The notes beneath the pieces are model-generated. The model was not told the origin of the DNA. It saw nothing but the letters and a program-made list of their open reading frames with translations, and ran no database searches. A program made the position numbers and the translations under genes. From Cyanophora paradoxa CCMP329 (lineage: Eukaryota; Plantae; Glaucophyta): a stretch of 64,000 nt of DNA. The DNA is taken from assembly GCA_004431415.1 (NCBI GenBank), contig QPMI01000626.1, forward strand, positions 186,001 to 250,000, given 5' to 3'. Below, one piece after another: positions 1-64,000 of this stretch. Numbering within the stretch: the stretch's first letter is position 1; the number at the start of each line of letters is the position of its first letter.

Positions 1-536
1 AGAGAAGATGACGTCCAGCCCGGTCAAGCGCGCGCTCGTAGCTATATGCTATAGGCTAGCTGTAGCGGGGGCCCGGGGCAAGGCGCGCCTGTTCGACCAA
101 CGCCACGTCGTATGCGAGCCGTTCCTTCACGGCATCCCGCTCGAGCTCGCAGCTGTTGTTGAGACCACTCCGTCGCTGCTTCTTTCTCAGCTGCAGTGAT
201 TTGCCCAGCGGTTATTCGTAGCCTGCTGCTTGTTGGATAGCTTGCGGCTACGTATACGGCTCCATTTGCAATGCGCCGGCGTCCAGCGCTGACGGCTTGT
301 ACCCGGATGCAGGATTCCCTCGTACCCCGGCAGTGCTCGAACTTCTCCAGAGCACGGCCCGGCGGTCGCGATCGCGATCGCAGTCTAGATCTGGACCGCA
401 ACTTGTGCCGGTGATCGACGCATTCGAATTCCGAGGCCGCCCAGCTGCAGCTGCGCATGCATGTATGTGTGTGCTCCTATATATTAGGCCTAGGGGTACA
501 CCACCTATGTACACCTAACAGGTTTAAATTTAAAGT

Positions 537-1610
537 CTACCCTCTCAGCACTAAATCTCGCTGGTCGAGATCAAGACACCTACGGCATGAAGACACGTAG
601 GTGGCGCCATCTACCGCCATATGCATGACGTACAGTAGACGAGGAGAGACTGAAACCGAGGAGCTGAGTAAACCCCAGCTGCAGAGCTCATGATCAGTGA
701 CTACCAGAAGCATCCGACTAGCCAAGAGACGGCGAAAGAGCTGATCTACCCGGGCGGGGACGGGGTCTCCTCCGCCTGGAGGGCCGCAAGAAACAATTGC
801 AAAAAATTGGGCCCTCTCTTCCGGGGAGAGGCCCGCCTCCTCCATCGCCAGCGCCATTTCATCCGCCTCCTCTGTAATCGCTCGCCGCTTCGTGAGGGCG
901 GCCGAAGGGGAGCCGTCCTCGGGGGGCCCAGGTTCCCTGGCCCGAGTCCCCTTCGGTTTGTTGGCCGTGGTCTTGTGCCGTGCCGGCGATGCCTTCGCCG
1001 CCTTTGACGCCGTCCCCGACCCAGCCGGCCCCGTCCGATGGTCGTCGCCACCGCTGCCGACGTCGACGGCATCGCCGCCGTCACCACCACCGCCGCGCCG
1101 CCGCCGCCGCCTCCGCCGCCGCCGCCGCCGCTGCATGCGCAGGGGTCGTCTCCACCGCCCTCAACGCCGGGTGCCGGCTCGGCGCCGGCGCCTTCTGCAC
1201 TATCGCTCGGGAGCCCACCTCCGCCTCCAGCGGCCGTGAGGCCGCGGGAGGGGGGGTACCCGGTGGCGCCTCGCCGAGCGCTTCGCTCCTAGGCCTGAGC
1301 ACTCTCTTGAAGTGTGTCCGAAACGCTCACACCCGAAGCACTGAATCGGTCTCTTCGGGCGCGCGTTGTGGCAGGTCCCAAAGTGAAGAGCCCCGTCCGC
1401 CTCCGACAAAGAATCTAGAAGGGCCGGGTCGATTGCGCTCATCTCCACCGACTGCGGAAAGCGTCGCTCCAGCTCCTCGTCTGACAGTCGACGCGAAAGA
1501 TAAAAGGTATGAACGCCGTTCGGGATCTCCGGCGTTTGGCGGGAGGATCGCGCGTGCCCAGACACCACCTTTGCCGCCGAGCCTTGTAGGGCTCGTGCGA
1601 TCCAGCCTTC
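537..1610 (-). mobile_element. Degraded gag-like (ORF1) retroelement remnant with a CCHC zinc knuckle
   Basis: PIQCFGCERFGHTSREC (CX2CX4HX4C) near 1299-1345; reading frames are broken; no RT seen. Confidence 0.55.
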
Positions 1611-3452
1611 TAAATTAGCACGGCGCATGCATGTATGCATGCGCACGCGCATGTGTACTAGTCGAGTACGAGTACTGTACTAGGCGCATACGAGTAGTAT
1701 ACGTATAGTCGAGTACTACTCCTGCTCCCACTTCTCCAGAGTACGCGTATACGTACTACGGTACGAGTCCGATCGCGAAGTCCGGTCGCGGTCGCGATCG
1801 CAGTCTAGCTCTAGATCGACGCATTCAATATGATTCGAATTCCGAGGCCGCCCAGGCTGCGGCCCATGGCCAGCTGCAGCTGCGCATGCATGTATGCATG
1901 CGCATGTGTACATGTGGCGTACCAACTTTACTACCAAGGAGGTTCGCGTCCGGGTACAAATGCACATTAAGCCTAGCTCTGGAACTGGATAAGCCGGCGC
2001 CGGCGCCGATTGGGTCCGCAACCGGGTACCAAGAGTGTAGCTTGAGGCAGTGGCCGTGGCCACATGGGCTGTGTGATTGACGGAAAGCCGCGGGCAAAGC
2101 GCGGCGCAGCTGTGAGAAGCAGAAGTTACGGCTGAAGCTTGCGACTCAACAGCGGTTGCGAACGTTAATAGCATGCCGTGATGGAGCGGCTGAAATACGA
2201 CGTAACGCTTGTCGACCAGGCGCGCCCTGGCTCCAGACCCCCGCGGCTGTGCCCTTGCCTATAGCTACGCAGCGCGCGCTTGACAGCTGCCCTCCGGCCC
2301 GGCCGCGGGCCTAGGCCTCATCGAGCTTCTACCTCTAGCTCGGGCTGAGGCGCGCGCGCAGATTCTCTCCGGAGCGCTTGAGTTGACGAGGCAGGAAGGC
2401 TACAGCGTCTCTATGGAGCACGGCCCCGGGGTCGGCGGCTCGCCGGAGATGAGTCTCCGAGTCGAGACCAAGTGAGCACCTGCGCGAGCCGCGCGCGAGC
2501 GGCATGCGCAGAGCGCATGCTTTGAATCCTCCTGAGTCCTGACGTCGACGCGCGCGGCAGCGATCGGCAGTCGCCTTTCACGGCATTCCGCGTCGTGACC
2601 GAGTTCGAAGGCATGCCGGCCGCGTTCGCCACGTCCGCCATCCTCGGCCGCTCCCGCACCAAGGTCCCCTCCCGCTCCGCGCCAGGTGCCGCTCCCGCTG
2701 GCCTCACTAATCAGCGGAGGGCCCCGGCAGGATTTTAACGAGTTCATTCTTCGAGAGACTCTGGTGGCTGAGCTGGAGCGAGCACCTTCCAAGGTCCGCG
2801 CGAGGGGGCGGGCTTCGCTGCGCGCTCGGTCAAATTCAATCCGAGCCGATCTGAGCCGTCAGAACCCCGATAACATTGGCGCCGTCTCCGTCTACGAGGA
2901 CCAGGCGAACTACTTCGGTACCCCCAACCCCGCCCCCACCCCCCACTTTCCTGCCTCGAAGCCCCCCGACCGCCATTCGCCCCCCCTCCCCCTCTCCCCC
3001 TCTCCACCCCCACCCCCTGACCCCCCCTACAGGCTATGTTCTTGAGAGCTGTATGCTGCGTGCGACCCGAAGGCCCGCGAGTCCCTCGTACCCCTCGCAC
3101 CTGTTCTCCCTCCCCCCCCGCCCCCCTTCTGAACACCGACCGCAGGCTTCCTGACGGGTCCGCGTTCGCAATTCGGGTACCCGTCGAGTGGGAGGGGGAC
3201 GCCTGGTCCGCGACCTTACCCCTTCGCAGCTTCCGCTCCCGGCAATGAACGTTCGTAATGTAACGGTACCCCCGGCATGCGCAGGACTCCTCGGCGCTAC
3301 CGGGAAAAGATGCGGGCCCTCTCCGTGTGGCACGTTGCCGCTACCCCCCGCGGCTGCCGGTGAGGCAACCCCCTTACCCCCCCCCCCGCCCCCCCGCCCG
3401 AGTCACCGAACAGCCACCTGAGTCACGCCTGAGCGCGGCGCTGTACCCCCCA

Positions 3453-6400
3453 GGTTCACCTACATCGCCCTCGAGAAGGTCTACTCAATATTCTCATTCC
3501 TCCCCCTCTACGGCACGCCAGTACCCCCGCTCCCTGACTCCCCCTCCCCCTCACGCGTTTTTCTTTCGCCGCAGTCGTGAGGCAGATTTTGTGCCGAATG
3601 GTCACAACGTACATCCTGCGAGTCCGCCGCATCGTCTTGAAGGCACGCTCGCAGCTTTTGCGCCCCCTACCTTGCTCTTTATTATACCTAGCCCGACGCT
3701 TTCTTTCCTCGCTCGTTTCTTGCGCTGACCGCTTCGCGTTTTCGCCCGCAGGAGTTTGGCAGCGACGGCTGCGCCGAGATTCGGCTCCAGCGCTCCCTCC
3801 CCTTTGCCTCGGGGAGCGCAGGGGTACCCCTCCACTGGAGCAGCCGGGGGCTCTCGCGGTCTCTGGGGCTGTCCCCCGCTGCCGAGGCACGGACGGGGGA
3901 CCGTTCCTCCTCATCGCCCTTTGTCCTTCACTCCTGCGCCCCTCCGCGGCGCGCCGCGCCGGGCACGGCCGCTGTACCCCCCCGGGAGGCGCGGGAGGCG
4001 CCGGTGGCCACGGAGCTTTTTTTCGACCTCGTCGGCGCCGATCTCGAGGCACGTATCCCCCTACCCCCCTCCCCCTGCGCCCTCCCCCCCTCCCCACTCC
4101 CCCCTTCCCCCCCTCCGCGCAGCGGCGGCCGAGCAAAGTCCCTTGGTCCCTGGACGGGGGCGCCTCCTGGGTCGCTCCTATCCCCCTCAGCCCCGACTCC
4201 AGCCCCGGACTGGACGACGGATCGAATCTTTCCAAGGCGGGGCAGGTGGGCGACCTCATATGAGGCTGTACCTTTGGCCGGCGCGAGTCGCCCGGTGGGC
4301 GGTCTCATCTCTCGCGCTCTGACGGGTACTGCTCCTTGTTTCCCCTCTAGGTGTTGCGGGCCGAGGTGAGGAGGTTACAAATGTGCACAGACCCCGCTGC
4401 CCTCAGCCTGGTACCCCCCTTCACCCCCCCCCCCACTCCAACCGCTCCCACCCCGCCCCAAATCCGAATCAAAGAAACCGAAGAATAAGCATCTTAGACA
4501 TCCTTAGGCAGTCGGCCGAGGCGTGCCATGATCCGGTACCCCGCGCCCTCCCGCCTCTGCCGGGCGCCCTCCATCGCCCCCCTTTAATAATCTGCTATCT
4601 CTGAGTCTCACGTCGATCCGCCTCGCGTGCACACTGCGCAGTCCGCGGAGGCGTGCCAGGCCTCTCTGGAGCTGTCCATACGGCTGGAGACGATGTCGCT
4701 CGCCGAGTCTGTAGGGGGCCGCGGCGGGGCGCGAGGAGGAGGGGGGGGCGAGGGGGGCGAGGTGGGGGCGAGCTGGCCGGCCCCCGACCTCGTCGGGCCC
4801 GGCGGACGCGTGCCTGAGTGGGCCGCCTCCGAGTCTCGCGAGTCAGGCCCAGCGCCGCCCGCCGCCGGGCCGGACTGCCACAGGTCGCTGCGGTCCGGCC
4901 CGGACGCTCTGCGGACGCCCCCTGTAGAAGAGGCGCCTCCTCCCTCGCCGGCACCGGCGGCGCCACCAGCGCCCGCCGGGTACGGGGAGGGCGCCACGTA
5001 CCCCCCGGAGGCCGACACGACGGGGGACATCGAAATCGGACCGCAGCCGCCGGGCGACGACGCGAGCGGGTCCGACTTCGACGTACCCCCCTCGCTGCCT
5101 CGGTCCGCCCTCACGCCCAGGGCCGCTTCCGCAGCTTCACTACGTACCTGAACGAGGCCCTGCCCCGCGCGGCGAGCTCATTCCCCGGGTGCGAGCCGCG
5201 GATCATATGAGCCGCCCGGCGCCGTCGCTTCGCCTGGCGCCGTCGTCTCTCTGTACCCTTCTTCTACAGCTGAATGCCGCTTCGACTCCGCAGGGCACCC
5301 GTCAGCTTCGGCACCACCGTCCTCCGGGGTGCTTGCATTCCTTTTTTCTTCTATGTCTCCTCCTGCCCACCTCCGCCCCAAAGGATTGGTTACCCCCGCT
5401 CACTGCCTACCCCCCTTATTCCAATAGAGAGCTGGCGGGCGCTGAAGGAGGAAGCCAAGGAGGGGTACAGGATGCGGGCTGCGGAGGGGATGGACCGCAC
5501 GACCCCGACGCCGCCCGAACCCCCCCTCGCCATCGTCGACGCCCCGCCCCCGCCTACGTGGAAGATCCCAATCACACCAGAAAGGTCTGCGGTACCCGCC
5601 GCGAATCACTGTACCCCCTGACCGCCTCTCCTTTCATGCAAAGTCGCGGGCGCGGCGCTGCTCGGATGCTCTGGCAGAGGTCGAGGCGAGGACGCCCCGC
5701 CGGGTCTGCACCCCTCCGGCGAGTGCCCTCGGACCACACTCCAGCCCCCGAGCCCCCGCCGGGTTTGCCCTTGGCCTCGCTTTTCGGAGTACCCCCTGCC
5801 GAGGCGGCCGTCAGGTTTTCGTCTTTTCTGAACGCGCGGCTCGGGGACGCGATCAAATCCCAGCCCGGGTCAGCCACGCCCCTCCGGGGCCCCCCGCCCC
5901 GCCCGATCCCGACTCCTCTCCTCTCGCAGGGTACCCCTGGGACTAATCGTCGATCGACTGAGGGGTACGCGCGCACTGATTCTTTCGAGCAGCGGCTGCC
6001 CCTTACTACTCTCCCCGCATGCGTAGCGGAGTGGGAGTCGTCATCGGAGGCGTTGAGGGTGGAATCCGAACCCGTCTCTGCGGCCACCGCAGCCGCGCTG
6101 GGCTCGTGCCCTCCCCCCCTTGACTGGGCTGCCCTCCAGAGGGTGTTTGACCGGTCTCCTGCAGCTCCTTCCCCCCCCGGCCCGCCTTGGCCCCCCGCCC
6201 CACAAAGCTCAGCTCCCCGCCGCCCCCGCCCCCGCCCCGCCCCGCCCCCGCCTCCGCCCCCGCCCCGCCCCGCCCCGCCCCCGCCCCTGCCCCCGCCCCC
6301 GCCCCCGCTTCCGTCCCCCGCGGGCCAGTTAGCAACACGAGGCAGCCGTCGCCCCGGACCATCATCCCCGTCCCCACCCCCGGGGCTCCGGCCCCGGCGG

Positions 6401-9143
6401 TTCCCCCCCTGGGTTTTTCTTTAGATCTCCCCCACCCCCTTCCGGGACGACGAGCTCCGCCTCGAATCTGGCGAGGTTCAAAAGCTCGGCCACCCTGAGG
6501 CAGCGGTACCCGTCTCCGCCCTTCCCACGAGTGCACCCACGCCCCACAGCCACGCCGTGAACGGCGCCTGTATTTGTACTGCCTGTATTTTGTATTTGTA
6601 TTTTGTACTAAATCAGTGCGCGCGTACCCCTCAGTCGATCGACGATTAGTCCCAGGGGTACCCTGCGAGAGGAGAGAGTCGGGATCGGGCGGGGCGGGGG
6701 GCCCCGGAGGGGCGTGGCTGACCCGGGCTGGGATTTGATCGCGTCCCCGAGCCGCGCGTTCAGAAAAGACGAAAACCTGACGGCCGCCTCGGCAGGGGGT
6801 ACTCCGAAAAGCGAGGCCAAGGGCAAACCCGGCGGGGGCTCGGGGGCTGGAGTGTGGTCCGAGGGCACTCGCCGGAGGGGTGCAGACCCGGCGGGGCGTC
6901 CTCGCCTCGACCTCTGCCAGAGCATCCGAGCAGCGCCGCGCCCGCGACTTTGCATGAAAGGAGAGGCGGTCAGGGGGGTACAGTGATTCGCGGCGGGTAC
7001 CGCAGACCTTTCTGGTGTGATTGGGATCTTCCACGTAGGCGGGGGGCGGGGCGTCGACGATGGCGAGGGGGGGTTCGGGCGGCGTCGGGGTCGTGCGGTC
7101 CATCCCCTCCGCAGCCCGCATCCTGTACCCCTCCTTGGCTTCCTCCTTCAGCGCCCGCCAGCTCTCTATTGGAATAAGGGGGGTAGGCAGTGAGCGGGGG
7201 TAGCCAATCCTTTGGGGCGGAGGTGGGCAGGAGGAGACATAGAAGAAAAAAGGAATGCAAGCACCCCGGAGGACGGTGGTGCCGAAGCTGACGGGTGCCC
7301 TGCGGAGTCGAAGCGGCATTCAGCTGTAGAAGAAGGGTACAGAGAGACGACGGCGCCAGGCGAAGCGACGGCGCCGGGCGGCTCATATGATCCGCGGCTC
7401 GCACCCGGGGAATGAGCTCGCCGCGCGGGGCAGGGCCTCGTTCAGGTACGTAGTGAAGCTGCGGAAGCGGCCCTGGGCGTGAGGGCGGACCGAGGCAGCG
7501 AGGGGGGTACGTCGAAGTCGGACCCGCTCGCGTCGTCGCCCGGCGGCTGCGGTCCGATTTCGATGTCCCCGTCGTGTCGGCCTCCGGGGGTACGTGGCGC
7601 CCTCCCCGTACCCGGCGGGCGCTGGTGGCGCCGCCGGTGCCGGCGAGGGAGGAGGCGCCTCTTCTACAGGGGGCGTCCGCAGAGCGTCCGGGCCGGACCG
7701 CAGCGACCTGTGGCAGTCCGGCCCGGCGGCGGGCGGCGCTGGGCCTGACTCGCGAGACTCGGAGGCGGCCCACTCAGGCACGCGTCCGCCGGGCCCGACG
7801 AGGTCGGGGGCCGGCCAGCTCGCCCCCACCTCGCCCCCCTCGCCCCCCCCTCCTCCTCGCGCCCCGCCGCGGCCCCCTACAGACTCGGCGAGCGACATCG
7901 TCTCCAGCCGTATGGACAGCTCCAGAGAGGCCTGGCACGCCTCCGCGGACTGCGCAGTGTGCACGCGAGGCGGATCGACGTGAGACTCAGAGATAGCAGA
8001 TTATTAAAGGGGGGCGATGGAGGGCGCCCGGCAGAGGCGGGAGGGCGCGGGGTACCGGATCATGGCACGCCTCGGCCGACTGCCTAAGGATGTCTAAGAT
8101 GCTTATTCTTCGGTTTCTTTGATTCGGATTTGGGGCGGGGTGGGAGCGGTTGGAGTGGGGGGGGGTTGAAGGGGGGTACCAGGCTGAGGGCAGCGGGGTC
8201 TGTGCACATTTGTAACCTCCTCACCTCGGCCCGCAACACCTAGAGGGGAAACAAGGAGCAGTACCCGTCAGAGCGCGAGAGATGATCATGAGACCGCCCA
8301 CCGGGCGACTCGCGCCGGCCAAAGGTACAGCCTCATATGAGGTCGCCCACCTGCCCCGCCTTGGAAAGATTCGATCCGTCGTCCAGTCCGGGGCTGGAGT
8401 CGGGGCTGAGGGGGGTAGGAGCGACCCAGGAGGCGCCCCCGTCCAGGGACCAAGGGACTTTGCTCGGCCGCCGCTGCGCGGAGGGGGGGAAGGGGGGAGT
8501 GGGGAGGGGGGGAGGGCGCAGGGGGAGGGGGGTAGGGGGATACGTGCCTCGAGATCGGCGCCGACGAGGTCGAAAAAAAGCTCCGTGGCCACCGGCGCCT
8601 CCCGCGCCTCCCGGGGGGGTACAGCGGCCGTGCCCGGCGCGGCGCGCCGCGGAGGGGCGCAGGAGTGAAGGACAAAGGGCGATGAGGAGGAACGGTCCCC
8701 CGTCCGTGCCTCGGCAGCGGGGGACAGCCCCAGAGACCGCGAGAGCCCCCGGCTGCTCCAGTGGAGGGGTACCCCTGCGCTCCCCGAGGCAAAGGGGAGG
8801 GAGCGCTGGAGCCGAATCTCGGCGCAGCCGTCGCTGCCAAACTCCTGCGGGCGAAAACGCGAAGCGGTCAGCGCAAGAAACGAGCGAGGGCAGAAAGCGT
8901 CGGGCTAGGTATAATAAAGAGCAAGGTAGGGGGCGCAAAAGCTGCGAGCGTGCCTTCAAGACGATGCGGCGGACTCGCAGGATGTACGTTGTGACCATTC
9001 GGCACAAAATCTGCCTCACGACTGCGGCGAAAGAAAAACGCGTGAGGGGGAGGGGGAGTCAGGGAGCGGGGGTACTGGCGTGCCGTAGAGGGGGAGGAAT
9101 GAGAATATTGAGTAGACCTTCTCGAGGGCGATGTAGGTGAACC
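3453..9143. repeat. Large inverted duplication: arms 3453-5981 and 6611-9143, 629-bp spacer
   Basis: Mirror-image ORFs; the arms differ by a few substitutions, 1-bp indels and one 6-bp indel. Confidence 0.95.
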
Positions 9144-9861
9144 CTATCATGATCATACTATAGCTATCGGTTTTTATATAGAGGTACTTTCATAATATCA
9201 AAGTTCCACTCATTCGAGCGATCCTGATCATCATGGCATAATATGAAGGGCCCTTCTCCGCGTGGCACATCGCCAGTAGTGACCGCTTGGGCCAGCCTCA
9301 AATTAAAGCGAGATCTAAATGCCAGCTTGAGCCTGCAGATCGCGCTGCCCGCCGGCCCTTTAAGGCATGCGCGCGCCCGGTACCGGGGCTGGAGCCGCTG
9401 AGCAGCCCGTTCTCGGCTCGGCGGCTAGAGCTTTAAATTTACGGCCCGGCCCGGCGGCCCCGGCCTTGCAATTTGCTAGGATAGTTGCCTAGGCGACTAG
9501 GCCTAGGATAGTTGGTAACTAGTAACGACAGGGCGGACTTCGGAAGAGCGAGAACGTTAACCTTGCAATTGAGGCATCAAATGCTTCAAGGCTTGTCCGA
9601 TATCAATCTCTTTTAGCCCCTGGGGAAGGGTTTCGGTGCAGCGCGAGAGTGCAGTCGCTTTCGCGCGAGATTCAAATTCTTCTCTATGAGTGAATGAGTA
9701 AATTTCGCAGAAGGCGGAGGGGGAATCCGGAGACGAGGGTGTGTGTGACGAACTCTCGCTCTTTTGATAGCAGCACTAGTACTAGTGCGTGTCGAGGTCA
9801 TTCGGGTCATCGGATGGCGCGTGCGTTGTTGCAACCCACGCCATCAGCCACCGGGCCACAG

Positions 9862-11389
9862 TCAAGCAAGGGAAAGAAGGGGGCGGCGCGAAGTCGCGGC
9901 GGCGGTCGCGAGCCGCGCGTGCAGAAGGAGGCAGTGGTCACGCCACAGGAGGAAGGCCCGGAGGGGCGCCGCCACGTGGGCCGGCATGCCGTCCAGCTTC
10001 GCGTAGAGGAGCCGGGGGGAGAGGCAGCCGAGCCTGGGGGGTACAGCATCAGCTCCACATCGAAATCAAGCTGGGAGCTTAGGGGTACCGACCTGAGGCT
10101 CTCAGAGAAGTCAGGGCACAGACAGCCGCCCGCGCGCACGTGCGGCGAAGGGGGCGAGCAGGATGCCGCGGGGAGCGGGCAGGGCGCCGGTGCCTGTACC
10201 CCGCCCAGCGGCGTTCGGGGTATATTAAACGCGAAATGAATCGAGCGGCGAAACGAATTGCGCACGGCACTGCGACACCAGAGCTCAAGCCGCTCCAGCG
10301 CCGAGCCCTCGCTCTCCCCCGATGGACCCGCTGCGGACGGGGGTACACGAGTTAAAGCTCTGACGCGAAGGGGGGTGGGGAGAGGGCGCACGTGGGAGAG
10401 GGGGGAGGTCACCGGGGGGTACGACGCGGCCGACGCAGCTCGGGAGGGGCCGCAGGCGGCGCGGGGCGGGGCGCGGCTGAGAGGGGTGGACGGCCCTGCG
10501 GGCTGCAGCCTCGCGGAGCCGTTCGAACGACTCCATCGTGCCTTGGACGGGTACGGAGTTCTCGAAGATCGCGTCCGCTGCGCATGCGTTCTTTGGTCGG
10601 CGAGGCGGGGCAGGGGTGGGGTGGGGCGGGATGAGCGACGGGGTACAGGGCGCACCGACGCGGCAGGAGAGGGCAGCGCCGCGCGAGGCCAGCGCCTCGC
10701 GCGCCGCCGCCTCTTCCCGGCGCTGGTCGGGCGCGCCCCGCGTCGCGCACTCCACTCGGACCGCGTACCCCGCCGCGGCGAGGGTCCCGGCTAGCTCCGC
10801 CAGCGCGGCGGGCGCCGGGCCGCGCCGAACAACGAGATTTGAGCCCGCGTCGTGCAGGCGCCGGCGGAGGTATGTTGCTGCCGAGGACAGCGCCGCCTCC
10901 GGAGGGCCCGACTTGGGATCGATGCACAGGAAAGGTACCACGCTCGCGTCTGCGCGCGGTCAGAGAAGGCGCCGGGCGGCCGGTGGCCCGGCCCGGCGCG
11001 GGATTTGAGCGGGGCTCACGGGGCGGGCCGGCGACGAGCAGCGGGTTGTCGTGCACCCGCAGCTCCGCCCGCAGCCAGGCGATCACAACCACGCGCTCGA
11101 GGGCCAGCGGCCGCGGCACGGCGACAGGGATCCCCCGCGCGGCCGCTGCGCCGGCCTCCCCGAGCCGCGCGCTGCGTGCGGGCGTGCGCTGCTGCCGCCG
11201 CGCGGTTCCGCTCGCGAGGAACTGCAGCTGGCTGGGTCGGGCGAGCACAACGAGGAGAGGGACGCGGCCCGGTAGGAACTCGCGCTCGCGGGCCGCGTCG
11301 CAGCTCGCTTCGGCGCGCTGGACGAGGGCGCGCGGGCCGACCGAGCGCGCTGCCAGCTGTGATAAGAAGGCGACCGCATGCGCCTCCAT
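9862..11389 (-). CDS. Photolyase/cryptochrome-family protein, PHR2-like (C-terminally short), multi-exon
   Basis: WLRAELRVHDNP, L...GSNLVV..G.A, GE..ALERL-like, GCLSPR and LLWRD, followed soon by a stop. Exon boundaries approximate. Confidence 0.75.
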
Positions 11390-11545
11390 GGCTGGTCGGG
11401 CGGCGCAGCGCGGCGGGCGGGCTTTCTTACAATGCCCCAAATGCCCTCAATCACGTGCAGGACGGCTTCGATGCGCCGGCGGCGAAAATGGCTCCGATTC
11501 GGCAGGCCAGCTGGGGTACACTCTCAACAGCGCAGACCACTCGGA

Positions 11546-12911
11546 ATGACGAGGTGCGGGGCAGGGGCCGAAGAAGCGGTGGCGTTGATCGAGCTGCCCA
11601 AGGTGCGCAAGCCGCCGCGAGCCTCCGCCCAGGAAAAGTCGCCGAGGCCGTCGCGTGTGTGCAGGTCCGACAGCTCAGCCATTGGGATTGCGGGCTGGCG
11701 TGCTGCCAGAGTGCGCGCCTGTCTCTCTCTCCCTCTCTCTTCCATTGCGGCGCCAGCCGCGACTTGCCGTGCGCATCAGTCCGCTCATGTCGAGCGCAGT
11801 GGTGCTGCGAAAGCTCAAGAAGCGCTGCACATTCGACGAGATGCGAAAGCTCTGCCCGACGAAGTCCGTGTGGACGATAGATCTTGCGGTGAGCTCTGGA
11901 AGCGGCGCGCTTCGTGTGCCCTTGCTGACTCCGCGCGCAGCGCCTTCTGAACTTCTTTGAAGTGCAATTCATCTACTTTACAACCCAAATCGGCGTGAAC
12001 CCCGACTACAGCGACGCGGCGCGCCCCGCCGCTTCTCCGCCCGGCGCAAGCGATGGCTCTCGGGCGCTGAGCCGCAGCGCGCGCAGGACTTCTACAAGGA
12101 GAGCTACGATGAGGACGCGAAGCGAGTGGAGCGGCTCTTTGCGGACGCTCCGCAGCTCGGGATCCGCATCGAGCACAGGTTCGCTTGCGGCACGCGTGCT
12201 CCGATCCGGACTCGCCGTGCGCTTTGTGCGTCGGACCACACGGCCTCACACGGAGCCCGCCTTCTCCTTGAGCGCAGGACCTTCTCGAGCGACGAGATGC
12301 AGCGGACGATGCTGGGCGGGCGGCACGTGTACGTCGCGCTGGTGGACAAGCGGTACCTCGCCTGCGCGAGCTGCGGCGGCGGGCGCGGCGCGGCGCCGCC
12401 GGGCGCATCGCACGAGGCGCGGCGCGGCGGCGGGCGGGGCGAGGCGGAGGAGGCGGGCGTCGGCGCCCAGCTGTCGTCCCTCGTCGCTTCTTGTATCCCC
12501 GCCTCCATCGCCTCCGCCTTCTCCAACTCGAGCTACATCGGTACCCCCCTTCCCCCGCCCCCGCCCGCCCCGCCCGGATTGACTGTCGTGCAGGCCACTA
12601 CGTGGTGGTGGTCGGGATCGATTCCAGGAAGGGGCAGTTCCTGGTCAAGGACCCCGCACGCGAGGCCGGTGCGCGAAATCGCTCTTCTCTCTACCCCTTC
12701 GCCTCCTCTCCTGACCCCGCGGCCGCCCCACAGACTTGTGCCACATACCCTTCGCCGCCTTCGACCGCGCGCGTCTCAGGTGAGCTGGGGCCGCCCGCGG
12801 CGGTCGGGGCGCGCCGCCCTGACCACCCCTGTCGGTCCCCTGACGTTGTACCCCCCGCCCCGCCGCAGCTTCGGGACCGACGAGGACCTCATCCTCGTGT
12901 CCCTCGAATGA
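11546..12911 (+). CDS. GUCD1: GUCD1-like (guanylyl cyclase domain, C39-like fold) protein, multi-exon
   Basis: Q..HWDCGLAC, SVWTIDLA, GVNPDY, DFYK, GHYVVV.G.D, V.DPA and SFGTDEDLILV spread over short exons. Confidence 0.85.
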
Positions 12912-13599
12912 GGCGTACCCCCCCCTTCTCCGCTTCTGGGCCCCCGACTCGGGGCAGCGAGCTGGGGGGCCCCTCCGCCTTTCCCCCCCTCCCCCCCCCC
13001 TCCCCTTCTCCCCCCTCCGCGAGTCCCCCAGCCCCCTTCTCCCCCGCGACGGCTGCCGCTTCGGCGGCTCGGGCTTGCCGGCTCGGGCCCGCCCCGCCCG
13101 CCCCCGCACCCGCTCGTCTCTTCGCCTCGACGGGGCGCTGCCGGCCCCTCGCGGGTCCCCAGCCCCTGTCCTTCCTTCCATTCCGACTCGCCCCCCTCCC
13201 TCCTGTGACCGCCCCTCCCTCCCTCCCAACCCTCTCCGCCCCCCCCCCCCCCCCCCCCCCCCCGCGTCCGCCTTCCCGCGTCGTCATACTAGGGCGGCAG
13301 CCTCGGGCAAACGAACTCGCACTTGGGCCGGCCTTTCCCGGCCCAGCGGATGCTACAAGCGATTGCAGAGCCGTCAACGTTGTACGTAATCCAAGCCAAG
13401 GCAACCAGTCACTCGCGCGCCTAGGCGTGCCAGTGCTGCTGTTCCCGCCGCGACGCAACGCCCGACTGTCCAGATCTAGTCGGACTGGCTCGGACTGGCT
13501 GTAGATCTCGCAACTGTCCCCGTCCTTGCGCCGCTGGACTTGCGACCGGGCGCCGCTGGGTCGCCCAGCCAGCCCCCGCCCCCGCGTCAAGCGAGCACG

Positions 13600-15219
13600 G
13601 GGAAACTGGTGAACAGAGTTGCTCCAAAAAGAATGGGGCGGGATCGAAATGGGGGAGGGGGGAGGGGGCTACAGGGAAATGAGGGTCGGGGGCGAGCTAG
13701 GAATCTTGGCTCTCGCCTCCTCCGCCTGGGCCTTCGTGAGCGCCTTGCAGCGGTCCGCGTGCGGCCGGTTCTCCCGCGCGTAGGGGTACGGCTGCGCCCG
13801 GAGAAACGCCGGCGCAGAGACGTACAGAGATTTGACCTCCGCTTCGCTCTTGCTGCACTGCAGCGCGTACACAGCGTCGCCTGCGGGGGTACGTCTAGTC
13901 GGCGGGGAGGGGGGTACGGAGCGCAGGATAGGTGGGGGTACAGGCGCGCACGGAACTGGCGGCGCCGCTCGGCGCTGTCGGAGGAGACTCTCGAGCGCTT
14001 CGCCTCGAGCTCTTCGGCTTCCCGATCGAGCTCCCGCTTCCTGGGGGTACGCGTCGTCGGAAAAGGGGTACGGGGACAGCGCAGGAGGGGGTAGAAGGGG
14101 AGGAATGATTGGGGGGCCTCGGTTATGGACAATAGGGTATCACCACGCATCTCGGGGACGGTAAGACAACCGCATCAGATAGGTATCGTCACGGGCGCCC
14201 GGGCTAGTAGGGCGGGGGAAGAGAGCGGGGAGGGGTACGGCACCTGTGTTCGAGGGCGTCGCAGAGGCGAGCGAACTCGGCGGCGCTGTGGGCGATCCGC
14301 TGGGTGGGTAGAGGCGGCTCCGGGACGGGAACGGAGGAGGGCGGGGGGGCGGAGGGGTCCAGGAGGGCCCGCGGGGCGTCCTTGAAGAGCTCTTTTAGGC
14401 ACTCGGCGTTCAGAGTGTACCTGCGAGCGGGCGCTCGCTCGGTCGGTGACCGAAGGGGGAGGGGGAAATGGGGAGGGGTACCGCTCGTGCGCGTCAGCGG
14501 CGGGATCGAAGAAGACGTCGTCGCGAGTGTCGGCGAGCCACTGGGGGCGAGTGAGAGGGGGGTACGGGAAAGCCCATCCAGGGGGGTACGTGCGAACCTC
14601 GAGCTCGCGCTCGCGGCCGGCGAGGAAGAGGTGGCAGAGACGGTCGGGAAGGGAGTGGCGGCGATTCGGGTCCGGGGCGGGCCCCAGCACAGAGTCCGAA
14701 TCCGGCGGGGGTACGGGCTTCGGGGCCGGGGGGTAGCCGTGGTTGGGGGGGTAGTAGCGGATAATGAGCTGAGGTGCCGGGGCGGGGCGGGGGGCGGTGT
14801 GCGGGGCGGTTGCCGGGCTGGGGACGCCCGGGCGGGCGTGGGGCGGGGCGGATGGGGGTACGGGGCCGGCGGTGGGGTAGCGGACGCCGGTTTGGGAGGG
14901 GGCCGCGGTTGGGAGGTGGGAAGCCGGGGCGGAGGCGCCGGCGGGTACGAAAGTGGCGCCGGGGGAGGGGCCGGAAAGGCTGACGCGGGAGGGGATGGGC
15001 TGGACTTCATGGGCTGGGCGGCCGGACAGGTACGAAGAGGAGAGCGGCTTGGGTTGCACCTTCGCCGGATCGATTCGCTGCGGCGGCTGCGGCTGCTGTT
15101 GCGGCGGCGGATGCTGCGGCTGCGGGAGCTGATGCTGCGGCTGCGGCTGCAAGTGGGGATGCGAGAGCTGCGGGTGCCGCTGCAGCATGGCCTGAGGGAC
15201 CTGCGGCCTGGGCTGCATG

Positions 15220-15251
<32 letters not shown>

Positions 15252-16336
15252 TTGTTGCTGCTGCTGCTGAGCGTGCAAGTGCGCGTGCGAGTGGCCCATC
15301 GCCAGAGACTGCGCCTGCGCCTGTGCGTGGGCGTGCGCCTGCGCCTGCGCCTGAGCTTGCGCCTGAGCTTGCGCCTGAGCTTGCGCCTGCGCCTGCGCCT
15401 GAGCTTGCGCTTGCGCCTGCGCCTGAGCTTGCGCTTGCGCCTGTGCCTGCGCCTGCGCCTGAGCCTGTGCCTGTGCCTGTGCTTGTGCCTGCGCCTGTGC
15501 GATCGCGGCCTGCTGCTGCTGGATCATGTGGCTGCTGTACATCGGCTGCTGCGGAGCCTGCATCTGCTGGTGGATGAGCATGGGCTGCTGTTGCATCGCC
15601 TGGCCGTGCACCGCCTGGCCTCCGAGCATCGGGTTCCCCATCGCAACGCCGTACGAACCGCCCATCGTCAGCTGCTGCTGCGGCTGCGGCTGCGGCTGCA
15701 GTTGCTGGTAGCCGTGCATGGCAAGCATAGAAGCCTCCCGGTGCTGTTGCTGCTGCTGCTCCTGCTGCAGTTGCTGCTGCTGGATCATCATGGGGTGCGG
15801 CATGGAGAGCTGCGGCGCCTGCATCGAAACCTGCTGGGCGGCCGGCTGCATCGCGTGCATTTGCAGGTGCGCCGACGCCGCCGTCGGCGAGCCCATGCCC
15901 GAAATGACTTGCGCTTGCTGCGCCTGCCGCATGATTTGCTGCTGGTGCTGGATGTAAAGCGAGCCCGCGCCGCTCATCGCCGCCGTCGGTGCTGTGTACC
16001 CGCCCGCCATGCCGGCGAGCGTCGCCAGCGCGGCGCCCTCTGCCGAGCTCTCGGCCGCAGTTCCGTGCACCTAGATCGCGCGCGCGCACGTGTCAGTTAG
16101 CGCTCGGCATGCGCAAGCGCCGCGAGGCCGGAGACCGGACCTTGCACGGCTGGCGGGAGCCTACGCAGCAATCACGGCAACAGGCGTTCGTGCAGCCGGG
16201 CGCGCTGGAGCCGATTCCGCAGCCGGCGCACAACTGCGCGATGGCGGACGGGTCAGTAAAGTTCGGCCTTCAACGCGGGGCAAGAGTGGGCGTGACGAAC
16301 AGCGTCCTGCGCCCCGCCCCTGGCTCCAGACGACAT
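13600..16336 (-). CDS. Q/AQ/P-rich protein with an N-terminal SHI/LRP1-like zinc finger, multi-exon (ends approximate)
   Basis: Splicing out 16071-16140 (GT...TAG) gives [32 protein letters not shown]; this is followed by a long exon with poly-Q and about 25 AQ repeats. Confidence 0.65.
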
Positions 16337-16467
16337 GCCTGAGCGGCGATGAATCAGATCTCTCGTCAAAGGCCGAGAGCAAAGAACAAAAAAGGAGGGC
16401 GAAGGCCGCAAACCGCCGGGGAGGTAGCCATTAGCGGAGCCTTGGTAGCTGCGAGAGCGCATAAGCG

Positions 16468-19400
16468 AATGGAGCGACGGCCGGAGCAGGCAGCCGAAAA
16501 GCACTGCAAAAGCCGTGCGCGGGGAGCGAACCTTCCGTAAGCTGGGGGCCCGGCGCCATGGCCCCAGTTCATTTCGCCCGGCAGCCGCGGGCGCCGTTCA
16601 AACGAGTCTACTCGACCTCCAACCAGCGAGATTCAATGATCGCGAGGCCGGCTCTTCGCCTCTCAAACACAAAGGTGGTGGAGCTTGGAGCGGTGGCGCG
16701 AGTTCACGACGAGCGGCCTCCGACACGCGCTTCGGAGCCAATCTGCGCGGCCGTTGCGCGAAGTTAGCGAGCAGGCCGACGCCGCGCTCCATCCTAGAGC
16801 ACGATTGTCGCGCGGTGGTCGAGGGACCGGGCACAGGTCTCGAATGGGAGCCCGTGAAAACGCGTCGAAAGCTTTCCGGTGCCGCGAGGAGCGCACCTTG
16901 GCCGCCTCGTCGCAGCCAAGTCCTTGGTTTTCGAGTTGCAGACTCAATTTCAAAGCGAGCCTACCCCGGTCGGAGCCTCGTACCCCAAGACCGAACTTGG
17001 CCGCGAGTCTTGGCGGCTGCGCATGCCAGCATGAGCCGCGACGCGAGGGCTCCTTTCGGCAGCGAAGGCCTGCGCGATGCGAGGGCACCCTTTGGCGGCG
17101 GCCTCTACCCTTCCGTGCGCCACATGCAAGCTGGAGCCGCTCGCAGCACCACCAAGCCTTAGCTACCGCCTGATGACGGTTTGCGCAGAGCTCAGCGGCG
17201 GGGCCAAGTGCCGGCGGCAGCGGGGCGCCCCGAAAGAGGCCCGAGAAGTCCGGTCGGCCGCTTGAGGAGCTGGCGGAGGCCCTCGAGCGCAACGATGCGC
17301 TCGAGCGTGAGCTGAAGAGTGCGCTGCTACGGCGTCGAGCACACCTTGCGCACCGGCTGAGTGCTCCGCCGCAGTGGCGCACCACGAGTTGAAGGCGCAG
17401 GAGGAAGCGAAGGAGCTGCTGCACAGAAAGTTCATGCAGCTGCAGCGGAAGCTGGAGAGCGAAAGCAACGACCGGGACTTCTACTCGAAGACGCTGCGGA
17501 CGGCGGAGCTCGACCGGATGAGCCTGCACGAGGAGAAGCGCGCCCTGGAGGAGCAGTGCGACCGGCTTGAGGCCGAGCTCGAGCGGCAGGCGAGCTCGCG
17601 CGCGCCTTGCGCCCTGGATCGAATCTCTCCGCTCGTCACACCCGGCGCCGCCCTTCCCGCACTCGCGCAGACGGCGGAGCTGCGGGCGCTGCAGGAGGAG
17701 AACGGCGCGCTTCGGGACGGGGCTGAGGAGGCGGCGCGCCGCGCCGACGAGCGGCGCCGCGGCGAGGAGGCGCGCGCGAAGGAGCTCGAGGCGCGATGCG
17801 CGTCCCTACAGGAATCCCTCCGGGTGCACCACTCTACTAGATTCGATCCCGCGCGCCGCTCACGCACGCGCGCGCGGCCGCGGGCCCGCAGGAGCGCGAC
17901 AAAGCCCACGCCGCGCGGGAACGGGTGCATTGTCGCCCGTACCCCGGGGAATGGGCTTGGGCCCAGCCGACGCGGGGGGGGGGGTACCGGGGAACAGGAG
18001 CTCGCGCGGCTGCGGGACGGGGCGGGCGACTTCGAGCAGCGCTACGAGGAGGAGCGGCGCCGTCGGGAGGAGGCCGAGGTGCGCGGCTCCGTACCCCTTC
18101 TCCCCGGCGAGGGGTACGCCGACGCCGACCCGCCGGCGCAGGACGAGCTCGAGAGGACGCGGCGCGAGCTCGAAGACGCGCGGCAGCAGGTTCGCACCGT
18201 CCCCCGCACGGCCGCGCCATACCCCCGCCCCGGCTGATCCCCTACCCCCCTCCCCGGACAGATCCTGGCGCTCAAGGACGACCTCGCGGTACCCCGCCGC
18301 GCCGCTTTCGACCGGGCACCGGCCCATCCGGCCGCGTAACCCCCGCGCAGAGGGAATCGGAGGGGACGGAGGGGATCCGGGAGCGTCTCGACAAGGCGAA
18401 GAGGTGTGGGGTGGGGTCGTGGGAGGGGTACGCGCGCGCTACCCGCTGAGACGCTGTACCCCCCGCCAGGGCGGAGGCGGCGCTGCAGCGGCAAGTTGCC
18501 GACCTCTCCGACGCGCGGGACAGGGCCCTGGCGAAGGTACCCGTACCCGCCGCCTCCCCTTTCACGCTTTTTTCTCTCTGTGAACTGGGGTACAGGTGGA
18601 GAGGCGGGAGGCGCGGCTGGCGTCGGCCATGGATCGAGTCGCCCAACTCGAGAAGGTGCCCCCCGCCGCCGTAGCCGCCACCGCTTGGCTAGAATATCTA
18701 CCCCACCCCACCCCCACCCCCACCCCGCCTCCCCCCACCTGCAGCCGCCGCCGCCGCCGCTTGACTAGAATATCTTGATTTAAAATGCCGACGACGGCGG
18801 CGGCGCCGTCGCTGGCCCCCCCCCCACCCCCCCCCCCCCCACCCCCACCCCCACCCGCTCCCCCCACCTGCAGCCGCCGCCCGCCGCCGCCGCCGCCGCT
18901 TGACTAGAATGTCTTGATTTAAAATCCCGACGACGGCGGCGGCGCCGTCGCTGGCCCCCCCCCCCCACCCGCCCCCCCCCACCCCCCACCCCCCCCTACC
19001 CACCCCACCCCGCCGCCCCAGCCGCCGCCGCCGCTGCCGCTTGCTGCCGCTGCCGCCTGGCTTCCAAGCTTGACTAGAAAAGCGAAATTTAGAGTTTCAG
19101 CTAAGTTTCGTCGTTTAGGGCTAGCTCGAACCTCCACGTGGATAAGTAGAACAATTACAGCTTAAGTTATAATAAGGTTCCGAGCTTGAATTATAATTAG
19201 GTTCCGAGCTTGAGTTGAGCCTCTAGATCCGAAAGGCTTAGCTTTGGGTTTCGGCTTCCCAGCCGGGCTAGGGGCCGAGCTTTCGCCTGGGGATCGATGG
19301 CGCGCGCGCACCCGGCCCTCCCCTGGCTCCTGGCTCCCGTACCCCGCGGCTCGGCCGCGACTGCGGCTTCTTCCCCGCCCTCTCCCCGCTCTTTTTTTGA

Positions 19401-20063
19401 GCTGAGCCTAACCGCCGCCGCGATTTCGCCGCAGGCGATGGCGTCGCTCGGGGAGCACCTCCAGGACACGTCGCTCTTCGCCCAGGCCCGGGTACGCAAT
19501 TGTTCCTCCGTTCTGGGGGGTGGGGGGTATCTGATTCCGCGTTCCGTGACCCGGCGCGGGCGGGCAGGAGGCGGAGGTTCGGGTCCTCAAGGAGAAGCTG
19601 AGCGAAGCGGCGGCGTACCCCTACGGCGCTGAGTCGCGCGTACCCCTCTCGCGCACGGGCTCGATCGCGTCGCGCGAGAGGGGTACCCCCCGCGGGCCGG
19701 GCCCGGGGGCGGGGGGAATGGGGAGCGCCCCCGGCAGCCGACAGTCGGCGGCGGCCGGCGGGCGGGAGCGGGCGGCCGCGGGAGCGCCAGCGACATGGGG
19801 CCGGGCCCCGCCCGCCGTGCCTCCCGCGGCCCCCTTGCCGCCCCCTCGCCCTCCTCCTCGGACGAAGGGCGGGCAGAACGCCGCCGCGGCCACCTCCACC
19901 GCCGCCGCCGCGCCGGGCGGAGCCGACGACGGCGAACGCGCCGCCGCCGCCGCCGCCGCCGCCGCTGCACCAGCGCACGGCGGGGCGGCGGCCGGCCAGC
20001 GGGGCGGCCGCAGCGAAGGGGCGGAAGCGACCGGTCGGCGCCGGCGCCGCAGCAGAGGCCGCA

Positions 20064-20104
<41 letters not shown>

Positions 20105-20290
20105 GGCCGCAGCAGCAGCAGCAGCAGCAGAGGCAGTTCGACGACCCTGACGTGGCGGACACGGGCGCGTGGTCCCGCTCGCCCCTCTCGCGGCCGGGCG
20201 AGGCGGCGCCCGGCGGCCCGCGGGCTGCTGGCGGCTGCCGCGGCCGACCGGGGCGGGGCCGGCACCTACTGGGACTTTGCCGCGGCTTAG
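16468..20290 (+). CDS. Coiled-coil protein, multi-exon (ends approximate)
   Basis: Successive E/R/L/A heptad-rich exons from 17260 to 19610 with GT/GC-AG boundaries; Q-rich terminal region. Confidence 0.65.
18680..19080 (+). repeat. Intronic tandem repeat of about 121 bp (2-3 copies)
   Basis: ttgactagaat.tcttgattt(t)aaaat.ccgacgacggcggcggcgccgtcgctgg plus a poly-C tract, at 18761 and 18900. Confidence 0.8.
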
Positions 20291-20492
20291 TTATAATTAG
20301 CACATGCGCATCGCATTCAAATGTTTTGATTTTCCGGCGGGGTGCAGCGTTCTTTGCGGCGTACAGGGGGGGGAAGGAGGGGAAGCGGGGAGGAGGGGGG
20401 CGGTGGCTCGTACAGGGGGGGGAAGGAGGGGAAGCGGGGAGGAGGGGGGGCGTCACTCGCGAGTCGCGAGTCGCGACTCGAAAAGAGTACTA

Positions 20493-20719
20493 CCGTGTAA
20501 GACTTAATACCGCGTCACAAATTAGCGCGTTCCGATTTGCGCTTTACGTATACCGCGCTACCAAATTACCGCGTTCCATCGATATCGTCTTCGAAAATGT
20601 ATTATTTGTTAGCAAAGGGGGTAATACTGCGCTACCAAAGTACTGCGTTCTAAAACTTTTGAGCGCGGTAATTTGGCAGCGCGTTAGTGAAGTCAGCGCG
20701 GTATATAAGTCTTACACGG
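20493..20719. mobile_element. MITE of Tc1/mariner-pogo type with TA target duplication
   Basis: TA|CCGTGTAAGACTTA-ATACCGCG ... CGCGGTATATAAGTCTTACACGG|TA; internal subterminal ACCGCG repeats. Confidence 0.75.
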
Positions 20720-22575
20720 TACTCCCCCGGAACCGGCCCCCGAGCCGGCCCTCCAACGCTACTGCCTCCGTCCCCAGCGCTTGCTGCCCCCGCCCACCAG
20801 CCGCCCCCCGGTGCGCCGCACTCCGACTCCGCCCCTCTGCCGTCCAGCACCGGTACCTCGTCCCCGTCGCCCCCCAGCGCCCCGCCATCCCCTAGCGCCC
20901 CGCCCCCATAGCCTTTCAGCATCCTGCCGCCCTCTAGCACCCCACCCGTCGCTCCCTAGCGGCCCACCGCCCTCTAGCGCCCCGCCCCCGCCACCCTTTT
21001 CTGCGCCCCGCTGCCCTAGTGCCCCACCGCTCTCCCGCGCCCCGTCCCCGGCGCCCCCCAGCGCCCCTTCGCCCCTCAGCGCCCCGTCGCCCCTCAGCGC
21101 CCCTCAGCGCCCCGCCGCGGCGCCCCACCCCCCCTAGCGTGAGCACGATCAGCGGCAGAACGTTAACGACTCGCGGCTCTGTATATAGAGAGCATCTCGT
21201 TCATGTCCAGAGGTGCATAATACACAATATTCTAATATCAGAAGCAGTTTTTTATTTACACGCATATTTAACCACGTTTCTATGCAGGCTTCCATTCACC
21301 CCTGTCGCAAACGAAGGCAAGTTAGCGATCAGTTCTCCGAGGCTCTCTGCCCGACGGCCTGCCAGGCTGTGCATTCTGTATTCCATCTATAGACGGCCTC
21401 GCTGCCCGACGGCCTGCCCCCCGCGTTCCGAAAGTTCTGTATTCCATCTATAGCTGGCGTCCTTGCTTTCTTTGTTCTCGACCACGCATAATGCATAAAA
21501 TTCAGGTTTGCAACTTAGCGATCTTATAATTGTTTCCGCCGCGTAATATTTAGTCCCGCGGGCATCGGCAATTTTGCAGAGGCGCGCCTTGAAAGTTGTC
21601 TTCAAGCCCGCGCCGTCGCGCGATCCCTGGATCCGGAATTCGAAGATCATGTCTCGGACTCTCTCGAGTGCCTGCGCGCGGTCCGACGAGCTCGAGGCGC
21701 CGGCTCCCATCCAGTCTGAGCTCGAGAAGGAGCTCCACCAATTTCGATGGAGCGTCGACGGCACCCTCTATCGTGCGCCCACATGGAATTTATTTTTGCC
21801 ATTTATATTTACACTGAATGACTTTCAATCTGCAGCTGATTTTGATTTGTTTCTTTTTCAGTTTCTACAAAACGCCTGATCATCGTCGACATGGCTTCGC
21901 GAATCCTTACAAGTCCTTGCAGCGTCATCGCAATTCCCCTCCTCTCTATTTTCAACAAAAAGTTCGAGGTGCAATCCTGCGTCGTGAAAACAATTCACGA
22001 ACTCACAGCATCTATTCGAATCACGCCAATGAATGCAGGAGCGGCCGATGCGGGCCCCGCGCATGAAAACGGTTCATTCGAAATATATCGATAGAGTGCA
22101 TCGAGGAAAAGGGTTCTCTCGCGCGAGTCAAGCTGTAAGCCGCTTGCGAAAATTCCTCAGCACCGTTTAATTCGCGCTGGGACGGGCTAACTGCGAGTGT
22201 TTAATTTCTCGTCAGGGAGCGGTTCTTCTTTGCGCTGCTCTCGAGGCTCTGCGAGGCGCGCTATGCTCCAGTCACTGAGTTTCGGTACCGGCAGCGAGCA
22301 CTCCGGTCGCGGAGGGAGAACCGAGTCATACCAATCGCGACGAAAAGCCCTTCGCGGCCAAGGCCAACCCCGTCAGCTGCAGCGGACTCCTCCAGACCCT
22401 CTCACCACCAGCATCTTTCTGTCAGCCTTTCATTTAAAAAATCAGAGCTTATAATTACGTCCGATGGTCTAATAGCCACTTACTTGGCTGTCTTAACAGC
22501 TGCGCAAGCGAGCGAATTCGAGGCCTCGAGCCTTTCCGGCTCTGAAACTTCGAATTCGGAGGGCGCCAGTGCCGG

Positions 22576-23097
22576 CGCAGGAGCCGGCCGCGGCTCCGGT
22601 GGTCGCGATATCGATCGCCCCGCGGATTCGAAGAGACGGTCTTCAGGCTCCCTCCGTTCCAGCTTGTCGTCCTTCCTCAAAGCGCCGTTCGCTCTGAATT
22701 CCAAGGCCTCCACGAGGCTAGGCCTCCGTTCGCGGTCGCGATCGAGATCCGCCCCTTCTGCAATGGAGCACGAGCTGCTGCTCCAGGGCGCCTTGGAATC
22801 GGGGCCCTCCGCCTCCGCGACCCCCTCGACCGCGCCGAGAGCAGGAGCCGGCTCCGGAGCTCGCCCCGCGGGTTCGAATTCAAAGAGACGGTCCTCCGGA
22901 TCCGGCCCCCTCCTTTCCAGCTTGTCGTCCCTTCTAAAAGCGCCGTTCGCTTTGAATTCCAGCTCCTCCAAGCCAGCTGCCAGCAGCGCCCTAGGCCTAG
23001 GCCTGGGGCTTGGCCTCCGTTCGAATTCGCGGTTGCGATCGCGATCGACCCCCTTCTGGGACCGCGATCGAGCACGAGCTGCTCCTCCAGGGCGCCT
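22576..23097 (+). repeat. Diverged tandem duplication (2 copies of about 220-260 bp)
   Basis: aagagacggtc...ttccagcttgtcgtcc...aaagcgccgttcgct...gagcacgagctgct..tccagggcgcc occurs twice. Confidence 0.75.
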
Positions 23098-23475
23098 CGC
23101 CCGCGACCGGCTCGACCGCGCCGACGACGGCGCGCCTCCTCGTCCCGGCCTTCGACCGCGATTCGGGCGGCCTGGCATACCTTCCGGCCCCTCCCGCGCT
23201 GGCGCCGGAGGGATGGGTGCCGGTCGCTCTGTCGAACCCGAAGACGGGCGAGATCTTCCTCACAGAGGTACACATCTTCTTAAATGTGATTCAAGAGTTC
23301 TCGAGAAAAAGCGACCGATATCTGTATTTATATTAACTTCTTCCAATGCGGCAGGAGCGGGCGCCGTCGCCGAACGCCGCCGCCGGAAAATCGGATGCGG
23401 ATCGGGAGGCGCAGCTCCGGTGGACCGTAGGGCAGCTGAGGAGCCTCGGCAGGCGCCGGCGCTCCTACCTATAGT

Positions 23476-23621
23476 GGCTTTCGATTCTTTCGATCATTGC
23501 ATTGCATTTCGCTTCATAACTCCAGATATCTTTCTTCGCTTGATAAATATATAGAAAGCGAAGAAAGATATCTGGAGTTATGAAGCGAAATGCAATGCAA
23601 TGATCGAAAGAATCGAAAGCC
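23476..23621. repeat. Perfect 66-bp inverted repeat with a 14-nt loop
   Basis: 23476-23541 is the exact reverse complement of 23556-23621. Confidence 0.95.
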
Positions 23622-25009
23622 TAGTACATTTCAATTTCACTTCCGTCTGTCTCTTGATCTCTAATTTACTCGTACGCGTCATGACATCGATGGCATGATA
23701 TCATTTTCAGTGTAATGATGGATTATCATCGCGCTATATCACGGCGTGCGCACGTTGTAGTCAGACTGAATCGCCAGAGCACAATATTTCGAACTTCTCC
23801 ATTAGATTTCCACTTCCTTTCGATTTAATTTCTTCTTGCGTGCGATTGCGCCTTACAATCATCGAATTTGTGTCTGGAACAAGATAGATTCAATTAATCG
23901 CGAGAAACCACATGCTTTGAACCACATGCTTTGAAAACACATGCCGCAGTGCCGTGGCCGCAGGTCAGGCCGGGCTGCAGCTGTCTGCCTCCGCCGCGGG
24001 CCGGACCGGTCGGCGGCAAGTTTGAATGAAAGCGGGCTGGGTTCCAGTCCCGGCTCCTGCCTCCGGGTCTTCCTCCTCGCTTCTCCGGATCGCTGCGACC
24101 GGTACCGGTACCGGTACCGGTCAACGTTCGATTCGGGTCGACGTCGGCCCGCCGCGCTCGCCCCCCCGCCGGCGCCCAGCGGCCTAGAGGACGCCGTCCT
24201 CGTCCTCCTCCAGGTCCCACCGCTCCAGCGCGCGATCGCCCTCGCGATCGCCCGCCGCCCCCTGCCCGACGGCGAGCGCGCTGGAGCGAGATTTTAAGGT
24301 GAAAGGGCAGGGGAGAGCACTAGGCGTGCCCGCAGAGGCGGGCGGTGTCACTACTGGGGCCCCCCCCAGTTCCAATGGTTCGGAATCATGAAGTTTGCTG
24401 GCAAAACTGTGACTATTGTAAATCGGAACAACGAAGTTCCCAACTTCGTTCGCACTATGCACAGCTCTCGTACGATCATGTAGTACCGACAGCGTCAGTT
24501 GCAACGAGAGCAATCCAGAGCTGTCCACAGAGAACAAGGCGCGGCCGGGGCGCGGCACAGGGCACCCGGGGAGCACTATCAGTGCGCTAGGGCAGCTAAG
24601 TAGGGGTCATAGCTACGACTGGCATCGCAGGCGCGGCTCCGGAGCTCGGTTGCAGTCGCCGAGTCGACCAGCGCCGGCGGCCTCCTGAGCGCTTTCGAAC
24701 GCTAGCTATGGCTGTGTGTTCGTGTTTGATGCGTGCGCGGCCCGCGCCGGGCTTCTCGATAGAGGTGCCGACCGCGCGCCTTGTAGGAAGCGCGCACGCG
24801 GGCCGCGTCAGTGCCAACGCCTTGCTCGGAAGGCCTTTGTGCTATAGAGACCGCGTTTGCACAGCTAGAGCCCGCGGTTCCCGGTGTGCCGTGGCTCGTT
24901 GGGGTACTGCGTGCTGGCAAGTGGTGCTAGTACCCCCAAGCGGCGAAGCGCTGACAAGCGGAGCCGGCTGAAGAAAGTGCGCTAAATCGGGCCTTACTGG
25001 TCAGATCGG

Positions 25010-26220
25010 ACGGCGGCGCAACTCGTCTTGCCGTACGGGGCGGGGGCTCGGGGGGCGGCGGCGGCGCGGCTCACCGCACGGCGCCGGGGCTCGGCGGGCG
25101 GCGGCGCGGCTCACCGCACGGGCGGAAGCTCGACGGGCGGCGGCGCAGCTCGACGGGCGGGGCGGCGGCGCGGTGGGCGACGGCGCGGCTCCCCGGCGGG
25201 GCGGAGACTCGTCGGGCGGCGGCGCAGCTCGACGGGCGGGGCGGGACGCGGCGGACGGCGGTGCGGCTCGCCGGGCGGGCGGCGGCGCGGCGGGCGGCGG
25301 CGCGGCTCGCCGGGCGAGGCGGAGGCTCGGCGGGCGGCGGCGCGGCTCGCTGGGCGGGGCGGAGGCGCGGCAGGCGGCGGCGCGACTCGCCGGGCGGGGC
25401 GGAGACTCGGCGGACGGCGGCGCGGCACGCCGGGCGGGGCGGCGGCGCGGCGGGCGGCGGCGCAGCTCGCCGGGCGGGCGGCGGCGCGGCGGGCGACGGC
25501 GCGGCTCGCCGGGCGGGCGGACACTCGTCGGGCGGCGGCGCAGCTCGACGGGCGGGGCGGGGACGCGGCGGGCGGCGGCGCGGCTCTCCGGGCGGGGCGG
25601 GGCGCGTCGGGCGGCGGCGCGGCTCGCCGGGCGGGGCGGAGACTCGTCGGGCGGCGGCGCGGCTCGACGGGCGGGGCGGGGGCGCGGCGGACGGCGGCGC
25701 GGCACGCCGCACGGGGCGGGGGCGAGTCGGGCGGCGGCGCGGCTCGCCGGGCGGGCGGAGACTCGGCGGGCGGCGGCGCGGCACGCCGGGCGGGGCGGGG
25801 CGCGGCGGGCGGCGGCGCAGCTCGCCGGGCGGGGCGGCGGCGCGGCGGGCGACGGCGCGGCTCGCCGGGCGGGCGGACACTTGTCGGGCGGCGGCGCAGC
25901 TCGACGGGCGGGGCGGGGGCGCGGCGGACGGCGGCGCGGCACGCCGCACGGGGCGGGGGCGAGTCGGGCGGCGGCGCGGCTCGCCGGGCGGGGCGGAGAC
26001 TCGGCGGGCGGCGGCGCGGCACGCCGGGCGGGGCGGCGGCGCGGCGGATGGCGGCGCGGCACGCCGGGCGGGGCGGCGGCGCGGCGGCGGCAGCGCGGCT
26101 CGCCGGGCGGGGCGGCGGCGCGGCGGGCGGCTTTGCGGACGGCGGCGCGGGTCGCAGGGCGGTGCGGCGGCACGGCGGGCAACAGCTCCGCGGCGGGGCT
26201 CGCCGCACGGGGCGGGGGCT
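25010..26220. repeat. Extremely GC-rich minisatellite (variable units of about 37-40 bp)
   Basis: gggcggcggcgcggctcgccgggcggggcgg... repeated about 30 times; open in all frames. Confidence 0.9.
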
Positions 26221-28304
26221 CTGCGGCTTCAAGGCTAGTTATCACGTCAAAATATGTTGCTTTGACGTACTGCTTCATGGCCTGGCTGCGCGAGAGTGCA
26301 CCTTGTGGCACTGCAGATCTAGAACAGAATCAGATGCACCCCTTCCCCCTTCGTGCCCGAATCCTAGAGCCTCGGAGCAAGCCGCCGAAGAAGATTCACG
26401 CTCAAATAACTAAGTTTATTGAAAAGGAGACGTTTATAATTATACCTTTTAATCATATGAAATGTGCTGGGCGACATAGTGCGGCACTATCACTTTTAAT
26501 TTTAGTTGGCAAGCCGAAAGTACGACTCCAACTTCTCGTGATGACAGTGACTCATGATCAGTGATCATGATCGAGATTGAACGTGCCGCATGATCGCGCA
26601 AGATGAAAATCGGACAGCATGATGAACATCCATTATACTTTCATTTTCCTCAGTGAGTTCAGCGAGAATGCGGCCAGGTGGCTTGTTCTAACATCGAGCC
26701 CTTCGAGAGCCCGTGCTGTGGCGTGTGCGCAGGGCCTGGGCTCGATCCTAGACAGCGAAACAATCAATTTTCAAAGGTTATACAAGATCCTGCCACTAGG
26801 CAGAGCGGCGCGCGCCCTGCACTGTCCACTAGCATGAGATTCTCCAGGTGGGGTCCGTGACAGACTCGGATCAAATCGAGCGCCCGAAGGCCACGACGAG
26901 GCAGGCGTATATCAATGCACCGTATTAGCACTTATATGAAGAACAGAGCAAAATGCTGCGATACGGGCGCAAGCGCACTGGCACACGGCAGCGCGTCGTG
27001 GAATCTGTTTGGTGGGGTCATGATCAGTTCAAAGGCGCGTGGCCGAGCGAGCGACGCGCGACAGTAGCGCAAACTCCTGCAGTGCGTGCAATCTGCGTGT
27101 GTGGTCAGTGCAGTCTCGCACGCCCGCCCCGGCGGACGGTGGGCCGGGCTCTCAACGCGGCGGGTGTCCGATTGACGTCCGGCGGCGGGCTGCTGTCTGG
27201 AAGCACAGTCGGCCGTCGGCTAGCTGTAGGCCAGGCTAACGGTTGCTGCTGGGCCCAGGGTAGACCCGGCTGGTCCGGGGTATACGTAGATCCTCGCAAA
27301 CGGCCAGCAGCTTCAAACAGCGGCCCAACCTGCACCTAACTCGCGCTCGAGCAGCGTCTAGGGACCTCTAGCGAGCTGCAGTGCCTTTCTCTCGCGCAGG
27401 GAAGCCGCGGCAGTCGGCTGCAGCCGGGTTTTGAACAGACCAGGTCCGACGGCCCGTCCCCGGCCGGCTGCCGAGCGCTCATGTGCTCGTTGCTTCCCAG
27501 AGCGCTCCTAGAAGCGGGCGGCTTCCTCGCCGAGCGCCGAGCGGCATTTTCCGCGGTCTCGCAAGGTTCGACCGGCAACCGCCGCGTAAATCTTGCCTCG
27601 GGAGGCGCCGCGGTCGTTTTGTGTGCTCGTTGCGCTGAACATGTTGCGCAGGAGCGGTCGGTGGACGTGCGCTCGTCTGTTCCGTTGAGTCCATCCGGCC
27701 GCTCGCTTGAGTGAGCGCTCCAGCCCTGCGGTCTCCGCTCGCTTGAGTGAGCGTCATGGTCTCAGCGCTCGAAGAGTGATCTTCGTTGCGCAGGACATGG
27801 GCGACAAGCGCGAGGCGGCGGCCGTGGTTCCGGAGGCGACAGCCGCGCCGGTGTTCAAGGAGCTCGAGGTACTGCCCCCGCCTATTGCTCAACGAATCTG
27901 ACGTGCAGTTTTAGCCCGCGCGGAAGCGCCGCAGGAGGAGGCAGCCCGCAGGCTGCGGTCCGACGGCCCAGACTTTGACCCTTGCTGCACCCGACTTCCT
28001 CTGTTGCGAAACAGTGCGGTCCTCACCTTAACGCTTTCCCTCAATCTATATCTGACTTCCGCACAGGAACCTGTGGGCTACTTGAAAGTCGCTCACATCT
28101 TGCCCTTCCTCAAGGAGGGGCTCAAGGTGCGGCTCTTCGTCGCCAAGATCGACGTCTACGTCGTCGACGAGGGGTTCTTCTTCGTCGGCATCGGCATTGT
28201 AGTGCCCAAGGTACGGGCCAAGATGAACCTCCCCCCCTCCCCCTCCCCCCCCCCCCCCCCCCTCTCGCCCCATGTCGCCCCCGCAGTACACCCTCCTAGC
28301 TGTA

Positions 28305-28790
28305 TCTAGATGCCCTACCCCGCCCCGCCTCCACTCCGCCCCCTCCCGGACCCCGGTGGGGGTACGCCTTCGCCGGCGTCTTCGGACAAGGTACCCCCCG
28401 GTAGCTGGGGTCCCTTGGTCCGACGGCGCTGGTGAGGGCGTACCCCCCTCGCGCGGGCCCCGATCGGGCACTAGCTCTAGATGCCTCTACTTACCCGCCC
28501 CTCCGGGCCCTCGGTGGGGGTACGCCTTCGCCGGCGTCTTCGGACAAGGTACCCCCCGGTAGCTGGGGTCCCTTGGTCTGAAGGCGCTGGTGAGGGCGTA
28601 CCCCCCTCGCGCGGGCCCCGATCGGGCACTAGCTCTAGATGCCTCTACTTACCCGCCCCCTCCGGGCCCTCGGTGGGGGTACGCCTTCGCCGGCGTCTTC
28701 GGACAAGGTACCCCCCGGTAGCTGGGGTCCCTTGGTCTGAAGGCGCTGGTGAGGGCGTACCCCCCTCGCGCGGGCCGCGTCGGGGCGCTA
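28305..28790 (+). repeat. Tandem repeat of about 158 bp, 3 copies
   Basis: tctagatgcc...gggggtacgccttcgccggcgtcttcggacaaggtacccccc...gggcactag repeated. Confidence 0.9.
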
Positions 28791-31700
28791 GCTTCATAGC
28801 TAAATGCCGTACCCCTCTTCAGTTGGGCCACATACTGACTCCATTTCAGTTGGGCGAAGCTGAGGAGCCCTCGGACGTCGTCAAGTTGGTTGTGCTGGCC
28901 GAAGGCAAAGCTGACGAGGACGTGCTGGGCAGAAAGGTAGCTCTGTCACTCCCCTCAAGGTTTATTCAGTTCATTCACGTCTAGCGTGCAGATCCCCGAG
29001 GATATCACGGAGTTTCCTGGCAACAAAGAGCTCACTACGTTCAGTGGGCTGGAAGGCCGAGTGGTCTTCTGGCCCAAGGCCCTCCTTTCCCTCCTCCGCA
29101 GTGCTAGCGCTAGATAGTGCGCCGCTGCCGGCGGCGCTGTGTTGCAATTGCAGTATTCATGCATGGCAACCGTCGCAGCTGCTGGGCAGGGTGCACGGGA
29201 CGGGGCGCGGGCGCCCGGCTGCGCGAGCCTGCTATTTATAGCTTCTCTGGGAACTCTTCTCTTTGTTGTCGGAACAATTGCTATTGCTATCTGAACACTT
29301 GCCATTGCTCTCGGGACTCCTGATTTGGGATCTCCATGGGCTACAAAACTTGCTGTGTATTTTGATCATTAGTTCCCAGAGTTACGAAGTTTCCAGTATG
29401 GAGAATTTGGGAAGTTCGTTGTTCCGAAACCGTAAGACTATCGGATTCCGAACCATTGGAACTGGGGGGGGCCCCCGTAGTGTGTCCTCCGTCCCGGAGG
29501 CTAGAGGGGACACCGCCCGCCTCTGCGGGCACGCCTAGTGCTCTCCACTGCCTTTTCACCTTCAAATCTCGCTCCAGCGCGCGATCGCCCTCGCCCGCCG
29601 CCCCCTGCCCGCCCCTCGACGGCGAGCGCGCCGCTTCTGCTAAGCCGTTTTTGAACCCGAACCATTTACGTCAACATTGAATTGAAGGCGCGCGCTCGGC
29701 AGATTCAGGTTTGAGCTCGAGTGCGAAATATTTGAGCAGGAAGTCGGAGTTTATTTGGCGCACCCGGGCCGCGGTGTAGCGTCGCCATGCCTCCTCCAGC
29801 GCGCGGCCCGCGGCCCGTCCGCCGGCCGCCGGCGCCCGCGCCCGCCGGACCGCCAGGGAGACCCGGGGCTGCGAGAAAAGCTTAAGAAAGCGAGAACGTT
29901 ATAATAATTGTGACTGATGCCTGCTTCTCGCACTTCATTACATCATAGAAACTGAAGCTTCTCGCACTTAATGAGAATCATACAAGCTAAGGGAGCGCAC
30001 GAGGAGGGACGGGGAGGCGGCGACGGCGTCGACGAGGGCGGCGGCGCCGCGCAGGCCCCGCTCGAAAACGAGGCGCATCTGCTGGAGGATTATTCGAAGG
30101 ATCCCGGAAAGGATAGGATCCGGAACGCCAGGAACGCTACGAATGCTAGGAACGCTAGGAACTAGAAACTAGGGACGCTGGCGCTCGGACAGCGGCCAAA
30201 GGATGAGAATTTTCGAAAGGACATTAACATTGGAGAACCATGTATAAATATATAGAGCATTTGAATAATAAATTCAAGATAAGGTCGCAATTAGAAATCA
30301 TCATCGGGACCGGGCTGGGGCCAGGTGTCCGGCGCCGCCAGCAGAGGCTGAATTTCGCACCTTTGCTTCAGAATGGAGTGTCAGCGCATTCAGCATCTCC
30401 AGCACTTTGTCTGCGTAACGGAGGGGAAGCGGAAGAAATTCAAATCGATACAAATCGACGTAATATCAACGTGATCTTGATCGCACCCCCGGAGACGTTT
30501 GGCTGGGAGGGAAAGTAGAGCGCGAGGAACCGCAGCGTGGCCGCGTGTGCGCCCCCTGCGCATGCAGACGAATGCGCAGCTCATTTAGCGGCTCGCACAG
30601 CTCTTATAAGTAGCTAAACGAGCAATTGCAAGGTCAACGGCGATCCAGCGCAAGTCGTTTGCGCTTATGTTGCTCGTGTAGGCGCGGATCTGCCGCGAAA
30701 ATCAAATTAAAATTAAAAGCCACTCAGATCACTCGGCATCACCGAGAACCATAACTATTAGCTGACAACATCACAGATTAAAAGGAGAACGCCATGCAAG
30801 CTTAAGCACCAGAATCCGTCGGAGACCGGCGAAGGCGCCGGGCGGCCAGGCGGCCGGCAAGCGGCAGTCGTGGAGGGAGAGGCTTGGGCCCCCGCCCGCA
30901 GACTCCAGCTCGCGGTCGTCCCCGGCCGGCGCTGCGCACGCAAAGCCGAACCGAGAAATAAATATAAATTAATTCTTTACTATTACTTACAAGAGCGCCG
31001 AAAATAGAATAGAAGAGCTATCGCGGATTCAAGCGAACCCGTCAGCATCCGCCCGCAGACGGCCGACGGCCGCCATCCGGTGGCCTGCTCGCAAAGATTG
31101 AATTTAGAATTAGAAAAGGGAACACAGTCGCAGCACCGAATAATTAATTCTGCGGTCTGATGACGATGAAGTATTTATACGCGGAAACAAAATTTAATGA
31201 TAGAAACGGATTCGGACCCTAAAATTAAATGAGAGAAACGGTTTTATTATAAGCACAAATCAAAAGAAATTAAATGAGAGAAACGGACCCTCTCCAGGGC
31301 TCCCGAAGTCGGCAGCGCGGATGAGGAGGGAAGGAACTCGGATGCCCTGAATCGAAATAAAACGCCGCACGCGCGCTCAGGATCAGTGATCGATCGATAT
31401 CATGTGGATCGATCCGAAGCGGATCGAGCGAAACGGTATACGTACTAATGGGAAGCGCGGACCGCAGCGGCGAGGGGCTGCAGCGACGCGGATCCCGCCG
31501 CGCCGGCGTCGCGCAGCTCGACCCTCCGAACGAAGCGGAGCGACGGAACCCCCCGCACGAACTCCTGCGGCGAAATTAAAGGAGCGAAGTTACACATCTC
31601 TTCGCTCCTGAAAAACTGTTTCTGAAGATCTAGATATAGAATTCTAATCATCGTTTAGAAAGCGAGCGGACCGGGACCAGAGAGGGATCCATGCCGCGGC

Positions 31701-32561
31701 CGTAGATGACGATGCCCGAGTGGAGGGCCCGCAGCGCCCCGTGGATCCGCCTCTGTTCGAATTCGCGGTTCATGCATTCAGTGAGAGAGCCGAAAATAGA
31801 TTATATGCATCGTGGAGGTGGCCATAAATTAAAGAGCCATAAATTGTTTCGATAACATAGAGAGACCCAGGGGTTGAGAGCCAAAAAATGTTTCTGTTGA
31901 GAAAAGAGGCGTCGTATCGAGACTCAGGATCATAGATTCAGTAAACGTTACATGGAGCCATGGTCCGATCCGATACTCGGAGATCCGACGCTATGTGCAC
32001 CAAATACATGTACAAATGCTCGCGCATGAATTCGTGCATGAATTCGAAGTGCACGTACCTCGCTGTCTAAGGATTTGCGGAAAGCCCACAGAATCTGATG
32101 CGAGGAAAACCAGAAATTAAAAAAGTGTATTTATACATAAAAAGTGGTGAGGCGCGCCACGGCGCAGGCATATGCACTCCCACGGTGGGAGTCGCACTTT
32201 GACAGACAGAAGGTCGAGGCAACGCCGGCCGGGCGCGATTCGAATGCCGCCGCCGTCTGGGTTCGAGCTCCACTCGACGATCCGTAGATCCTGAAGCTGC
32301 GCGAGACTTAATAATGTGCTTACAATAATCAAGGATACAGCTTAAGCAGGAGCCTAATTCAAAGCTTGATTTCATCAATAAATTGGAACTGGATTTCATT
32401 CTATTAAAGGTGCTGCACGCATTCAATGTTAACGAACCTGAGGGGCGTACTGTGCGAGGAGCAGACTCGGGGCCAGCTCCTCCCACAGCCAGTCGAACTT
32501 CCTTTCGCTGCGGCGAAACGACTCGCTCTAGATCTCGAATTCAAGGGAAGACAAGGCAGAT

Positions 32562-33535
32562 CTAGATACGGAGAGCTGACCTGAGCTCGTCCGCGGGGTC
32601 GGGGCCGACCAGGCGGGGGAACGCGAGGTCGAGCCGGCGGAGGCAGGCGGGGACGATGCCCGCGAAAGAGGCGCCGCTCGTGTCGAACTTGAGCGGAGTC
32701 GTGAACCTGGGAGGCTCGAGCTCGAGATCGGGTTCGTTTCCCGCGCCGCCGCCGACGACGCCGATGGAGAGACCCCCGATCTCGAGTGTCCGAAGGCCCG
32801 CCGCGCCGGTTTCCTTGAATTCGAACCCCCAGTCCATTTCCTTGCAAGAGAGCGCGAGGACCAGCGACAGGTGCGTCAGCTCGCTATAGAAGGGGCGGGC
32901 GAGCAGGCGCCGTGCGTCCTCCATGCTCAGAGCGCGCTCCGGCAGCAGGCGGAGTGACCGGAGCGCTTCGTCGCGCAGCCGCGCGAGCCGCTGCCGGTTC
33001 GACTGCGAGTTGTTGGTCGGGAGCCGAATCTTCAGGCGGGGCGGAAGCGGTTCCAAGCCCGAGATTCGTAAGTCGCCGAACTTGGAGTACGTTGAAAGTC
33101 GCCAGCGGCCGAATTCGTAGAACGCTGGCCCCCGCTCGATCTTCTGGACGACAAAGGGGCGCTCGGACAGGTCTGCGAGCTCCCGCTCCAGTTCCCTCAC
33201 GCGTCGCCGCAGCACGTCGCGCGGATTTCCGCGCTTTATGCTCACAGCGACCCTGCGCGCGGATCGATATCGGACCGGAGCGGTCATCTGGAGAGTCGCG
33301 ATTGCAATTGCGAAATTTGATCTGCACGCGCGCGCGCGTACCGCAGGGTGACGTGTCGGGGCAGCGGGCGCTGCAGCGCGACGGATCTCCACCGCTTGTT
33401 GACGGCGCTGGCCCGCGCGCGGTCCTCCGCCGCGAGCGGCAAGAGGCAGAGCCGCAGGAGGTCATCAGGCAGGGGGATGTCAGAGACAGGCCTAGGCTGA
33501 CGCTCGGCTTCGGAATTAATATTCGGGGCTGCCAT
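32562..33535 (-). CDS. F-box protein (frame change near 33290; intron or pseudogene)
   Basis: LPDDLLRLCLLPLAAEDRARASAVNKRWRSV F-box motif; continues in ORF 32562-33392 in a different frame. Confidence 0.65.
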
Positions 33536-33800
33536 CGACGTCGACGGTGGTCGCGCGGCGAGAGCACAGCGCTGCAATGAGCTTGCAATTGATTGCCGGA
33601 TCGGGCTGCAGCTGACAGCGGCCGGGCCGAAATCGAAGCGGCGGTGGCTTGCGCGGATCTAGATCTGCGCATCCGGGGGCAAAGTGAGTCTCCCGTGCGC
33701 GTGCGGCGTACTTTGACTTCGATCATGCACGAACAAGCGCTCTAGATCTCCTTATCGTCGCTTAGAAATTTATGGTGCGCTGATGATGCAAATGACAGGA

Positions 33801-33806
33801 CCCGCG
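33801..33806 (+). other. 6-bp target-site duplication CCCGCG (second copy at 58361-58366)
   Basis: The same hexamer directly flanks both TIRs; 6-bp TSDs are typical of rve-integrase Polintons. Confidence 0.92.
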
Positions 33807-34712
33807 GCTCGCGGGGTGGACACCCCCACCAATTCCCGCGACCATTTTCAATAAGCACATTTTCAGCATCACGAATCTCAGTCACAAAATCACAAATTCG
33901 CACTGAGCCACATTGTATTTTTCAAACATCTAACTCCTCCTTACTGAAACCAATCACAAAAACCTACATATAATCTTCTCTCTAATCCCTTACCATTTTC
34001 AGTAAGCCTTTATTCCGCCTTCCGATCTCTCAGTAAGGACAGTAAGACCCCTATTTTTACGAAATGTTCCCGATCGTTTCCAAACTGTTTTCAGTTACCC
34101 AAATTGAAAAATCAAGGTGACCCCCACCGATAGCGTAAATCAACATATGAAATGCGTTTATCCCCACTTAAAGATTTCCCGCTATATAGCTATAAAGATG
34201 CCGAGCAATCAACTCCCACTACCCAAAAGTAAGCAATGCACTATCTGCAAAGTAGATAGACCTGCATCGTGTTTTGGTTTGCGTAAATTAAAAACTGGTA
34301 ATGTCGCATTGAATCCAAGATGCATCGAGTGCAACCGCGACTATCACCTTGACCTGTATCACAAAGTCTTAAAAACGCGTCCGAAAATCGAAGTACAATC
34401 GAAGATATGCCCGGATTGCAAGATTGAGAAGCCTGCAAGCGAGTATAATAAAAAGCAAAGTACGAAGGATGGTCTCTACTATAAATGCCGACAGTGTTAT
34501 AGTGAGACTCGGACGAGCTAATTTATGATTTTAAAATGAGATTTATATTTTTTAAAGCAAGTTTGTGCATGAGCAAGCATGCCGAAAATGCCCACCTGCA
34601 CAAACTTGCGCACCCCATCGACAAAGTACGATGATCGACGAAGTACGACGATAGACCACGATTAATCGCAACTGGAACCACTCGCGCCCCGCCCACTATG
34701 CAAGATACATGC
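33807..34712 (+). repeat. Left terminal inverted repeat (906 bp)
   Basis: Begins GCTCGCGGGGTGGACACCCC and ends CAAGATACATGC; reverse complement of 57455-58360. Paired coordinates sum to 92167 at both ends and for the internal ORF, so there is no net indel. Confidence 0.96.
34198..34521 (+). CDS. TIR-encoded tandem C4 zinc-finger protein (left copy)
   Basis: ATG preceded by TATAAAG; two CxxC-K..(K/R)PAS..-CxxC units (CTIC...CIEC and CPDC...CRQC). Confidence 0.75.
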   Translation: MPSNQLPLPKSKQCTICKVDRPASCFGLRKLKTGNVALNPRCIECNRDYHLDLYHKVLKTRPKIEVQSKICPDCKIEKPASEYNKKQSTKDGLYYKCRQCYSETRTS

Positions 34713-34801
34713 CTTTCTTATGCATGATCTATGAAAAATAACAATAAACCCAGTCGTCAGACAAGCTGCCTTGGCTGCGCCTCTCTCATTCTTCGAATTC
34801 T

Positions 34802-35065
34802 TTACATAGGAGCACTCACAGTAATTTCGCTTGCCTTCCGAACAGTCCCCCGATTAAACGCTTGCTCTACAATCGCTTCCTTTGTGAGTGGAATTGGAAT
34901 TCCAGCGGCAATACACGATTTAACTTCTTTGTCCACAATCTCATCAATCGCGATTCTTGCCCTATTATGAGCCGCATTATCGATCCAATCCTGAACAGAG
35001 TAGGCACAGTATTCCATTCCCAGTTTTTCAGTCTCAGTTAGAACTACCTGATAGATGTTCGACAT
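34802..35065 (-). CDS. Small phage-like protein, possibly a fibre assembly chaperone
   Basis: 87 aa with QDWIDNAAHNRARIAIDEIV, a motif I recall from small ORFs next to C1q-fibre genes in aquatic phages; lies directly downstream of the C1q gene. Confidence 0.6.
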   Translation of the reverse strand: MSNIYQVVLTETEKLGMEYCAYSVQDWIDNAAHNRARIAIDEIVDKEVKSCIAAGIPIPLTKEAIVEQAFNRGTVRKASEITVSAPM

Positions 35066-35098
35066 TCTTCTACTTTATGCAGCAGAAATTAATTGAAT

Positions 35099-36067
35099 TT
35101 AATCACTACTTATAAGCTCTCCTGTAAAATAATTAAAAGGAGCAACTACGTTATCTCCATAAATTGATCCACTAACATATAAAGTAACATAATCATTTGC
35201 TGCAAGTGAAATTATAACATCGACAGGAATAAGAGGTCTGTATGAAATAGTGGTTGTCGATACAGAATGACTATATGCAACTATTTTTGTGCCGCTGCCG
35301 TTTTTTCGTATCTCTACTTTTGCAGAGTTATTGTCGTTTAGCCCATTCATTGCTCCAAATGCAAATCTATATTTTCCACTTATCGGAGCTGTGAAAACAC
35401 CAGTTGATGTATTCATGCTTGAATGAGTTAAAAATTGAATTCCAAACGCTGTGATAACACCGGTTGTAACACTGGTGCTCAACGCAACACAGAAACGTGG
35501 ATGGTTCGGAGTAGCAAGATAAGAGTTAGTTCCATTAATACTTATTCCATTCCAGGTGAAGGTTCCAGCATTGGTTGGATTTGTGTATGATGATGTAAAT
35601 GTAGAAGCAATCTTTGCCCCGCCTCTCTTGATCTCAAAATTGTCATTTGCACCCACAGTATCAATCGAATTCGTTTTGATTCCACCAGTGGCTGTAATTG
35701 CTCCATTCACACTCAGTCCAGTCCCAATCCATGCCCCACCACTGTAAACTTGAAAAGCCGCCGAATTCCTATCAGCCGGATTAAAAGCCGTTTTGGAATC
35801 CTGTTGACCTTCATATAGATTATCTTTGGTGACCAGCCCCGAAGATATTGCGGGTCGATTCGATACGATCAGTTCAGTAGCTTTGACGATTCCACCAGCC
35901 TTGTCGGCTCTGAGTTCTTTGACTCTGAGTATCGTGTTTTCATTAAAAGAATCGGTTTTCGCTGTCTCAGTCGAAGGGAATGACTCGTTTAGATCATATA
36001 CAGTGTGTTGCACGTTATGGACAGCACTGGCTGATAAGGAAAACACAGGCGTGAACACAGTCGACAT
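35099..36067 (-). CDS. Fibre/receptor-binding protein with C-terminal C1q (TNF-like) domain
   Basis: STGVFTAPISGKYRF, IRKNG, LAANDYV and FTGELI are C1q-domain hallmarks; beta-rich, G/T/S-rich shaft. Confidence 0.85.
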   Translation of the reverse strand: MSTVFTPVFSLSASAVHNVQHTVYDLNESFPSTETAKTDSFNENTILRVKELRADKAGGIVKATELIVSNRPAISSGLVTKDNLYEGQQDSKTAFNPADRNSAAFQVYSGGAWIGTGLSVNGAITATGGIKTNSIDTVGANDNFEIKRGGAKIASTFTSSYTNPTNAGTFTWNGISINGTNSYLATPNHPRFCVALSTSVTTGVITAFGIQFLTHSSMNTSTGVFTAPISGKYRFAFGAMNGLNDNNSAKVEIRKNGSGTKIVAYSHSVSTTTISYRPLIPVDVIISLAANDYVTLYVSGSIYGDNVVAPFNYFTGELISSD

Positions 36068-36087
36068 CTTTTGATTGTTCTTTATTA

Positions 36088-39000
36088 TTACGTGAGAATA
36101 TTATTGTTTTGGAGAGGTCCGACAGCAATCCAATGGAGTTTAAGCGTTCTTTCGTTTTGTGGCACATTCGTATAATTGATCGCCGAATAACAAGTAAATA
36201 TAGCAATCCAGGTGAATTTATTTTTGAAACCAACACGGTTCCCACTCACAAATTCAGCGGAGATATATATGCTATTGGTGAAATCGACACTCGTTAAAAT
36301 AATACTGTTTTCGAGAGTAGCATTAACTATTGGATCACTATAATATGGGGTAGAAAACGTAACGGTTCCTGATGCTGTAAACACTTGCCCTACTGTATAA
36401 ACTTGATTAGGTATAACTACATCCGCTGTCCCTGTTGCACATATGCATTTGCATTTACATAGCTACCGAAATTCGTGAGCAACTCGATGCTGTGATTGTG
36501 AGTAGGTGGCGAAGTAGGTGTGTTTATCAGATCATCATAATTTCCACTTGTAGCCACAGCATGTAGGTTTGGTGTGTTTATCAGATCATCATAATTTCCA
36601 CTTGTAGCCACAGCATGTAGGTTTGGTGTGTTTATCAGATCATCATAATTTCCACTTGTAGCCACAGCATGTAGGTTTGGTGTGTTTATCAGATCATCAT
36701 AATTTCCACTTGTGGCAACAGCATGCAAATTCGGCTTAGTAAATAACCTATCCCATGTCCCATTGAAAGGAAGTGTAGATTCTGATATAATTACACCTTG
36801 ATCAATCCAACGAGGTATATAGCTTGTGAAATCGGGAGGATTTACAAGATCATAGTAATTTCCTGTGTATGCTACACTACTCCAAGTAGGCTTCTCAGTA
36901 ATATCAGTCCATTTACCACTAAATCCCGCCGGGACATCTGTGAGTTCTTTGTAGCTCACCTTTTGTTTTGGTATCGACAGCTCAATGGGCGAGAATGCAC
37001 CCAAAAGCTGATTTTCAGAGGTGAAATACATGAGGTTTTGACTGTTAGGGAAGTCATCCACGACGTTAAAGGTGGAATTCGTGGGTAATTCGAGGCGACT
37101 GATTGGGGTGTTTGGATCTAATACATATTCAGCACCAAGGTGGACAACAGGAAATGTTTGATCATTCGGAGTAGTAACAAAGAAATTAGAAGCATGCACA
37201 TCACCTGCCACAGTTCCACCTGTTAGTGGTAAATAATCATGATCGTGTGAATCAGGTGGATAGGTCGATGGGGGATTGACAATATGCTCCCAGAAATGCT
37301 TGTGAACATTGGGTAATTCAAGTCGACTAAATGGAGTGTTTGGATCTAATACATATTCAGCACCAAGGTGGACAACAGGAAATGTTTGATCATTTGGAGT
37401 GTCCACATAGAAATTCGGAGCATGCACATCACCTGTGAGAGTCCCGCCTGTAAGGGGTAAATAATCCCCAAGAGCCGACGTTAATTCTGTATCTGTTACA
37501 TAATCTTCAAGAATTGCTGCAAGTTCTGTATCGTCTACATAGTTTTTACTTTCGAGGTAATCATCTGTTACCACACCTGAAAGGGTTGTATTGTGTAAGT
37601 TTTTAGCCGCCATTCTCTGATTGACTTCTAAGGCGCCACCTGTTGTTGTTTTAATCCACGCCATCTCGCATTTTCCGTGATCATCTGTGGGTTGTCCCAC
37701 AACAGGAAGATAGTTTACAACTTTCTCCCTTGTGAACACAATCTTAGGTCTTGCTCCATCATATGCGCTTTGATCCGTTACATTTACTTGAATTGCTGCT
37801 GAAAAATCCGCTTCTTGTCCTATTTCTCCTGGGTGATAATTCGTAACATAGATACTGGGGAAAGTATCATTTACTCCTACATTGAAATCGCCACTATACA
37901 CTCCGTTTACGATTGGATCCCTGGGTAATCTTACAGCAAGAGTTCCCACCATCGGTGTGCCTGTTTCACCTGTAAACGACCCATTCAGACTAACATAATG
38001 ATCATTCAAAAATAGCCTTTCAGGTGTATTAATCGATTGGTAAAGTGTGACCCCATTAAAAACATTTCCGATTGCATTCAATTGCGCAAAAACTGGCTGC
38101 TCATCTATTTCCTCCCATGGGTGCCTGTGGTTACTATTGGTAATCTCTGAATAATCATGAGTGTGTTTTCCCGGTGGGAAGGTCGATGGGGGATTTGTGA
38201 TATCTTCCATAAATGCTTATGGGCGAAATCTGTAATATCTGCTTTTGTGTGTTTTTGCTTTGCTAACCAATCTAAAACAACATTCGATGTCGGGTGATTT
38301 GGTAGGTTTGCTTCAATCTTCACAGTGAGATAATCGACTATTACATTACTTCCATTAATATTACTTGCCCATAGGTTACTGCTGTAAATGTTACTTGCAT
38401 AAATGTTACTGCTATAAATATTACTTGTAACTGTAAGGTTTGATGCAATTGTAAGATTAGATGAAATAACACCACCTTTGAGAGACAAGTAATCATGAGT
38501 GTGTGGATCAGGTGGGAAGGTTAATGGTCGATTGGTGATATGCTCCCACAAATGCTCGTGAGAACTGGGTGGATAGGTTAATGGGGCATTGGTGATATGT
38601 TCCCACAAATGCTTGTGAGAATTGGGTAGTTCGATTCGACTAATTGGGGTGTTGTCGCCCAATATAAATTCGGCACCTGTATGCACGACCGGGTTTCTTT
38701 GGATATACATATTTGATGCACCTATTACAGGTGCTATTATGGGCACATCCGAATTAACGAGATTGCAAGTGATGGAGAAAATGGTTTTAGGGGCGAATAG
38801 ATTGCAATCAAAGGTCACAGTAGCTGGATCAATAGTAGGATCGACGTTTGAACAGATCTGAAACATCCACCCACCCACACAGTTGCAATTTAGATTTCGA
38901 AAGACTGTTCCCGCCATTGCATCCACATAGCCAATCCCATTTGCTATGTCATATATGTGACCAAACTCGTAACCAAAAATGTCATTCCACAGGTTGGAAG

Positions 39001-39136
39001 CCATAGCTCCCATCACATACCCTTTTAGATCTACTATCAGGTCATTGGATTCACTGGGTATATTGGCATGGGTTATATAAAAATTATTATCCAATACCGC
39101 ATTCTTTATTGTCGTTTCTACTATGGGTTCAGTCAT
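36088..39136 (-). CDS. Large phage-tail-fibre-like protein (about 1015 aa; two -1 homopolymer frameshifts near 38207 and 36430)
   Basis: ORFs 38105-39136, 36417-38210 and 36088-36384 join on adding one G each (AHKHLW-EDITNPP; QQG-TADVVIP). Contains HxH-W..IT.P repeats, YLPLTGGTLTG, SN pentapeptide repeats, four ATSGNYDDL repeats and a C-terminal gp53/H-lectin-like head (GTVTF...P.V.AT...LHWIAVG). Confidence 0.8.
36518..36735 (-). repeat. 54-bp coding tandem repeat, about 4 copies (PNLHAVATSGNYDDLINT)
   Basis: Unit tgtttatcagatcatcataatttccacttgtagccacagcatgtaggtttggtg repeated almost exactly. Confidence 0.95.
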
Positions 39137-39173
39137 TATACTCTATTATGGAATACTACAAAAATTAAGGTTG

Positions 39174-42100
39174 TTACATAACGTTTGGAACATGTTCATA
39201 TATTCTCCCTTCTCGCTGTGCCATTTCCGCCATAAAGTCTCTATCATTGTTCATCGTTTGCTCTGCCAATTCTTGTGCTCGTGATTTTTTGGGTGCTGCC
39301 CTATTTGCTGGTGGTCGGTCAGTCCTCACAACACTAAGACCATGCCCTCGGCTGATCTCACCTCTAAGCCCACATCTCCTTCGGCTGTTTGGGTCACATT
39401 AAGCTCTGGTGTTGAGTATTTATTACCTGCTCCTGCAATGGTTCTGTCTATGCAAGCACAACATAAAGCTCGGAATTTGTATGCAAGCACAAGCCAAGAG
39501 CACCGAGAATCGGCAAGAGAATCATAAGCACTAACGTTCCTGGATCTGTTCCCGGTGCCCCGACTGGATTTGTAGGATTCGTGGGATTATTAGGTGGTGT
39601 GTTTGGATCTGGATTAGTTGTAGGGGGATCTTGTGAATCGGGATCTGGGTTAGGCTGGTTCGGATTTGGATCATTTGGTGGCGGCTCTGTCGACCCTGCT
39701 TATGAGGTCGGCGCTGTGTATGCATTTGCAAACACGATGGGAGCCGTCGCTGGATTTCCTGTGGAGGATCCTGAGATTGCACCATAGGTATCTGCGAGAT
39801 ACTTGTATAATTCCTGTGTCACAGGTGGATTGCTCACAGATCGACACACCCAAATATTGCATGTGGTGTCATAGACTGTGTCCCTGATAAAAGGCGGTAG
39901 AGCCGTCCCACTGAATGACTCAAAGAGTCCATTTCGCGATAGCAACCTATGTCCTGTATCACAATTTCCACCCTCAAAATATTTGGTAGCCGAAATCGCA
40001 CCTTGCACATAAATATTGCATGTCGAATGCAATCCAATGTTATTTAGGTTAGGAGTGTATCTGTCATCAAGCCGGACAGTGCACACCCATGGGGAAGCGG
40101 TTTTTATATATTTCTTATCGCCTGCTGTGATCACATCAGTGTTTGGGTGGCTTTCGATTTGGGTAGCAATAGACTCATATTTGTAAGAGTAATAAACTAA
40201 GAGACCATCTGTGGAGGATGTAAAATAAAAGAAGTCTCTCATGAAGTCTGTGGATCCAAAGAAGTCAGCATTGGTCGATGTTAGGGTGACTCTGGGATAG
40301 CTCATGTTGACAGTCTCAGAAGGATATGGAATATATGAGGTGTAATTACGATTGAAAAGATAATAGTGAAATCCATCTGAGACATTCGAGTGAGTGGGCA
40401 AGGTGACTGTTAAGGTCTTACTGCGATTCTCAAACGTGTTCTGTATGACAATGTTGCAAGTATTAATATATCGAGAATCGAAAAAGTAATTATTTGTAAC
40501 TCGATTATCGATCAGAGTCGCATTGGTTCCATTAAATACGAAATTCTGCCCATTTATTCTCGTAGTATGAATGTCGGTAACATCGAGAGGATACCTTATT
40601 TTTAATCGGTCTTCGGGGTCAAATCGCGGAATAGTTCCTGTTGCCTTCCAACTGATAGTAAAGGGAGGAGCAAGGGACACTGCTGGGATAACAGAGAGAT
40701 TAAATTTCGAAAAATACAACCCAACAGGGTATGATGTCAGAGCATATGTCACTGTTGCATTTCCTACAAGTGTAAAGCCGGTGGTTGTTATGTTAGTTGC
40801 AACAAATGGGGAGTAGCCGGCTGGTGCATTTTGAAGTGATGTAGCTGACCCATCATTGACCACATACAAATTCGTGTCTGTTATTTCAATAGTAGGAGGG
40901 GAAACAAATGGTGTCTCAAATGTGAAATTAAAATTCGCTGGAACCCTGCAAGATATCTATATGTTGTTGCTGATATCTCGGATGCCTGGAATACTTTGCT
41001 TCCACTCCGCACTACATTACTTGTGTCTTTCACATTGTGGTATGAGATGCTGGGAGTTGGGGAGAGCACCAACGAAATAGCATCTGGTAAATCAGACTTT
41101 GTTATATACAGTTCTCTGAGAAACTCCTTTCTAAAAGGGGCGGTCAGTTCTCCAATAGTAGCCGATGATCCTGCGACCACAATATTACAGGTGTTTGCAC
41201 TCAAAGAGTAAACTGTGTTCCACCTTAAAGAATTCGCCCCAAGATCGAAATTCTGTGAGAAGGGCACGATATTGCTACCTTGTAAATCTCGGTAAACCTT
41301 TACTCTGGGTTTGCTATCGAATACAGGGCTAATGTAATTGATGTTAAGAGTGAAACTAATAGTAGCTTCGGAACTCAATGAGTTGTTTCGGATGATAAGT
41401 AAATTGTATGTCTCGTTAATGACAAACGAAACCTGAAACCCTGTGGAGGTGACATTTTGGATAAATGCTTTATTAGATTCATTATTGTTATAGATAGGAT
41501 TATAATAAGTAGTGTGATCCACCAATGAAACAGTGGGTATATTCGTCTCGAAACCTGTGACACCCAACTGATCCCAAGTGAATGTATATGTAGGTTTGCC
41601 TACATAAGCGACATAGACCCCATTTGCGAGCTGCTGAGGGTATCCCTCGACAGTGTAGGTCTCAGTTTGCGAAACCGAGCGGGAAAGGTTACTATTATAG
41701 TCGGTGTAGCTGATCAGTGCATTATCACTGGTGAGAATCTGATTAGGTCGGAGTGAGTGATTAAATGGAAGGATTAAATTGGAGGCAAACATGGAAACTC
41801 CATGCACCTCTGACCATCTCAGATTCGAGAGACCAATTCGGTATGCGTTATCAATAGAAGGGTAAATGTTCCTTTTCGATAGAATATGGGCTAAGGTAAT
41901 TGCAAGCGCTCCATCTGCTGCAAACAGAGCATTAATTTCGGATTGCAAAGCGGCGATTTCGGTAGTGTGGGTCGTGAGGGTTCCATCCTGGCTGGAATCT
42001 TTGGTGTTCTTGCTCCTCTCGAACTCCAAAAACGCCTTTACGATGTCCTTGCCCAAAAGATCGTTTATATTGTCTCTGGTAATGTGAACATGGTCTTTTC

Positions 42101-42896
42101 TCAGTGCCTGTTTCTCTGTGGTAAAAGCCGGAATTTCTTCTGCAAATGATATAGTCGTTTTATCAAGTGCTAAGGATCTCACATTCGGAGCATTGGCGCC
42201 AATTATATCGACAACGTTCCCATTTTCGACAATTTCTAAGGTCGGTTTCGCGGGGTCTAATGTGAAAACACCCTCTGTTATCTGGGGAACCGATTCGCTC
42301 TTCTGAATCACAAAGGATTCGATGTTTAGGTTACAGGTTGCGACATTGGTGGCGAAAAACGACTCGGAGTTGAGCGAGTTTACATTTAGGGTATCCGTAG
42401 TGATGTTACTTGCTGTAATGTTACTCGTCGTTAGATTACCTGCTGAGAGATCATGGACGACCTCTACCTTTGTTTTCCGTGTGGATACTCCCGCTATAAG
42501 TGTGCTATTATCCACGATTCTCATAGCTGCATTTTGGAAACCGCTCTCATCTTGAATGAAGAAGTTTAAGCGACCTCTATCGAATGCTTTCGGGATGTTC
42601 CTACGATTATATCGCACCGTTTTCGGTAGCTGGCGGGTTGCCTGAATGCTGGCGACTCTGTTTCGTTCGTTATCATCAAGTAAAAAGTCGATTCCAAGTT
42701 TATGATCCCCTTTCTCGACGTTCATTAACTGCAAAGCTGCGGGTCTGCTCGGTGTTCCACTGACTGGATCTTCGCGGTCTGCATTGAAGTTTATTTTCAG
42801 AGACCCGCGAATTTCAGTGTTTACCTGATCAGTGTCCTCTATCTGAGTGGTCGAATTAATAACTCGTGCATCTGGTCGCGGATTCAGGAACGACAT
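39174..42896 (-). CDS. Large fibre/spike-like structural protein (frameshift near 40944; in-frame TAA at 39700; probable further shift near 39539)
   Basis: True start MSFLNPRP at 42896. Contains NIYPSIDNAYRIG..RW and NIVP..NFDLG..RW fibre motifs, a short coiled coil and two gp53-like segments (TFETPF..PP, N.T.TGF). One added G joins it to ORF 39700-40869; a Pro/Asn-rich frame continues past the TAA. Extent below 39700 is uncertain. Confidence 0.7.
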
Positions 42897-42939
42897 CCTC
42901 TTTATAAACAAAGAAGATATATAAGAAGTATATAAGATA

Positions 42940-44433
42940 ATGAAGACCGTTCTCGCTTTGAGTGGAGGGGGGTCGCGTGGAATAATCGAGGCTGCTATAC
43001 TGGCACAGATTGAAGCCCAAACCGGTAAACGAATCCAACAGCTATTCGACTGCTTTGCGGGAACATCCACAGGTGGATTAATCGCGCTCCTATTGAATAT
43101 CAAGGGAACCGATGGCGCCCCTAAATATACAGCCACTGATATTCTGGCGCTATACAAAGCAAAGCTACCGCTGATTTTCGCGAATCCACGAGTGCTTACA
43201 TCGATTGTACAGCGCCCAAAGTACGAAGCAACTAACTTAGAAGCGGTGGCTCTCGAACTCTGCGGCTCAGCGACCATGGCGGATCTCTATAAACCCACCA
43301 TCGTGACTGCGTTCGACACGGTCTTAATGTCCCCCGTTTTTATTTCAAGCAACGATGAAGATATTAATGGGATGCTTGTGCGCGATGCTGCAAGGGCTAC
43401 CTCGGCTGCTCCGACCTATTTCGAGCCGAAACAAGTCACAGTCGCCGGAAGAACATACTGTTTAATTGATGGTTGCATGAGTGGAAATAATTCGCCCGGG
43501 GTTTGCGGCTACACATTCGCCCGCACTTTATTCGGAAACTCTTGCGAGGAGGAGCTTATCGTGGTCTCGATTACGGCGGGTCACGTCCAAGACTCTGATA
43601 AGGCGACATCTGGATATTCGTACGACACTATGAAAAATTGGGGGATCGTGCAATGGATGCTAAGCGCCACAGGATCGCCAATTCTCAGCATGTTCTTAGA
43701 GTCGAGTGATCTAAACGCCCACGTAAAGCTACTGGAACTTTTACCCAGAAACGATGATCAGAATTACGATCGCTACTATAAGCTGAGCGTTCCTTTACCG
43801 AAAGATAAAATGACCCTCGATACTATCACAACGACGCACTTGCAATATTTAGAAACGGAAGCGCTCGCCTTTGTTTCCGCACAGCAAACGTATTTTAATG
43901 CGATGTATTCAGTGCTGACAATGAATTTATCAGAGGGCGACGTTCCCATAATTAATCTGTCCGGGTGCACAGATGTAAGCGCACCCCCGGAGTCCAACTG
44001 GGTGCCGCTCGATAATAGCGCTTTTATTGCGGAATTCGGGACAGCCTCCAATGCCCGCTGGTCGAATGCTACGGGGTGGGTGGGATTTACCAACCCGCCG
44101 CAAGGTAGTAGGTCGGGAGGCAATTATTTACGCATCGATTTTCCGCGTCTGTTTATGCTTTCCTCTATAAAAATGAAGCCGGCTGCGAATGGAAACTACA
44201 TTAAAACGTTTGAGATCGATTACCAATTAACTCCGGGAGTGTCGGCACTTGTCACATACACAGAAGCCGGCGCGACGAGAGTGTTTACCAATGCAAATCA
44301 AATAGCCGGAAGTGCCGATCCTGACGAACATTTCTTAGCGAACCCGAGATCTGTGAGAACCCTCGTAATCTGGGTGCTCACGACGAACGTAGCTTCGGCA
44401 TGCCGAATAGATTTCGAGGGCTACTATGTGTGA
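42940..44433 (+). CDS. Patatin-like phospholipase fused to a C-terminal discoidin (F5/8 type C)-like domain
   Basis: LSGGGSRG oxyanion loop, GTSTG nucleophile, ATSAAPTYF and IDG(C); C-terminus YLRIDF...YIKTFEIDY...P..VRTL.I...CRIDFEG fits the FA58C fold. Confidence 0.92.
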   Translation: MKTVLALSGGGSRGIIEAAILAQIEAQTGKRIQQLFDCFAGTSTGGLIALLLNIKGTDGAPKYTATDILALYKAKLPLIFANPRVLTSIVQRPKYEATNLEAVALELCGSATMADLYKPTIVTAFDTVLMSPVFISSNDEDINGMLVRDAARATSAAPTYFEPKQVTVAGRTYCLIDGCMSGNNSPGVCGYTFARTLFGNSCEEELIVVSITAGHVQDSDKATSGYSYDTMKNWGIVQWMLSATGSPILSMFLESSDLNAHVKLLELLPRNDDQNYDRYYKLSVPLPKDKMTLDTITTTHLQYLETEALAFVSAQQTYFNAMYSVLTMNLSEGDVPIINLSGCTDVSAPPESNWVPLDNSAFIAEFGTASNARWSNATGWVGFTNPPQGSRSGGNYLRIDFPRLFMLSSIKMKPAANGNYIKTFEIDYQLTPGVSALVTYTEAGATRVFTNANQIAGSADPDEHFLANPRSVRTLVIWVLTTNVASACRIDFEGYYV

Positions 44434-44439
44434 CAGCGC

Positions 44440-45285
44440 TTAATCGGTGATCACTTCGAGCTGGAACGAGTATGAGAGACCGTTTATATCTGCAACAGAG
44501 CCCCGCCATTTTCGAAGCGAAATTGTGAGACGATCTAAATCGAGTTGCGATGTGACATTTACGAAAGGGATGCTTGCGCTCGGTTCGTGGTAAAAGGAAT
44601 ATCTACCAAAGTCCGAGTTCATCTGAATTCGCAATAGATAGGAGTCGTCGAAATTGTTCTGTCTCCCAGTAACCGCTGCGAATTTGGTAAACGGGCGGAG
44701 CTCTTCGATATCAAGGTAAATATATGGAATTGCATTAAAGTCGACCATTTTCGGGCATATAATCGCGTAGCGACTGGGGTAATCTCTGAGTGGAACCGGC
44801 ACTGGTTCTGGTGTGCTGGCGTAAACCACTCCGGGTTCTATGCCGAGACAGTCACAGAACTCCTGGTCTGAGGACTCTAATGTAAAAGGGCTATTCGGAG
44901 ATGAGAACACGAAGCGGTTCGTAGACAGAGCGAGAGAATAGGAAACCGGGAAGAGACCGAGAGGATTAAAAGAACCGCCTGAAAAACCGAGTAAAGCATC
45001 ACTGTTTAAAGCTCTCTCTTTCGGATATCGTTCGTTATCAGCATCGACGTAATAATAATCGTTTACGCTGGGAATCGGTGCTATCATTTTGGATGCGGGG
45101 ATTACTGTGGGCTCTTCGTTCAAAAGCGTTATAGTTATTGTCTGATCGGGCGGAACAACATAAGAGCTATTGGGAATCTCAGCTGATAGCACACGAAATC
45201 GCCTTACATTATTAAGGCGCGTTTTCAAGTGCAGCACGCCGTTTTCAAGGTCTCTACTGTCGCAATTTATTGTTATTCTTTTCAT
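44440..45285 (-). CDS. Minor capsid (penton-like) protein 1
   Basis: I..DSRD...L..V....L.SAEIPNS.Y; YIYLDIEEL; LDRLTISLR...G...DINGL..SF.LE, the pattern of PLV/NCLDV single-jelly-roll pentons; next to the MCP. Confidence 0.8.
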   Translation of the reverse strand: MKRITINCDSRDLENGVLHLKTRLNNVRRFRVLSAEIPNSSYVVPPDQTITITLLNEEPTVIPASKMIAPIPSVNDYYYVDADNERYPKERALNSDALLGFSGGSFNPLGLFPVSYSLALSTNRFVFSSPNSPFTLESSDQEFCDCLGIEPGVVYASTPEPVPVPLRDYPSRYAIICPKMVDFNAIPYIYLDIEELRPFTKFAAVTGRQNNFDDSYLLRIQMNSDFGRYSFYHEPSASIPFVNVTSQLDLDRLTISLRKWRGSVADINGLSYSFQLEVITD

Positions 45286-45301
45286 AATCTATTATAGTAA
45301 G

Positions 45302-46226
45302 ATGAAAGAATACCTGAGCTTTTCGAGCGATGATCGCGATGAGGAGTTTACTCAGCCAAACCAGTATGTAGTGACATTACCCCGTCGCTATGACAACGTA
45401 AAATCGGTGCGCCTGGTGCAGGCAACGGTTCCCAATGTTCTTTCGACCGTGACAAACGATATAGACGCCACTGGTGCAACCATCGAGCGCATGGAACTCT
45501 ATTTCTCGGTCACAGCTTCGGATTCCGGATTCGTGACCATCACAATCCCCAAAGGATTTTACACCAAAGACGACCTTGCCGCAAAAGTCACAGAAAGACT
45601 CGAAGCAGCTCGCCTTTCAGATTTCGGTGGAAAATATATTAAATGCCGCTATAATACTACTTCAAAGATCTATGAGTTTTTCAGTGATAGTAACTTTTGG
45701 TTCAAGTTCTCCAAAGCTTCCCTGAAACACTCAGAAAATCCAGTAATCGCAAAGCAATCGCTAAGAAACTCGCAATATTCGGTTTCAAAGATATTCAGCT
45801 ATATGTTTACGAGACATTTACCCCTTTTGCAAGCGATACATTCCTTGTGTTTAATCCTGGGACGGGAACTGTGACACTCAATCGACGCATTCGCGGCTAT
45901 ACTCGTGGAGATGAGACCCCGGCGGCGATGATCTGGCTATATATTGATGAATTTGCGCCGTTTATTCGCTCAGTCAACAAGCACGTCGATGGTTATTTCA
46001 TGCGCATTCCAATCCCACAGGAACTCGAACATGGTGATATCTACCACTTCGACACGTCCACTACGGTGCCTCTCATTCGTGAATTCCGCGAATTAAAATC
46101 TTTCGACCGCCTCACGATTAAACTCATCGACCATGATGGCGCTCTCTTAGATTTCGGGTTTGGGCGCATTATTTCACTTTTGAAATCGAAACCTACGACG
46201 CACCGCCCGAAATGAATTTCTATTGA
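45302..46226 (+). CDS. Minor capsid (penton-like) protein 2 (frameshifts near 45751 and 46162)
   Basis: SSDDRD...PNQYVVTLPRRYDNVKSVRL..A.VPN; GFYT; IWLYIDEF; FDRLTIKLIDHDG.LLDF; the restored end reads GAHYFTFEIETY...NFY*. Confidence 0.78.
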
Positions 46227-46273
46227 GCCCTGTAAATTATTTTCTGATCCCAAAGATAAGAGAAGAAACGCTC

Positions 46274-47586
46274 ATGGAGACTAACAGCCAATTCCAGCGC
46301 CCAACGCTGAAATCTATGCTCACCACCGATGACTACAAGGATTATTTCCTAAACAAGTCGCTGGTCATTGGAACGTCCTCTGGCACTAAGCCACTTCGAG
46401 TTCTGGTCGCCCCCGACACTGAGCCACCCAGCGCTCTCGGCAACCGAGTTGTCTTCAAAATCCCCGCTACCATTTCCTGAATGGTCTCGCGCTGCAACTC
46501 GATCTTAACCCGATCACCCTCACTGATCTCACGAATGGTGTCGCTGGAACTACTGGCTACCTTCGCGTTATTGGATCGCTAATTAAGCGCATTGAAATCT
46601 CTCACGCTTCATTCCGCTATGTTGTCCCAGAGGATTTCGTCACCCAGTATTTTCTACTGATGACCGAACAGGGCGAACTCGATAAGAAACTTCGCTATGT
46701 GGGTGGTCTTGTCGGAACCGCTGGTAACACTGTCGGTGGAACCTACGAAATCGATTTACCCTCTCCTTTCGAGAAGGCGATGTTCCCACTTTGCGCTCTG
46801 AACTCTGAGATCGTGGTCGAAATCGAATTCAAGGCGATTGGTGATGGTATCATTGAGGATGTAAACAATGTTGGCAATATTTCGGTCGTAAACAGTGGTG
46901 CTTCCCTTCAAGTGCTGAAACCCCGCATTATCTGCAAGGTCGTAAATGCCGATGAGGCGGTTGTATCTGAGACCATTGCCCGTGTTAAATCGACTGGTAT
47001 CGCGATCCCCTACAACGAAATCGGTTTCCTCCACACAGATTTCCAGCCGACCGCCTCCGGTTCGCGAGTCAATCTCTCGCAACTCACAGGTGCGGGTCTC
47101 ATCCACACTCTCGTATTCTCTGTGCGCCAAAACGCGAAGACGAAGGTGAACAACGGAACTCTCTCGGTTCTGGCTCCTCGTGCACTCCGAACCAACGCTG
47201 TGAACTTCTATGTGGAACTCAACAATAACCGCCTTTACTCGAATACTTCGCTTCCTCTCATGATTGCCGCGACCGAACTTCAAGATAAATATAATTCGGC
47301 GATCTTTACCGAGAGCACAAGCTACCCCGCTCTCACTGGCATTTACTTCGGTGCTGGAAACGGAAAGGCGTCGCTTCTCAACCAAGAGAACACGGGCTAC
47401 ATCGATGCCACAGGCACATCGGCGTTCGATCTGGTCTTCGAATTCAATGGTGTCACAGCCGGTGGAGTCGGTAATGAGGAGTGGTATGCGGGTGCCGCTT
47501 ATCAGAAGATGCAAATTCAGTGCATTGCCCTCGCTCATAATATCATGATAATCGGAGCTGATGGTATTCGCAGAGTAAGTAGCTAA
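46274..47586 (+). CDS. Major capsid protein, double jelly-roll (frameshift in the C-run at 46462-46465)
   Basis: Adding one C gives GNRVVFKIPRYHFLNGLALQLDL...LIKRIEI, continuing into ORF 46660-47586 (FPLCALNSEIVVEIEF); about 437 aa; lies between the pentons and the ATPase. Confidence 0.85.
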
Positions 47587-47644
47587 GGAATTCGTGCGAT
47601 TACCACAGTCAGTCTTATTTTTCTATTGTTTTTATAGTGAAAGA

Positions 47645-48510
47645 ATGCAAAAAGGGACAACGCCCATGGATCTCGAAGAATGGAACCCGAAACAGAGGGT
47701 GAAACTTCCCGCACGATTTCTCCTATTGGCGAAAACCAATTGTGGTAAATCGGTATTCTTAAAGTGGCTGATCAAAGAACTCGAAGACCAGATCTCATAC
47801 GTTCTGGTCTTTTGTCCAACGAGTTTCAACGGTTTCTGGGGACAAATTACAGACGAAGTGCATGACACCTGGAAACCGGAATATGTAGAGTCGATCATAG
47901 AAGCCCGCAAAAAGCCATCATTGCGGGTAAGAAACCAAAGAATATTCTCATCGTGCTCGACGATTGTTTGGAGTCCGGAACTATCGATCTTTCGCGCGAT
48001 CATTTGCTAAATAAATTGATGGCGCAAGGTCGTCATACGTTTTGTTCCGTGGCTCTAATATCGCAGAAACTAACAAAGCTTTCAACGATCATTCGCAGCA
48101 ATGCGGAGTATATCATATTCCTAAGCTGGTCAAACATGCGAGAGTTTGAAGCATATCACGAAGAGTTCGGGAACATGGATAAAGAGAGTTTTAAGCGCAT
48201 GTTCCAAGAATTCTGTCATAGCTACCAAGCGATCATTCACGATAATACCGGGTATTCTGTGCGATGGTGGGTCGAAAAAGCCGATATGATCGATGACCAT
48301 CCGTTTACTAAATTCCACAAGCGGGCGGCTTTTGAAGAAAAGAAGCGCAAACAACAAGAGGAGCAAGCGACAAAACCGCCGCCTGTCAAAGATTCGACAA
48401 CTGTCTGTCGAACTTTATCCAAATTTGAGCGTGAGCTTGAAGGTATCCCCAAACTTTCGCAAATTTCGCCTAAGAAAAAGAAAATGTTAATCAAATGTAA
48501 GAGAAGATAA
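47645..48510 (+). CDS. A32/FtsK-like genome-packaging ATPase (frameshift in the A-run at 47909-47913)
   Basis: Walker A AKTNCGKS, Walker B ILIVLDD after the frame is restored, GRH motif, SQ sensor and IRSN. Confidence 0.92.
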
Positions 48511-48512
48511 TC

Positions 48513-49196
48513 ATGGTCTACCGAAAGAAGCCTCAAACCATTCAAACTGTCGCTTCTGGTAATCCTAATCGCGGACTTGAAGAGTCTGGGTTAACGTCGG
48601 GTGGCGGTCTCGAAATGCCCGAATATCTTATAGACACTTCGCCAGAGGAGGTCGCCAAGCAAGAGGCGATTATTGCGAGTGCCACCGCGGACAAGGGAAA
48701 CCAAGATAGCGGTAAACGCCAAATGGACGATTTAGCTACTGTAAAACCACAGATTGGAGGCGGCTCTGTTGATGAAGCAACCGACAAAGTAATTAAAGCG
48801 CAAGTTGTCGCAAGCCAGCACAAAACGCAAGACGTCCCGAAAGCCGCCGAAACTGAGCTCAAAAAGCGCGGATCCTATCAAAAACACACGGTTCCTGTCG
48901 ACGTTGTCATGAGCTTCGAAGAGAAAGTGCGAGACCTTGAAATGAAAGTCTCTAACTACGAGAAATGGATGCAAGATTATAACGAACGCAAGAAATTAAA
49001 GGGGCTCGTGAAGAAAGAGATCTCCAAACTCGGATTAAAGCAAAAAGTCGACGTAGAGGAGATTAAAAAGGAGGAAAAGACAGATGCGCAAGCCGTAACT
49101 CGACAGCAATCGGTTGCCCCGCAATATGCACATATTGTGCCGACCGCACCCGTGAATTATGCCGCAATGCTTGGTGGTAAACGCCATATCCGCTAA
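48513..49196 (+). CDS. Hypothetical viral protein, 227 aa, charged with a coiled coil
   Basis: Clean ORF starting 2 nt after the ATPase stop; no motif recognised. Confidence 0.7.
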   Translation: MVYRKKPQTIQTVASGNPNRGLEESGLTSGGGLEMPEYLIDTSPEEVAKQEAIIASATADKGNQDSGKRQMDDLATVKPQIGGGSVDEATDKVIKAQVVASQHKTQDVPKAAETELKKRGSYQKHTVPVDVVMSFEEKVRDLEMKVSNYEKWMQDYNERKKLKGLVKKEISKLGLKQKVDVEEIKKEEKTDAQAVTRQQSVAPQYAHIVPTAPVNYAAMLGGKRHIR

Positions 49197-49342
49197 TGGC
49201 TGTGAATATCCGCAAGGCAAAGCTGAACCCGCCCGTATTTAGAGCGGGTCTTTATGTGGACTCCCTTGCAATAGGGACAGGTCGGCTCCATAAACAGCAT
49301 TATAAGTTCGACCAATTCGTAGGGGAACACACGAGCAAGTAA
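49196..49342 (+). CDS. Small 48-aa ORF (MAVNIRKAKLNPP...), below the ORF-track cutoff
   Basis: ATG overlaps the preceding stop (TAATG) and the ORF fills the intergenic gap. Confidence 0.45.
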   Translation: MAVNIRKAKLNPPVFRAGLYVDSLAIGTGRLHKQHYKFDQFVGEHTSK

Positions 49343-49400
49343 AGCCCTCATTCCCTTTTATTTTCTCCGATATTTAATACGTTGCGTCCTTGTAGGATCG

Positions 49401-49835
49401 ATGAATTTCATCACACAATGCATTGAAATGTTTCAGCTTCATGTCGTGTCTAATTGCCACAGTCCTTGCTGTGACACAACCGTAGAGGTTAATATTTCTG
49501 ACGACGAGAATGGAGGTAGGCGCCTTTCTGTATATTCTAACCACAGCGACAATCACAACCACCCACGATCTCGATCGCCCTCGCCTGTGCCCGCGGCTAT
49601 GAGTTCTAATATCGAAACCGCTCAGATAGAGGACGTGCATGTAGAGCATATTAGAAGGCGCTCATGTCCTGAATTTGTAGAAGGTCATTTGCGCGCTGAC
49701 TCCCCTTATCCGATGTATAGATTGGATCAAATGCCATTAGGCGACGATGAAAATGTAACGAACCCTTATGTTTATCCTCAGCAACCTTATGTATATCCTC
49801 AGCAACAAGAAAGAACCGTCTGGAACGGTTATTGA
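49401..49835 (+). CDS. Hypothetical protein, 144 aa
   Basis: ORF preceded by the element's TATTTTCTCCG motif; Cys-rich N-terminus; PYVYPQQ repeated twice. Confidence 0.6.
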   Translation: MNFITQCIEMFQLHVVSNCHSPCCDTTVEVNISDDENGGRRLSVYSNHSDNHNHPRSRSPSPVPAAMSSNIETAQIEDVHVEHIRRRSCPEFVEGHLRADSPYPMYRLDQMPLGDDENVTNPYVYPQQPYVYPQQQERTVWNGY

Positions 49836-49959
49836 GCGGTGAATTTCGGTGGCGCTTGTATCGAGCCAAGGGCAAAAATTGAAGGTTTCGGTAAAAGGTA
49901 TATAAGGGCAAGGGAAATAATACAGAGTGACAAAAAACTATTTTCTCCGGTTATAGTAA

Positions 49960-50373
49960 ATGGCGAAACCCAAGATTTCAAACCAAGAGGCAATGGCGGC
50001 ACAGCAAGAAAAGCGCAGACCAGGGCGACCGAAGAAGGTGATCACAGAAGAGGAGAAAGCGGAGAGATTAAGACTAAAACGCGAGAAAGATGCAGAGCGG
50101 CAGCGAAACAAGCATCAGAGACAAAAGCAAGAGCGATTAGCCGCCGGAGAGGCTACTATATTCACACCGGAACAGCTACAAAAGATCGCAATTCGTAAAC
50201 AGCAGCGATACCAAGACGATGAAGAGTATCGGGAGAAAATCCGAGAGAAGGCACGTGAATACCAACGAAGGAAAAGAGCGGAACGCAAGCTGAATCCGCC
50301 GGTGAAGCCCCAGCCGCAAAAGCCCGCTGGAAGACCCCGAAAGCATGTCGTCGAGAACGCAAAAACTTCGTAG
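49960..50373 (+). CDS. Basic AT-hook and coiled-coil DNA-binding protein
   Basis: KRRPGRPKK and KPAGRPRK AT-hooks flank an R/K/E-rich helix. Confidence 0.75.
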   Translation: MAKPKISNQEAMAAQQEKRRPGRPKKVITEEEKAERLRLKREKDAERQRNKHQRQKQERLAAGEATIFTPEQLQKIAIRKQQRYQDDEEYREKIREKAREYQRRKRAERKLNPPVKPQPQKPAGRPRKHVVENAKTS

Positions 50374-50498
50374 CGGAAAGTACCGTACGATGCAAAAAAT
50401 GATTAATTTTTTACCTCCATTTTTATTCCCCGTATCGGTCAAAAAATCACATCGGTCATATTTCGGTGAGTGTGTTGCGAAGCTTTGCTCTGGCGAAA

Positions 50499-53400
50499 AT
50501 GGATACAATGTCTCAAATTATAATTAGACCGGGTCAAGTTCGTCATGATTGGCATGAGAGCGAATCAATCTTCTATTTACTCAAATACTACCATGAATTG
50601 GCAGTAGGACTTAAAACTTTCGGCCAAGCATACGAGGTGTTCTTCTATAAGACACCACCAACCCAGGAACAGAAAAGACTAATCCAAATATTTGATGATC
50701 TTGGCGGCAGTATCGATGATGCCTTTATAACTGTTCATGAGGTCGTGATCGATGGGGACGAAGGTGTCGAAGATGACGGAGCCGGTGCTATCCCTGGCAA
50801 TCGCTATGCGTTTCTGGATGAGGAGCTTACGGACAGCATGCGATGCACCGCGATTATGAGCAAATTCACAGACTACACATTAAATCCAAACGCGTCTGAG
50901 TTCGAAGATATTATTGAGCTTCCCAAATCATCGACATCTAACGCTTGCGGCTACGATATGATCATCTCCACATGGGGAGCGTCCATTAAGAAGTGTCAGG
51001 AGGCGCCAAAACCGCGATATACTGACTTAACTATGTCGTACGACGGTCTCTATAAATTCTTTCACGGTCGTGAACGCACACCTGGCGACTCTCTGGCTCT
51101 CACGCTCCGCCACATCGAGAAATTCTGTAAGAGAATTCAGACAGGCTTCCGCGTCTTTGATGTCGACGGAAAGTTAATACACAAATTCGCGGCGGAATCA
51201 ATTAACAAAAACATCTTTCCCCGCAATATTCACTTTATGATTCACAACAAGCACATCTATATATTCAACGATAACATCAAGTCGCTCGAAATGCGCATGG
51301 CAAAGATGGAGGTCGAAGAGCTCGATAATCATGTTCCTAAGTCGAACTCTTCGTTAGCACTCTATAAAATTCCGACGTGTCTTACTCACGATATCTTCGC
51401 GCACACATCCAAGGATTTGTTAAAGATCACGCAACTTAAACTATCGCCCGACGAGCGCAGTTTCATCCGCATTCTGTATACTGGGCGCGAAGGTCTGGAA
51501 GGTCTTCTATTTACGTTCCTGAAAATGCGATATGAACCCGCAGTGAAGCTAACACCATCGAAACAGATCGACAGCATCACATTCAAAGCTAATGGCTCGA
51601 TGTTCTCTATCAAAGATCCACGCACAACAGACCACTTTATTGAGCAAGATTTCGAAACAGAGGAGTATTATAATAAGGTCTGTGAAATCGGGAAGGGATT
51701 CCGCGAGTCGCTTCTAAATGCGACGAATATCTCACATTACAGCCCGAACATGCGCGAAATTCTCACGCACTACAAGCGATCCGCACTAAGCGGCTTTTTC
51801 TATAAGCCGAACCCGAAAGCTACCTACACAGCTGTCGATATGGCGAAGTGCTACCCTTCGATACTGAAAGGCATGCAATATCTTCCGAAATACAATGTGT
51901 TTGATGACTTCGTTCCCTTTAAAGCGGGAAGCGATATTCTCGAATACGCGATCTACTACGTGCGTGTCGTTGCGTTTGAGAGAGAGCAAGCGACTTTCGC
52001 CGACGATGAGGATGTAGATTATGATGCCGCCATGTCTCGCAAGATTGATGGAATCGAAATTATTCTGGATCGCGCATTTTCCGTGAGTGGTCGCTGTTAT
52101 AATTTCATGACAGGCTACACTCTCTCCATGCACTGGGCGGACGTAAAGGACAAGATAGAGATTATCGCGGTCGCGGAGCCTTCGCATTTGGTGCCCAATA
52201 TGTCGATCGCTGAGATGAAGAAAGTGCTTTCAAGTGACATTCAAACCACGGACAAGAAACACATTTTAGTGAAAGAGATCGGAATGCTCGGCAAATTCCA
52301 AGACTCGCAAACATCCACGAAAATGTTCTACAACCGTGCCGAGGCTGAGAGGTTCGCCCAAGAATGCGGAGGAACAGTAGAGGTGTTTACTTTCAATCCT
52401 AAGAATTCGAAACGTGTCAAAACTCTTAGCGAATTCGAAGGTCACATCTATTTCGTTAAGATCAGCTCCCACCGCGAGCTCGTTAACGGATTCCTTCCTA
52501 TCCACTTTCATATTTACGATCGTAACCGCGCTAATATGTTTGCGCAATACAAGCGCCTGACAGCGCGCGGGCACAAGGTTGCCGGGATCAGAACGGACTG
52601 TCTTTATATCGAAGGTTCATGGACAAGTAAGAAAGAGTTCGACCGAAATGCGTTTGAGAACATGGGCAAATTCAGCTATATTCCCGGGAAAAGATGCCCT
52701 GAGAATGCACTCCGCCCACCACGGGGTGTAACTCTCGAATTTCAGGATCCCGAGACACTCATTAACCGGTTCTCGCTGAGGGACGAATTTAATCCGGAGT
52801 GCTTTAATTGGGTTGCGAAGCTCCATAATCGTATGCTTGTCCTTGCTGACATGCCCGGAAGTGGAAAGTCGACACTCGGTATTAACTGTTTCGCATCTCA
52901 AAAGTCAAATTGCTTAGTCATTTGCCCCTATAACAAACAGTGCGCAGAGCTAAGGGACTCTCTCAAAGTCCGCGGAATCGAGAATATTACCGTTCGCACT
53001 TTGTATAATGTTCTCGGGATCCGTGTCTCAAATGATCAGACCTACGAAGAGGCTATGAGCGAAAAAGACCAGAGGGCGTTCGTATCTGAGTTCAGCCACA
53101 TTATGTTCGACGAGATATTTGCGTATTCCGTAAAAGATCTCGCTAAGATCAAGTCGTTTATCGATCGCTATCCGGATATCAAATATTTGGCTAATGGCGA
53201 TACCTATCAGAACGAACCGATTAATGATGAGCTATCGGTTTCTGATCGCAAGGGCTACTATAAGCGCGCTGTGCAGAGCATGTTCCCTAACGTCCTGAGT
53301 CTACGCATTAACAAGCGGCACAAGAAGGAGACAGACCGTGAATTAATTCGGGCGATTAAAGAGGATCTCTTCGAGAACGGACTGGAAGCCGCACAGATTA

Positions 53401-54206
53401 TCTCGAAATACGGGTTGCCGACAATTAATGATCTAAGCGCCATTCCCGACGGCTACTTTGGCATCGCTTACAGAAACGAAATGACCTTAGCCTATAACAA
53501 ACTGATGCACGATAGACGAAAAGTAAATATTGCAACCGTAGAGGTCAACGGCATCAAATTCTACAAGGGTTTGGAGGTCGTTTGTCGCAGGTATCTACGC
53601 ATTTCGCGGTCTGAGGGTGAGTCTATTAACGCATACACGAATTACACCTATCGAATCACCAAAATCACCAAGCAAATGGTCACATTAACTGACGTTTTCG
53701 ATGGCGTCACGTTCGAGGTTCCGTGCGCGATGTTAGAACATTTTTCTCTCCCTTATGCAGGAACAGGTCATTCAACGCAAGGTCTCACACTTGATTCGGG
53801 CATTGTCATTTGTGAGGCTACGTTCCGCTATACCACTCGCGAATGGTTCTATACCGCGCTCACTCGTAACCGCGATCTGTCTACTGTGCTGATTTATACA
53901 CCGATTCACAAGTTCCAAGGAAAGAGTGACTACATCGAGTATCTGAAAGGGAAGATCCGCGGTTACAAATGCCAGGATCAGCGTGCCGGGCGCGATTTCG
54001 ATGAGGCGGATTATATTACGCCGGAGTGGATATTAGAGCGCAAGAAGCAACAGAAGGGCGCCTGTGCGCTCTGTTCCCTTCCTATTCCGACTGAGCCACA
54101 AGATCCGAATTACAAGCTCGTCGTGGATCGCATAAACAACAGGCGCCCACATCTTAAAGACAATTGCCAGCTCGTGCATCACGGGTGCAATTGCAGCAAA
54201 AAATAA
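50499..54206 (+). CDS. pPolB-like DNA polymerase fused to an SF1 (RecD/Pif1/Dda-like) helicase and a C-terminal HNH-like domain
   Basis: PolB motif A DMAKCYPSIL, degenerate motif B K...V..IGMLGK, motif C GIRTDC; helicase MPGSGKST, FDE, GD.YQN.PI, H.TQG.T and YTALTR; C-terminal CALC...DRINN...H..DN...CN. The start may be 50499 or 50508. Confidence 0.88.
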   Translation: MDTMSQIIIRPGQVRHDWHESESIFYLLKYYHELAVGLKTFGQAYEVFFYKTPPTQEQKRLIQIFDDLGGSIDDAFITVHEVVIDGDEGVEDDGAGAIPGNRYAFLDEELTDSMRCTAIMSKFTDYTLNPNASEFEDIIELPKSSTSNACGYDMIISTWGASIKKCQEAPKPRYTDLTMSYDGLYKFFHGRERTPGDSLALTLRHIEKFCKRIQTGFRVFDVDGKLIHKFAAESINKNIFPRNIHFMIHNKHIYIFNDNIKSLEMRMAKMEVEELDNHVPKSNSSLALYKIPTCLTHDIFAHTSKDLLKITQLKLSPDERSFIRILYTGREGLEGLLFTFLKMRYEPAVKLTPSKQIDSITFKANGSMFSIKDPRTTDHFIEQDFETEEYYNKVCEIGKGFRESLLNATNISHYSPNMREILTHYKRSALSGFFYKPNPKATYTAVDMAKCYPSILKGMQYLPKYNVFDDFVPFKAGSDILEYAIYYVRVVAFEREQATFADDEDVDYDAAMSRKIDGIEIILDRAFSVSGRCYNFMTGYTLSMHWADVKDKIEIIAVAEPSHLVPNMSIAEMKKVLSSDIQTTDKKHILVKEIGMLGKFQDSQTSTKMFYNRAEAERFAQECGGTVEVFTFNPKNSKRVKTLSEFEGHIYFVKISSHRELVNGFLPIHFHIYDRNRANMFAQYKRLTARGHKVAGIRTDCLYIEGSWTSKKEFDRNAFENMGKFSYIPGKRCPENALRPPRGVTLEFQDPETLINRFSLRDEFNPECFNWVAKLHNRMLVLADMPGSGKSTLGINCFASQKSNCLVICPYNKQCAELRDSLKVRGIENITVRTLYNVLGIRVSNDQTYEEAMSEKDQRAFVSEFSHIMFDEIFAYSVKDLAKIKSFIDRYPDIKYLANGDTYQNEPINDELSVSDRKGYYKRAVQSMFPNVLSLRINKRHKKETDRELIRAIKEDLFENGLEAAQIISKYGLPTINDLSAIPDGYFGIAYRNEMTLAYNKLMHDRRKVNIATVEVNGIKFYKGLEVVCRRYLRISRSEGESINAYTNYTYRITKITKQMVTLTDVFDGVTFEVPCAMLEHFSLPYAGTGHSTQGLTLDSGIVICEATFRYTTREWFYTALTRNRDLSTVLIYTPIHKFQGKSDYIEYLKGKIRGYKCQDQRAGRDFDEADYITPEWILERKKQQKGACALCSLPIPTEPQDPNYKLVVDRINNRRPHLKDNCQLVHHGCNCSKK

Positions 54207-54398
54207 ACAGGTTTAATTAGAAGAATGTCACGGATCGTTAGAAGGGTAGCGGCGAGGAGACAGAGACCACCATACTACCTATCGCGGTTCCTGAAACTGA
54301 GCAAGTCCCCAAAAAATCACAAAACGCCAAGCAAAATCAAATTTATTAGGAGATGTTCCTTTTAGCATTGCTAACCGTCCTCTAAGATCGTGCGCCGC

Positions 54399-55603
54399 AT
54401 GTATGACCCAAAAACAGGTTTTAAGAACCCATCGGCATTGTACGAAGAGCTGAGAAAAGAGGACAAGACCCTCACACTGAAAGAAGTGCAAGATGTCGCA
54501 GCGAAACAAGAATTTATGCAGATCAACAAGAAGCCCCCGCACCGACCCAAACAGCTTTTATTCCCATCACAGCCCCGCCGTGGTGCTATCAAGCGGATCT
54601 CATCTTTTATCTCTCATATGGCAATTATAATTCCGGCTACATTGCAGTCCTTACTCTCATCGAGATGACAAGCCGAAAAGCATATGCCAAGAAGTTAAAG
54701 AATAAGGAGGGCGCAAGTGTTGCCGCCGCTTTTGCGGAGATGCTCACAGAGCTCCCGGCTCCGATGATTCGATTGGAGACAGATAACGGTTCGGAATTCA
54801 TCGCGAAGGAGTTTCAGGAGGTCGTAAAAAATAATGGAATAGAGCACCGCTTTAAACAGGTCGGAGATCACACTTCTCTGGGAATAATGAATCGCTTTCA
54901 TTTGACCTTAAAAACGATGATAAACAATTACTGTGTCGCTTATAATACAGTTCGATTCATGGACAAATTGGACGACTTCGTTTTCAATTATAATAACACC
55001 ATTCACAGAACCATAGGAATGAAACCCGCAGATGTTAAGCTTTCTGATATGGAGCGGATCCGAGCGGCTATTATTTCAAAGAAGAACACAATCGTAAAGG
55101 ATATATTCAGCGACTTTAAGCCGGGTCTCCACGTCCGTGTATTATTGCCAAGATCAAAGTTTGATAAAGGAGCAACACAAAGGTATAGCAGAGAGGTCTA
55201 CAAAATTGCGGGAAGGAGAGGAAACGCGATAGAGGTGCAAGATGCAGCGGGGAACGTAATGCCGAAGCTTTTTAAGCCGCACGAATTGCAAATCATTACA
55301 GAGGTCGAAGCTGTGGTGGAGCCATCAGGCAACGCAATCAAAGCAGCCGAAATAGAAGCCGCTTCTATCCGGCAGGTTCAAAAAGAAGGCATAGATGTCG
55401 CCGCAAGTGTTCCAAAAGGCGCATTATTGGAAGATCGCGCAGAAAAGACAAAGAGGGCGCTGAGAGAGCTCGCTAAATTAACGATCGCGGGAACTGAGAA
55501 GCTCTCAGAGGTAAACAGTCAGCGGTGGTATAAATCATTCAAGAATCAGAGCGCAAGCTACACAGCCCCTACTACGCGCATTCTTCGGTCTTCTCGTTCA
55601 TAA
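54399..55603 (+). CDS. Retroviral-type (rve) integrase, Polinton c-INT-like (frameshift near 54549; the start may extend to 54225)
   Basis: YDPK.GF N-terminus; restored YQADLI...LTLIEMTSRKAYA; TDNGSEF; GIMNRFHLTLK; YNNTIHRTIGMKP; SH3-like tail G.HVR...FDKG...YS.EVY.I. Confidence 0.92.
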
Positions 55604-55642
55604 CAAACCCCGAAATTATTTTCTCCGGTAAATATAAAAGAG

Positions 55643-55956
55643 ATGGAGGGTGAAAGTATTATGTTGATATTCCGTTTGATAAAAAAGACGTTGCGAAATC
55701 CCTCGGTGGAAAGTGGGATCGTGAGAATTCATGCTGGTATGTCATGAAGAAAGATCACCCCCTATGCTCTCAGTTCAAAACTCTAAGCTATGAGCAAGTG
55801 TATCAAAGAAACGTGAAGGTTTACCTCGATATTCCTTATGAATTTAAGGATCAAGCGAAGGCTGAGAGAGCCCGCTGGGATCCCGTTATGAAATCCTGGT
55901 ATGTCATGGGTCTCGATCACCCGCTAATGGGCAAGTTTCCGATCAAGGAGCATTAA
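55643..55956 (+). CDS. Tandem DUF5710-like protein (frameshift near 55653)
   Basis: Two copies of Y.DIP(F/Y)..KD.AK....(K/R)WD....WYV. Confidence 0.8.
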
Positions 55957-55981
55957 ATATATCTGTCGTTTTTTTCATTTT

Positions 55982-56374
55982 TTATGAAATTGGGAACCTT
56001 TGCTCGACCTGTAAGTCCCACTTTCGCACTTTCAGCCTTTCCTGTATGAGATCGTTAATGTCCTGTGCTATACCCATTGTCTTCGCTTCGGCATTTGAGC
56101 CGCATGTAAAGATATCGATCGCTAATAGCCCCTGGTCGCTATAAGAGTGAGCTGTGGCATGCGACTCATCTAATAGAAAGCCAATCGCGAAACCGGGAGG
56201 GGAAATAGAGCCATCGAAAATGCAAGTGTGCTGGTGCACGATGCGCATATTGCGATCTGTGATATATTGCGATAGGTTCGCTGTGATCCACTCGGCGCAT
56301 GCCTCCGGGGACTCGTTGAACGGGTCGGTTATATAGTCGAGCATAACGTGGTAGCCGCGGTATCGGGAATCCAT
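55982..56374 (-). CDS. speD: Prokaryotic-type S-adenosylmethionine decarboxylase proenzyme (pyruvoyl-dependent)
   Basis: G.H.MLD, LLDESH self-cleavage site, H(S)Y and AIDIFTCG; 130 aa. Confidence 0.9.
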   Translation of the reverse strand: MDSRYRGYHVMLDYITDPFNESPEACAEWITANLSQYITDRNMRIVHQHTCIFDGSISPPGFAIGFLLDESHATAHSYSDQGLLAIDIFTCGSNAEAKTMGIAQDINDLIQERLKVRKWDLQVEQRFPIS

Positions 56375-56849
56375 TATTATTTAAGTCGATATTTTTGTGA
56401 GCTATGTGGTTTCGTAGCCGCCAAATCGCGCCCTTTGCGAATCAGACCGCGCCACTTCGTAGTAGTGTAGAACTACTCTATACGCGCGCGGATGCAAAGT
56501 ATGACTAGTGGAGCCCTCCGGGAACGCGCGCCGGCGCTCAGAATGTAGCGGACACCTCCGTTTTCGGGCACTTGTGCAGAAATCGAAGTCGGTCTTTGCT
56601 CCACGGTAGGCTAAGCTAGTCAAAGCATAACCATCATGCCCGGAAGCAAGTTACGAGCACGTAGCAATTGAGAGCGCGCCGAGATCGGCTTCCTGTCCAA
56701 AGTTATGCCCGGAAAACGGAAGGGGGGTCGCCGCCGAGTCGCGATCGCGGTGTTATGGTAAATCAAAGCCGGCGGCTATTATGCTTCTAACTGAGAATTT
56801 GAAAGGTATAACAGACCTACTATAAGGCTTAGTTTCGGCGTAGTTTACG

Positions 56850-57120
56850 TAATGTCGGTTGACAGCGTGATACTGTCGCATAATGTCGGCTGACAGCGTG
56901 ATACTGTCGCATAATGTCGGCTGACAGCGTGATACTGTCGCATAATGTCGGCTGACAGCATCATTTTATTTGCATAATGTCGGCTGACAGCATCATGTTA
57001 TCCCCATAATATCGGCTGACAGCGTGATACTGTCGCATCATGTCGGCTGACAGCATCATGTTATCCCCATAATATCGGCTGACAGCGTGATACTGTCGCA
57101 TCATGTCGGCTGACAGCATC
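56850..57120 (+). repeat. Array of about 9 palindromic 31/32-bp repeats, just inside the right TIR
   Basis: Core T(G/A)TCGGCTGACAGC followed by GTGATACTGTCGCA, ATCATGTTATCCCCA or ATCATTTTATTTGCA. Confidence 0.92.
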
Positions 57121-57454
57121 GACCTGCGAACGAAGGTGCCTGCGGGAGCTGCGTAGGCGAGATCTCACCTATCACATTACGATCAGCCATAGAGTTTATC
57201 ACATTACGATCAGACAACGTAAAAATACTACGCTATCGCATGCTATATGTTTTCGGAATCGCCGCGATGTGATGACCCCGAATATGTCGGTGACGCCGGT
57301 GTATATATGTATATGTCGTGATATGCGAAAAAAAACAAAAAAAACACAAAAAAAGCAAAGTTGTGCGGGATCACACACACGGAGGTTCGGACATATATAC
57401 GAAATATATACATGACTAAATCGTTATTGTTTTCATAGAACTCGCATGTAGTTT

Positions 57455-58360
57455 GCATGTATCTTGCATAGTGGGCGGGGCGCGAGTGGTTCCAGTTGCG
57501 ATTAATCGTGGTCTATCGTCGTACTTCGTCGATCATCGTACTTTGTCGATGGGGTGCGCAAGTTTGTGCAGGTGGGCATTTTCGGCATGCTTGCTCATGC
57601 ACAAACTTGCTTTAAAAAATATAAATCTCATTTTAAAATCATAAATTAGCTCGTCCGAGTCTCACTATAACACTGTCGGCATTTATAGTAGAGACCATCC
57701 TTCGTACTTTGCTTTTTATTATACTCGCTTGCAGGCTTCTCAATCTTGCAATCCGGGCATATCTTCGATTGTACTTCGATTTTCGGACGCGTTTTTAAGA
57801 CTTTGTGATACAGGTCAAGGTGATAGTCGCGGTTGCACTCGATGCATCTTGGATTCAATGCGACATTACCAGTTTTTAATTTACGCAAACCAAAACACGA
57901 TGCAGGTCTATCTACTTTGCAGATAGTGCATTGCTTACTTTTGGGTAGTGGGAGTTGATTGCTCGGCATCTTTATAGCTATATAGCGGGAAATCTTTAAG
58001 TGGGGATAAACGCATTTCATATGTTGATTTACGCTATCGGTGGGGGTCACCTTGATTTTTCAATTTGGGTAACTGAAAACAGTTTGGAAACGATCGGGAA
58101 CATTTCGTAAAAATAGGGGTCTTACTGTCCTTACTGAGAGATCGGAAGGCGGAATAAAGGCTTACTGAAAATGGTAAGGGATTAGAGAGAAGATTATATG
58201 TAGGTTTTTGTGATTGGTTTCAGTAAGGAGGAGTTAGATGTTTGAAAAATACAATGTGGCTCAGTGCGAATTTGTGATTTTGTGACTGAGATTCGTGATG
58301 CTGAAAATGTGCTTATTGAAAATGGTCGCGGGAATTGGTGGGGGTGTCCACCCCGCGAGC
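57455..58360 (-). repeat. Right terminal inverted repeat (906 bp)
   Basis: Reverse complement of 33807-34712; ends ...CCACCCCGCGAGC. Confidence 0.96.
57646..57969 (-). CDS. TIR-encoded tandem C4 zinc-finger protein (right copy)
   Basis: Identical translation to 34198-34521. Confidence 0.75.
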   Translation of the reverse strand: MPSNQLPLPKSKQCTICKVDRPASCFGLRKLKTGNVALNPRCIECNRDYHLDLYHKVLKTRPKIEVQSKICPDCKIEKPASEYNKKQSTKDGLYYKCRQCYSETRTS

Positions 58361-59109
58361 CCCGCGCGACCGAGCGCGCGACTCAACGACTCTGCAAAAA
58401 CGCGTACCTGAAGCTCACTGCGGCTGTGCGGACTGACTCGTGCACCGGCAGCGCGGCCAGGAGGCCCAGGGGCGAGGGCCGGTCAATCTCGAGCCGACGA
58501 GGGTGGGGGAAGGAGCCGGGTCGGGGTGCGACATAATTTCGGGCAGCGGTCGTCGCGGATATTATTCAAGCACGCGCAGAACCCCTGGCAGAACCAGTTC
58601 AAGCAGGAGCGGTCAGGCCAAATTTGCCTGGCCGGCGCTGGGCCGCAGAGCCCGCTGTAAAGCTGCACGGCACTCTGGCATTGCGGACTCGGATTCTTTT
58701 GCTGGCTCACTTAAGCGAGCCACACAAAGGCGCAAAACTGCTGTACAAGAAAAAAGTCAAAACCAGAGGTTAATCGATGGAGAAGACTCGGTCGCCGGGC
58801 CGGGCGAGACGGAGACGGCTGCGACGCCCCCTATAGTAAAGAGAGGCTGAATAATTAATTATAATGATGTCTGAAACACTAACGTCAGAGACGCAAGAAG
58901 TACCTGTGAAACTAATGCGGGCAAGCGAGAAATTTTGAAGCAAATCAAGCAAGGAACCTGGGGACTGCGGGACACACGCAACAGGAAGCTGTCGACTACC
59001 GCACACGAAACGAAGCCGAGATCTAGACCCCCGAAAAATCCGAAGCGGCCAAGCAATTCTCCCCCGTGGTATCCTTTGCCCCCCCCCCCCACCCCCTAGA
59101 CGGCGACTG

Positions 59110-62100
59110 CTAGCTGGTGCGAGAAAGGCGGGGGGTACAGCCTACAGTCCCGCGTAGTTGGCAGGCACGGCGGGCCGCTGGCTCCCCCCGGCGACTCCCC
59201 CCTGCGGAGCCCTGCAGAAATAATCGAAAGAGCCTAAGAACATAAAAAAGGGGAGCTGGATGGATGGCGCGGGGGTACCGGAGCGTCGCGAGGACGGACG
59301 AGATGACGTCATCGTCGAGTCCCAGCGTGAAGTCCATGTGGCCCATCTTGGGGAAGACCTGCGGCGGGGGGGGGGGTACGCATTCAGGGCGAGCCCGTGG
59401 GCGGCTGGGGCGGCGAAGGGGGTACACGGACGCGGAGGCGCGCGAGCTCGGGGTGGTGCTTCGAGAGGTACTCGTAGTGCCAGCGCGCGTCCTCCTGCGC
59501 AGGGGGGAGAAGCTGAGGGGGGTACGGGAAAACTGGGCTGAGAGCGAGGGGTACCACGGAGATCAGCCAGTCCTTCTCCCCCGCCAGAATGTCGACGGGG
59601 ACGTCGATCCTGGAGAGGTGGGGTACAAGATCATTCGGGAGTACAGGGACCGAAGAAGGGGGGGGGGGTAGGCGCACAGGTGGTACAGGCGGTCGAAGTT
59701 AAGGGGCTCCTTGGAGCCGTACTCCTTCAGGTTGCGCTTCGCCCCGAAGTCGTACGCCTGGGTTACAGGGTTAGAGAGAGGAAATTCGGGGTACGCAGGA
59801 GTCGGAAAGCAAAGAAAGCGAAGAGGAGAGGAAAGGGTGTCAGATTAAAACGGTGAAATCTCGACCCCAAGGAAGAGAGGTGGCCACGGGAGGGGCCCGC
59901 CCCTCTTAGTGATAGGGACAGTGCTCTGCGGAGCGATATGCTGCCAGGAGAATCAAGGGAGCTCAGCGCCCGGCTCTCAACGCCCGCAAAAAACAGCTGC
60001 CGCTTGCTAAGAATGCTGGCCCTAAGGAAGAGAGGTGGCCACGGGAGGGGCCCGCCCCTTTAGTGATAGGGACAGTGCTCTGCGGAGCGATATGCTGCCA
60101 GGAGAATCAAGGGAGCTCAGCGCCCGGCTCTCAACGCCCGCAAAAAACAGCTGCAGCGTGCTAAGAATGCTGGCCCTAAGGAAGAGAGGGGGCCACGGGA
60201 GGGGCCCGCCCCTCTTAGTGATAGGGACAGTGCTCTGCGGAGCGATATGCTGCCAGGAGAATCAAGGGAGCTCAGCGCCCGGCTCTCAACGCCCGCAAAA
60301 AACAGCTGCCGCTTGCTAAGAATGCTGGCCCTAAGGAAGAGAGGGGGCCACGGGAGGGGCCCGCCCCTCTTAGTGATAGGGACAGTGCTCTGCGGAGCGA
60401 TATGCTGCCAGGAGAATCAAGGGAGCTCAGCGCCCGGCTCTCAACGCCCGCAAAAAACAGCTGCAGCGTGCTAAGAATGCTGGCCCTAAGGAAGAGAGGG
60501 GGCCACGGGAGGGGCCCGCCCCTCTTAGTGATAGGGACACGATGCTCTGCGGAGCGATATGCTGCCAGGAGAATCAAGGGAGCTCAGCGCCCGGCTCTCA
60601 ACGCCCGCAAAAAACAGCTGCCGCGTGCTAAGAATGCTGGCCCTAAGGAAGAGAGGGGGCCACGGGAGGGGCCCGCCCCTCTTAGTGATAGGGACAGTGC
60701 TCTGCGGAGCGATATGCTGCCATGAGAATCAAGGGAGCTCAGCGCCCGGCTCTCAACGCCCGCAAAAAACAGCTGCCGCGTGCTAAGAATGCTGGCCCTA
60801 AGGAAGAGAGGGGGCCACGGGAGGGGCCCGCCCCTCTTAGTGATAGGGACAGTGCTCTGCGGAGCGATATGCTGCCATGAGAATCAAGGGAGCTCAGCGC
60901 CCGGCTCTCAACGCCCGCAAAAAACAGCTGCCGCGTGCTAAGAATGCTGGCCCTAAGGAAGAGAGGGGGCCACGGGAGGGGCCCGCCCCTCTTAGTGATA
61001 GGGACACGATGCTCTGCGGAGCGATATGCTGCCAGGAGAATCAAGGGAGCTCAGCGCCCGGCTCTCAACGCCCGCGAAAAACAGCTGCCGCGTGCTAAGA
61101 ATGCTGGCCCTAAGGAAGAGAGGGGGCCACGGGAGGGGCCCGCCCCTCTTAGTGATAGGGACAGTGCTCTGCGGAGCGATATGCTGCCAGGAGAATCAAG
61201 GGAGCTCAGCGCCCGGCTCTCAACGCCCGCGAAAAACGAGAGAAGAATCGGAAACAGAAGCTCGAAGGAGGAAACGAAACGAACGACGATACAAAGAAGA
61301 AGACGGGGGGTACCTGGAAGCGGTTGGAGCGCAGGATCTGGCAGCCGTGCCGGAAGACCTGCGGTACCCCCGTAAACACATCAGGCTGCGCCTCAGAAAA
61401 GAAGGGCGGCGGGGCCGACGCAGGGCGGCGAGGGCTGCAAGTGGCCGGGAGGCCTGGGAGAAGGGTGGCGGGGGAGGGATGGGCCGGGGCAGGCGCGCGC
61501 ACCCGGGAGGAGGGGGAGGAGTTCTGGTAGGAGAGCCAGTCGATGTGCCGGAAGGGCGAGCTCTGCGTGCGCCCCGCGTCAGAAACGAGACGAAGGCGCG
61601 AGCTTTGAAGGGCGAAGGTGCTGGGGAAAGGAATGCATCTAGGCGTCGTCGTCGTCGGGAGGCGTGCGCGTGCATCCCTCCGGTTTGGGAATGCGCCTAG
61701 GAATCGTCTAGGAACCGCCTAGGAAAGGCGCGAGCTCTGGAGGGGGAAGGTGCGAGGGGAAGAGAGAATGCGCCTGGCTCTACCTTCTAGGAATTCGTCT
61801 AGGAACGTCTAGGAACGGCCCGGCCCGGGGATCTGGCGCGCCTGCATCTCGCCGCTCAGAAAACGTCTAGGGGCCGCCCAGGAATTCATTAAAAGTGCGC
61901 CTAGGAACCGCCCAGGAATCTATCTGGCGGGCCTGCATCTCGCCTGGCTCTAGGAATGCGCTTGCATCTCGCCGCTCTAGGAATGCGCCTAGAAATGCGC
62001 CTAGGAATGCGACTAGGAACGGCCCGGCTTGGGGACCCGGCGCGCCTGCATCTCGCCGCGGAGGAACAAGGCGCCTAGGAATGTGCCTAGCTCCTCCTCC

Positions 62101-64000
62101 TAGCGGAGCGCGCCCCCGCATCTCGCCGGTCTAGTAATGCGCCCGCCTAGGAATGCCCGTCTAGTAATGCCCGGAATCGCCTGGCTCTAAGAATGCGCCT
62201 AGGAATGGGCCCGCCTAGGAACCGCCTGGTTCTAGGGATGCGTCTAGGAACCACCTAGGAATGCCCAGGAATGGCGCGCCTGCATCTCGCCCCCGAGGAA
62301 GAAGGCGGCGGCGTAGGCGAGGAGGTCCATCGCCGCCGGCATGTTCCGCACGTCCTGCCGGGCGGGGGTGGGGTGGAGTCAGGCGCCGCGCCGGGCCGGA
62401 GGGATGGGCGCGGCGGGGAGGGGCCTGCCTGGAGGAGCTTGATGAGGAGCGAGTGCACCGGCCCTGCGCCGGGGCGTTAGCCTGCGAGCCCTCGGGGGGG
62501 GGGGGGGGGGGGGGGGTGGGGGGTGGGGGGGGGGCAATCTCTCGGCGGCGCCGGTGGGAAGAGCGGTGGGAAGAGGGAGAGGCGAGGAGGGAGAGTGGGT
62601 GGGTGGGGGGGAAGAGGGAGAGGCGAGGAGGGAGGGGGAGGGCGGGTGGGAGGGGGGGAAACGAGTAGTGGGCGGCGGGGGGCGGGGGAGGGCGGACCGG
62701 TGGGGAGGGCGATGGCGTTGACGCGGCGAGCGACCAGCACCTCGAAGAGGTACCTGTGAGACGGCCGGCGGGCGTCGGGAGTCGGGCCGGGCCCAGCCGG
62801 GCCGGGTCGACGCGGCGCCCCAGCGGCGAGTGGGCGGCTCTCGAAGAACACTAGATGCGCTATCGGGACTCCGCACTCAGATCTGGATCCGAGCTATAGC
62901 GCTAGCCTGAGCCTGCTATTTAGCGCTGGGAATGGCGCCCTCGAACACTAGATGCGCTATCGGGACTCCGGCGGCTCGGGTCGCGCGGCACTCTGGACTC
63001 CTGGGGCCAGGGCGGGGCGGGGCGGGGCGCGCGAGCTAAGGAGGGCTAAGGCTAGTGCGCAAGTTAAGTGCGGGGGCGGGGCGGGGCGGGGCGGGGCGCA
63101 CGCGAGGGCGCGGAGGATGCGCGGGACGCCCCTGTGGTGCCCCGCCGGCGACAGCAGCAGCAGCTGCGGAGGCGGCGGGAGGTCAGAGAGACGTCGGGCG
63201 GACGTCAGCCAGACGGCGCCGGCGGCTCGAAGCGAGCTTCAATTAAGCTTTACTAAGCTTAAACATGAAGGAGACTCATAGGCGGGAAAGATGAATCGAC
63301 GTCCATAAAGATCCGGACCGGTTGGCCGTGGGAGGCTTAAAGGGGGCGAGACGGCTACAGACGGGAGGCTAGAGGGGCCCGGGGCGTCTCAGGCGGCTCG
63401 GATAAGAAGCTCAGGTCAGCGTTACGGGGCCGGGGCGCACGTGGGAGAGGTGGTGGGGTACGCCGCGCCGCCGCGCCGACATCACGTGCATGAGCAGCGC
63501 CGCCGCGCCCATCTGCGGCAGAGGGGCGTCAGGCGGGGCGGGTCGGAGCCTCGGGGGTCGGAGGAAGATAGGCGAAGAGGGCGCGGATGCGAGCGTGGGC
63601 GGGGCGTCGATCGGACTGGCGGGGCGGGGCGGGGCGGGGCCGTACTAGCCAGGGACCGGAGGGCCTCGCTAGTCCGGCCCCGCCCCGCCCCGCCCCTCCT
63701 AGCGGGGAGGAGGAGAGACGAGGGAGGAGAACGCGGGGGCGAGCTCGGGCGGGGCGGGGCGGGGCGGGGGGGGGGGGGGGGGGGCGGACGCACGCTGTGG
63801 GCGATGGCGGTGATCGTAAAGTCTGCCGGGCCCGGGGCCCCCGGAGCCGCCCCCGAGACCGCCGCCGGGGCCGCCGAACAGCCCGGCCCCGCCGACGCCG
63901 CTTCAGGGGACGAAGACGAAGACATCGGGGCCGAAGCCGGGCGGGACTCCGAAGGGGCGGAGGAGGCGGCGGCGGCGGCGGAGGCGGCGGCGGCGAGCGC
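59110..64000 (-). CDS. AB-hydrolase lipase (acid-lipase-like), multi-exon; 5' part probably beyond the window
   Basis: Spliced AIAHS|MG nucleophile, LLLLSPAG, F.AYDFG...N..EYG..EP, IDVPVDILAGEKD (catalytic Asp) and GHMDFT (catalytic His). Confidence 0.85.
59870..61235 (+). repeat. 155-157-bp satellite, about 8.8 copies, inside a lipase intron
   Basis: ggaagagagggggccacggg...gctaagaatgctggccctaa repeated almost identically between the exons ...SNRFQ and AYDFG... Confidence 0.95.
61690..62290 (+). repeat. Intronic CTAGGAA/CCTAGG-rich degenerate minisatellite
   Basis: Many ctaggaa(t/c) and gcgcctgcatctcgcc units. Confidence 0.8.

Follow-up and report, generated by a model that had tools for sequence, protein, structure and literature searches.

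We found that Cyanophora paradoxa CCMP329 carries, integrated in its genome, a 24,554-bp element that is almost certainly an endogenous polinton-like virus (PLV) of the Tlr1 type, the type being assigned from gene layout and motifs set beside published descriptions of the Tlr1 proteins. [quoted passage not shown] As in Tlr1, the replicase fuses a palm, an SF1 helicase and a homing endonuclease, the integrase is of the RVE type, and the element belongs to a multi-copy chromosomal family. The overall design is already known, with a few unusual extras, and the element, once reactivated, could probably still produce particles.

Boundaries and integration

All coordinates refer to the window, a 64,000-nucleotide stretch of contig QPMI01000626.1. 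The element is bounded by a left TIR at 33807..34712 (+) and a right TIR at 57455..58360 (-), which align with 0 mismatches over 906 bp, and by an exact target-site duplication (TSD), CCCGCG, at 33801..33806 and 58361..58366. The original prediction of an endogenous PLV with identical TIRs and an integrase-made TSD is borne out by these ends and by the gene set. The two bases at the outer ends of the TSD are complementary to each other, so the termini can also be read as a 907-bp TIR plus a duplication of 4 bp, but 6 bp is favored because rve integrases leave 6-bp TSDs (PMC12220804, excerpts). The GC content drops sharply, as had been claimed, to 44.7% in the element from 67.2% in window positions 1-28000 (57% and 64% in the 5-kb flanks). 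A recent arrival, also proposed at the outset, is indicated by the 0/906 TIR differences together with a CpG observed/expected ratio of 1.15. In addition, both TIRs have a minority allele at 33935 in common.

Both host-element junctions are found in short reads. Single contigs from each of runs X3 and X10 cover 32500-33835 on the left and 58332-59911 on the right, entering the TIRs by 29 letters with 0 substitutions; this reach is below our bridging threshold of 31 letters, but it is as expected where a 31-mer graph meets a multi-copy repeat. At the left tip, positions 33809-33841 form a predicted hairpin (fold z -3.1, with 2 of 200 shuffles equally good). Each TIR holds a 124-aa Cys-rich ORF (34147..34521, +; second copy at 57646-58020) that looks like the zinc-binding portion of HNH/endonuclease VII proteins (PHROGs, E between 7e-12 and 2e-8) and is absent from some sister copies, where contig joints jump 442-491 bases at both TIRs. 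A 31-bp repeat in 8.5 copies (56850..57117) adjoins the right TIR. No Rfam family was detected in 33000-59000 and no tRNA within the window.

Capsid and packaging genes

The MCP gene (46274..47586, +) encodes a protein 61% identical to full-length P0001, and it is the model of this relative, standing in for the window MCP, that provides the fold evidence (pLDDT 61.7; Foldseek E 1.5e-17). The P0001 model aligns to the PBCV-1 MCP with a VIA Z of 21.5 (rmsd 3.6, 318 aligned), which supports the divergent double jelly-roll first proposed. Z scores of 12.0 and 11.7 to the mavirus and Sputnik MCPs, compared to 20-21.5 for giant-virus MCPs, suggest that the protein is not of the virophage type. Only 6 relatives reached E<=0.001 among 1.84 billion representatives, and the MCP alignment had no Pfam and no PDB sequence match. 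Searches with near-exact peptides of MCP, P0005, P0009, the replicase alignment, SpeD and integrase found no relative's locus in viral contigs, and the same kind of search with the MCP pair found none in metagenome contigs.

The family is already catalogued, since the window MCP is near-identical to C. paradoxa MCPs of Bellas et al. 2023 (PMC10120064, excerpts). In Table S2 of that source, row 102 agrees with window ORF 46660-47586 at 307/308 residues, compared by eye, and row 100 runs unbroken across the frame break of the window MCP. Excerpts of the same paper give 366 MCP hits in the C. paradoxa genome (272 + 94) and HHpred values of 92-97% for the sister MCPs, which are likewise truncated in print.

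Two penton or minor capsid proteins lie head-to-head next to the MCP gene. Penton 1 (281 aa; 44440..45285, -) matches Nucleocytoviricota and Preplasmiviricota clusters in the ESM Atlas at 0.97, with a low recognition score; these include DUF5901 and a Sputnik V18/19 cluster (26% of members), and no PDB sequence matched. Penton 2 (about 308 aa; 45302..46226, +) is broken as assembled, and its halves match penton 1 by BLASTP (E 0.002 and 1e-6), in agreement with the two pentons originally named; it also matches DUF5901 (E 0.003), on which our literature search found nothing. The A32-like packaging ATPase (about 288 aa; 47645..48510, +; one break near 47910) has recognizable Walker A and B motifs, and its C-terminal piece matches Pfam Pox_A32 at 23.2 bits (cut-off 22.8). 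No capsid-maturation protease was matched by Pfam or PHROG in 24 ORFs (four small ORFs unannotated), and no coding frame contained an adenain-like protease motif. The original prediction took this absence to be unusual; it is the rule in PLVs (PMC5499653; PMC12220804, excerpts).

Replicase and integrase

The replicase (50499..54206, +) is an intact frame of 1235 aa with a putative vOTU - PolB palm - SF1 helicase - HNH order, which is the order in print for Tlr1-like proteins (PMC11161782). The PolB palm was located by motifs at 447, 594 and 697, without a profile match, and DNA_pol_B_2 matched neither the whole protein nor the palm region. The helicase part matches a Dda-like helicase (E 1e-13) and RecD, and the C-terminal HNH matches endonuclease VII (E 9e-10). 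What was first called pPolB is instead a pPolB-palm/SF1-helicase/HNH fusion, and with its fused helicase it appears distinct from the canonical Maverick/Polinton pPolB, which has an exonuclease and no helicase. A putative vOTU protease domain, with Cys150 and His252 as candidate catalytic residues, is probably built into the replicase as well; these residues and the other motifs are kept in P0002. A single-sequence model of residues 1-480 had a pLDDT of 35, and Atlas matches to the vOTU region were unnamed. The first Asp of palm motif C is missing; such palms have been read as inactive (PMC5499653), while the same type of palm has been predicted to be active (PMC11161782).

The rve integrase (about 460 aa; 54225..55603, +; four breaks as assembled) matches Pfam rve above the cut-off at 51.8 bits. 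Alignment to HTLV-2 integrase places D, D and N at the catalytic positions, with the Asn codon at 54890-54892, and our literature search on integrase triads found nothing relevant. This Asn may disable this copy.

Fibers and accessory genes

A 322-aa protein (35099..36067, -) with a C-terminal C1q domain (Pfam, 25.1 bits; cut-off 23.7) is a predicted fiber tip. Positions 35040-35651 are at single-copy depth (contig depth 53.7 and 54.2), with loose ends at 35703, and this segment, private to this copy, matches the reads with 0 differences. Other copies differ in this C1q fiber tip region. Fiber-like gene B (about 1016 aa; 36088..39136, -; three pieces as assembled) contains phage-tail-like repeats as well as 54-bp tandem repeats and matches a PHROGs tail protein (E 3.5e-7). 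Fiber-like gene A (about 1065 aa; 39700..42896, -; two pieces as assembled) is presumably a fiber, with a weak Pfam H_lectin match under the cut-off (E 0.023). An in-frame TAA at 39700-39702 parts it from an apparent membrane anchor, a Pro/Asn/Thr-rich stalk followed by a hydrophobic helix (Kyte-Doolittle 19-mer 2.44) and a Cys-containing tail (39174..39699, -), which lacks an ATG of its own upstream of the helix. This stop may disable this copy; no longer relatives of fiber A were found, which is weak evidence. A fiber A start at 43277 was rejected because it overlaps patatin, and the start was set at 42896. Antisense ORFs across MCP, ATPase and replicase were not accepted as genes.

The patatin phospholipase (42940..44433, +) matches Pfam Patatin (E 1e-21) and has the motifs GGGSRG, GTSTG and DGC; its C-terminal region, in which Pfam did not detect discoidin, is putatively discoidin-like, judging from a motif and from the patatin-discoidin noted in glaucophyte PLVs, where H-lectin fibers are noted too (PMC12220804, excerpts). 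A SpeD/AdoMet decarboxylase homolog of class-1b size (130 aa; 55982..56374, -; Pfam AdoMet_dc E 1e-11) has both the ESH self-cleavage motif and DIFTCG and is 32% identical to a cyanophage SpeD; a literature search did not find SpeD together with a polinton. The large fibers, patatin and SpeD originally listed are thus all present. The remaining genes are a basic AT-hook protein, predicted to bind DNA (137 aa; 49960..50373, +; Pfam AT_hook 17.5 bits, cut-off 17.4), a DUF5710 protein identified by a domain match (about 104 aa; 55643..55956, +), an 87-aa ORF call with no function assigned (34802..35065, -) and two ORFs of 227 and 144 aa with no informative match (48513..49835, +). Neither an RNA polymerase nor a transcription factor was found among the element ORFs by Pfam and PHROGs.

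Giant-virus promoter words were not enriched before starts (TCTA 4/147, with 3.4 expected; TCCGGA 0/8; AAAATTGA 0/2). An element-specific motif, TATTTTCT, recognized post hoc and unlike any of the giant-virus promoters compared, lies 21-42 bases upstream of 4 of the 19 starts, which accounts for four of its five occurrences.

Copy number and coding breaks

Contig depth inside the element is 2017-2659 in X3 (flanks 79.2 and 55.2) and 1137-1873 in X10 (flanks 40.5 and 28.7). The element/flank ratio of 25-65 is alike in both runs and corresponds to roughly 30-45 related copies per genome. Two presumed-RNA runs, whose RNA nature is a guess, gave 7 and 13 records and an element depth of 2-7, to which we give no weight for or against expression.

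The full morphogenesis, replication and integration modules originally described hold in content, with MCP, penton, A32 ATPase and rve integrase all found, but as assembled MCP, the second penton, ATPase, integrase and both fibers are split into pieces; the replicase (3.7 kb), patatin, penton 1 and SpeD are unbroken. Each of the 14 coding breaks is one base short compared to the read contigs, and an N placed at each site gives full-length frames. A same-base run was present at 14 of 20 among the insertions listed. These frameshifts are likely assembly errors, since single-base shortfalls occur at the rate of the single-copy host flanks, which differ from read contigs by 2-3 gaps and 0 substitutions per 2.9 kb; host inverted repeat arms have 6 single-base gaps in 2.5 kb. 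At 38206, 45719, 46155, 46461, 54306 and 54533, the extra base is at full depth in majority contigs of all three DNA-like runs. Because majority contigs, the basis of this comparison, lose variants that are rare, a genuine frameshift confined to this one copy could lie at any single site. Element copy and majority contigs differ by 1-2% substitutions. The integrase Asn and the fiber A TAA are substitutions and so are not explained by homopolymer errors; neither is among the differences listed (40 of 473 and 40 of 315). Given these two changes, the completeness and the inducibility proposed for this copy are putative, and missing functions could come from sister copies.

Proposed life cycle and alternatives

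We give roughly even credence to a whole cycle in which an integrated Tlr1-type PLV responds to a giant virus. The rve integrase would insert the linear genome, generating the 6-bp duplication, and host CpG methylation would likely keep the element silent until a co-infecting giant virus, the likely trigger, wakes a dormant copy to make particles. After transcription, the genome would be copied from its TIR ends by the pPolB-helicase fusion, primed by a terminal protein freed by the vOTU domain or by the terminal hairpin. Packaging by the A32 ATPase would follow, into a capsid of double jelly-roll proteins and pentons of two types that bears long fibers whose tips vary among copies; patatin-discoidin would aid membrane crossing and SpeD would tune polyamine supply. 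The C. paradoxa genome holds giant-virus insertions, and the alga methylates its repeats and its viral genes (PMC12344493, excerpts), and a giant virus wakes integrated PLVs in Tetraselmis (bioRxiv 2025.10.09.676808, excerpts). The lack of an RNA polymerase or transcription factor ORF counts for dependence on a giant virus. Against such a trigger count the unenriched promoter words and the S1H-pDNAP replicase, which excerpts of the same preprint tie to autonomous TsV-S1/N1 and not to helper-dependent viruses.

The same virus might instead be autonomous, relying on host RNA polymerase in the nucleus without a helper and woken by stress or methylation loss. This is somewhat unlikely: going by excerpts of the literature, a giant virus is required by most of the small integrated DNA viruses that have been studied by experiment in protists, and we know of no lytic virus release in this alga. 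In its favor are a polymerase-helicase of the TsV-S1 type (PMC5499653; bioRxiv 2025.10.09.676808, excerpts) and the post hoc motif before 4/19 starts. It is unlikely that the family is no longer infectious, spreading as a self-synthesising transposon or decaying, with this copy defective. The D-D-N integrase, the in-frame TAA, the truncated sister MCPs (PMC10120064, excerpts), the 1-2% substitutions and a precedent in Oxyrrhis OmPLV (PMC12721341, excerpts) point that way; however, the extra base is at full depth at six break sites, CpG is not lost although the host methylates it, the TIRs are identical down to a shared minority allele, and four genes are unbroken.

An assembly artefact, with free virus or a collapsed multi-copy consensus joined to host contigs, is very improbable. 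Junction contigs go just 29 letters into the TIRs, the frameshifts are those of an imperfect consensus, and Bellas 2023 cautions on false consensus in such regions (PMC10120064, excerpts), but both junctions appear in independent contigs of two runs with 0 substitutions, the TSD is exact, and the private single-copy segment equals the reads.

An integrated Tlr1-type PLV in some 30-45 near-intact, young copies in a culturable species would open induction, methylation silencing and giant-virus defense to direct testing, and its unbroken replicase of 1235 aa makes a clean test case for whether Tlr1-like palms polymerise DNA. SpeD would add small DNA viruses of eukaryotes to the viruses with a part in polyamine metabolism. 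A broader reading is decidedly unlikely: a deep, inducible, glaucophyte-centered lineage serving as an antiviral, fiber-diversifying reservoir, with C1q tip swapping, stop read-through, a working D-D-N integrase and SpeD as the first polyamine enzyme in a PLV. Read-through, if true, would yield free and membrane-anchored long fibers. Glaucophytes are one primary-plastid lineage, and we know of no cultured DNA virus of theirs; an inducible lineage would be the first experimentally tractable one.

Comparison with known systems

The claim of an undescribed lineage stands in part: we found no paper describing the genome, and MCP relatives are very few, but the MCPs are catalogued, and the C. paradoxa MCP loci of Tables S2 and S4 (PMC10120064, excerpts) encode a capsid protein near-identical to that of the element. 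For this family, excerpts of PMC10120064 and PMC12220804 give neither a genome map nor a TIR/TSD, and they name no replicase type, no SpeD and no tip that varies between copies; CCCGCG does not occur in the two supplement files of Bulzu et al. 2025 (PMC12220804, excerpts). The literature holds merely passing mentions of Cyanophora or glaucophytes with polintons or giant viruses, and bioRxiv 2026.10.13.758929 mentions neither Cyanophora nor Tlr1. Not found in print were a PLV that carries SpeD, a C1q fiber tip specific to one copy, a fiber gene cut off from a membrane anchor by a stop in frame, and an integrase whose third catalytic position is Asn. Two pentons and patatin lose their novelty to Trimcap B PLVs, known to have two pentons, and glaucophyte PLVs (PMC12220804, excerpts).

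Canonical Mavericks/Polintons (Polintoviricetes) share the rve integrase, 6-bp TSD, long TIRs, MCP, mCP and ATPase, and phospholipase, here a patatin, is frequent in group 2 Polintons and Gosseviruses; the element differs in that no stand-alone cysteine protease and no canonical pPolB match were detected and the helicase is fused to the palm. TsV-S1/N1 and the inducible TsV-S2/S3 of Tetraselmis likewise have discoidin, tail-fiber genes and TIR-bounded endogenous copies in an alga, and TsV-S1 has an S1H-pDNAP replicase, but they carry a tyrosine recombinase or none instead of rve, and we detected no MCP relationship. OmPLV of Oxyrrhis marina is similar in its size (about 25 kb), its low GC relative to the host, its many copies and its polymerase-helicase fusion, and it lacks a protease, of which none was detected here; it has a tyrosine recombinase, no TSD, no recognized penton and a fusion named helicase-pPolB (PMC12721341, excerpts).

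A close parallel is Tlr1 of Tetrahymena thermophila, which likewise combines MCP, mCP, packaging ATPase and RVE integrase with about 30 copies and a pPolB-palm/SF1-helicase replicase with a C-terminal homing-endonuclease domain, and which has no maturation protease (PMC5499653, PMC11161782), of which none was detected in the element. The gene set first called unusual is this published Tlr1 layout (PMC5499653). Compared to Tlr1, the element has HNH, also found in other PLVs, rather than GIY-YIG at the replicase C terminus, and adds two pentons, patatin, SpeD and, in this copy, a D-D-N integrase.

Boundaries and genomic setting

The element spans 33807-58360 (24,554 bp) between two 906-bp terminal inverted repeats (TIRs) with 0 mismatches, with CCCGCG duplicated on both sides, exactly as the original prediction described its TIRs and 6-bp target-site duplication (TSD); the sharp GC shift it reported was also found (44.7% in the element vs 67.2% in 1-28000). 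Since rve integrases leave a 6-bp TSD (PMC12220804), we prefer this reading to the formally possible alternative of 907-bp TIRs and 4 duplicated bases. The first 35 bases of the element form a hairpin (fold z -3.1), and palindromic ends are described in Halocafeteria elements whose replicases are not of the pPolB type (bioRxiv 2026.07.28.741278).

Host introns are short, and GC in the host sequence is 67%. On the left lies an F-box ORF (33284-33535; above the Pfam cut-off), which looks intronless, adjoins a 241-aa ORF (region 32562-33535) and lies 270 bp off the junction. Within the element, a 31-bp repeat array lies next to the right TIR. On the right flank, a spliced host gene (58676-59780, minus strand; joints 59210-59677; introns of 60-73 nt in short-read run X20) has its 3' end just short of the element; its exons, judged by a motif, resemble the C-terminal part of an acid-lipase-type hydrolase. 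A 155-bp tandem repeat (about nine copies, 59767-61309) lies within or adjoins this gene. Elsewhere in the window, a 5.3-kb stretch between 74-bp inverted repeats (24276-29582; 96%) holds 158-bp repeats (28340-28814) and, at 25000-26250, a GC-rich tandem array of 20/40-bp units; it is a possible non-autonomous DNA transposon, with no clear TSD or transposase seen in it. A near-perfect, AT-rich, MITE-like palindrome of 146 bp lies at 23476-23621 (73-bp arms, 96%).

Integration and copy number

Eighteen of 24 short-read runs, all from one organism, carry 64-69% of sampled words, and five of these eighteen (X1, X3, X10, X19 and X20) were compared as assembled contigs. X3 and X10 contigs start in either host flank and continue into the TIR for 29 letters with 0 substitutions, leaving the insertion point unbroken; this reach is below the 31-letter bar for bridging, as expected at a multi-copy repeat. 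Contig depth inside the element was 2017-2659 in X3 (flanks 79.2 and 55.2) and 1137-1873 in X10 (flanks 40.5 and 28.7), a ratio of 25-65 from which we read a family of about 30-45 copies. Because this ratio is similar in both runs, we infer that the copies are chromosomal rather than free DNA, of which contigs cannot reveal the ends. Substitutions between copies amount to 1-2%, and the copies also vary in modules: part of a C1q gene (35040-35651) is at depth 54, left of 35703 the sister copies have a different sequence, and some lack the TIR ORF in both TIRs. The minority allele that both TIRs share at 33935 speaks against a collapsed family consensus.

Broken frames and two substitutions

The assembled sequence breaks the frames of both fibres, the stalk-tail region (39174..39699, minus strand), penton 2, the major capsid protein (MCP), ATPase, integrase and DUF5710 into pieces. 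Among the 24 of 46 indels listed, each of 14 coding sites has one more base in the read contigs, and at six of them (38206, 45719, 46155, 46461, 54306 and 54533) all depth in X1, X3 and X10 carries it; 14 of the 20 insertions listed fall at a same-base run. With an N placed at every such site, the frames reach 1016 aa (fibre B, 36088..39136, minus strand), 1065 (fibre A, 39700..42896, minus strand), 308 (penton 2), 437 (MCP), 288 (ATPase), 460 (integrase) and 104 (DUF5710). Single-copy host flanks differ from contigs by 2-3 gaps and 0 substitutions over 2.9 kb; the two 2.5-kb arms of a host inverted repeat differ by 6 single-base gaps. Because flanks, host repeat and element share this rate (~0.7-1 gap per kb), the 14 breaks are likely assembly errors, although an allele private to one copy may drop from contigs. 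The host repeat (3453-9143; arms 3453-5981 and 6611-9143) also shows 5 substitutions and one 6-base gap between its arms, and is either a recent duplication or an assembly feature.

Two changes are of substitution type and are not explained by single-base gaps: the integrase aligns Asn with the catalytic Glu of HTLV-2 integrase, and an in-frame TAA (39700-39702) separates fibre A from a stalk, hydrophobic helix and tail whose frame lacks its own start. Since neither site is among the differences listed (40 of 473 and 40 of 315), each may be a family trait or a private mutation.

Capsid module and accessory genes

The MCP had one match in a 5.8-billion-sequence set (P0001, 61%), and a search of 1.84 billion representatives gave six relatives at E<=0.001. 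We read the double jelly-roll fold from P0001, whose AlphaFold2 model (8 sequences, pLDDT 61.7) resembles the MCPs of iridovirus and PBCV-1 (Foldseek E 1.5e-17; VIA Z 21.5, rmsd 3.6, 318 aligned); VIA gave 12.0 and 11.7 to the virophage MCPs of mavirus and Sputnik. Five distant relatives (P0004, P0005, P0006, P0007 and P0009; 23-29% to P0001), on metagenome contigs up to 15.5 kb, may belong to this lineage too, whether free or endogenous. Several predicted genes were borne out: penton 1 matches penton-like clusters at 0.97 (ESM Atlas) with penton 2 its paralog (BLASTP), the ATPase is above the Pox_A32 cut-off (Pfam), and SpeD is a 130-aa homolog of class-1b size with the cleavage motif (Pfam, alignment). 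Two pentons are reported for Trimcap B Polinton-like viruses (PLVs; bioRxiv 2026.06.19.733378) and patatin-discoidin for glaucophyte PLVs (PMC12220804). Phages commonly carry SpeD genes, which are also found in giant algal viruses, and some of these act on arginine or ornithine (PMC9992855); we found no literature report of a polinton with adenosylmethionine decarboxylase. Found post hoc, TATTTTCT precedes 4 of 19 starts; as TATTTTCT(CCG), a candidate viral promoter, it lies at 46238, 49359, 49939 and 55617, 21-42 bases upstream of the MCP, orf144, AT-hook and DUF5710 starts.

The lineage had been thought possibly undescribed; a published catalogue already contains its MCP. A Cyanophora paradoxa MCP in Bellas et al. 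2023 (PMC10120064) matches window ORF 46660-47586, by eye, in all but 1 of 308 residues, and a second begins with the window's N-terminal piece and continues across its MCP break; HHpred matched the two to giant-virus MCPs at 92% and 97%, and 366 MCP matches were counted in the genome. Among database relatives with a name, the nearest, P0003, likewise comes from C. paradoxa. Together these matches make this glaucophyte very likely the host. The family is thus catalogued at the MCP level, and the element itself may sit in the deposited data of Bellas 2023 or Bulzu 2025. The remaining weight lies in the glaucophyte host lineage, testability, SpeD, tip variation and the Asn and TAA substitutions.

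Lifestyle and comparison with known systems

The observation itself was confirmed and its interpretation partly supported. We hypothesize, at roughly even chances, that this is a dormant provirus family that host methylation would keep silent and a giant virus would wake, by analogy with Tetraselmis, where a giant virus awakens integrated PLVs (bioRxiv 2025.10.09.676808); in C. paradoxa, repeats and viral genes are methylated and the genome holds giant-virus insertions (PMC12344493). That the family is instead an autonomous nuclear virus seems rather unlikely to us. Unlikely, too, is a particle-less or decaying family with a defective copy in the window, which has a precedent (PMC12721341). 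An assembly chimera is highly improbable, and the junction contigs are unbroken.

The intact replicase ORF (1235 aa) combines PolB motifs A-C with an SF1 helicase and, at the C terminus, an HNH domain. The predicted pPolB therefore stands in its motifs but not in its class: Pfam gave no DNA_pol_B_2 match on the whole protein or palm region, and helicase and HNH are fused to it. The only homolog found, P0002, shares this domain order and Cys150/His252, residues that likely mark a putative vOTU protease domain. No protease was found among element ORFs by Pfam, PHROGs or an adenain-like motif scan, and PLVs usually lack a capsid protease (PMC5499653; PMC12220804); the protease-less claim thus describes something ordinary as regards the capsid protease and is likely wrong for the replicase. 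With its vOTU part putative, the domain order is that of Tlr1-like proteins (TP-vOTU-palm-S1H-homing endonuclease; PMC11161782). Altogether, the element is a Tlr1-type PLV with a catalogued MCP: replicase plus rve integrase is the Tlr1 gene set, and Tlr1 of Tetrahymena thermophila too is present at ~30 copies (PMC5499653).

Follow-up and report, generated by a model that had tools for sequence, protein, structure and literature searches.

A polinton-like virus in Cyanophora paradoxa carries a predicted phage-like fibre region whose C1q head likely differs among genomic copies

What does an integrated virus of a glaucophyte gain from genes that resemble the fibres of bacteriophages, and are these genes the same in every copy of the virus? 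We addressed these questions in a 64,000-nucleotide stretch of the Cyanophora paradoxa CCMP329 genome, hereafter the window, which contains an endogenous polinton-like virus (PLV). Outside its fibre region, the following features were assigned:

33807..58360, no strand: endogenous PLV, 24,554 bp, with a 6-bp target-site duplication
33807..34712, no strand: left TIR, 906 bp, a perfect match to 57455-58360
57455..58360, no strand: right TIR
42940..44433, plus strand: patatin-like phospholipase
44440..46215, no strand: two divergent penton (minor capsid)-like candidate genes, inferred
46274..47586, plus strand: probable major capsid protein (MCP) candidate, broken near 46460, start approximate
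47645..48510, plus strand: A32-type packaging ATPase, split over two frames
50499..54206, plus strand: 1235-aa fusion of degenerate PolB motifs, an SF1 helicase and C-terminal HNH-like motifs
54399..55603, plus strand: rve integrase, split over two frames

The GC content of the element is 0.45 vs 0.66 in host DNA, and the element displays the characters of a PLV, namely a length within 15-40 kb with TIRs and a target-site duplication, an A32-type ATPase, and an integrase together with a replication gene. The integrase matched rve (E 1e-13) and the ATPase matched Pox_A32 over the cut-off (E 4e-5); the SF1 helicase matches of the fusion fell below it. PolB motif C of the fusion lacks the first Asp of the canonical motif. 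The MCP candidate was named from its size and position, without a family match, and has a single homologue, at 61% identity, among 5.8 billion clusters. The second penton-like candidate is broken and gave a weak DUF5901 match. No Pfam match was obtained for the C-terminal domain of the patatin-like phospholipase, which by eye we take to be discoidin-like. A strict-sense Maverick/Polinton or a virophage was considered and rejected, as no match to the maturation cysteine protease was found among the 24 scanned ORFs of the element and an intact pPolB is missing.

Frame breaks, likely errors of assembly, interrupt several genes of the element. We rejected the reading of these breaks as marks of a dead provirus because, at seven places, contigs from four runs carry a one-letter difference, in six cases at a short run of C or G; the comparison took in the broken genes other than the integrase, the seven places come from 12 of the 29 rows listed, and the two breaks of gene B and those of the ATPase lie outside those 12.

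The putative fibre region (34802-42896) makes up 33.0% of the element, as expected from the original prediction that one third of the virus encodes phage-style fibre proteins, and the coding parts of genes A, B and C amount to 29.4%. The region contains the following features:

39700..42896, minus strand: gene A, spanning about 1064 aa if read through a frame break near 40945
39174..39699, minus strand: in-frame stretch past the stop of gene A, first Pro/Asn-rich, then with a hydrophobic helix and a tail rich in Cys
36088..39136, minus strand: gene B, spanning about 1015 aa if read through frame breaks near 38215 and 36440
35099..36067, minus strand: gene C, 322 aa, intact ORF
35099..35516, minus strand: C1q head of gene C, about aa 185-322 (Pfam, model, Foldseek)
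34802..35065, minus strand: gene D, 87 aa, from an unnamed family of phage proteins encoded behind C1q heads

The three large genes are co-oriented on the minus strand, as had been proposed; of their proposed lengths, that of gene C holds for an intact ORF, and those of gene A (1064-1240 aa) and gene B (1015 aa) are reached only across frame breaks. Each motif named at the outset was present above chance, with the observed counts never reached in 500 shuffles: HxH 10 times (shuffle mean 2.15, maximum 7), YL[PS]LxGG 3 times, A[TY][ST]GxYxDL 5 times and P..N..(Y/F).(I/L)G....RW twice. These motifs are unevenly placed, with nine of the ten HxH and every YLPLTGG and ATSG repeat in gene B, the P..RW repeat in gene A and C1q in gene C. 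The same interval also carries gene D and a possible membrane-protein ORF. Of the proposed heads, C1q passed the Pfam cut-off in gene C, and H-lectin and gp53 stayed below it; the description of the region as phage parts suits gene B, through its tblastn matches to phage tail proteins, and gene C with its 87-aa partner, and suits gene A weakly.

Gene B, read as 39136-38108, 38216-36420 and 36462-36091, contains HxH/PTR-like repeats, YLPLTGG and tandem 18-aa ATSGxYxDL repeats. At the level of sequence it significantly resembles annotated phage tail and fibre proteins: tblastn matched 29 phage records, the best being a phiRSL1 'tail fiber protein' (45.8% identity over 147 aa, E 6e-25), and a second search matched 297 records, the best 15 of which are mostly tail or minor tail proteins. 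Against the PDB, gene B matched the collar fibre 9d93 (E 0.0025); Pfam PTR gave no match. The last 124 aa of gene B gave no H-lectin or gp53 match in Pfam and no phage match, and their similarity to the lectin-like segment of gene A was not convincing.

Gene A, read as 42896-40884 (671 aa) and then in another frame as 40956-39703 up to a stop at 39700, contains SN-rich and TCN repeats and two P..N..LG....RW repeats of tailspike-stalk type, and it appears weakly fibre-like solely through these two short repeats. Its 21 phmmer matches are confined to the repeats, and 13 of the 21 pass End_tail_spike; no PHROG or Pfam match exceeded the cut-off. H-lectin appeared at two internal places with E 0.024-0.035 and 14.7-15.2 bits vs a cut-off of 24, and the H-type lectin and gp53-like assignments were Atlas leads at 0.84 only. 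If continued past its stop to 39174, gene A would reach 1240 aa, and the stretch behind the stop may be either a separate small membrane protein or the tail of gene A. In one rival reading, gene A encodes a membrane-anchored surface protein and no capsid fibre, with the stop at 39700 peculiar to this copy. The in-frame Pro/Asn-rich stalk, 19-aa hydrophobic helix (KD 2.44) and Cys-rich tail speak for such a protein, as does the lack of a tblastn match to gene A in 50,697 phage records. We nevertheless regard it as improbable, since inspection by eye shows no signal peptide, the 40 of 580 rows listed contain no variant at the stop, and the repeats fit the phage tailspike-stalk profile in 19 of the 21 homologues.

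The C-terminal domain of gene C is assigned, by profile and model, to C1q, with the C1q/TNF jelly-roll fold. It matched C1q (PF00386) with 25.1 bits vs a gathering threshold of 23.7, and a profile search of the PDB with the head returned 38 sequences, 37 of them named as C1q-family and one uncharacterised. The head model, of moderate quality (pLDDT 55.5), matched cerebellin-1 (Cbln1) in Foldseek (E 2e-7, TM 0.62), and its top BFVD matches were phage C1q proteins. GC3 is 0.22 in the head and 0.42 in the N-terminal part of gene C. Neither word search nor tblastn found a homologue of gene C as a whole, and its single-sequence model (pLDDT 37) was unusable. Giant viruses also carry C1q heads.

Gene D belongs to a family of at least 4,514 clusters. 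Members lie directly behind a C1q head at 66 of 73 viral and 57 of 69 metagenomic scorable loci, compared with 26 of 402 control ORFs, and the neighbours of these loci carry tailed-phage hallmarks. No relative of solved structure was found, and VMAP-M4 and Lep (Pfam/NCBIfam) were rejected as identities since their scores were far below the cut-off. In the tree of the family, the gene of the window sits on a long, unsupported branch. Gene D likely acts with the C1q head, as a partner in assembly or as an accessory at the tip.

The original prediction proposed comparing the region among genomic copies for hypervariability, and this comparison gave our main result: the head of gene C likely varies. 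The genome likely holds 20-50 copies of the PLV, which outside the head are mostly 90-100% alike; the N-terminal part of gene C (about aa 1-122) is common to copies and gene D is deeply covered. By contrast, in four of four runs the head DNA (35151-35412) lies at single-copy depth with deeply multi-copy DNA on either side. Taking contig depth as a rough copy measure only, head depth was 30.6, 21.5, 53.7 and 45.5 vs 35.7, 20.9, 79.2 and 60.7 in the host flank, and the adjoining bins were mostly in the thousands. Because the four runs share the PLV insertion site and probably derive from one strain, they are not independent populations. Eight different contig joints skip the head, starting within shaft aa 126-184 and finishing around the stop of gene C, and six of the eight land just upstream of the start of gene D. 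Their depths are near-integer multiples (about 1, 2, 5-6 and 10) of the head depth and are stable across runs. Single-copy head depth and eight bypassing joints together indicate that the copies likely bear different heads on one shared shaft. A 640-nt contig fits both sides, with about 418 other letters in place of the 436 skipped; alternative heads were not recovered at any of the eight joints among the contigs of the four runs. Since none of the eight shows what lies between, the content may consist of C1q alleles that have diverged, of other folds or, in part, of deletions. Neither the depth and joints of the head nor the linkage of gene D to C1q formed part of the original prediction.

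Collectively, we consider it probable (about 0.68) that the region is a host-attachment module of the PLV, with three predicted phage-repeat fibre genes and a C1q tip that likely binds a cell-surface receptor and is likely swapped among copies. The putative fibres would trimerise and sit on capsid vertices, with the N-terminal 120-180 aa or so of gene C anchoring its product. Heads would be exchanged by recombination at two sites, one within the shaft and the other in the spacer ahead of gene D or within gene D itself; gene D may help fold or cap the head, and the predicted target of the head is a eukaryotic host surface. Gene D may have arrived with the head from a tailed phage, directly or via another virus; the donor of both could be a tailed phage or others, because giant viruses have C1q and the tree of gene D is unsupported. 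The best reading is a putative receptor-binding cassette of phage origin, which the swapping of tips between copies would diversify. More tentatively, the host genome might serve as a library of heads on dozens of virus copies, in which the C1q and gene D cassette was imported whole, is reshuffled through exchange of tips, and lets reactivated copies target different surfaces, either of host strains or of different giant viruses.

The fibres could instead be real and the variation of gene C a product of decay or neutral gene conversion among silent copies, with no functional repertoire. Every copy is endogenous, an ORF in the TIR (the left TIR contains a Cys-rich ORF of 124 aa) forms a second variable patch among copies, and gene B shows repeat-mediated length variants, all of which accord with such a process. 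We consider it unlikely, however, given that the head in the window has an unbroken reading frame and a fold that can be recognised, that the drop in depth is sharply bounded and does not extend beyond the head, that the joints run between set limits in the shaft and around the stop, with one class at about 10 copies, and that the copies are so alike elsewhere. The original prediction further suggested an elaborate multi-adhesin apparatus with perhaps two targets, the host and a helper giant virus, in which case the variable head would track the giant-virus surface for hitch-hiking entry. Three unlike fibre-like genes could serve separate targets, the head's hypervariability is compatible with an arms race against any partner that varies, and some PLVs are described as depending on giant viruses (10.1101/2025.10.09.676808). 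Yet two accounts of fibre-bearing PLVs (PMC12220804; 10.1101/2022.07.28.501842) infer that these viruses enter the host on their own, and we hold helper binding to be more doubtful still than decay or conversion.

Phage-like fibres in PLVs are themselves already published. Bulzu et al. 2025 (PMC12220804) devote a section to bacteriophage-like fibres in PLVs; they describe patatin-discoidin fusions and, from a glaucophyte PLV, a protein of the PTR-PTR-H_lectin type, a combination that resembles the present gene set, and Ltf of Gezel-14T was detected in particles (bioRxiv 10.1101/2022.07.28.501842). Like these PLVs, the present element has long, modular genes for predicted fibres in which repeats of phage tails recur; unlike in those PLVs, the Peptidase_S74 chaperone was not found by Pfam scan of the element ORFs. 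C1q has no mention in the text and two supplements of PMC12220804, whose large tables could contain it, and the accessible PMC12220804 and Gezel-14T accounts report no head exchange among copies. Literature searches found nothing joining polinton-like viruses and C1q (subscription papers and bioRxiv supplements could contain some), nothing on topic by title joining virophage and C1q, and nothing on head swapping in PLVs.

A close parallel comes from marine phages, in which the C1q head is hypervariable and the N-terminal part conserved (PMC3909814), and from phage metaviromic islands, where several C1q variants co-exist and adjoin tail-fibre genes (PMC3909814; PMC7468147); the accessible text of both accounts makes no mention of an 87-aa partner. 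The PLV has the same conserved N-terminal part and variable C1q head, but it is a eukaryotic virus whose variants likely co-exist as integrated copies in one genome. Giant-virus surface-adhesion genomic islands, described in PMC13620141 as variable and rich in adhesion proteins whose source is likely bacteria or phages, differ as whole islands between virus genomes, whereas here a single domain appears swapped between integrated copies. Whether the many related PLV copies of a protist genome differ in function is a question raised in PMC10120064, and one swapped adhesin domain on a shared virus offers a concrete place to probe it, with few heads from one culture that can be expressed and assayed. 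The linkage of gene D also points to a large unnamed phage family as the likely partner of C1q-type receptor-binding proteins.

We also compared the rest of the element with known relatives. It shares degenerate PolB motifs, an SF1 helicase, C-terminal HNH-like motifs, an rve integrase and an A32 ATPase with PLVs/Tlr1, which carry an inactivated pDNAP-SF1 helicase-HNH fusion (PMC5499653), and differs from them in its MCP candidate with one detected homologue. No related PLV loci emerged when viral and metagenome contigs were scanned for the MCP, or from a scan with the ATPase, and in a tblastn search of 14 window proteins against 190 loci, which divergent PLVs would escape, gene B alone gave matches. 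In the flanks, where 127 of 162 ORFs were scanned, photolyase, GUCD1 and F-box pieces were the sole matches.

A C1q domain above the Pfam cut-off forms the last ~140 aa of gene C, in line with the C1q heads that the original prediction named among three fibre genes in the integrated polinton-like virus (PLV). The features concerned are as follows.

33807-58360: PLV, 24,554 bp, with perfect 906-bp terminal inverted repeats (TIRs) and a 6-bp target duplication
34147-34521 (+) and 57646-58020 (-): 124-aa Cys-rich ORF, one in each TIR
34802-35065 (-): gene D, 87 aa
35099-36067 (-): gene C, predicted fibre
36088-39136 (-): gene B, predicted fibre
39700-42896 (-): gene A, predicted fibre

A profile of 35 sequences of this C1q head matched 38 PDB sequences, almost every one of them named as a C1q-family member, and a model of the head (pLDDT 55.5) matched cerebellin-1 (E 2e-7). 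In a viral structure library, the best matches of the head were phage C1q proteins, with giant-virus proteins also present. Third-position GC was 0.22 in the head versus 0.42 in the N-terminal part of gene C.

Comparison of genomic copies, proposed earlier as a check for hypervariability, revealed that the head lies at flank-level depth between multi-copy sides and is bypassed by eight joints, contigs linking the shaft (the part of gene C ahead of the head) to a point beyond the head. The region was found in twenty listed runs of one organism, of which seven were compared. Host-flank depth in four runs was 35.7, 20.9, 79.2 and 60.7, and head depth (35151-35412) was 30.6, 21.5, 53.7 and 45.5, corresponding to 0.68-1.03 of the flank; depth bins in the N-terminal part of gene C and in gene D reached thousands. 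These four runs probably represent one strain, because the insertion site is common to all of them. The head was covered by one 612-nt contig without differences, and the same dip and contig were observed in four runs of another contig comparison.

All eight joints start within shaft residues 126-184, six ending just upstream of the start of gene D and two inside it. Joint depths of approximately 1, 1, 1, 2, 2, 2, 5-6 and 10 times that of the head were stable between runs, with some joints absent from some runs, and long conserved contigs reached 21-50 times the head depth. In a 640-nt contig, 148 letters fit one side and 74 the other (the latter by matching depth), leaving ~418 other letters in place of the 436 skipped, which indicates a replacement. 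With summed contig depth as a crude copy measure, we infer that roughly one copy among some 20-50 bears the head seen in the window, and others would have different heads. The middle of the Cys-rich TIR ORF was likewise at low depth and bypassed by joints, which makes it a second variable patch among copies.

Gene D, located behind gene C, gave a 47-49% match to two annotated freshwater phages, in both of which the gene upstream of the D homologue ends C1q-like on by-eye reading. With clustering at 90%, its relatives number at least 4,514; it matched no Pfam family, and its Atlas neighbours are viral. A C1q-like head ends directly upstream of D in 66 of 73 IMG/VR loci, after 5 of 78 were discarded for lying too close to a contig end; the heads form 34 clusters below 70% identity. 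Some of these loci had also contributed to the head profile used for this count. In metagenomic loci from another collection, this was the case for 57 of 69 (11 of 80 dropped) versus 26 of 402 other ORFs there. Thus, in phage loci D lies directly behind diverse C1q heads, a combination of conserved D and highly diverse heads that is likely also present among the PLV copies. Sampled D-locus neighbours (38 and 78 proteins) included T4 neck, tail-sheath stabiliser, SU10 adaptor, phage capsid, tail and endolysin families, and no giant-virus hallmark was seen in this sample. The gene D tree did not place the PLV gene. One T4-like phage locus (L119:7366-11100) holds four tandem C1q-head genes near a gene D homologue, a neck protein and a tail-sheath stabiliser.

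Collectively, homology and the reported presence of Ltf in Gezel-14T particles (available text of bioRxiv 10.1101/2022.07.28.501842) suggest that the three fibres are most likely virion attachment proteins, and patatin may aid entry. Gene C is likely a modular receptor-binding protein whose head would be exchanged when copies recombine within the shaft and beside D, with D likely retained as a putative folding or capping partner of the head. The fibre target is likely the host surface; binding to a helper giant virus, also raised in the original prediction, finds no support here. Phage-like fibres in PLVs are already known, and the accessible portion of PMC12220804 describes them, including a PTR and H-lectin protein and patatin-discoidin fusions in glaucophyte PLVs. 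The available parts of PMC3909814 and PMC7468147 report phages in which a conserved N-terminus carries a hypervariable C1q head, whereas here this arrangement likely occurs in a PLV, among copies within one genome; our literature searches found no description of C1q-type head variation in such a setting. The likely exchange of heads, together with the two-gene cassette of phage type, adds a new variant to this known picture.

The middle part of gene B matched 29 phage records, the best being a phiRSL1 tail fibre protein (45.8% over 147 aa, E 6e-25), and its first part matched 297, of which the 15 listed are mainly tail or minor tail proteins. PHROG tail families and, weakly, a solved collar fibre were also matched; all gene B matches are confined to repeats and never reach 80% query coverage. 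Joints between duplicated blocks suggest that gene B copies vary in length. For gene A, neither tblastn against phages nor PHROG gave a match, and no Pfam hit exceeded its threshold; phmmer against 1.84 billion proteins returned 21 matches, all on two P..N..LG....RW repeats; the End_tail_spike profile is listed for 19 of these and passes the cut-off in 13. Two internal segments of gene A matched H_lectin, with scores below cut-off. Gene A is thus fibre-like by inference only. Past its stop, 39174-39699 (-) encodes in frame a Pro/Asn-rich stalk, a 19-aa hydrophobic helix and a Cys-rich tail; this may be a membrane protein with a single pass, which would be surprising for a PLV. A membrane-anchored gene A product is therefore also possible.

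The fibre region (34802-42896), said to form one third of the virus, spans 33.0% of the element (29.4% as coding sequence of genes A, B and C), and all motifs named for it were found, at counts reached by none of 500 shuffles. Among the predicted lengths, gene C is an intact 322-aa ORF; genes A (1064 or 1240 aa) and B (1015 aa) attain theirs only across frame breaks, which also occur in the penton-like, capsid, ATPase and integrase genes. Among the 12 of 29 contig differences listed, which include no gene B break, contigs from four public runs carry single-letter differences at seven places, among them the gene A break and the capsid-gene breaks. Six of the seven lie at short C or G runs. Assembly error is thus the likely cause of the breaks, and such errors are described for these elements in the accessible part of PMC10120064.

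The insert is AT-richer than its surroundings (GC 0.45 versus 0.66) and encodes, according to Pfam, an rve integrase, an A32 ATPase, patatin and the following two proteins.

55654-55956 (+): two-domain DUF5710 protein
55982-56374 (-): S-adenosylmethionine (AdoMet) decarboxylase, E 1e-11

A 1235-aa protein combines degenerate PolB motifs with SF1 helicase and HNH-like motifs, a fusion known from PLVs in the available text of PMC5499653. Capsid gene candidates were assigned on size and position, the MCP candidate having a single homologue (61%). Two penton-like genes lie in divergent orientation at 44440-46215 and could yield two vertex kinds for different fibres. Immediately inside the right TIR are 31-bp tandem repeats (56848-57154). 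The host is presumably a protist or alga. Its GC-rich, repeat-rich flanks matched photolyase, GUCD1 and F-box pieces, with an F-box ORF (33284-33535, -) 270 bp off the left end of the insertion, and contain a near-perfect palindrome of ~5.7 kb (3453-9143), representing either a duplication or an assembly artefact.

What the first reader, a model, noticed from the sequence alone, without database searches (positions are those of the whole stretch)
55982..56374. Stand-alone prokaryotic-type SAM decarboxylase in a small integrating virus
Seen: an intact 130-aa SpeD-like ORF (ESH cleavage site, DIFTCG) and no spermidine synthase in the element. Established: AdoMetDC converts SAM to dcSAM, dcSAM inhibits methyltransferases, and some homologues decarboxylate arginine or ornithine instead. 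Inference: it either boosts polyamines for genome condensation or drains SAM to blunt host methylation silencing of the provirus, by analogy with phage SAM lyases.
Basis: partly seen in the sequence, partly recalled or inferred. Interest (0 to 1): 0.85.

Follow-up and report, generated by a model that had tools for sequence, protein, structure and literature searches.

The report
Small algal virus's likely arginine decarboxylase
A small virus integrated in a microbial eukaryote's genome carries an intact gene that looks like a SAM decarboxylase but groups with relatives that act on arginine, so it likely makes agmatine, a polyamine precursor, rather than draining SAM to escape silencing.

Summary
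The ORF is real. It is an intact 130-aa class 1b SpeD-fold gene with all three self-processing residues (S71/H76/C91). It lies in a 24,554-bp Polinton-like element with 906-bp perfect inverted repeats and a 6-bp target duplication, and no other polyamine gene was found there. It is probably not a SAM decarboxylase. It carries D-ESH...HSYS and a 4-residue loop insertion, like the marine-archaeal subfamily that lies beside SpeY (20 of 20 sampled loci), an agmatine-consuming enzyme. Same-taxon, same-synteny members are published arginine decarboxylases (SpeDA). It scores 107.5 bits on that subfamily's profile and 42.3 on canonical AdoMetDC; three tested AdoMetDCs score the other way. The SAM-drain idea is therefore poorly supported. 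Its closest relatives with known context are in giant viruses. Seven other PLV-like contigs carry the same subfamily, and a single PLV origin is rejected (p-AU 6e-6). AdoMet_dc in PLVs is already tallied, without comment, in a 2025 supplementary table (138 of 5,817). Limits: no assay, tested SpeDA sequences not retrieved, and AU tests did not reject grouping with canonical SpeD. New member of a known kind; interest 0.5.

The parts
55982..56374 (-). SpeD-fold pyruvoyl decarboxylase proenzyme, 130 aa, SpeDA (arginine decarboxylase)-type subfamily
56162..56170 (-). Codons for D69-E70-S71: predicted self-cleavage site E70/S71 (S71 = T. maritima S63, becomes pyruvoyl). D69 is the subfamily-specific acid
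   Evidence: alignment to 1tlu/2iii; D in 137 of 138 motif occurrences among the 150 hits
56102..56149 (-). H76 to C91 (= T. maritima H68, C83), processing/catalytic residues; S79 in place of the Pro of W-P-E
33801..33806 (.). left 6-bp target-site duplication
33807..34712 (+). left terminal inverted repeat (906 bp; holds a 124-aa Cys-rich ORF)
57455..58360 (-). right terminal inverted repeat, identical to the left
58361..58366 (.). right 6-bp target-site duplication
55654..55956 (+). tandem DUF5710 ORF, convergent with the decarboxylase gene
   Evidence: 84 bits
54425..55603 (+). rve integrase frame (its 5' part lies in another frame in this assembly)
   Evidence: PF00665 51.5 bits
50499..54206 (+). 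1235-aa replication protein with a C-terminal SF1-helicase-like part; an N-terminal PolB-like part is recognised only by eye, not by Pfam
   Evidence: helicase hits below cut-off; no PolB hit
47645..48510 (+). A32-type packaging ATPase, in two frames here
   Evidence: PLV ATPase profile E 1.9e-12
46423..47586 (+). putative major capsid protein, assigned by position only; not confirmed
   Evidence: no family hit; single-sequence fold pLDDT 33
44440..45874 (.). two minor-capsid-like ORFs (44440-45285 -, 45164-45874 +)
   Evidence: weak: PLV mCP profile E 0.02 and 0.003; DUF5901 E 0.006
42940..44433 (+). patatin-like phospholipase with a C-terminal domain that looks discoidin-like by eye (no Pfam hit)
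56848..57154 (+). 31-32-bp tandem repeat array between the decarboxylase gene's 5' side and the right TIR
   Evidence: (D16)

Best explanation
The gene is an intact SpeD-fold proenzyme in an integrated Polinton-like virus that is predicted to cleave itself at Glu70-Ser71 and likely decarboxylates L-arginine to agmatine, not SAM, which would feed the host's polyamine pathway during virus replication. Shown: the ORF, fold, catalytic residues, subfamily signature, the subfamily's link to SpeY, and its presence in several PLV lineages and in giant viruses. Inferred: (1) self-processing to a pyruvoyl enzyme, from conserved S/H/C; (2) arginine as substrate, from subfamily membership, with Asp69 possibly pairing with the basic side chain; (3) host enzymes turn agmatine into putrescine and higher polyamines, since the element has no downstream enzyme, as proposed for pelagiphage ADCs; (4) capture from a giant virus, because the closest relatives with known context are giant-virus genes.
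For: Subfamily signature: among the 150 best phmmer hits, 137 matched the motif pattern (138 occurrences; 13 did not match). 137 of 138 have D (1 N) before the E/K-S-H cleavage motif, and 0 of 138 have the W-P-E proline. Among 28 top canonical archaeal loci, the 25 with a parsed motif all have A/S/G there and all have Pro. Genomic context: the best 80 of 485 prokaryotic matches are all archaeal MAGs, mostly titled Poseidoniales/Marine Group II. 79 of 80 have SpeY within 3 kb and 29 of 80 a ureohydrolase (78 and 29 by phmmer). I also took 20 of the 77 PF02675 matches from a 151-genome phylum sample, chosen by Pfam score 56-72 bits and not by likeness to the query. All 20 are D-ESH, 20 of 20 lie beside SpeY and 16 of 20 beside a ureohydrolase, against 0 of 28 canonical loci. 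16 of 28 canonical loci instead have an aminopropyltransferase neighbour (one hand-picked neighbour each). 0 of 5 such MGII genomes have spermidine synthase (MAGs may be incomplete). Fusions to ureohydrolase (P0038) and SpeY/DHS (P0043, P0049, P0064) occur in the subfamily. Literature: speB-speD-speY homologues from Poseidoniales, MGII/III, Gimesia, Solirubrobacter, Nannochloropsis and Tribonema are arginine-only decarboxylases forming one clade (PMC10407285). All tested SpeY proteins couple agmatine (PMC13625781). Classification: window 107.5 bits on the SpeY-linked profile vs 42.3 canonical; tested AdoMetDCs S-PM2 46/129, phiYS40 34/69, P2559S 21/65. IQ-TREE nests it with MGII at 100/96 and 96/96. 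Origin: nearest relatives are 42-48% identical, and L147 lies beside an NCLDV capsid gene.
Against: No enzyme assay and no expression evidence. The assayed SpeDA accessions were not retrieved (searches showed only other DAC-series Poseidoniales proteins), so the link to them is by taxon, gene order and the paper's clade description. AU tests did not reject holding the window protein with canonical AdoMetDCs: p 0.10 on the careful tree, and 0.44 on a quick tree after dropping 3 long branches post hoc; only 139 columns. The missing proline is not decisive: the tested AdoMetDC of phiYS40 also lacks it, and I could not see Fig. 8 to tell which Pro the paper means. The protein is only 40-50% identical to the archaeal members, and substrate switches are frequent in this fold (PMC10407285). 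None of 22 viral loci has SpeY or a ureohydrolase, and the host's agmatine-catabolic genes could not be searched (no genome held). The sister position to giant-virus genes has weak support (85/51).
Confidence: 0.68

Rival explanations
1. It is a true AdoMetDC that supplies dcSAM to the host's spermidine synthase, like the stand-alone speD of cyanophages.
For: Fold and Pfam family. Class 1b AdoMetDCs of eukaryotic viruses (HaV01, Yellowstone Lake phycodnavirus 2) are tested and true (PMC9992855). AU tests did not reject grouping with canonical SpeD. phiYS40 shows the Pro is dispensable.
Against: Below the TIGR03330 cut-off. BLAST bits 88-101 to MGII members vs 30-36 to three tested AdoMetDCs (the MGII set was selected by likeness). 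Profile score 107.5 vs 42.3. The subfamily sits beside SpeY in archaea, and 0 of 5 such genomes have spermidine synthase.
Confidence: 0.1
2. One reading: it drains SAM or builds up dcSAM to blunt host methylation silencing of the provirus.
For: 5mC silencing of viral insertions is reported in protists (titles and abstract starts only). Element CpG o/e is 1.15, i.e. no depletion, but the flanks are similar (0.93-1.10), so this does not discriminate.
Against: It requires AdoMetDC activity, which the classification disfavours. PLV-like contigs with the same gene encode SAM-using enzymes: Methyltransf_24 in L226 (61 bits), SET in L018 (34 bits) and an EcoRI-methylase-like ORF next door in L017 (22.5 bits, below cut-off). 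A silenced provirus would also not express its own anti-silencer (inference).
Confidence: 0.04
3. It is an ornithine (or Arg/Orn dual) decarboxylase making putrescine directly, which would suit a eukaryotic host better.
For: An acidic residue at position 69 is shared with SpeDC-type sequences (Glu in L144, L145). Phage SpeD homologues with ODC or dual activity exist (PMC9992855).
Against: It lacks the SpeDC diagnostic Gln/Thr/Phe/Tyr (has F66/E70/S77/A85; columns inferred). It scores only 22-24 BLAST bits against SpeDC-like sequences and HTVC201P. The two eukaryotic members tested in this clade were Arg-only.
Confidence: 0.08
4. It is an arginine decarboxylase whose payoff is competitive: it depletes arginine or floods the cell with agmatine to hinder a co-infecting giant virus or rival elements, rather than feeding polyamines.
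For: No downstream enzyme in any of 22 viral loci. PLVs are described as antiviral defence elements (PMC12220804, abstract start). Repeated capture.
Against: Giant viruses carry the same subfamily themselves, which suggests it helps replication. Tested members are slow (kcat/Km 20-180 for this clade). No direct evidence.
Confidence: 0.1

Closest known systems
SpeDA clade 1 arginine decarboxylases (Poseidoniales DAC51064, MGII/III AIF02979, Gimesia maris, Solirubrobacter, Nannochloropsis, Tribonema; PMC10407285)
   Same: Same fold and catalytic triad; same subfamily as the speB-speD-speY-linked Poseidoniales proteins by motif, profile and tree.
   Different: Virus-encoded and stand-alone, with no SpeY/SpeB partner; 40-50% identical to archaeal members; not assayed.
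Pelagiphage HTVC201P SpeD-derived arginine decarboxylase (PMC9992855)
   Same: Viral, stand-alone SpeD homologue predicted to make agmatine and to rely on host enzymes downstream.
   Different: Separate origin (20% identity, 24 bits; T-S-H site); bacteriophage rather than eukaryotic virus.
Class 1b AdoMetDC (T. maritima 1TLU, A. aeolicus 2III; S-PM2, phiYS40, P2559S, HaV01)
   Same: Fold (TMq 0.69-0.76) and the S63/H68/C83 equivalents.
   Different: D instead of A/S/G before E-S-H, H-S-Y-S instead of H-T-W-P, a 4-aa loop insertion; profile score far lower.
Chlorovirus PBCV-1 arginine decarboxylase (ODC-fold; PMC9992855)
   Same: A eukaryotic algal virus that makes agmatine from arginine.
   Different: PLP-dependent, unrelated fold, comes with AIH/NCPAH/HSS in a large genome; here a 130-aa cofactor-free enzyme alone in 24.5 kb.
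AdoMet_dc-bearing PLVs in Table S6 of PMC12220804
   Same: PF02675 is counted in PLVs of Glaucocystophyceae (66 of 156), Rhodomonas lacustris (45 of 706), Cryptomonas pyrenoidifera (17 of 57) and C. borealis (10 of 177).
   Different: Only a domain count. The main text has no hit for adenosyl, decarbox, AdoMet, polyamine or spermidine. Whether those copies are the same subfamily is untested.

Membership tests
Class 1b AdoMetDC-fold pyruvoyl decarboxylases | Single ~120-135-aa domain of the class 1b fold | tested here: met
   PF02675 45.2 > 25 bits; model pLDDT 96, top hits 2iii/1vr7/1tlu
Class 1b AdoMetDC-fold pyruvoyl decarboxylases | Ser, His, Cys equivalent to T. maritima S63, H68, C83 | tested here: met
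   S71, H76, C91
Class 1b AdoMetDC-fold pyruvoyl decarboxylases | Autocatalytic cleavage to a pyruvoyl enzyme | not testable with these tools
   needs protein
Bona fide AdoMetDC (SpeD) | Scores as TIGR03330 equivalog / closer to the canonical profile | tested here: not met
   49 < 75.65 bits; 42.3 vs 107.5 bits
Bona fide AdoMetDC (SpeD) | Conserved 'gamma' proline (PMC10407285 Fig. 8) | tested here: inconclusive
   W-P-E Pro is absent (S79), the P-x-G Pro is present; figure not visible; phiYS40 AdoMetDC also lacks the W-P-E Pro
Bona fide AdoMetDC (SpeD) | Excluded from the canonical group by phylogeny | tested here: inconclusive
   ML tree separates it at 100/96, but AU p 0.10 and 0.44
Bona fide AdoMetDC (SpeD) | Decarboxylates SAM / complements delta-speD | not testable with these tools
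   needs assay
SpeDA clade 1 (arginine decarboxylase) | Groups with Poseidoniales/MGII homologues | tested here: met
   nested at 96/96; profile 107.5 bits. The assayed accessions themselves were not retrieved
SpeDA clade 1 (arginine decarboxylase) | Cellular members lie with speY/speB and lack speE | tested here: met
   for relatives: 20 of 20 and 79 of 80 with SpeY; 0 of 5 genomes with PF01564. The viral gene itself has no such neighbour
SpeDA clade 1 (arginine decarboxylase) | Arg-only decarboxylation | not testable with these tools
   needs assay
SpeDC (ornithine decarboxylase) | Diagnostic Gln, Thr, Phe, Tyr in the core | tested here: not met
   F66, E70, S77, A85; column positions inferred
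Polinton-like virus / Maverick-type element | 14-40 kb, TIRs, 6-bp TSD with rve integrase | tested here: met
   24,554 bp, 906-bp TIRs, 6-bp TSD, PF00665; criteria from PMC12220804
Polinton-like virus / Maverick-type element | A32 packaging ATPase | tested here: met
Polinton-like virus / Maverick-type element | Double jelly-roll major capsid protein | tested here: inconclusive
   candidate at 46423-47586 has no family or profile hit and a poor model; only weak minor-capsid hits
Polinton-like virus / Maverick-type element | Protein-primed PolB (Maverick) or other replicase | tested here: inconclusive
   1235-aa ORF has sub-cut-off SF1 helicase hits and no PolB hit

The most novel reading that the evidence does not exclude
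Polinton-like viruses of algae have repeatedly taken a 130-aa arginine decarboxylase from giant viruses as their only metabolic gene and use it as a weapon in the PLV-giant virus conflict, draining arginine or piling up agmatine to jam the giant virus's polyamine and hypusine supply, a small-molecule form of virophage-like host defence.
Probability: 0.1. Interest if true: 0.8.

Novelty: new member of a known kind. Interest (0 to 1): 0.5.

Why it matters
Genomes of about 20 kb rarely spend space on metabolism. This gene recurs in several unrelated PLV lineages and in up to 42% of the PLVs of one algal class in a published table. If the reassignment holds, many 'SAM decarboxylase' annotations in PLVs and giant viruses are arginine decarboxylases. 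SpeDA would then extend to viruses of eukaryotes, which my searches did not find in print. It gives a cheap, testable handle on whether PLVs manipulate host polyamines and swap genes with giant viruses. It also removes the most exciting first reading (anti-methylation by SAM depletion) unless an assay says otherwise.

Tried and rejected
Word-based homologue and locus searches with the single protein found nothing; the phmmer scan and alignments did. The missing proline was rejected as a stand-alone diagnostic because phiYS40 also lacks it. AU tests against canonical SpeD were not significant. The assayed SpeDA accessions did not appear in three cluster look-ups. Two papers on substrate determinants and structure were not held, and a search for T. 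maritima substrate-contact residues found nothing, so the role of D69 is inference only. Capsid confirmation failed, and no close relatives of the capsid candidate or the replicase were found in viral contigs. Expression: no RNA holder listed. Two runs guessed to be RNA gave scattered depth-2-4 contigs, and none of their listed pieces lies in the ORF (list cut), which is no evidence either way. A gene-level variant table across runs was not obtained, so purifying selection is untested. CpG o/e did not discriminate. No host genome is held. No complex was predicted, since a textbook homodimer would pass by likeness. Earlier-findings look-ups returned nothing.

Full report
Observation. It passes Pfam AdoMet_dc (45.2 bits, cut-off 25) but not the TIGR03330 equivalog cut-off (49 vs 75.65). 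A model from a 32-sequence alignment is confident (pLDDT 96.3) and matches class 1b AdoMetDC structures best. S71, H76 and C91 align to T. maritima S63, H68 and C83, the residues needed for self-processing (PMC10407285 section 7).

Setting. The gene lies in a 24,554-bp, 45% GC element inside 66% GC flanks. The element has identical 906-bp terminal inverted repeats and a 6-bp target duplication. It encodes an rve integrase, an A32 ATPase, a helicase-like replicase, a patatin and minor-capsid-like ORFs. The major capsid protein is assigned by position only. No other polyamine enzyme was found in 80 frames of 75 aa or more. The 7-kb stretch 50000-57000 is held at a word share of about 0.6 by 18 of 24 listed runs, all of one coded organism. 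Contigs of two DNA-type runs cover all 30 bins of 45000-57400 in many variants. One 339-nt contig across the gene's 3' half differs by one letter and has no gap. Single-base indels against the contigs fall where the capsid-region and integrase ORFs are split, so those splits are probably assembly errors (tables cut). The host lineage is not shown. A glaucophyte is a reasonable guess, because patatin-discoidin fusions and AdoMet_dc are both reported in glaucophyte PLVs; the discoidin-like domain here is recognised by eye only.

What the enzyme is. Its 150 best relatives (of 294 at E<=0.001) form a distinct subfamily. 137 of them matched my motif pattern (138 occurrences): D precedes the cleavage motif in 137 and none has the W-P-E proline. 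A four-residue insertion precedes P-x-G. Canonical archaeal SpeDs show A/S/G and Pro in 25 of 25 parsed loci, out of 28. The best 80 of 485 prokaryotic loci are marine archaeal MAGs, mostly titled Poseidoniales/MGII, and 79 of 80 have a SpeY gene beside them. That set was chosen by likeness to the query, so I took 20 of 77 family matches from a 151-genome phylum sample by Pfam score alone. All 20 are D-ESH, all 20 lie beside SpeY and 16 beside a ureohydrolase, against 0 of 28 canonical loci. 16 of those 28 have an aminopropyltransferase as the neighbour I picked. Five MGII genomes tested lack spermidine synthase. This is the speB-speD-speY arrangement whose Poseidoniales, MGII/III and stramenopile members were assayed as arginine-only decarboxylases (PMC10407285). 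SpeY is now known to consume agmatine (PMC13625781). Profiles built without the window protein score it 107.5 (SpeY-linked) vs 42.3 (canonical), while three assayed phage AdoMetDCs score the reverse. The ML tree (70 rows, a hand-picked subset, 139 columns) nests it with MGII at 100/96 and 96/96. Some eukaryotic-type members are fused to PQ-loop domains; that some PQ-loop proteins carry basic amino acids is recalled, not tested.

Against this reading. AU tests did not reject holding it with canonical SpeD (p 0.10; p 0.44 without three long branches). The assayed phiYS40 AdoMetDC also lacks the proline, and the paper's figure defining the diagnostic proline is not visible. The assayed SpeDA proteins and the assayed eukaryotic-virus AdoMetDCs were not retrieved. 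Nothing was assayed here.

Distribution and origin. Two alignment scans of viral contigs gave 19 distinct loci. By neighbouring genes, 7 are PLV-like (L009, L011, L013, L014, L018 and L226 with A32 ATPase and minor-capsid-like genes; L017 with a D5 helicase and no capsid module in the stretch held), about 9 are giant-virus-like and 3 are phage-like (my labels). Four of the seven are one family (putative MCP 65-86% identical). All seven classify with the SpeY-linked profile. Holding the window gene and these seven in one clade is rejected (p-AU 5.8e-6), so PLVs gained it more than once. The closest relatives with known context (42-46%; L146-L148) are giant-virus genes, and L147 carries an NCLDV capsid gene. 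Branch support for that sisterhood is weak (85/51), so the direction of transfer is inferred. None of 22 viral loci has SpeY or a ureohydrolase.

How it likely works. The proenzyme would cleave at E70/S71 to give a pyruvoyl group, bind L-arginine as a Schiff base (D69 possibly holding the guanidinium; inference) and release agmatine. With no partner gene, the product would pass to host enzymes and raise putrescine and spermidine during replication, as proposed for pelagiphage ADCs (PMC9992855). I put arginine as substrate at about 0.78 and this whole account at 0.68. The SAM-drain idea needs the disfavoured activity, and three PLV-like carriers encode SAM-dependent enzymes, one of them below cut-off.

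Prior knowledge. Supplementary Table S6 of PMC12220804 already counts PF02675 in 138 of 5,817 endogenous PLVs (my sum of rows 1-19): glaucophytes 66 of 156, R. lacustris 45 of 706, C. pyrenoidifera 17 of 57, C. borealis 10 of 177, and 0 of 40 virophages. The main text does not discuss it. Paper searches pairing the enzyme or polyamines with polinton, PLV, virophage or giant virus found no report of SpeDA in a eukaryotic virus. Subscription papers and bioRxiv supplements are not covered and could bear on this.

Papers seen. PMC9992855: passages, plus a supplement search. PMC10407285: part 2 of 7, section 7, passages and the supplement text. PMC13625781: abstract and passages. PMC12220804: passages and supplement parts 33-34. 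PMC11633385, 10.1101/2025.06.17.660233 and 10.64898/2026.06.19.733378: passages only, nothing relevant. Others: search listings only.

Verdict. A real, intact gene with a probably wrong label: a likely arginine decarboxylase of a known clade, in a setting tallied but not interpreted before. New member of a known kind; interest 0.5.

Noticed in passing
window 3453-9143: A nested, near-perfect inverted duplication of about 2.6 kb per arm (repeats I2-I7 and I10) in the host flank; it may be a fold-back element or an assembly artefact.
   Followed up: no
window 59767-61309: Tandem array of about 155-bp units, 99% identical in part, about 1.4 kb right of the element.
   Followed up: no
window 25008-26234: 89% GC array with a period of about 40 bp.
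   Followed up: no
window 34147-34521 and 57646-58020: The terminal inverted repeats each carry the same 124-aa Cys-rich ORF with no Pfam hit.
   Followed up: no
window 36463-36786: 54-bp (18-aa) tandem repeat inside a 597-aa fibre-like ORF; a C1q-domain ORF lies at 35099-36067.
   Followed up: no
window 45000-57400: Contigs of two DNA-type runs show summed depth in the hundreds to thousands and several hundred variant sites, suggesting many copies of the element in this organism; no single-copy control was laid.
   Followed up: partly
P0004, P0011, P0014, P0327: Eukaryote-type members of the subfamily have an N-terminal membrane segment (PQ-loop by Pfam in P0004 and by source name in P0014); P0049 fuses it with an NNMT-type methyltransferase and a SpeY/DHS domain; P0023 with a SET domain.
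   Followed up: partly
L007:922-1305, L008:10440-10814: Giant-virus-like contigs with an ATG8 gene right next to the same decarboxylase subfamily.
   Followed up: no
L009:9502-10092: A PLV-like contig encoding a LicD-family protein.
   Followed up: no
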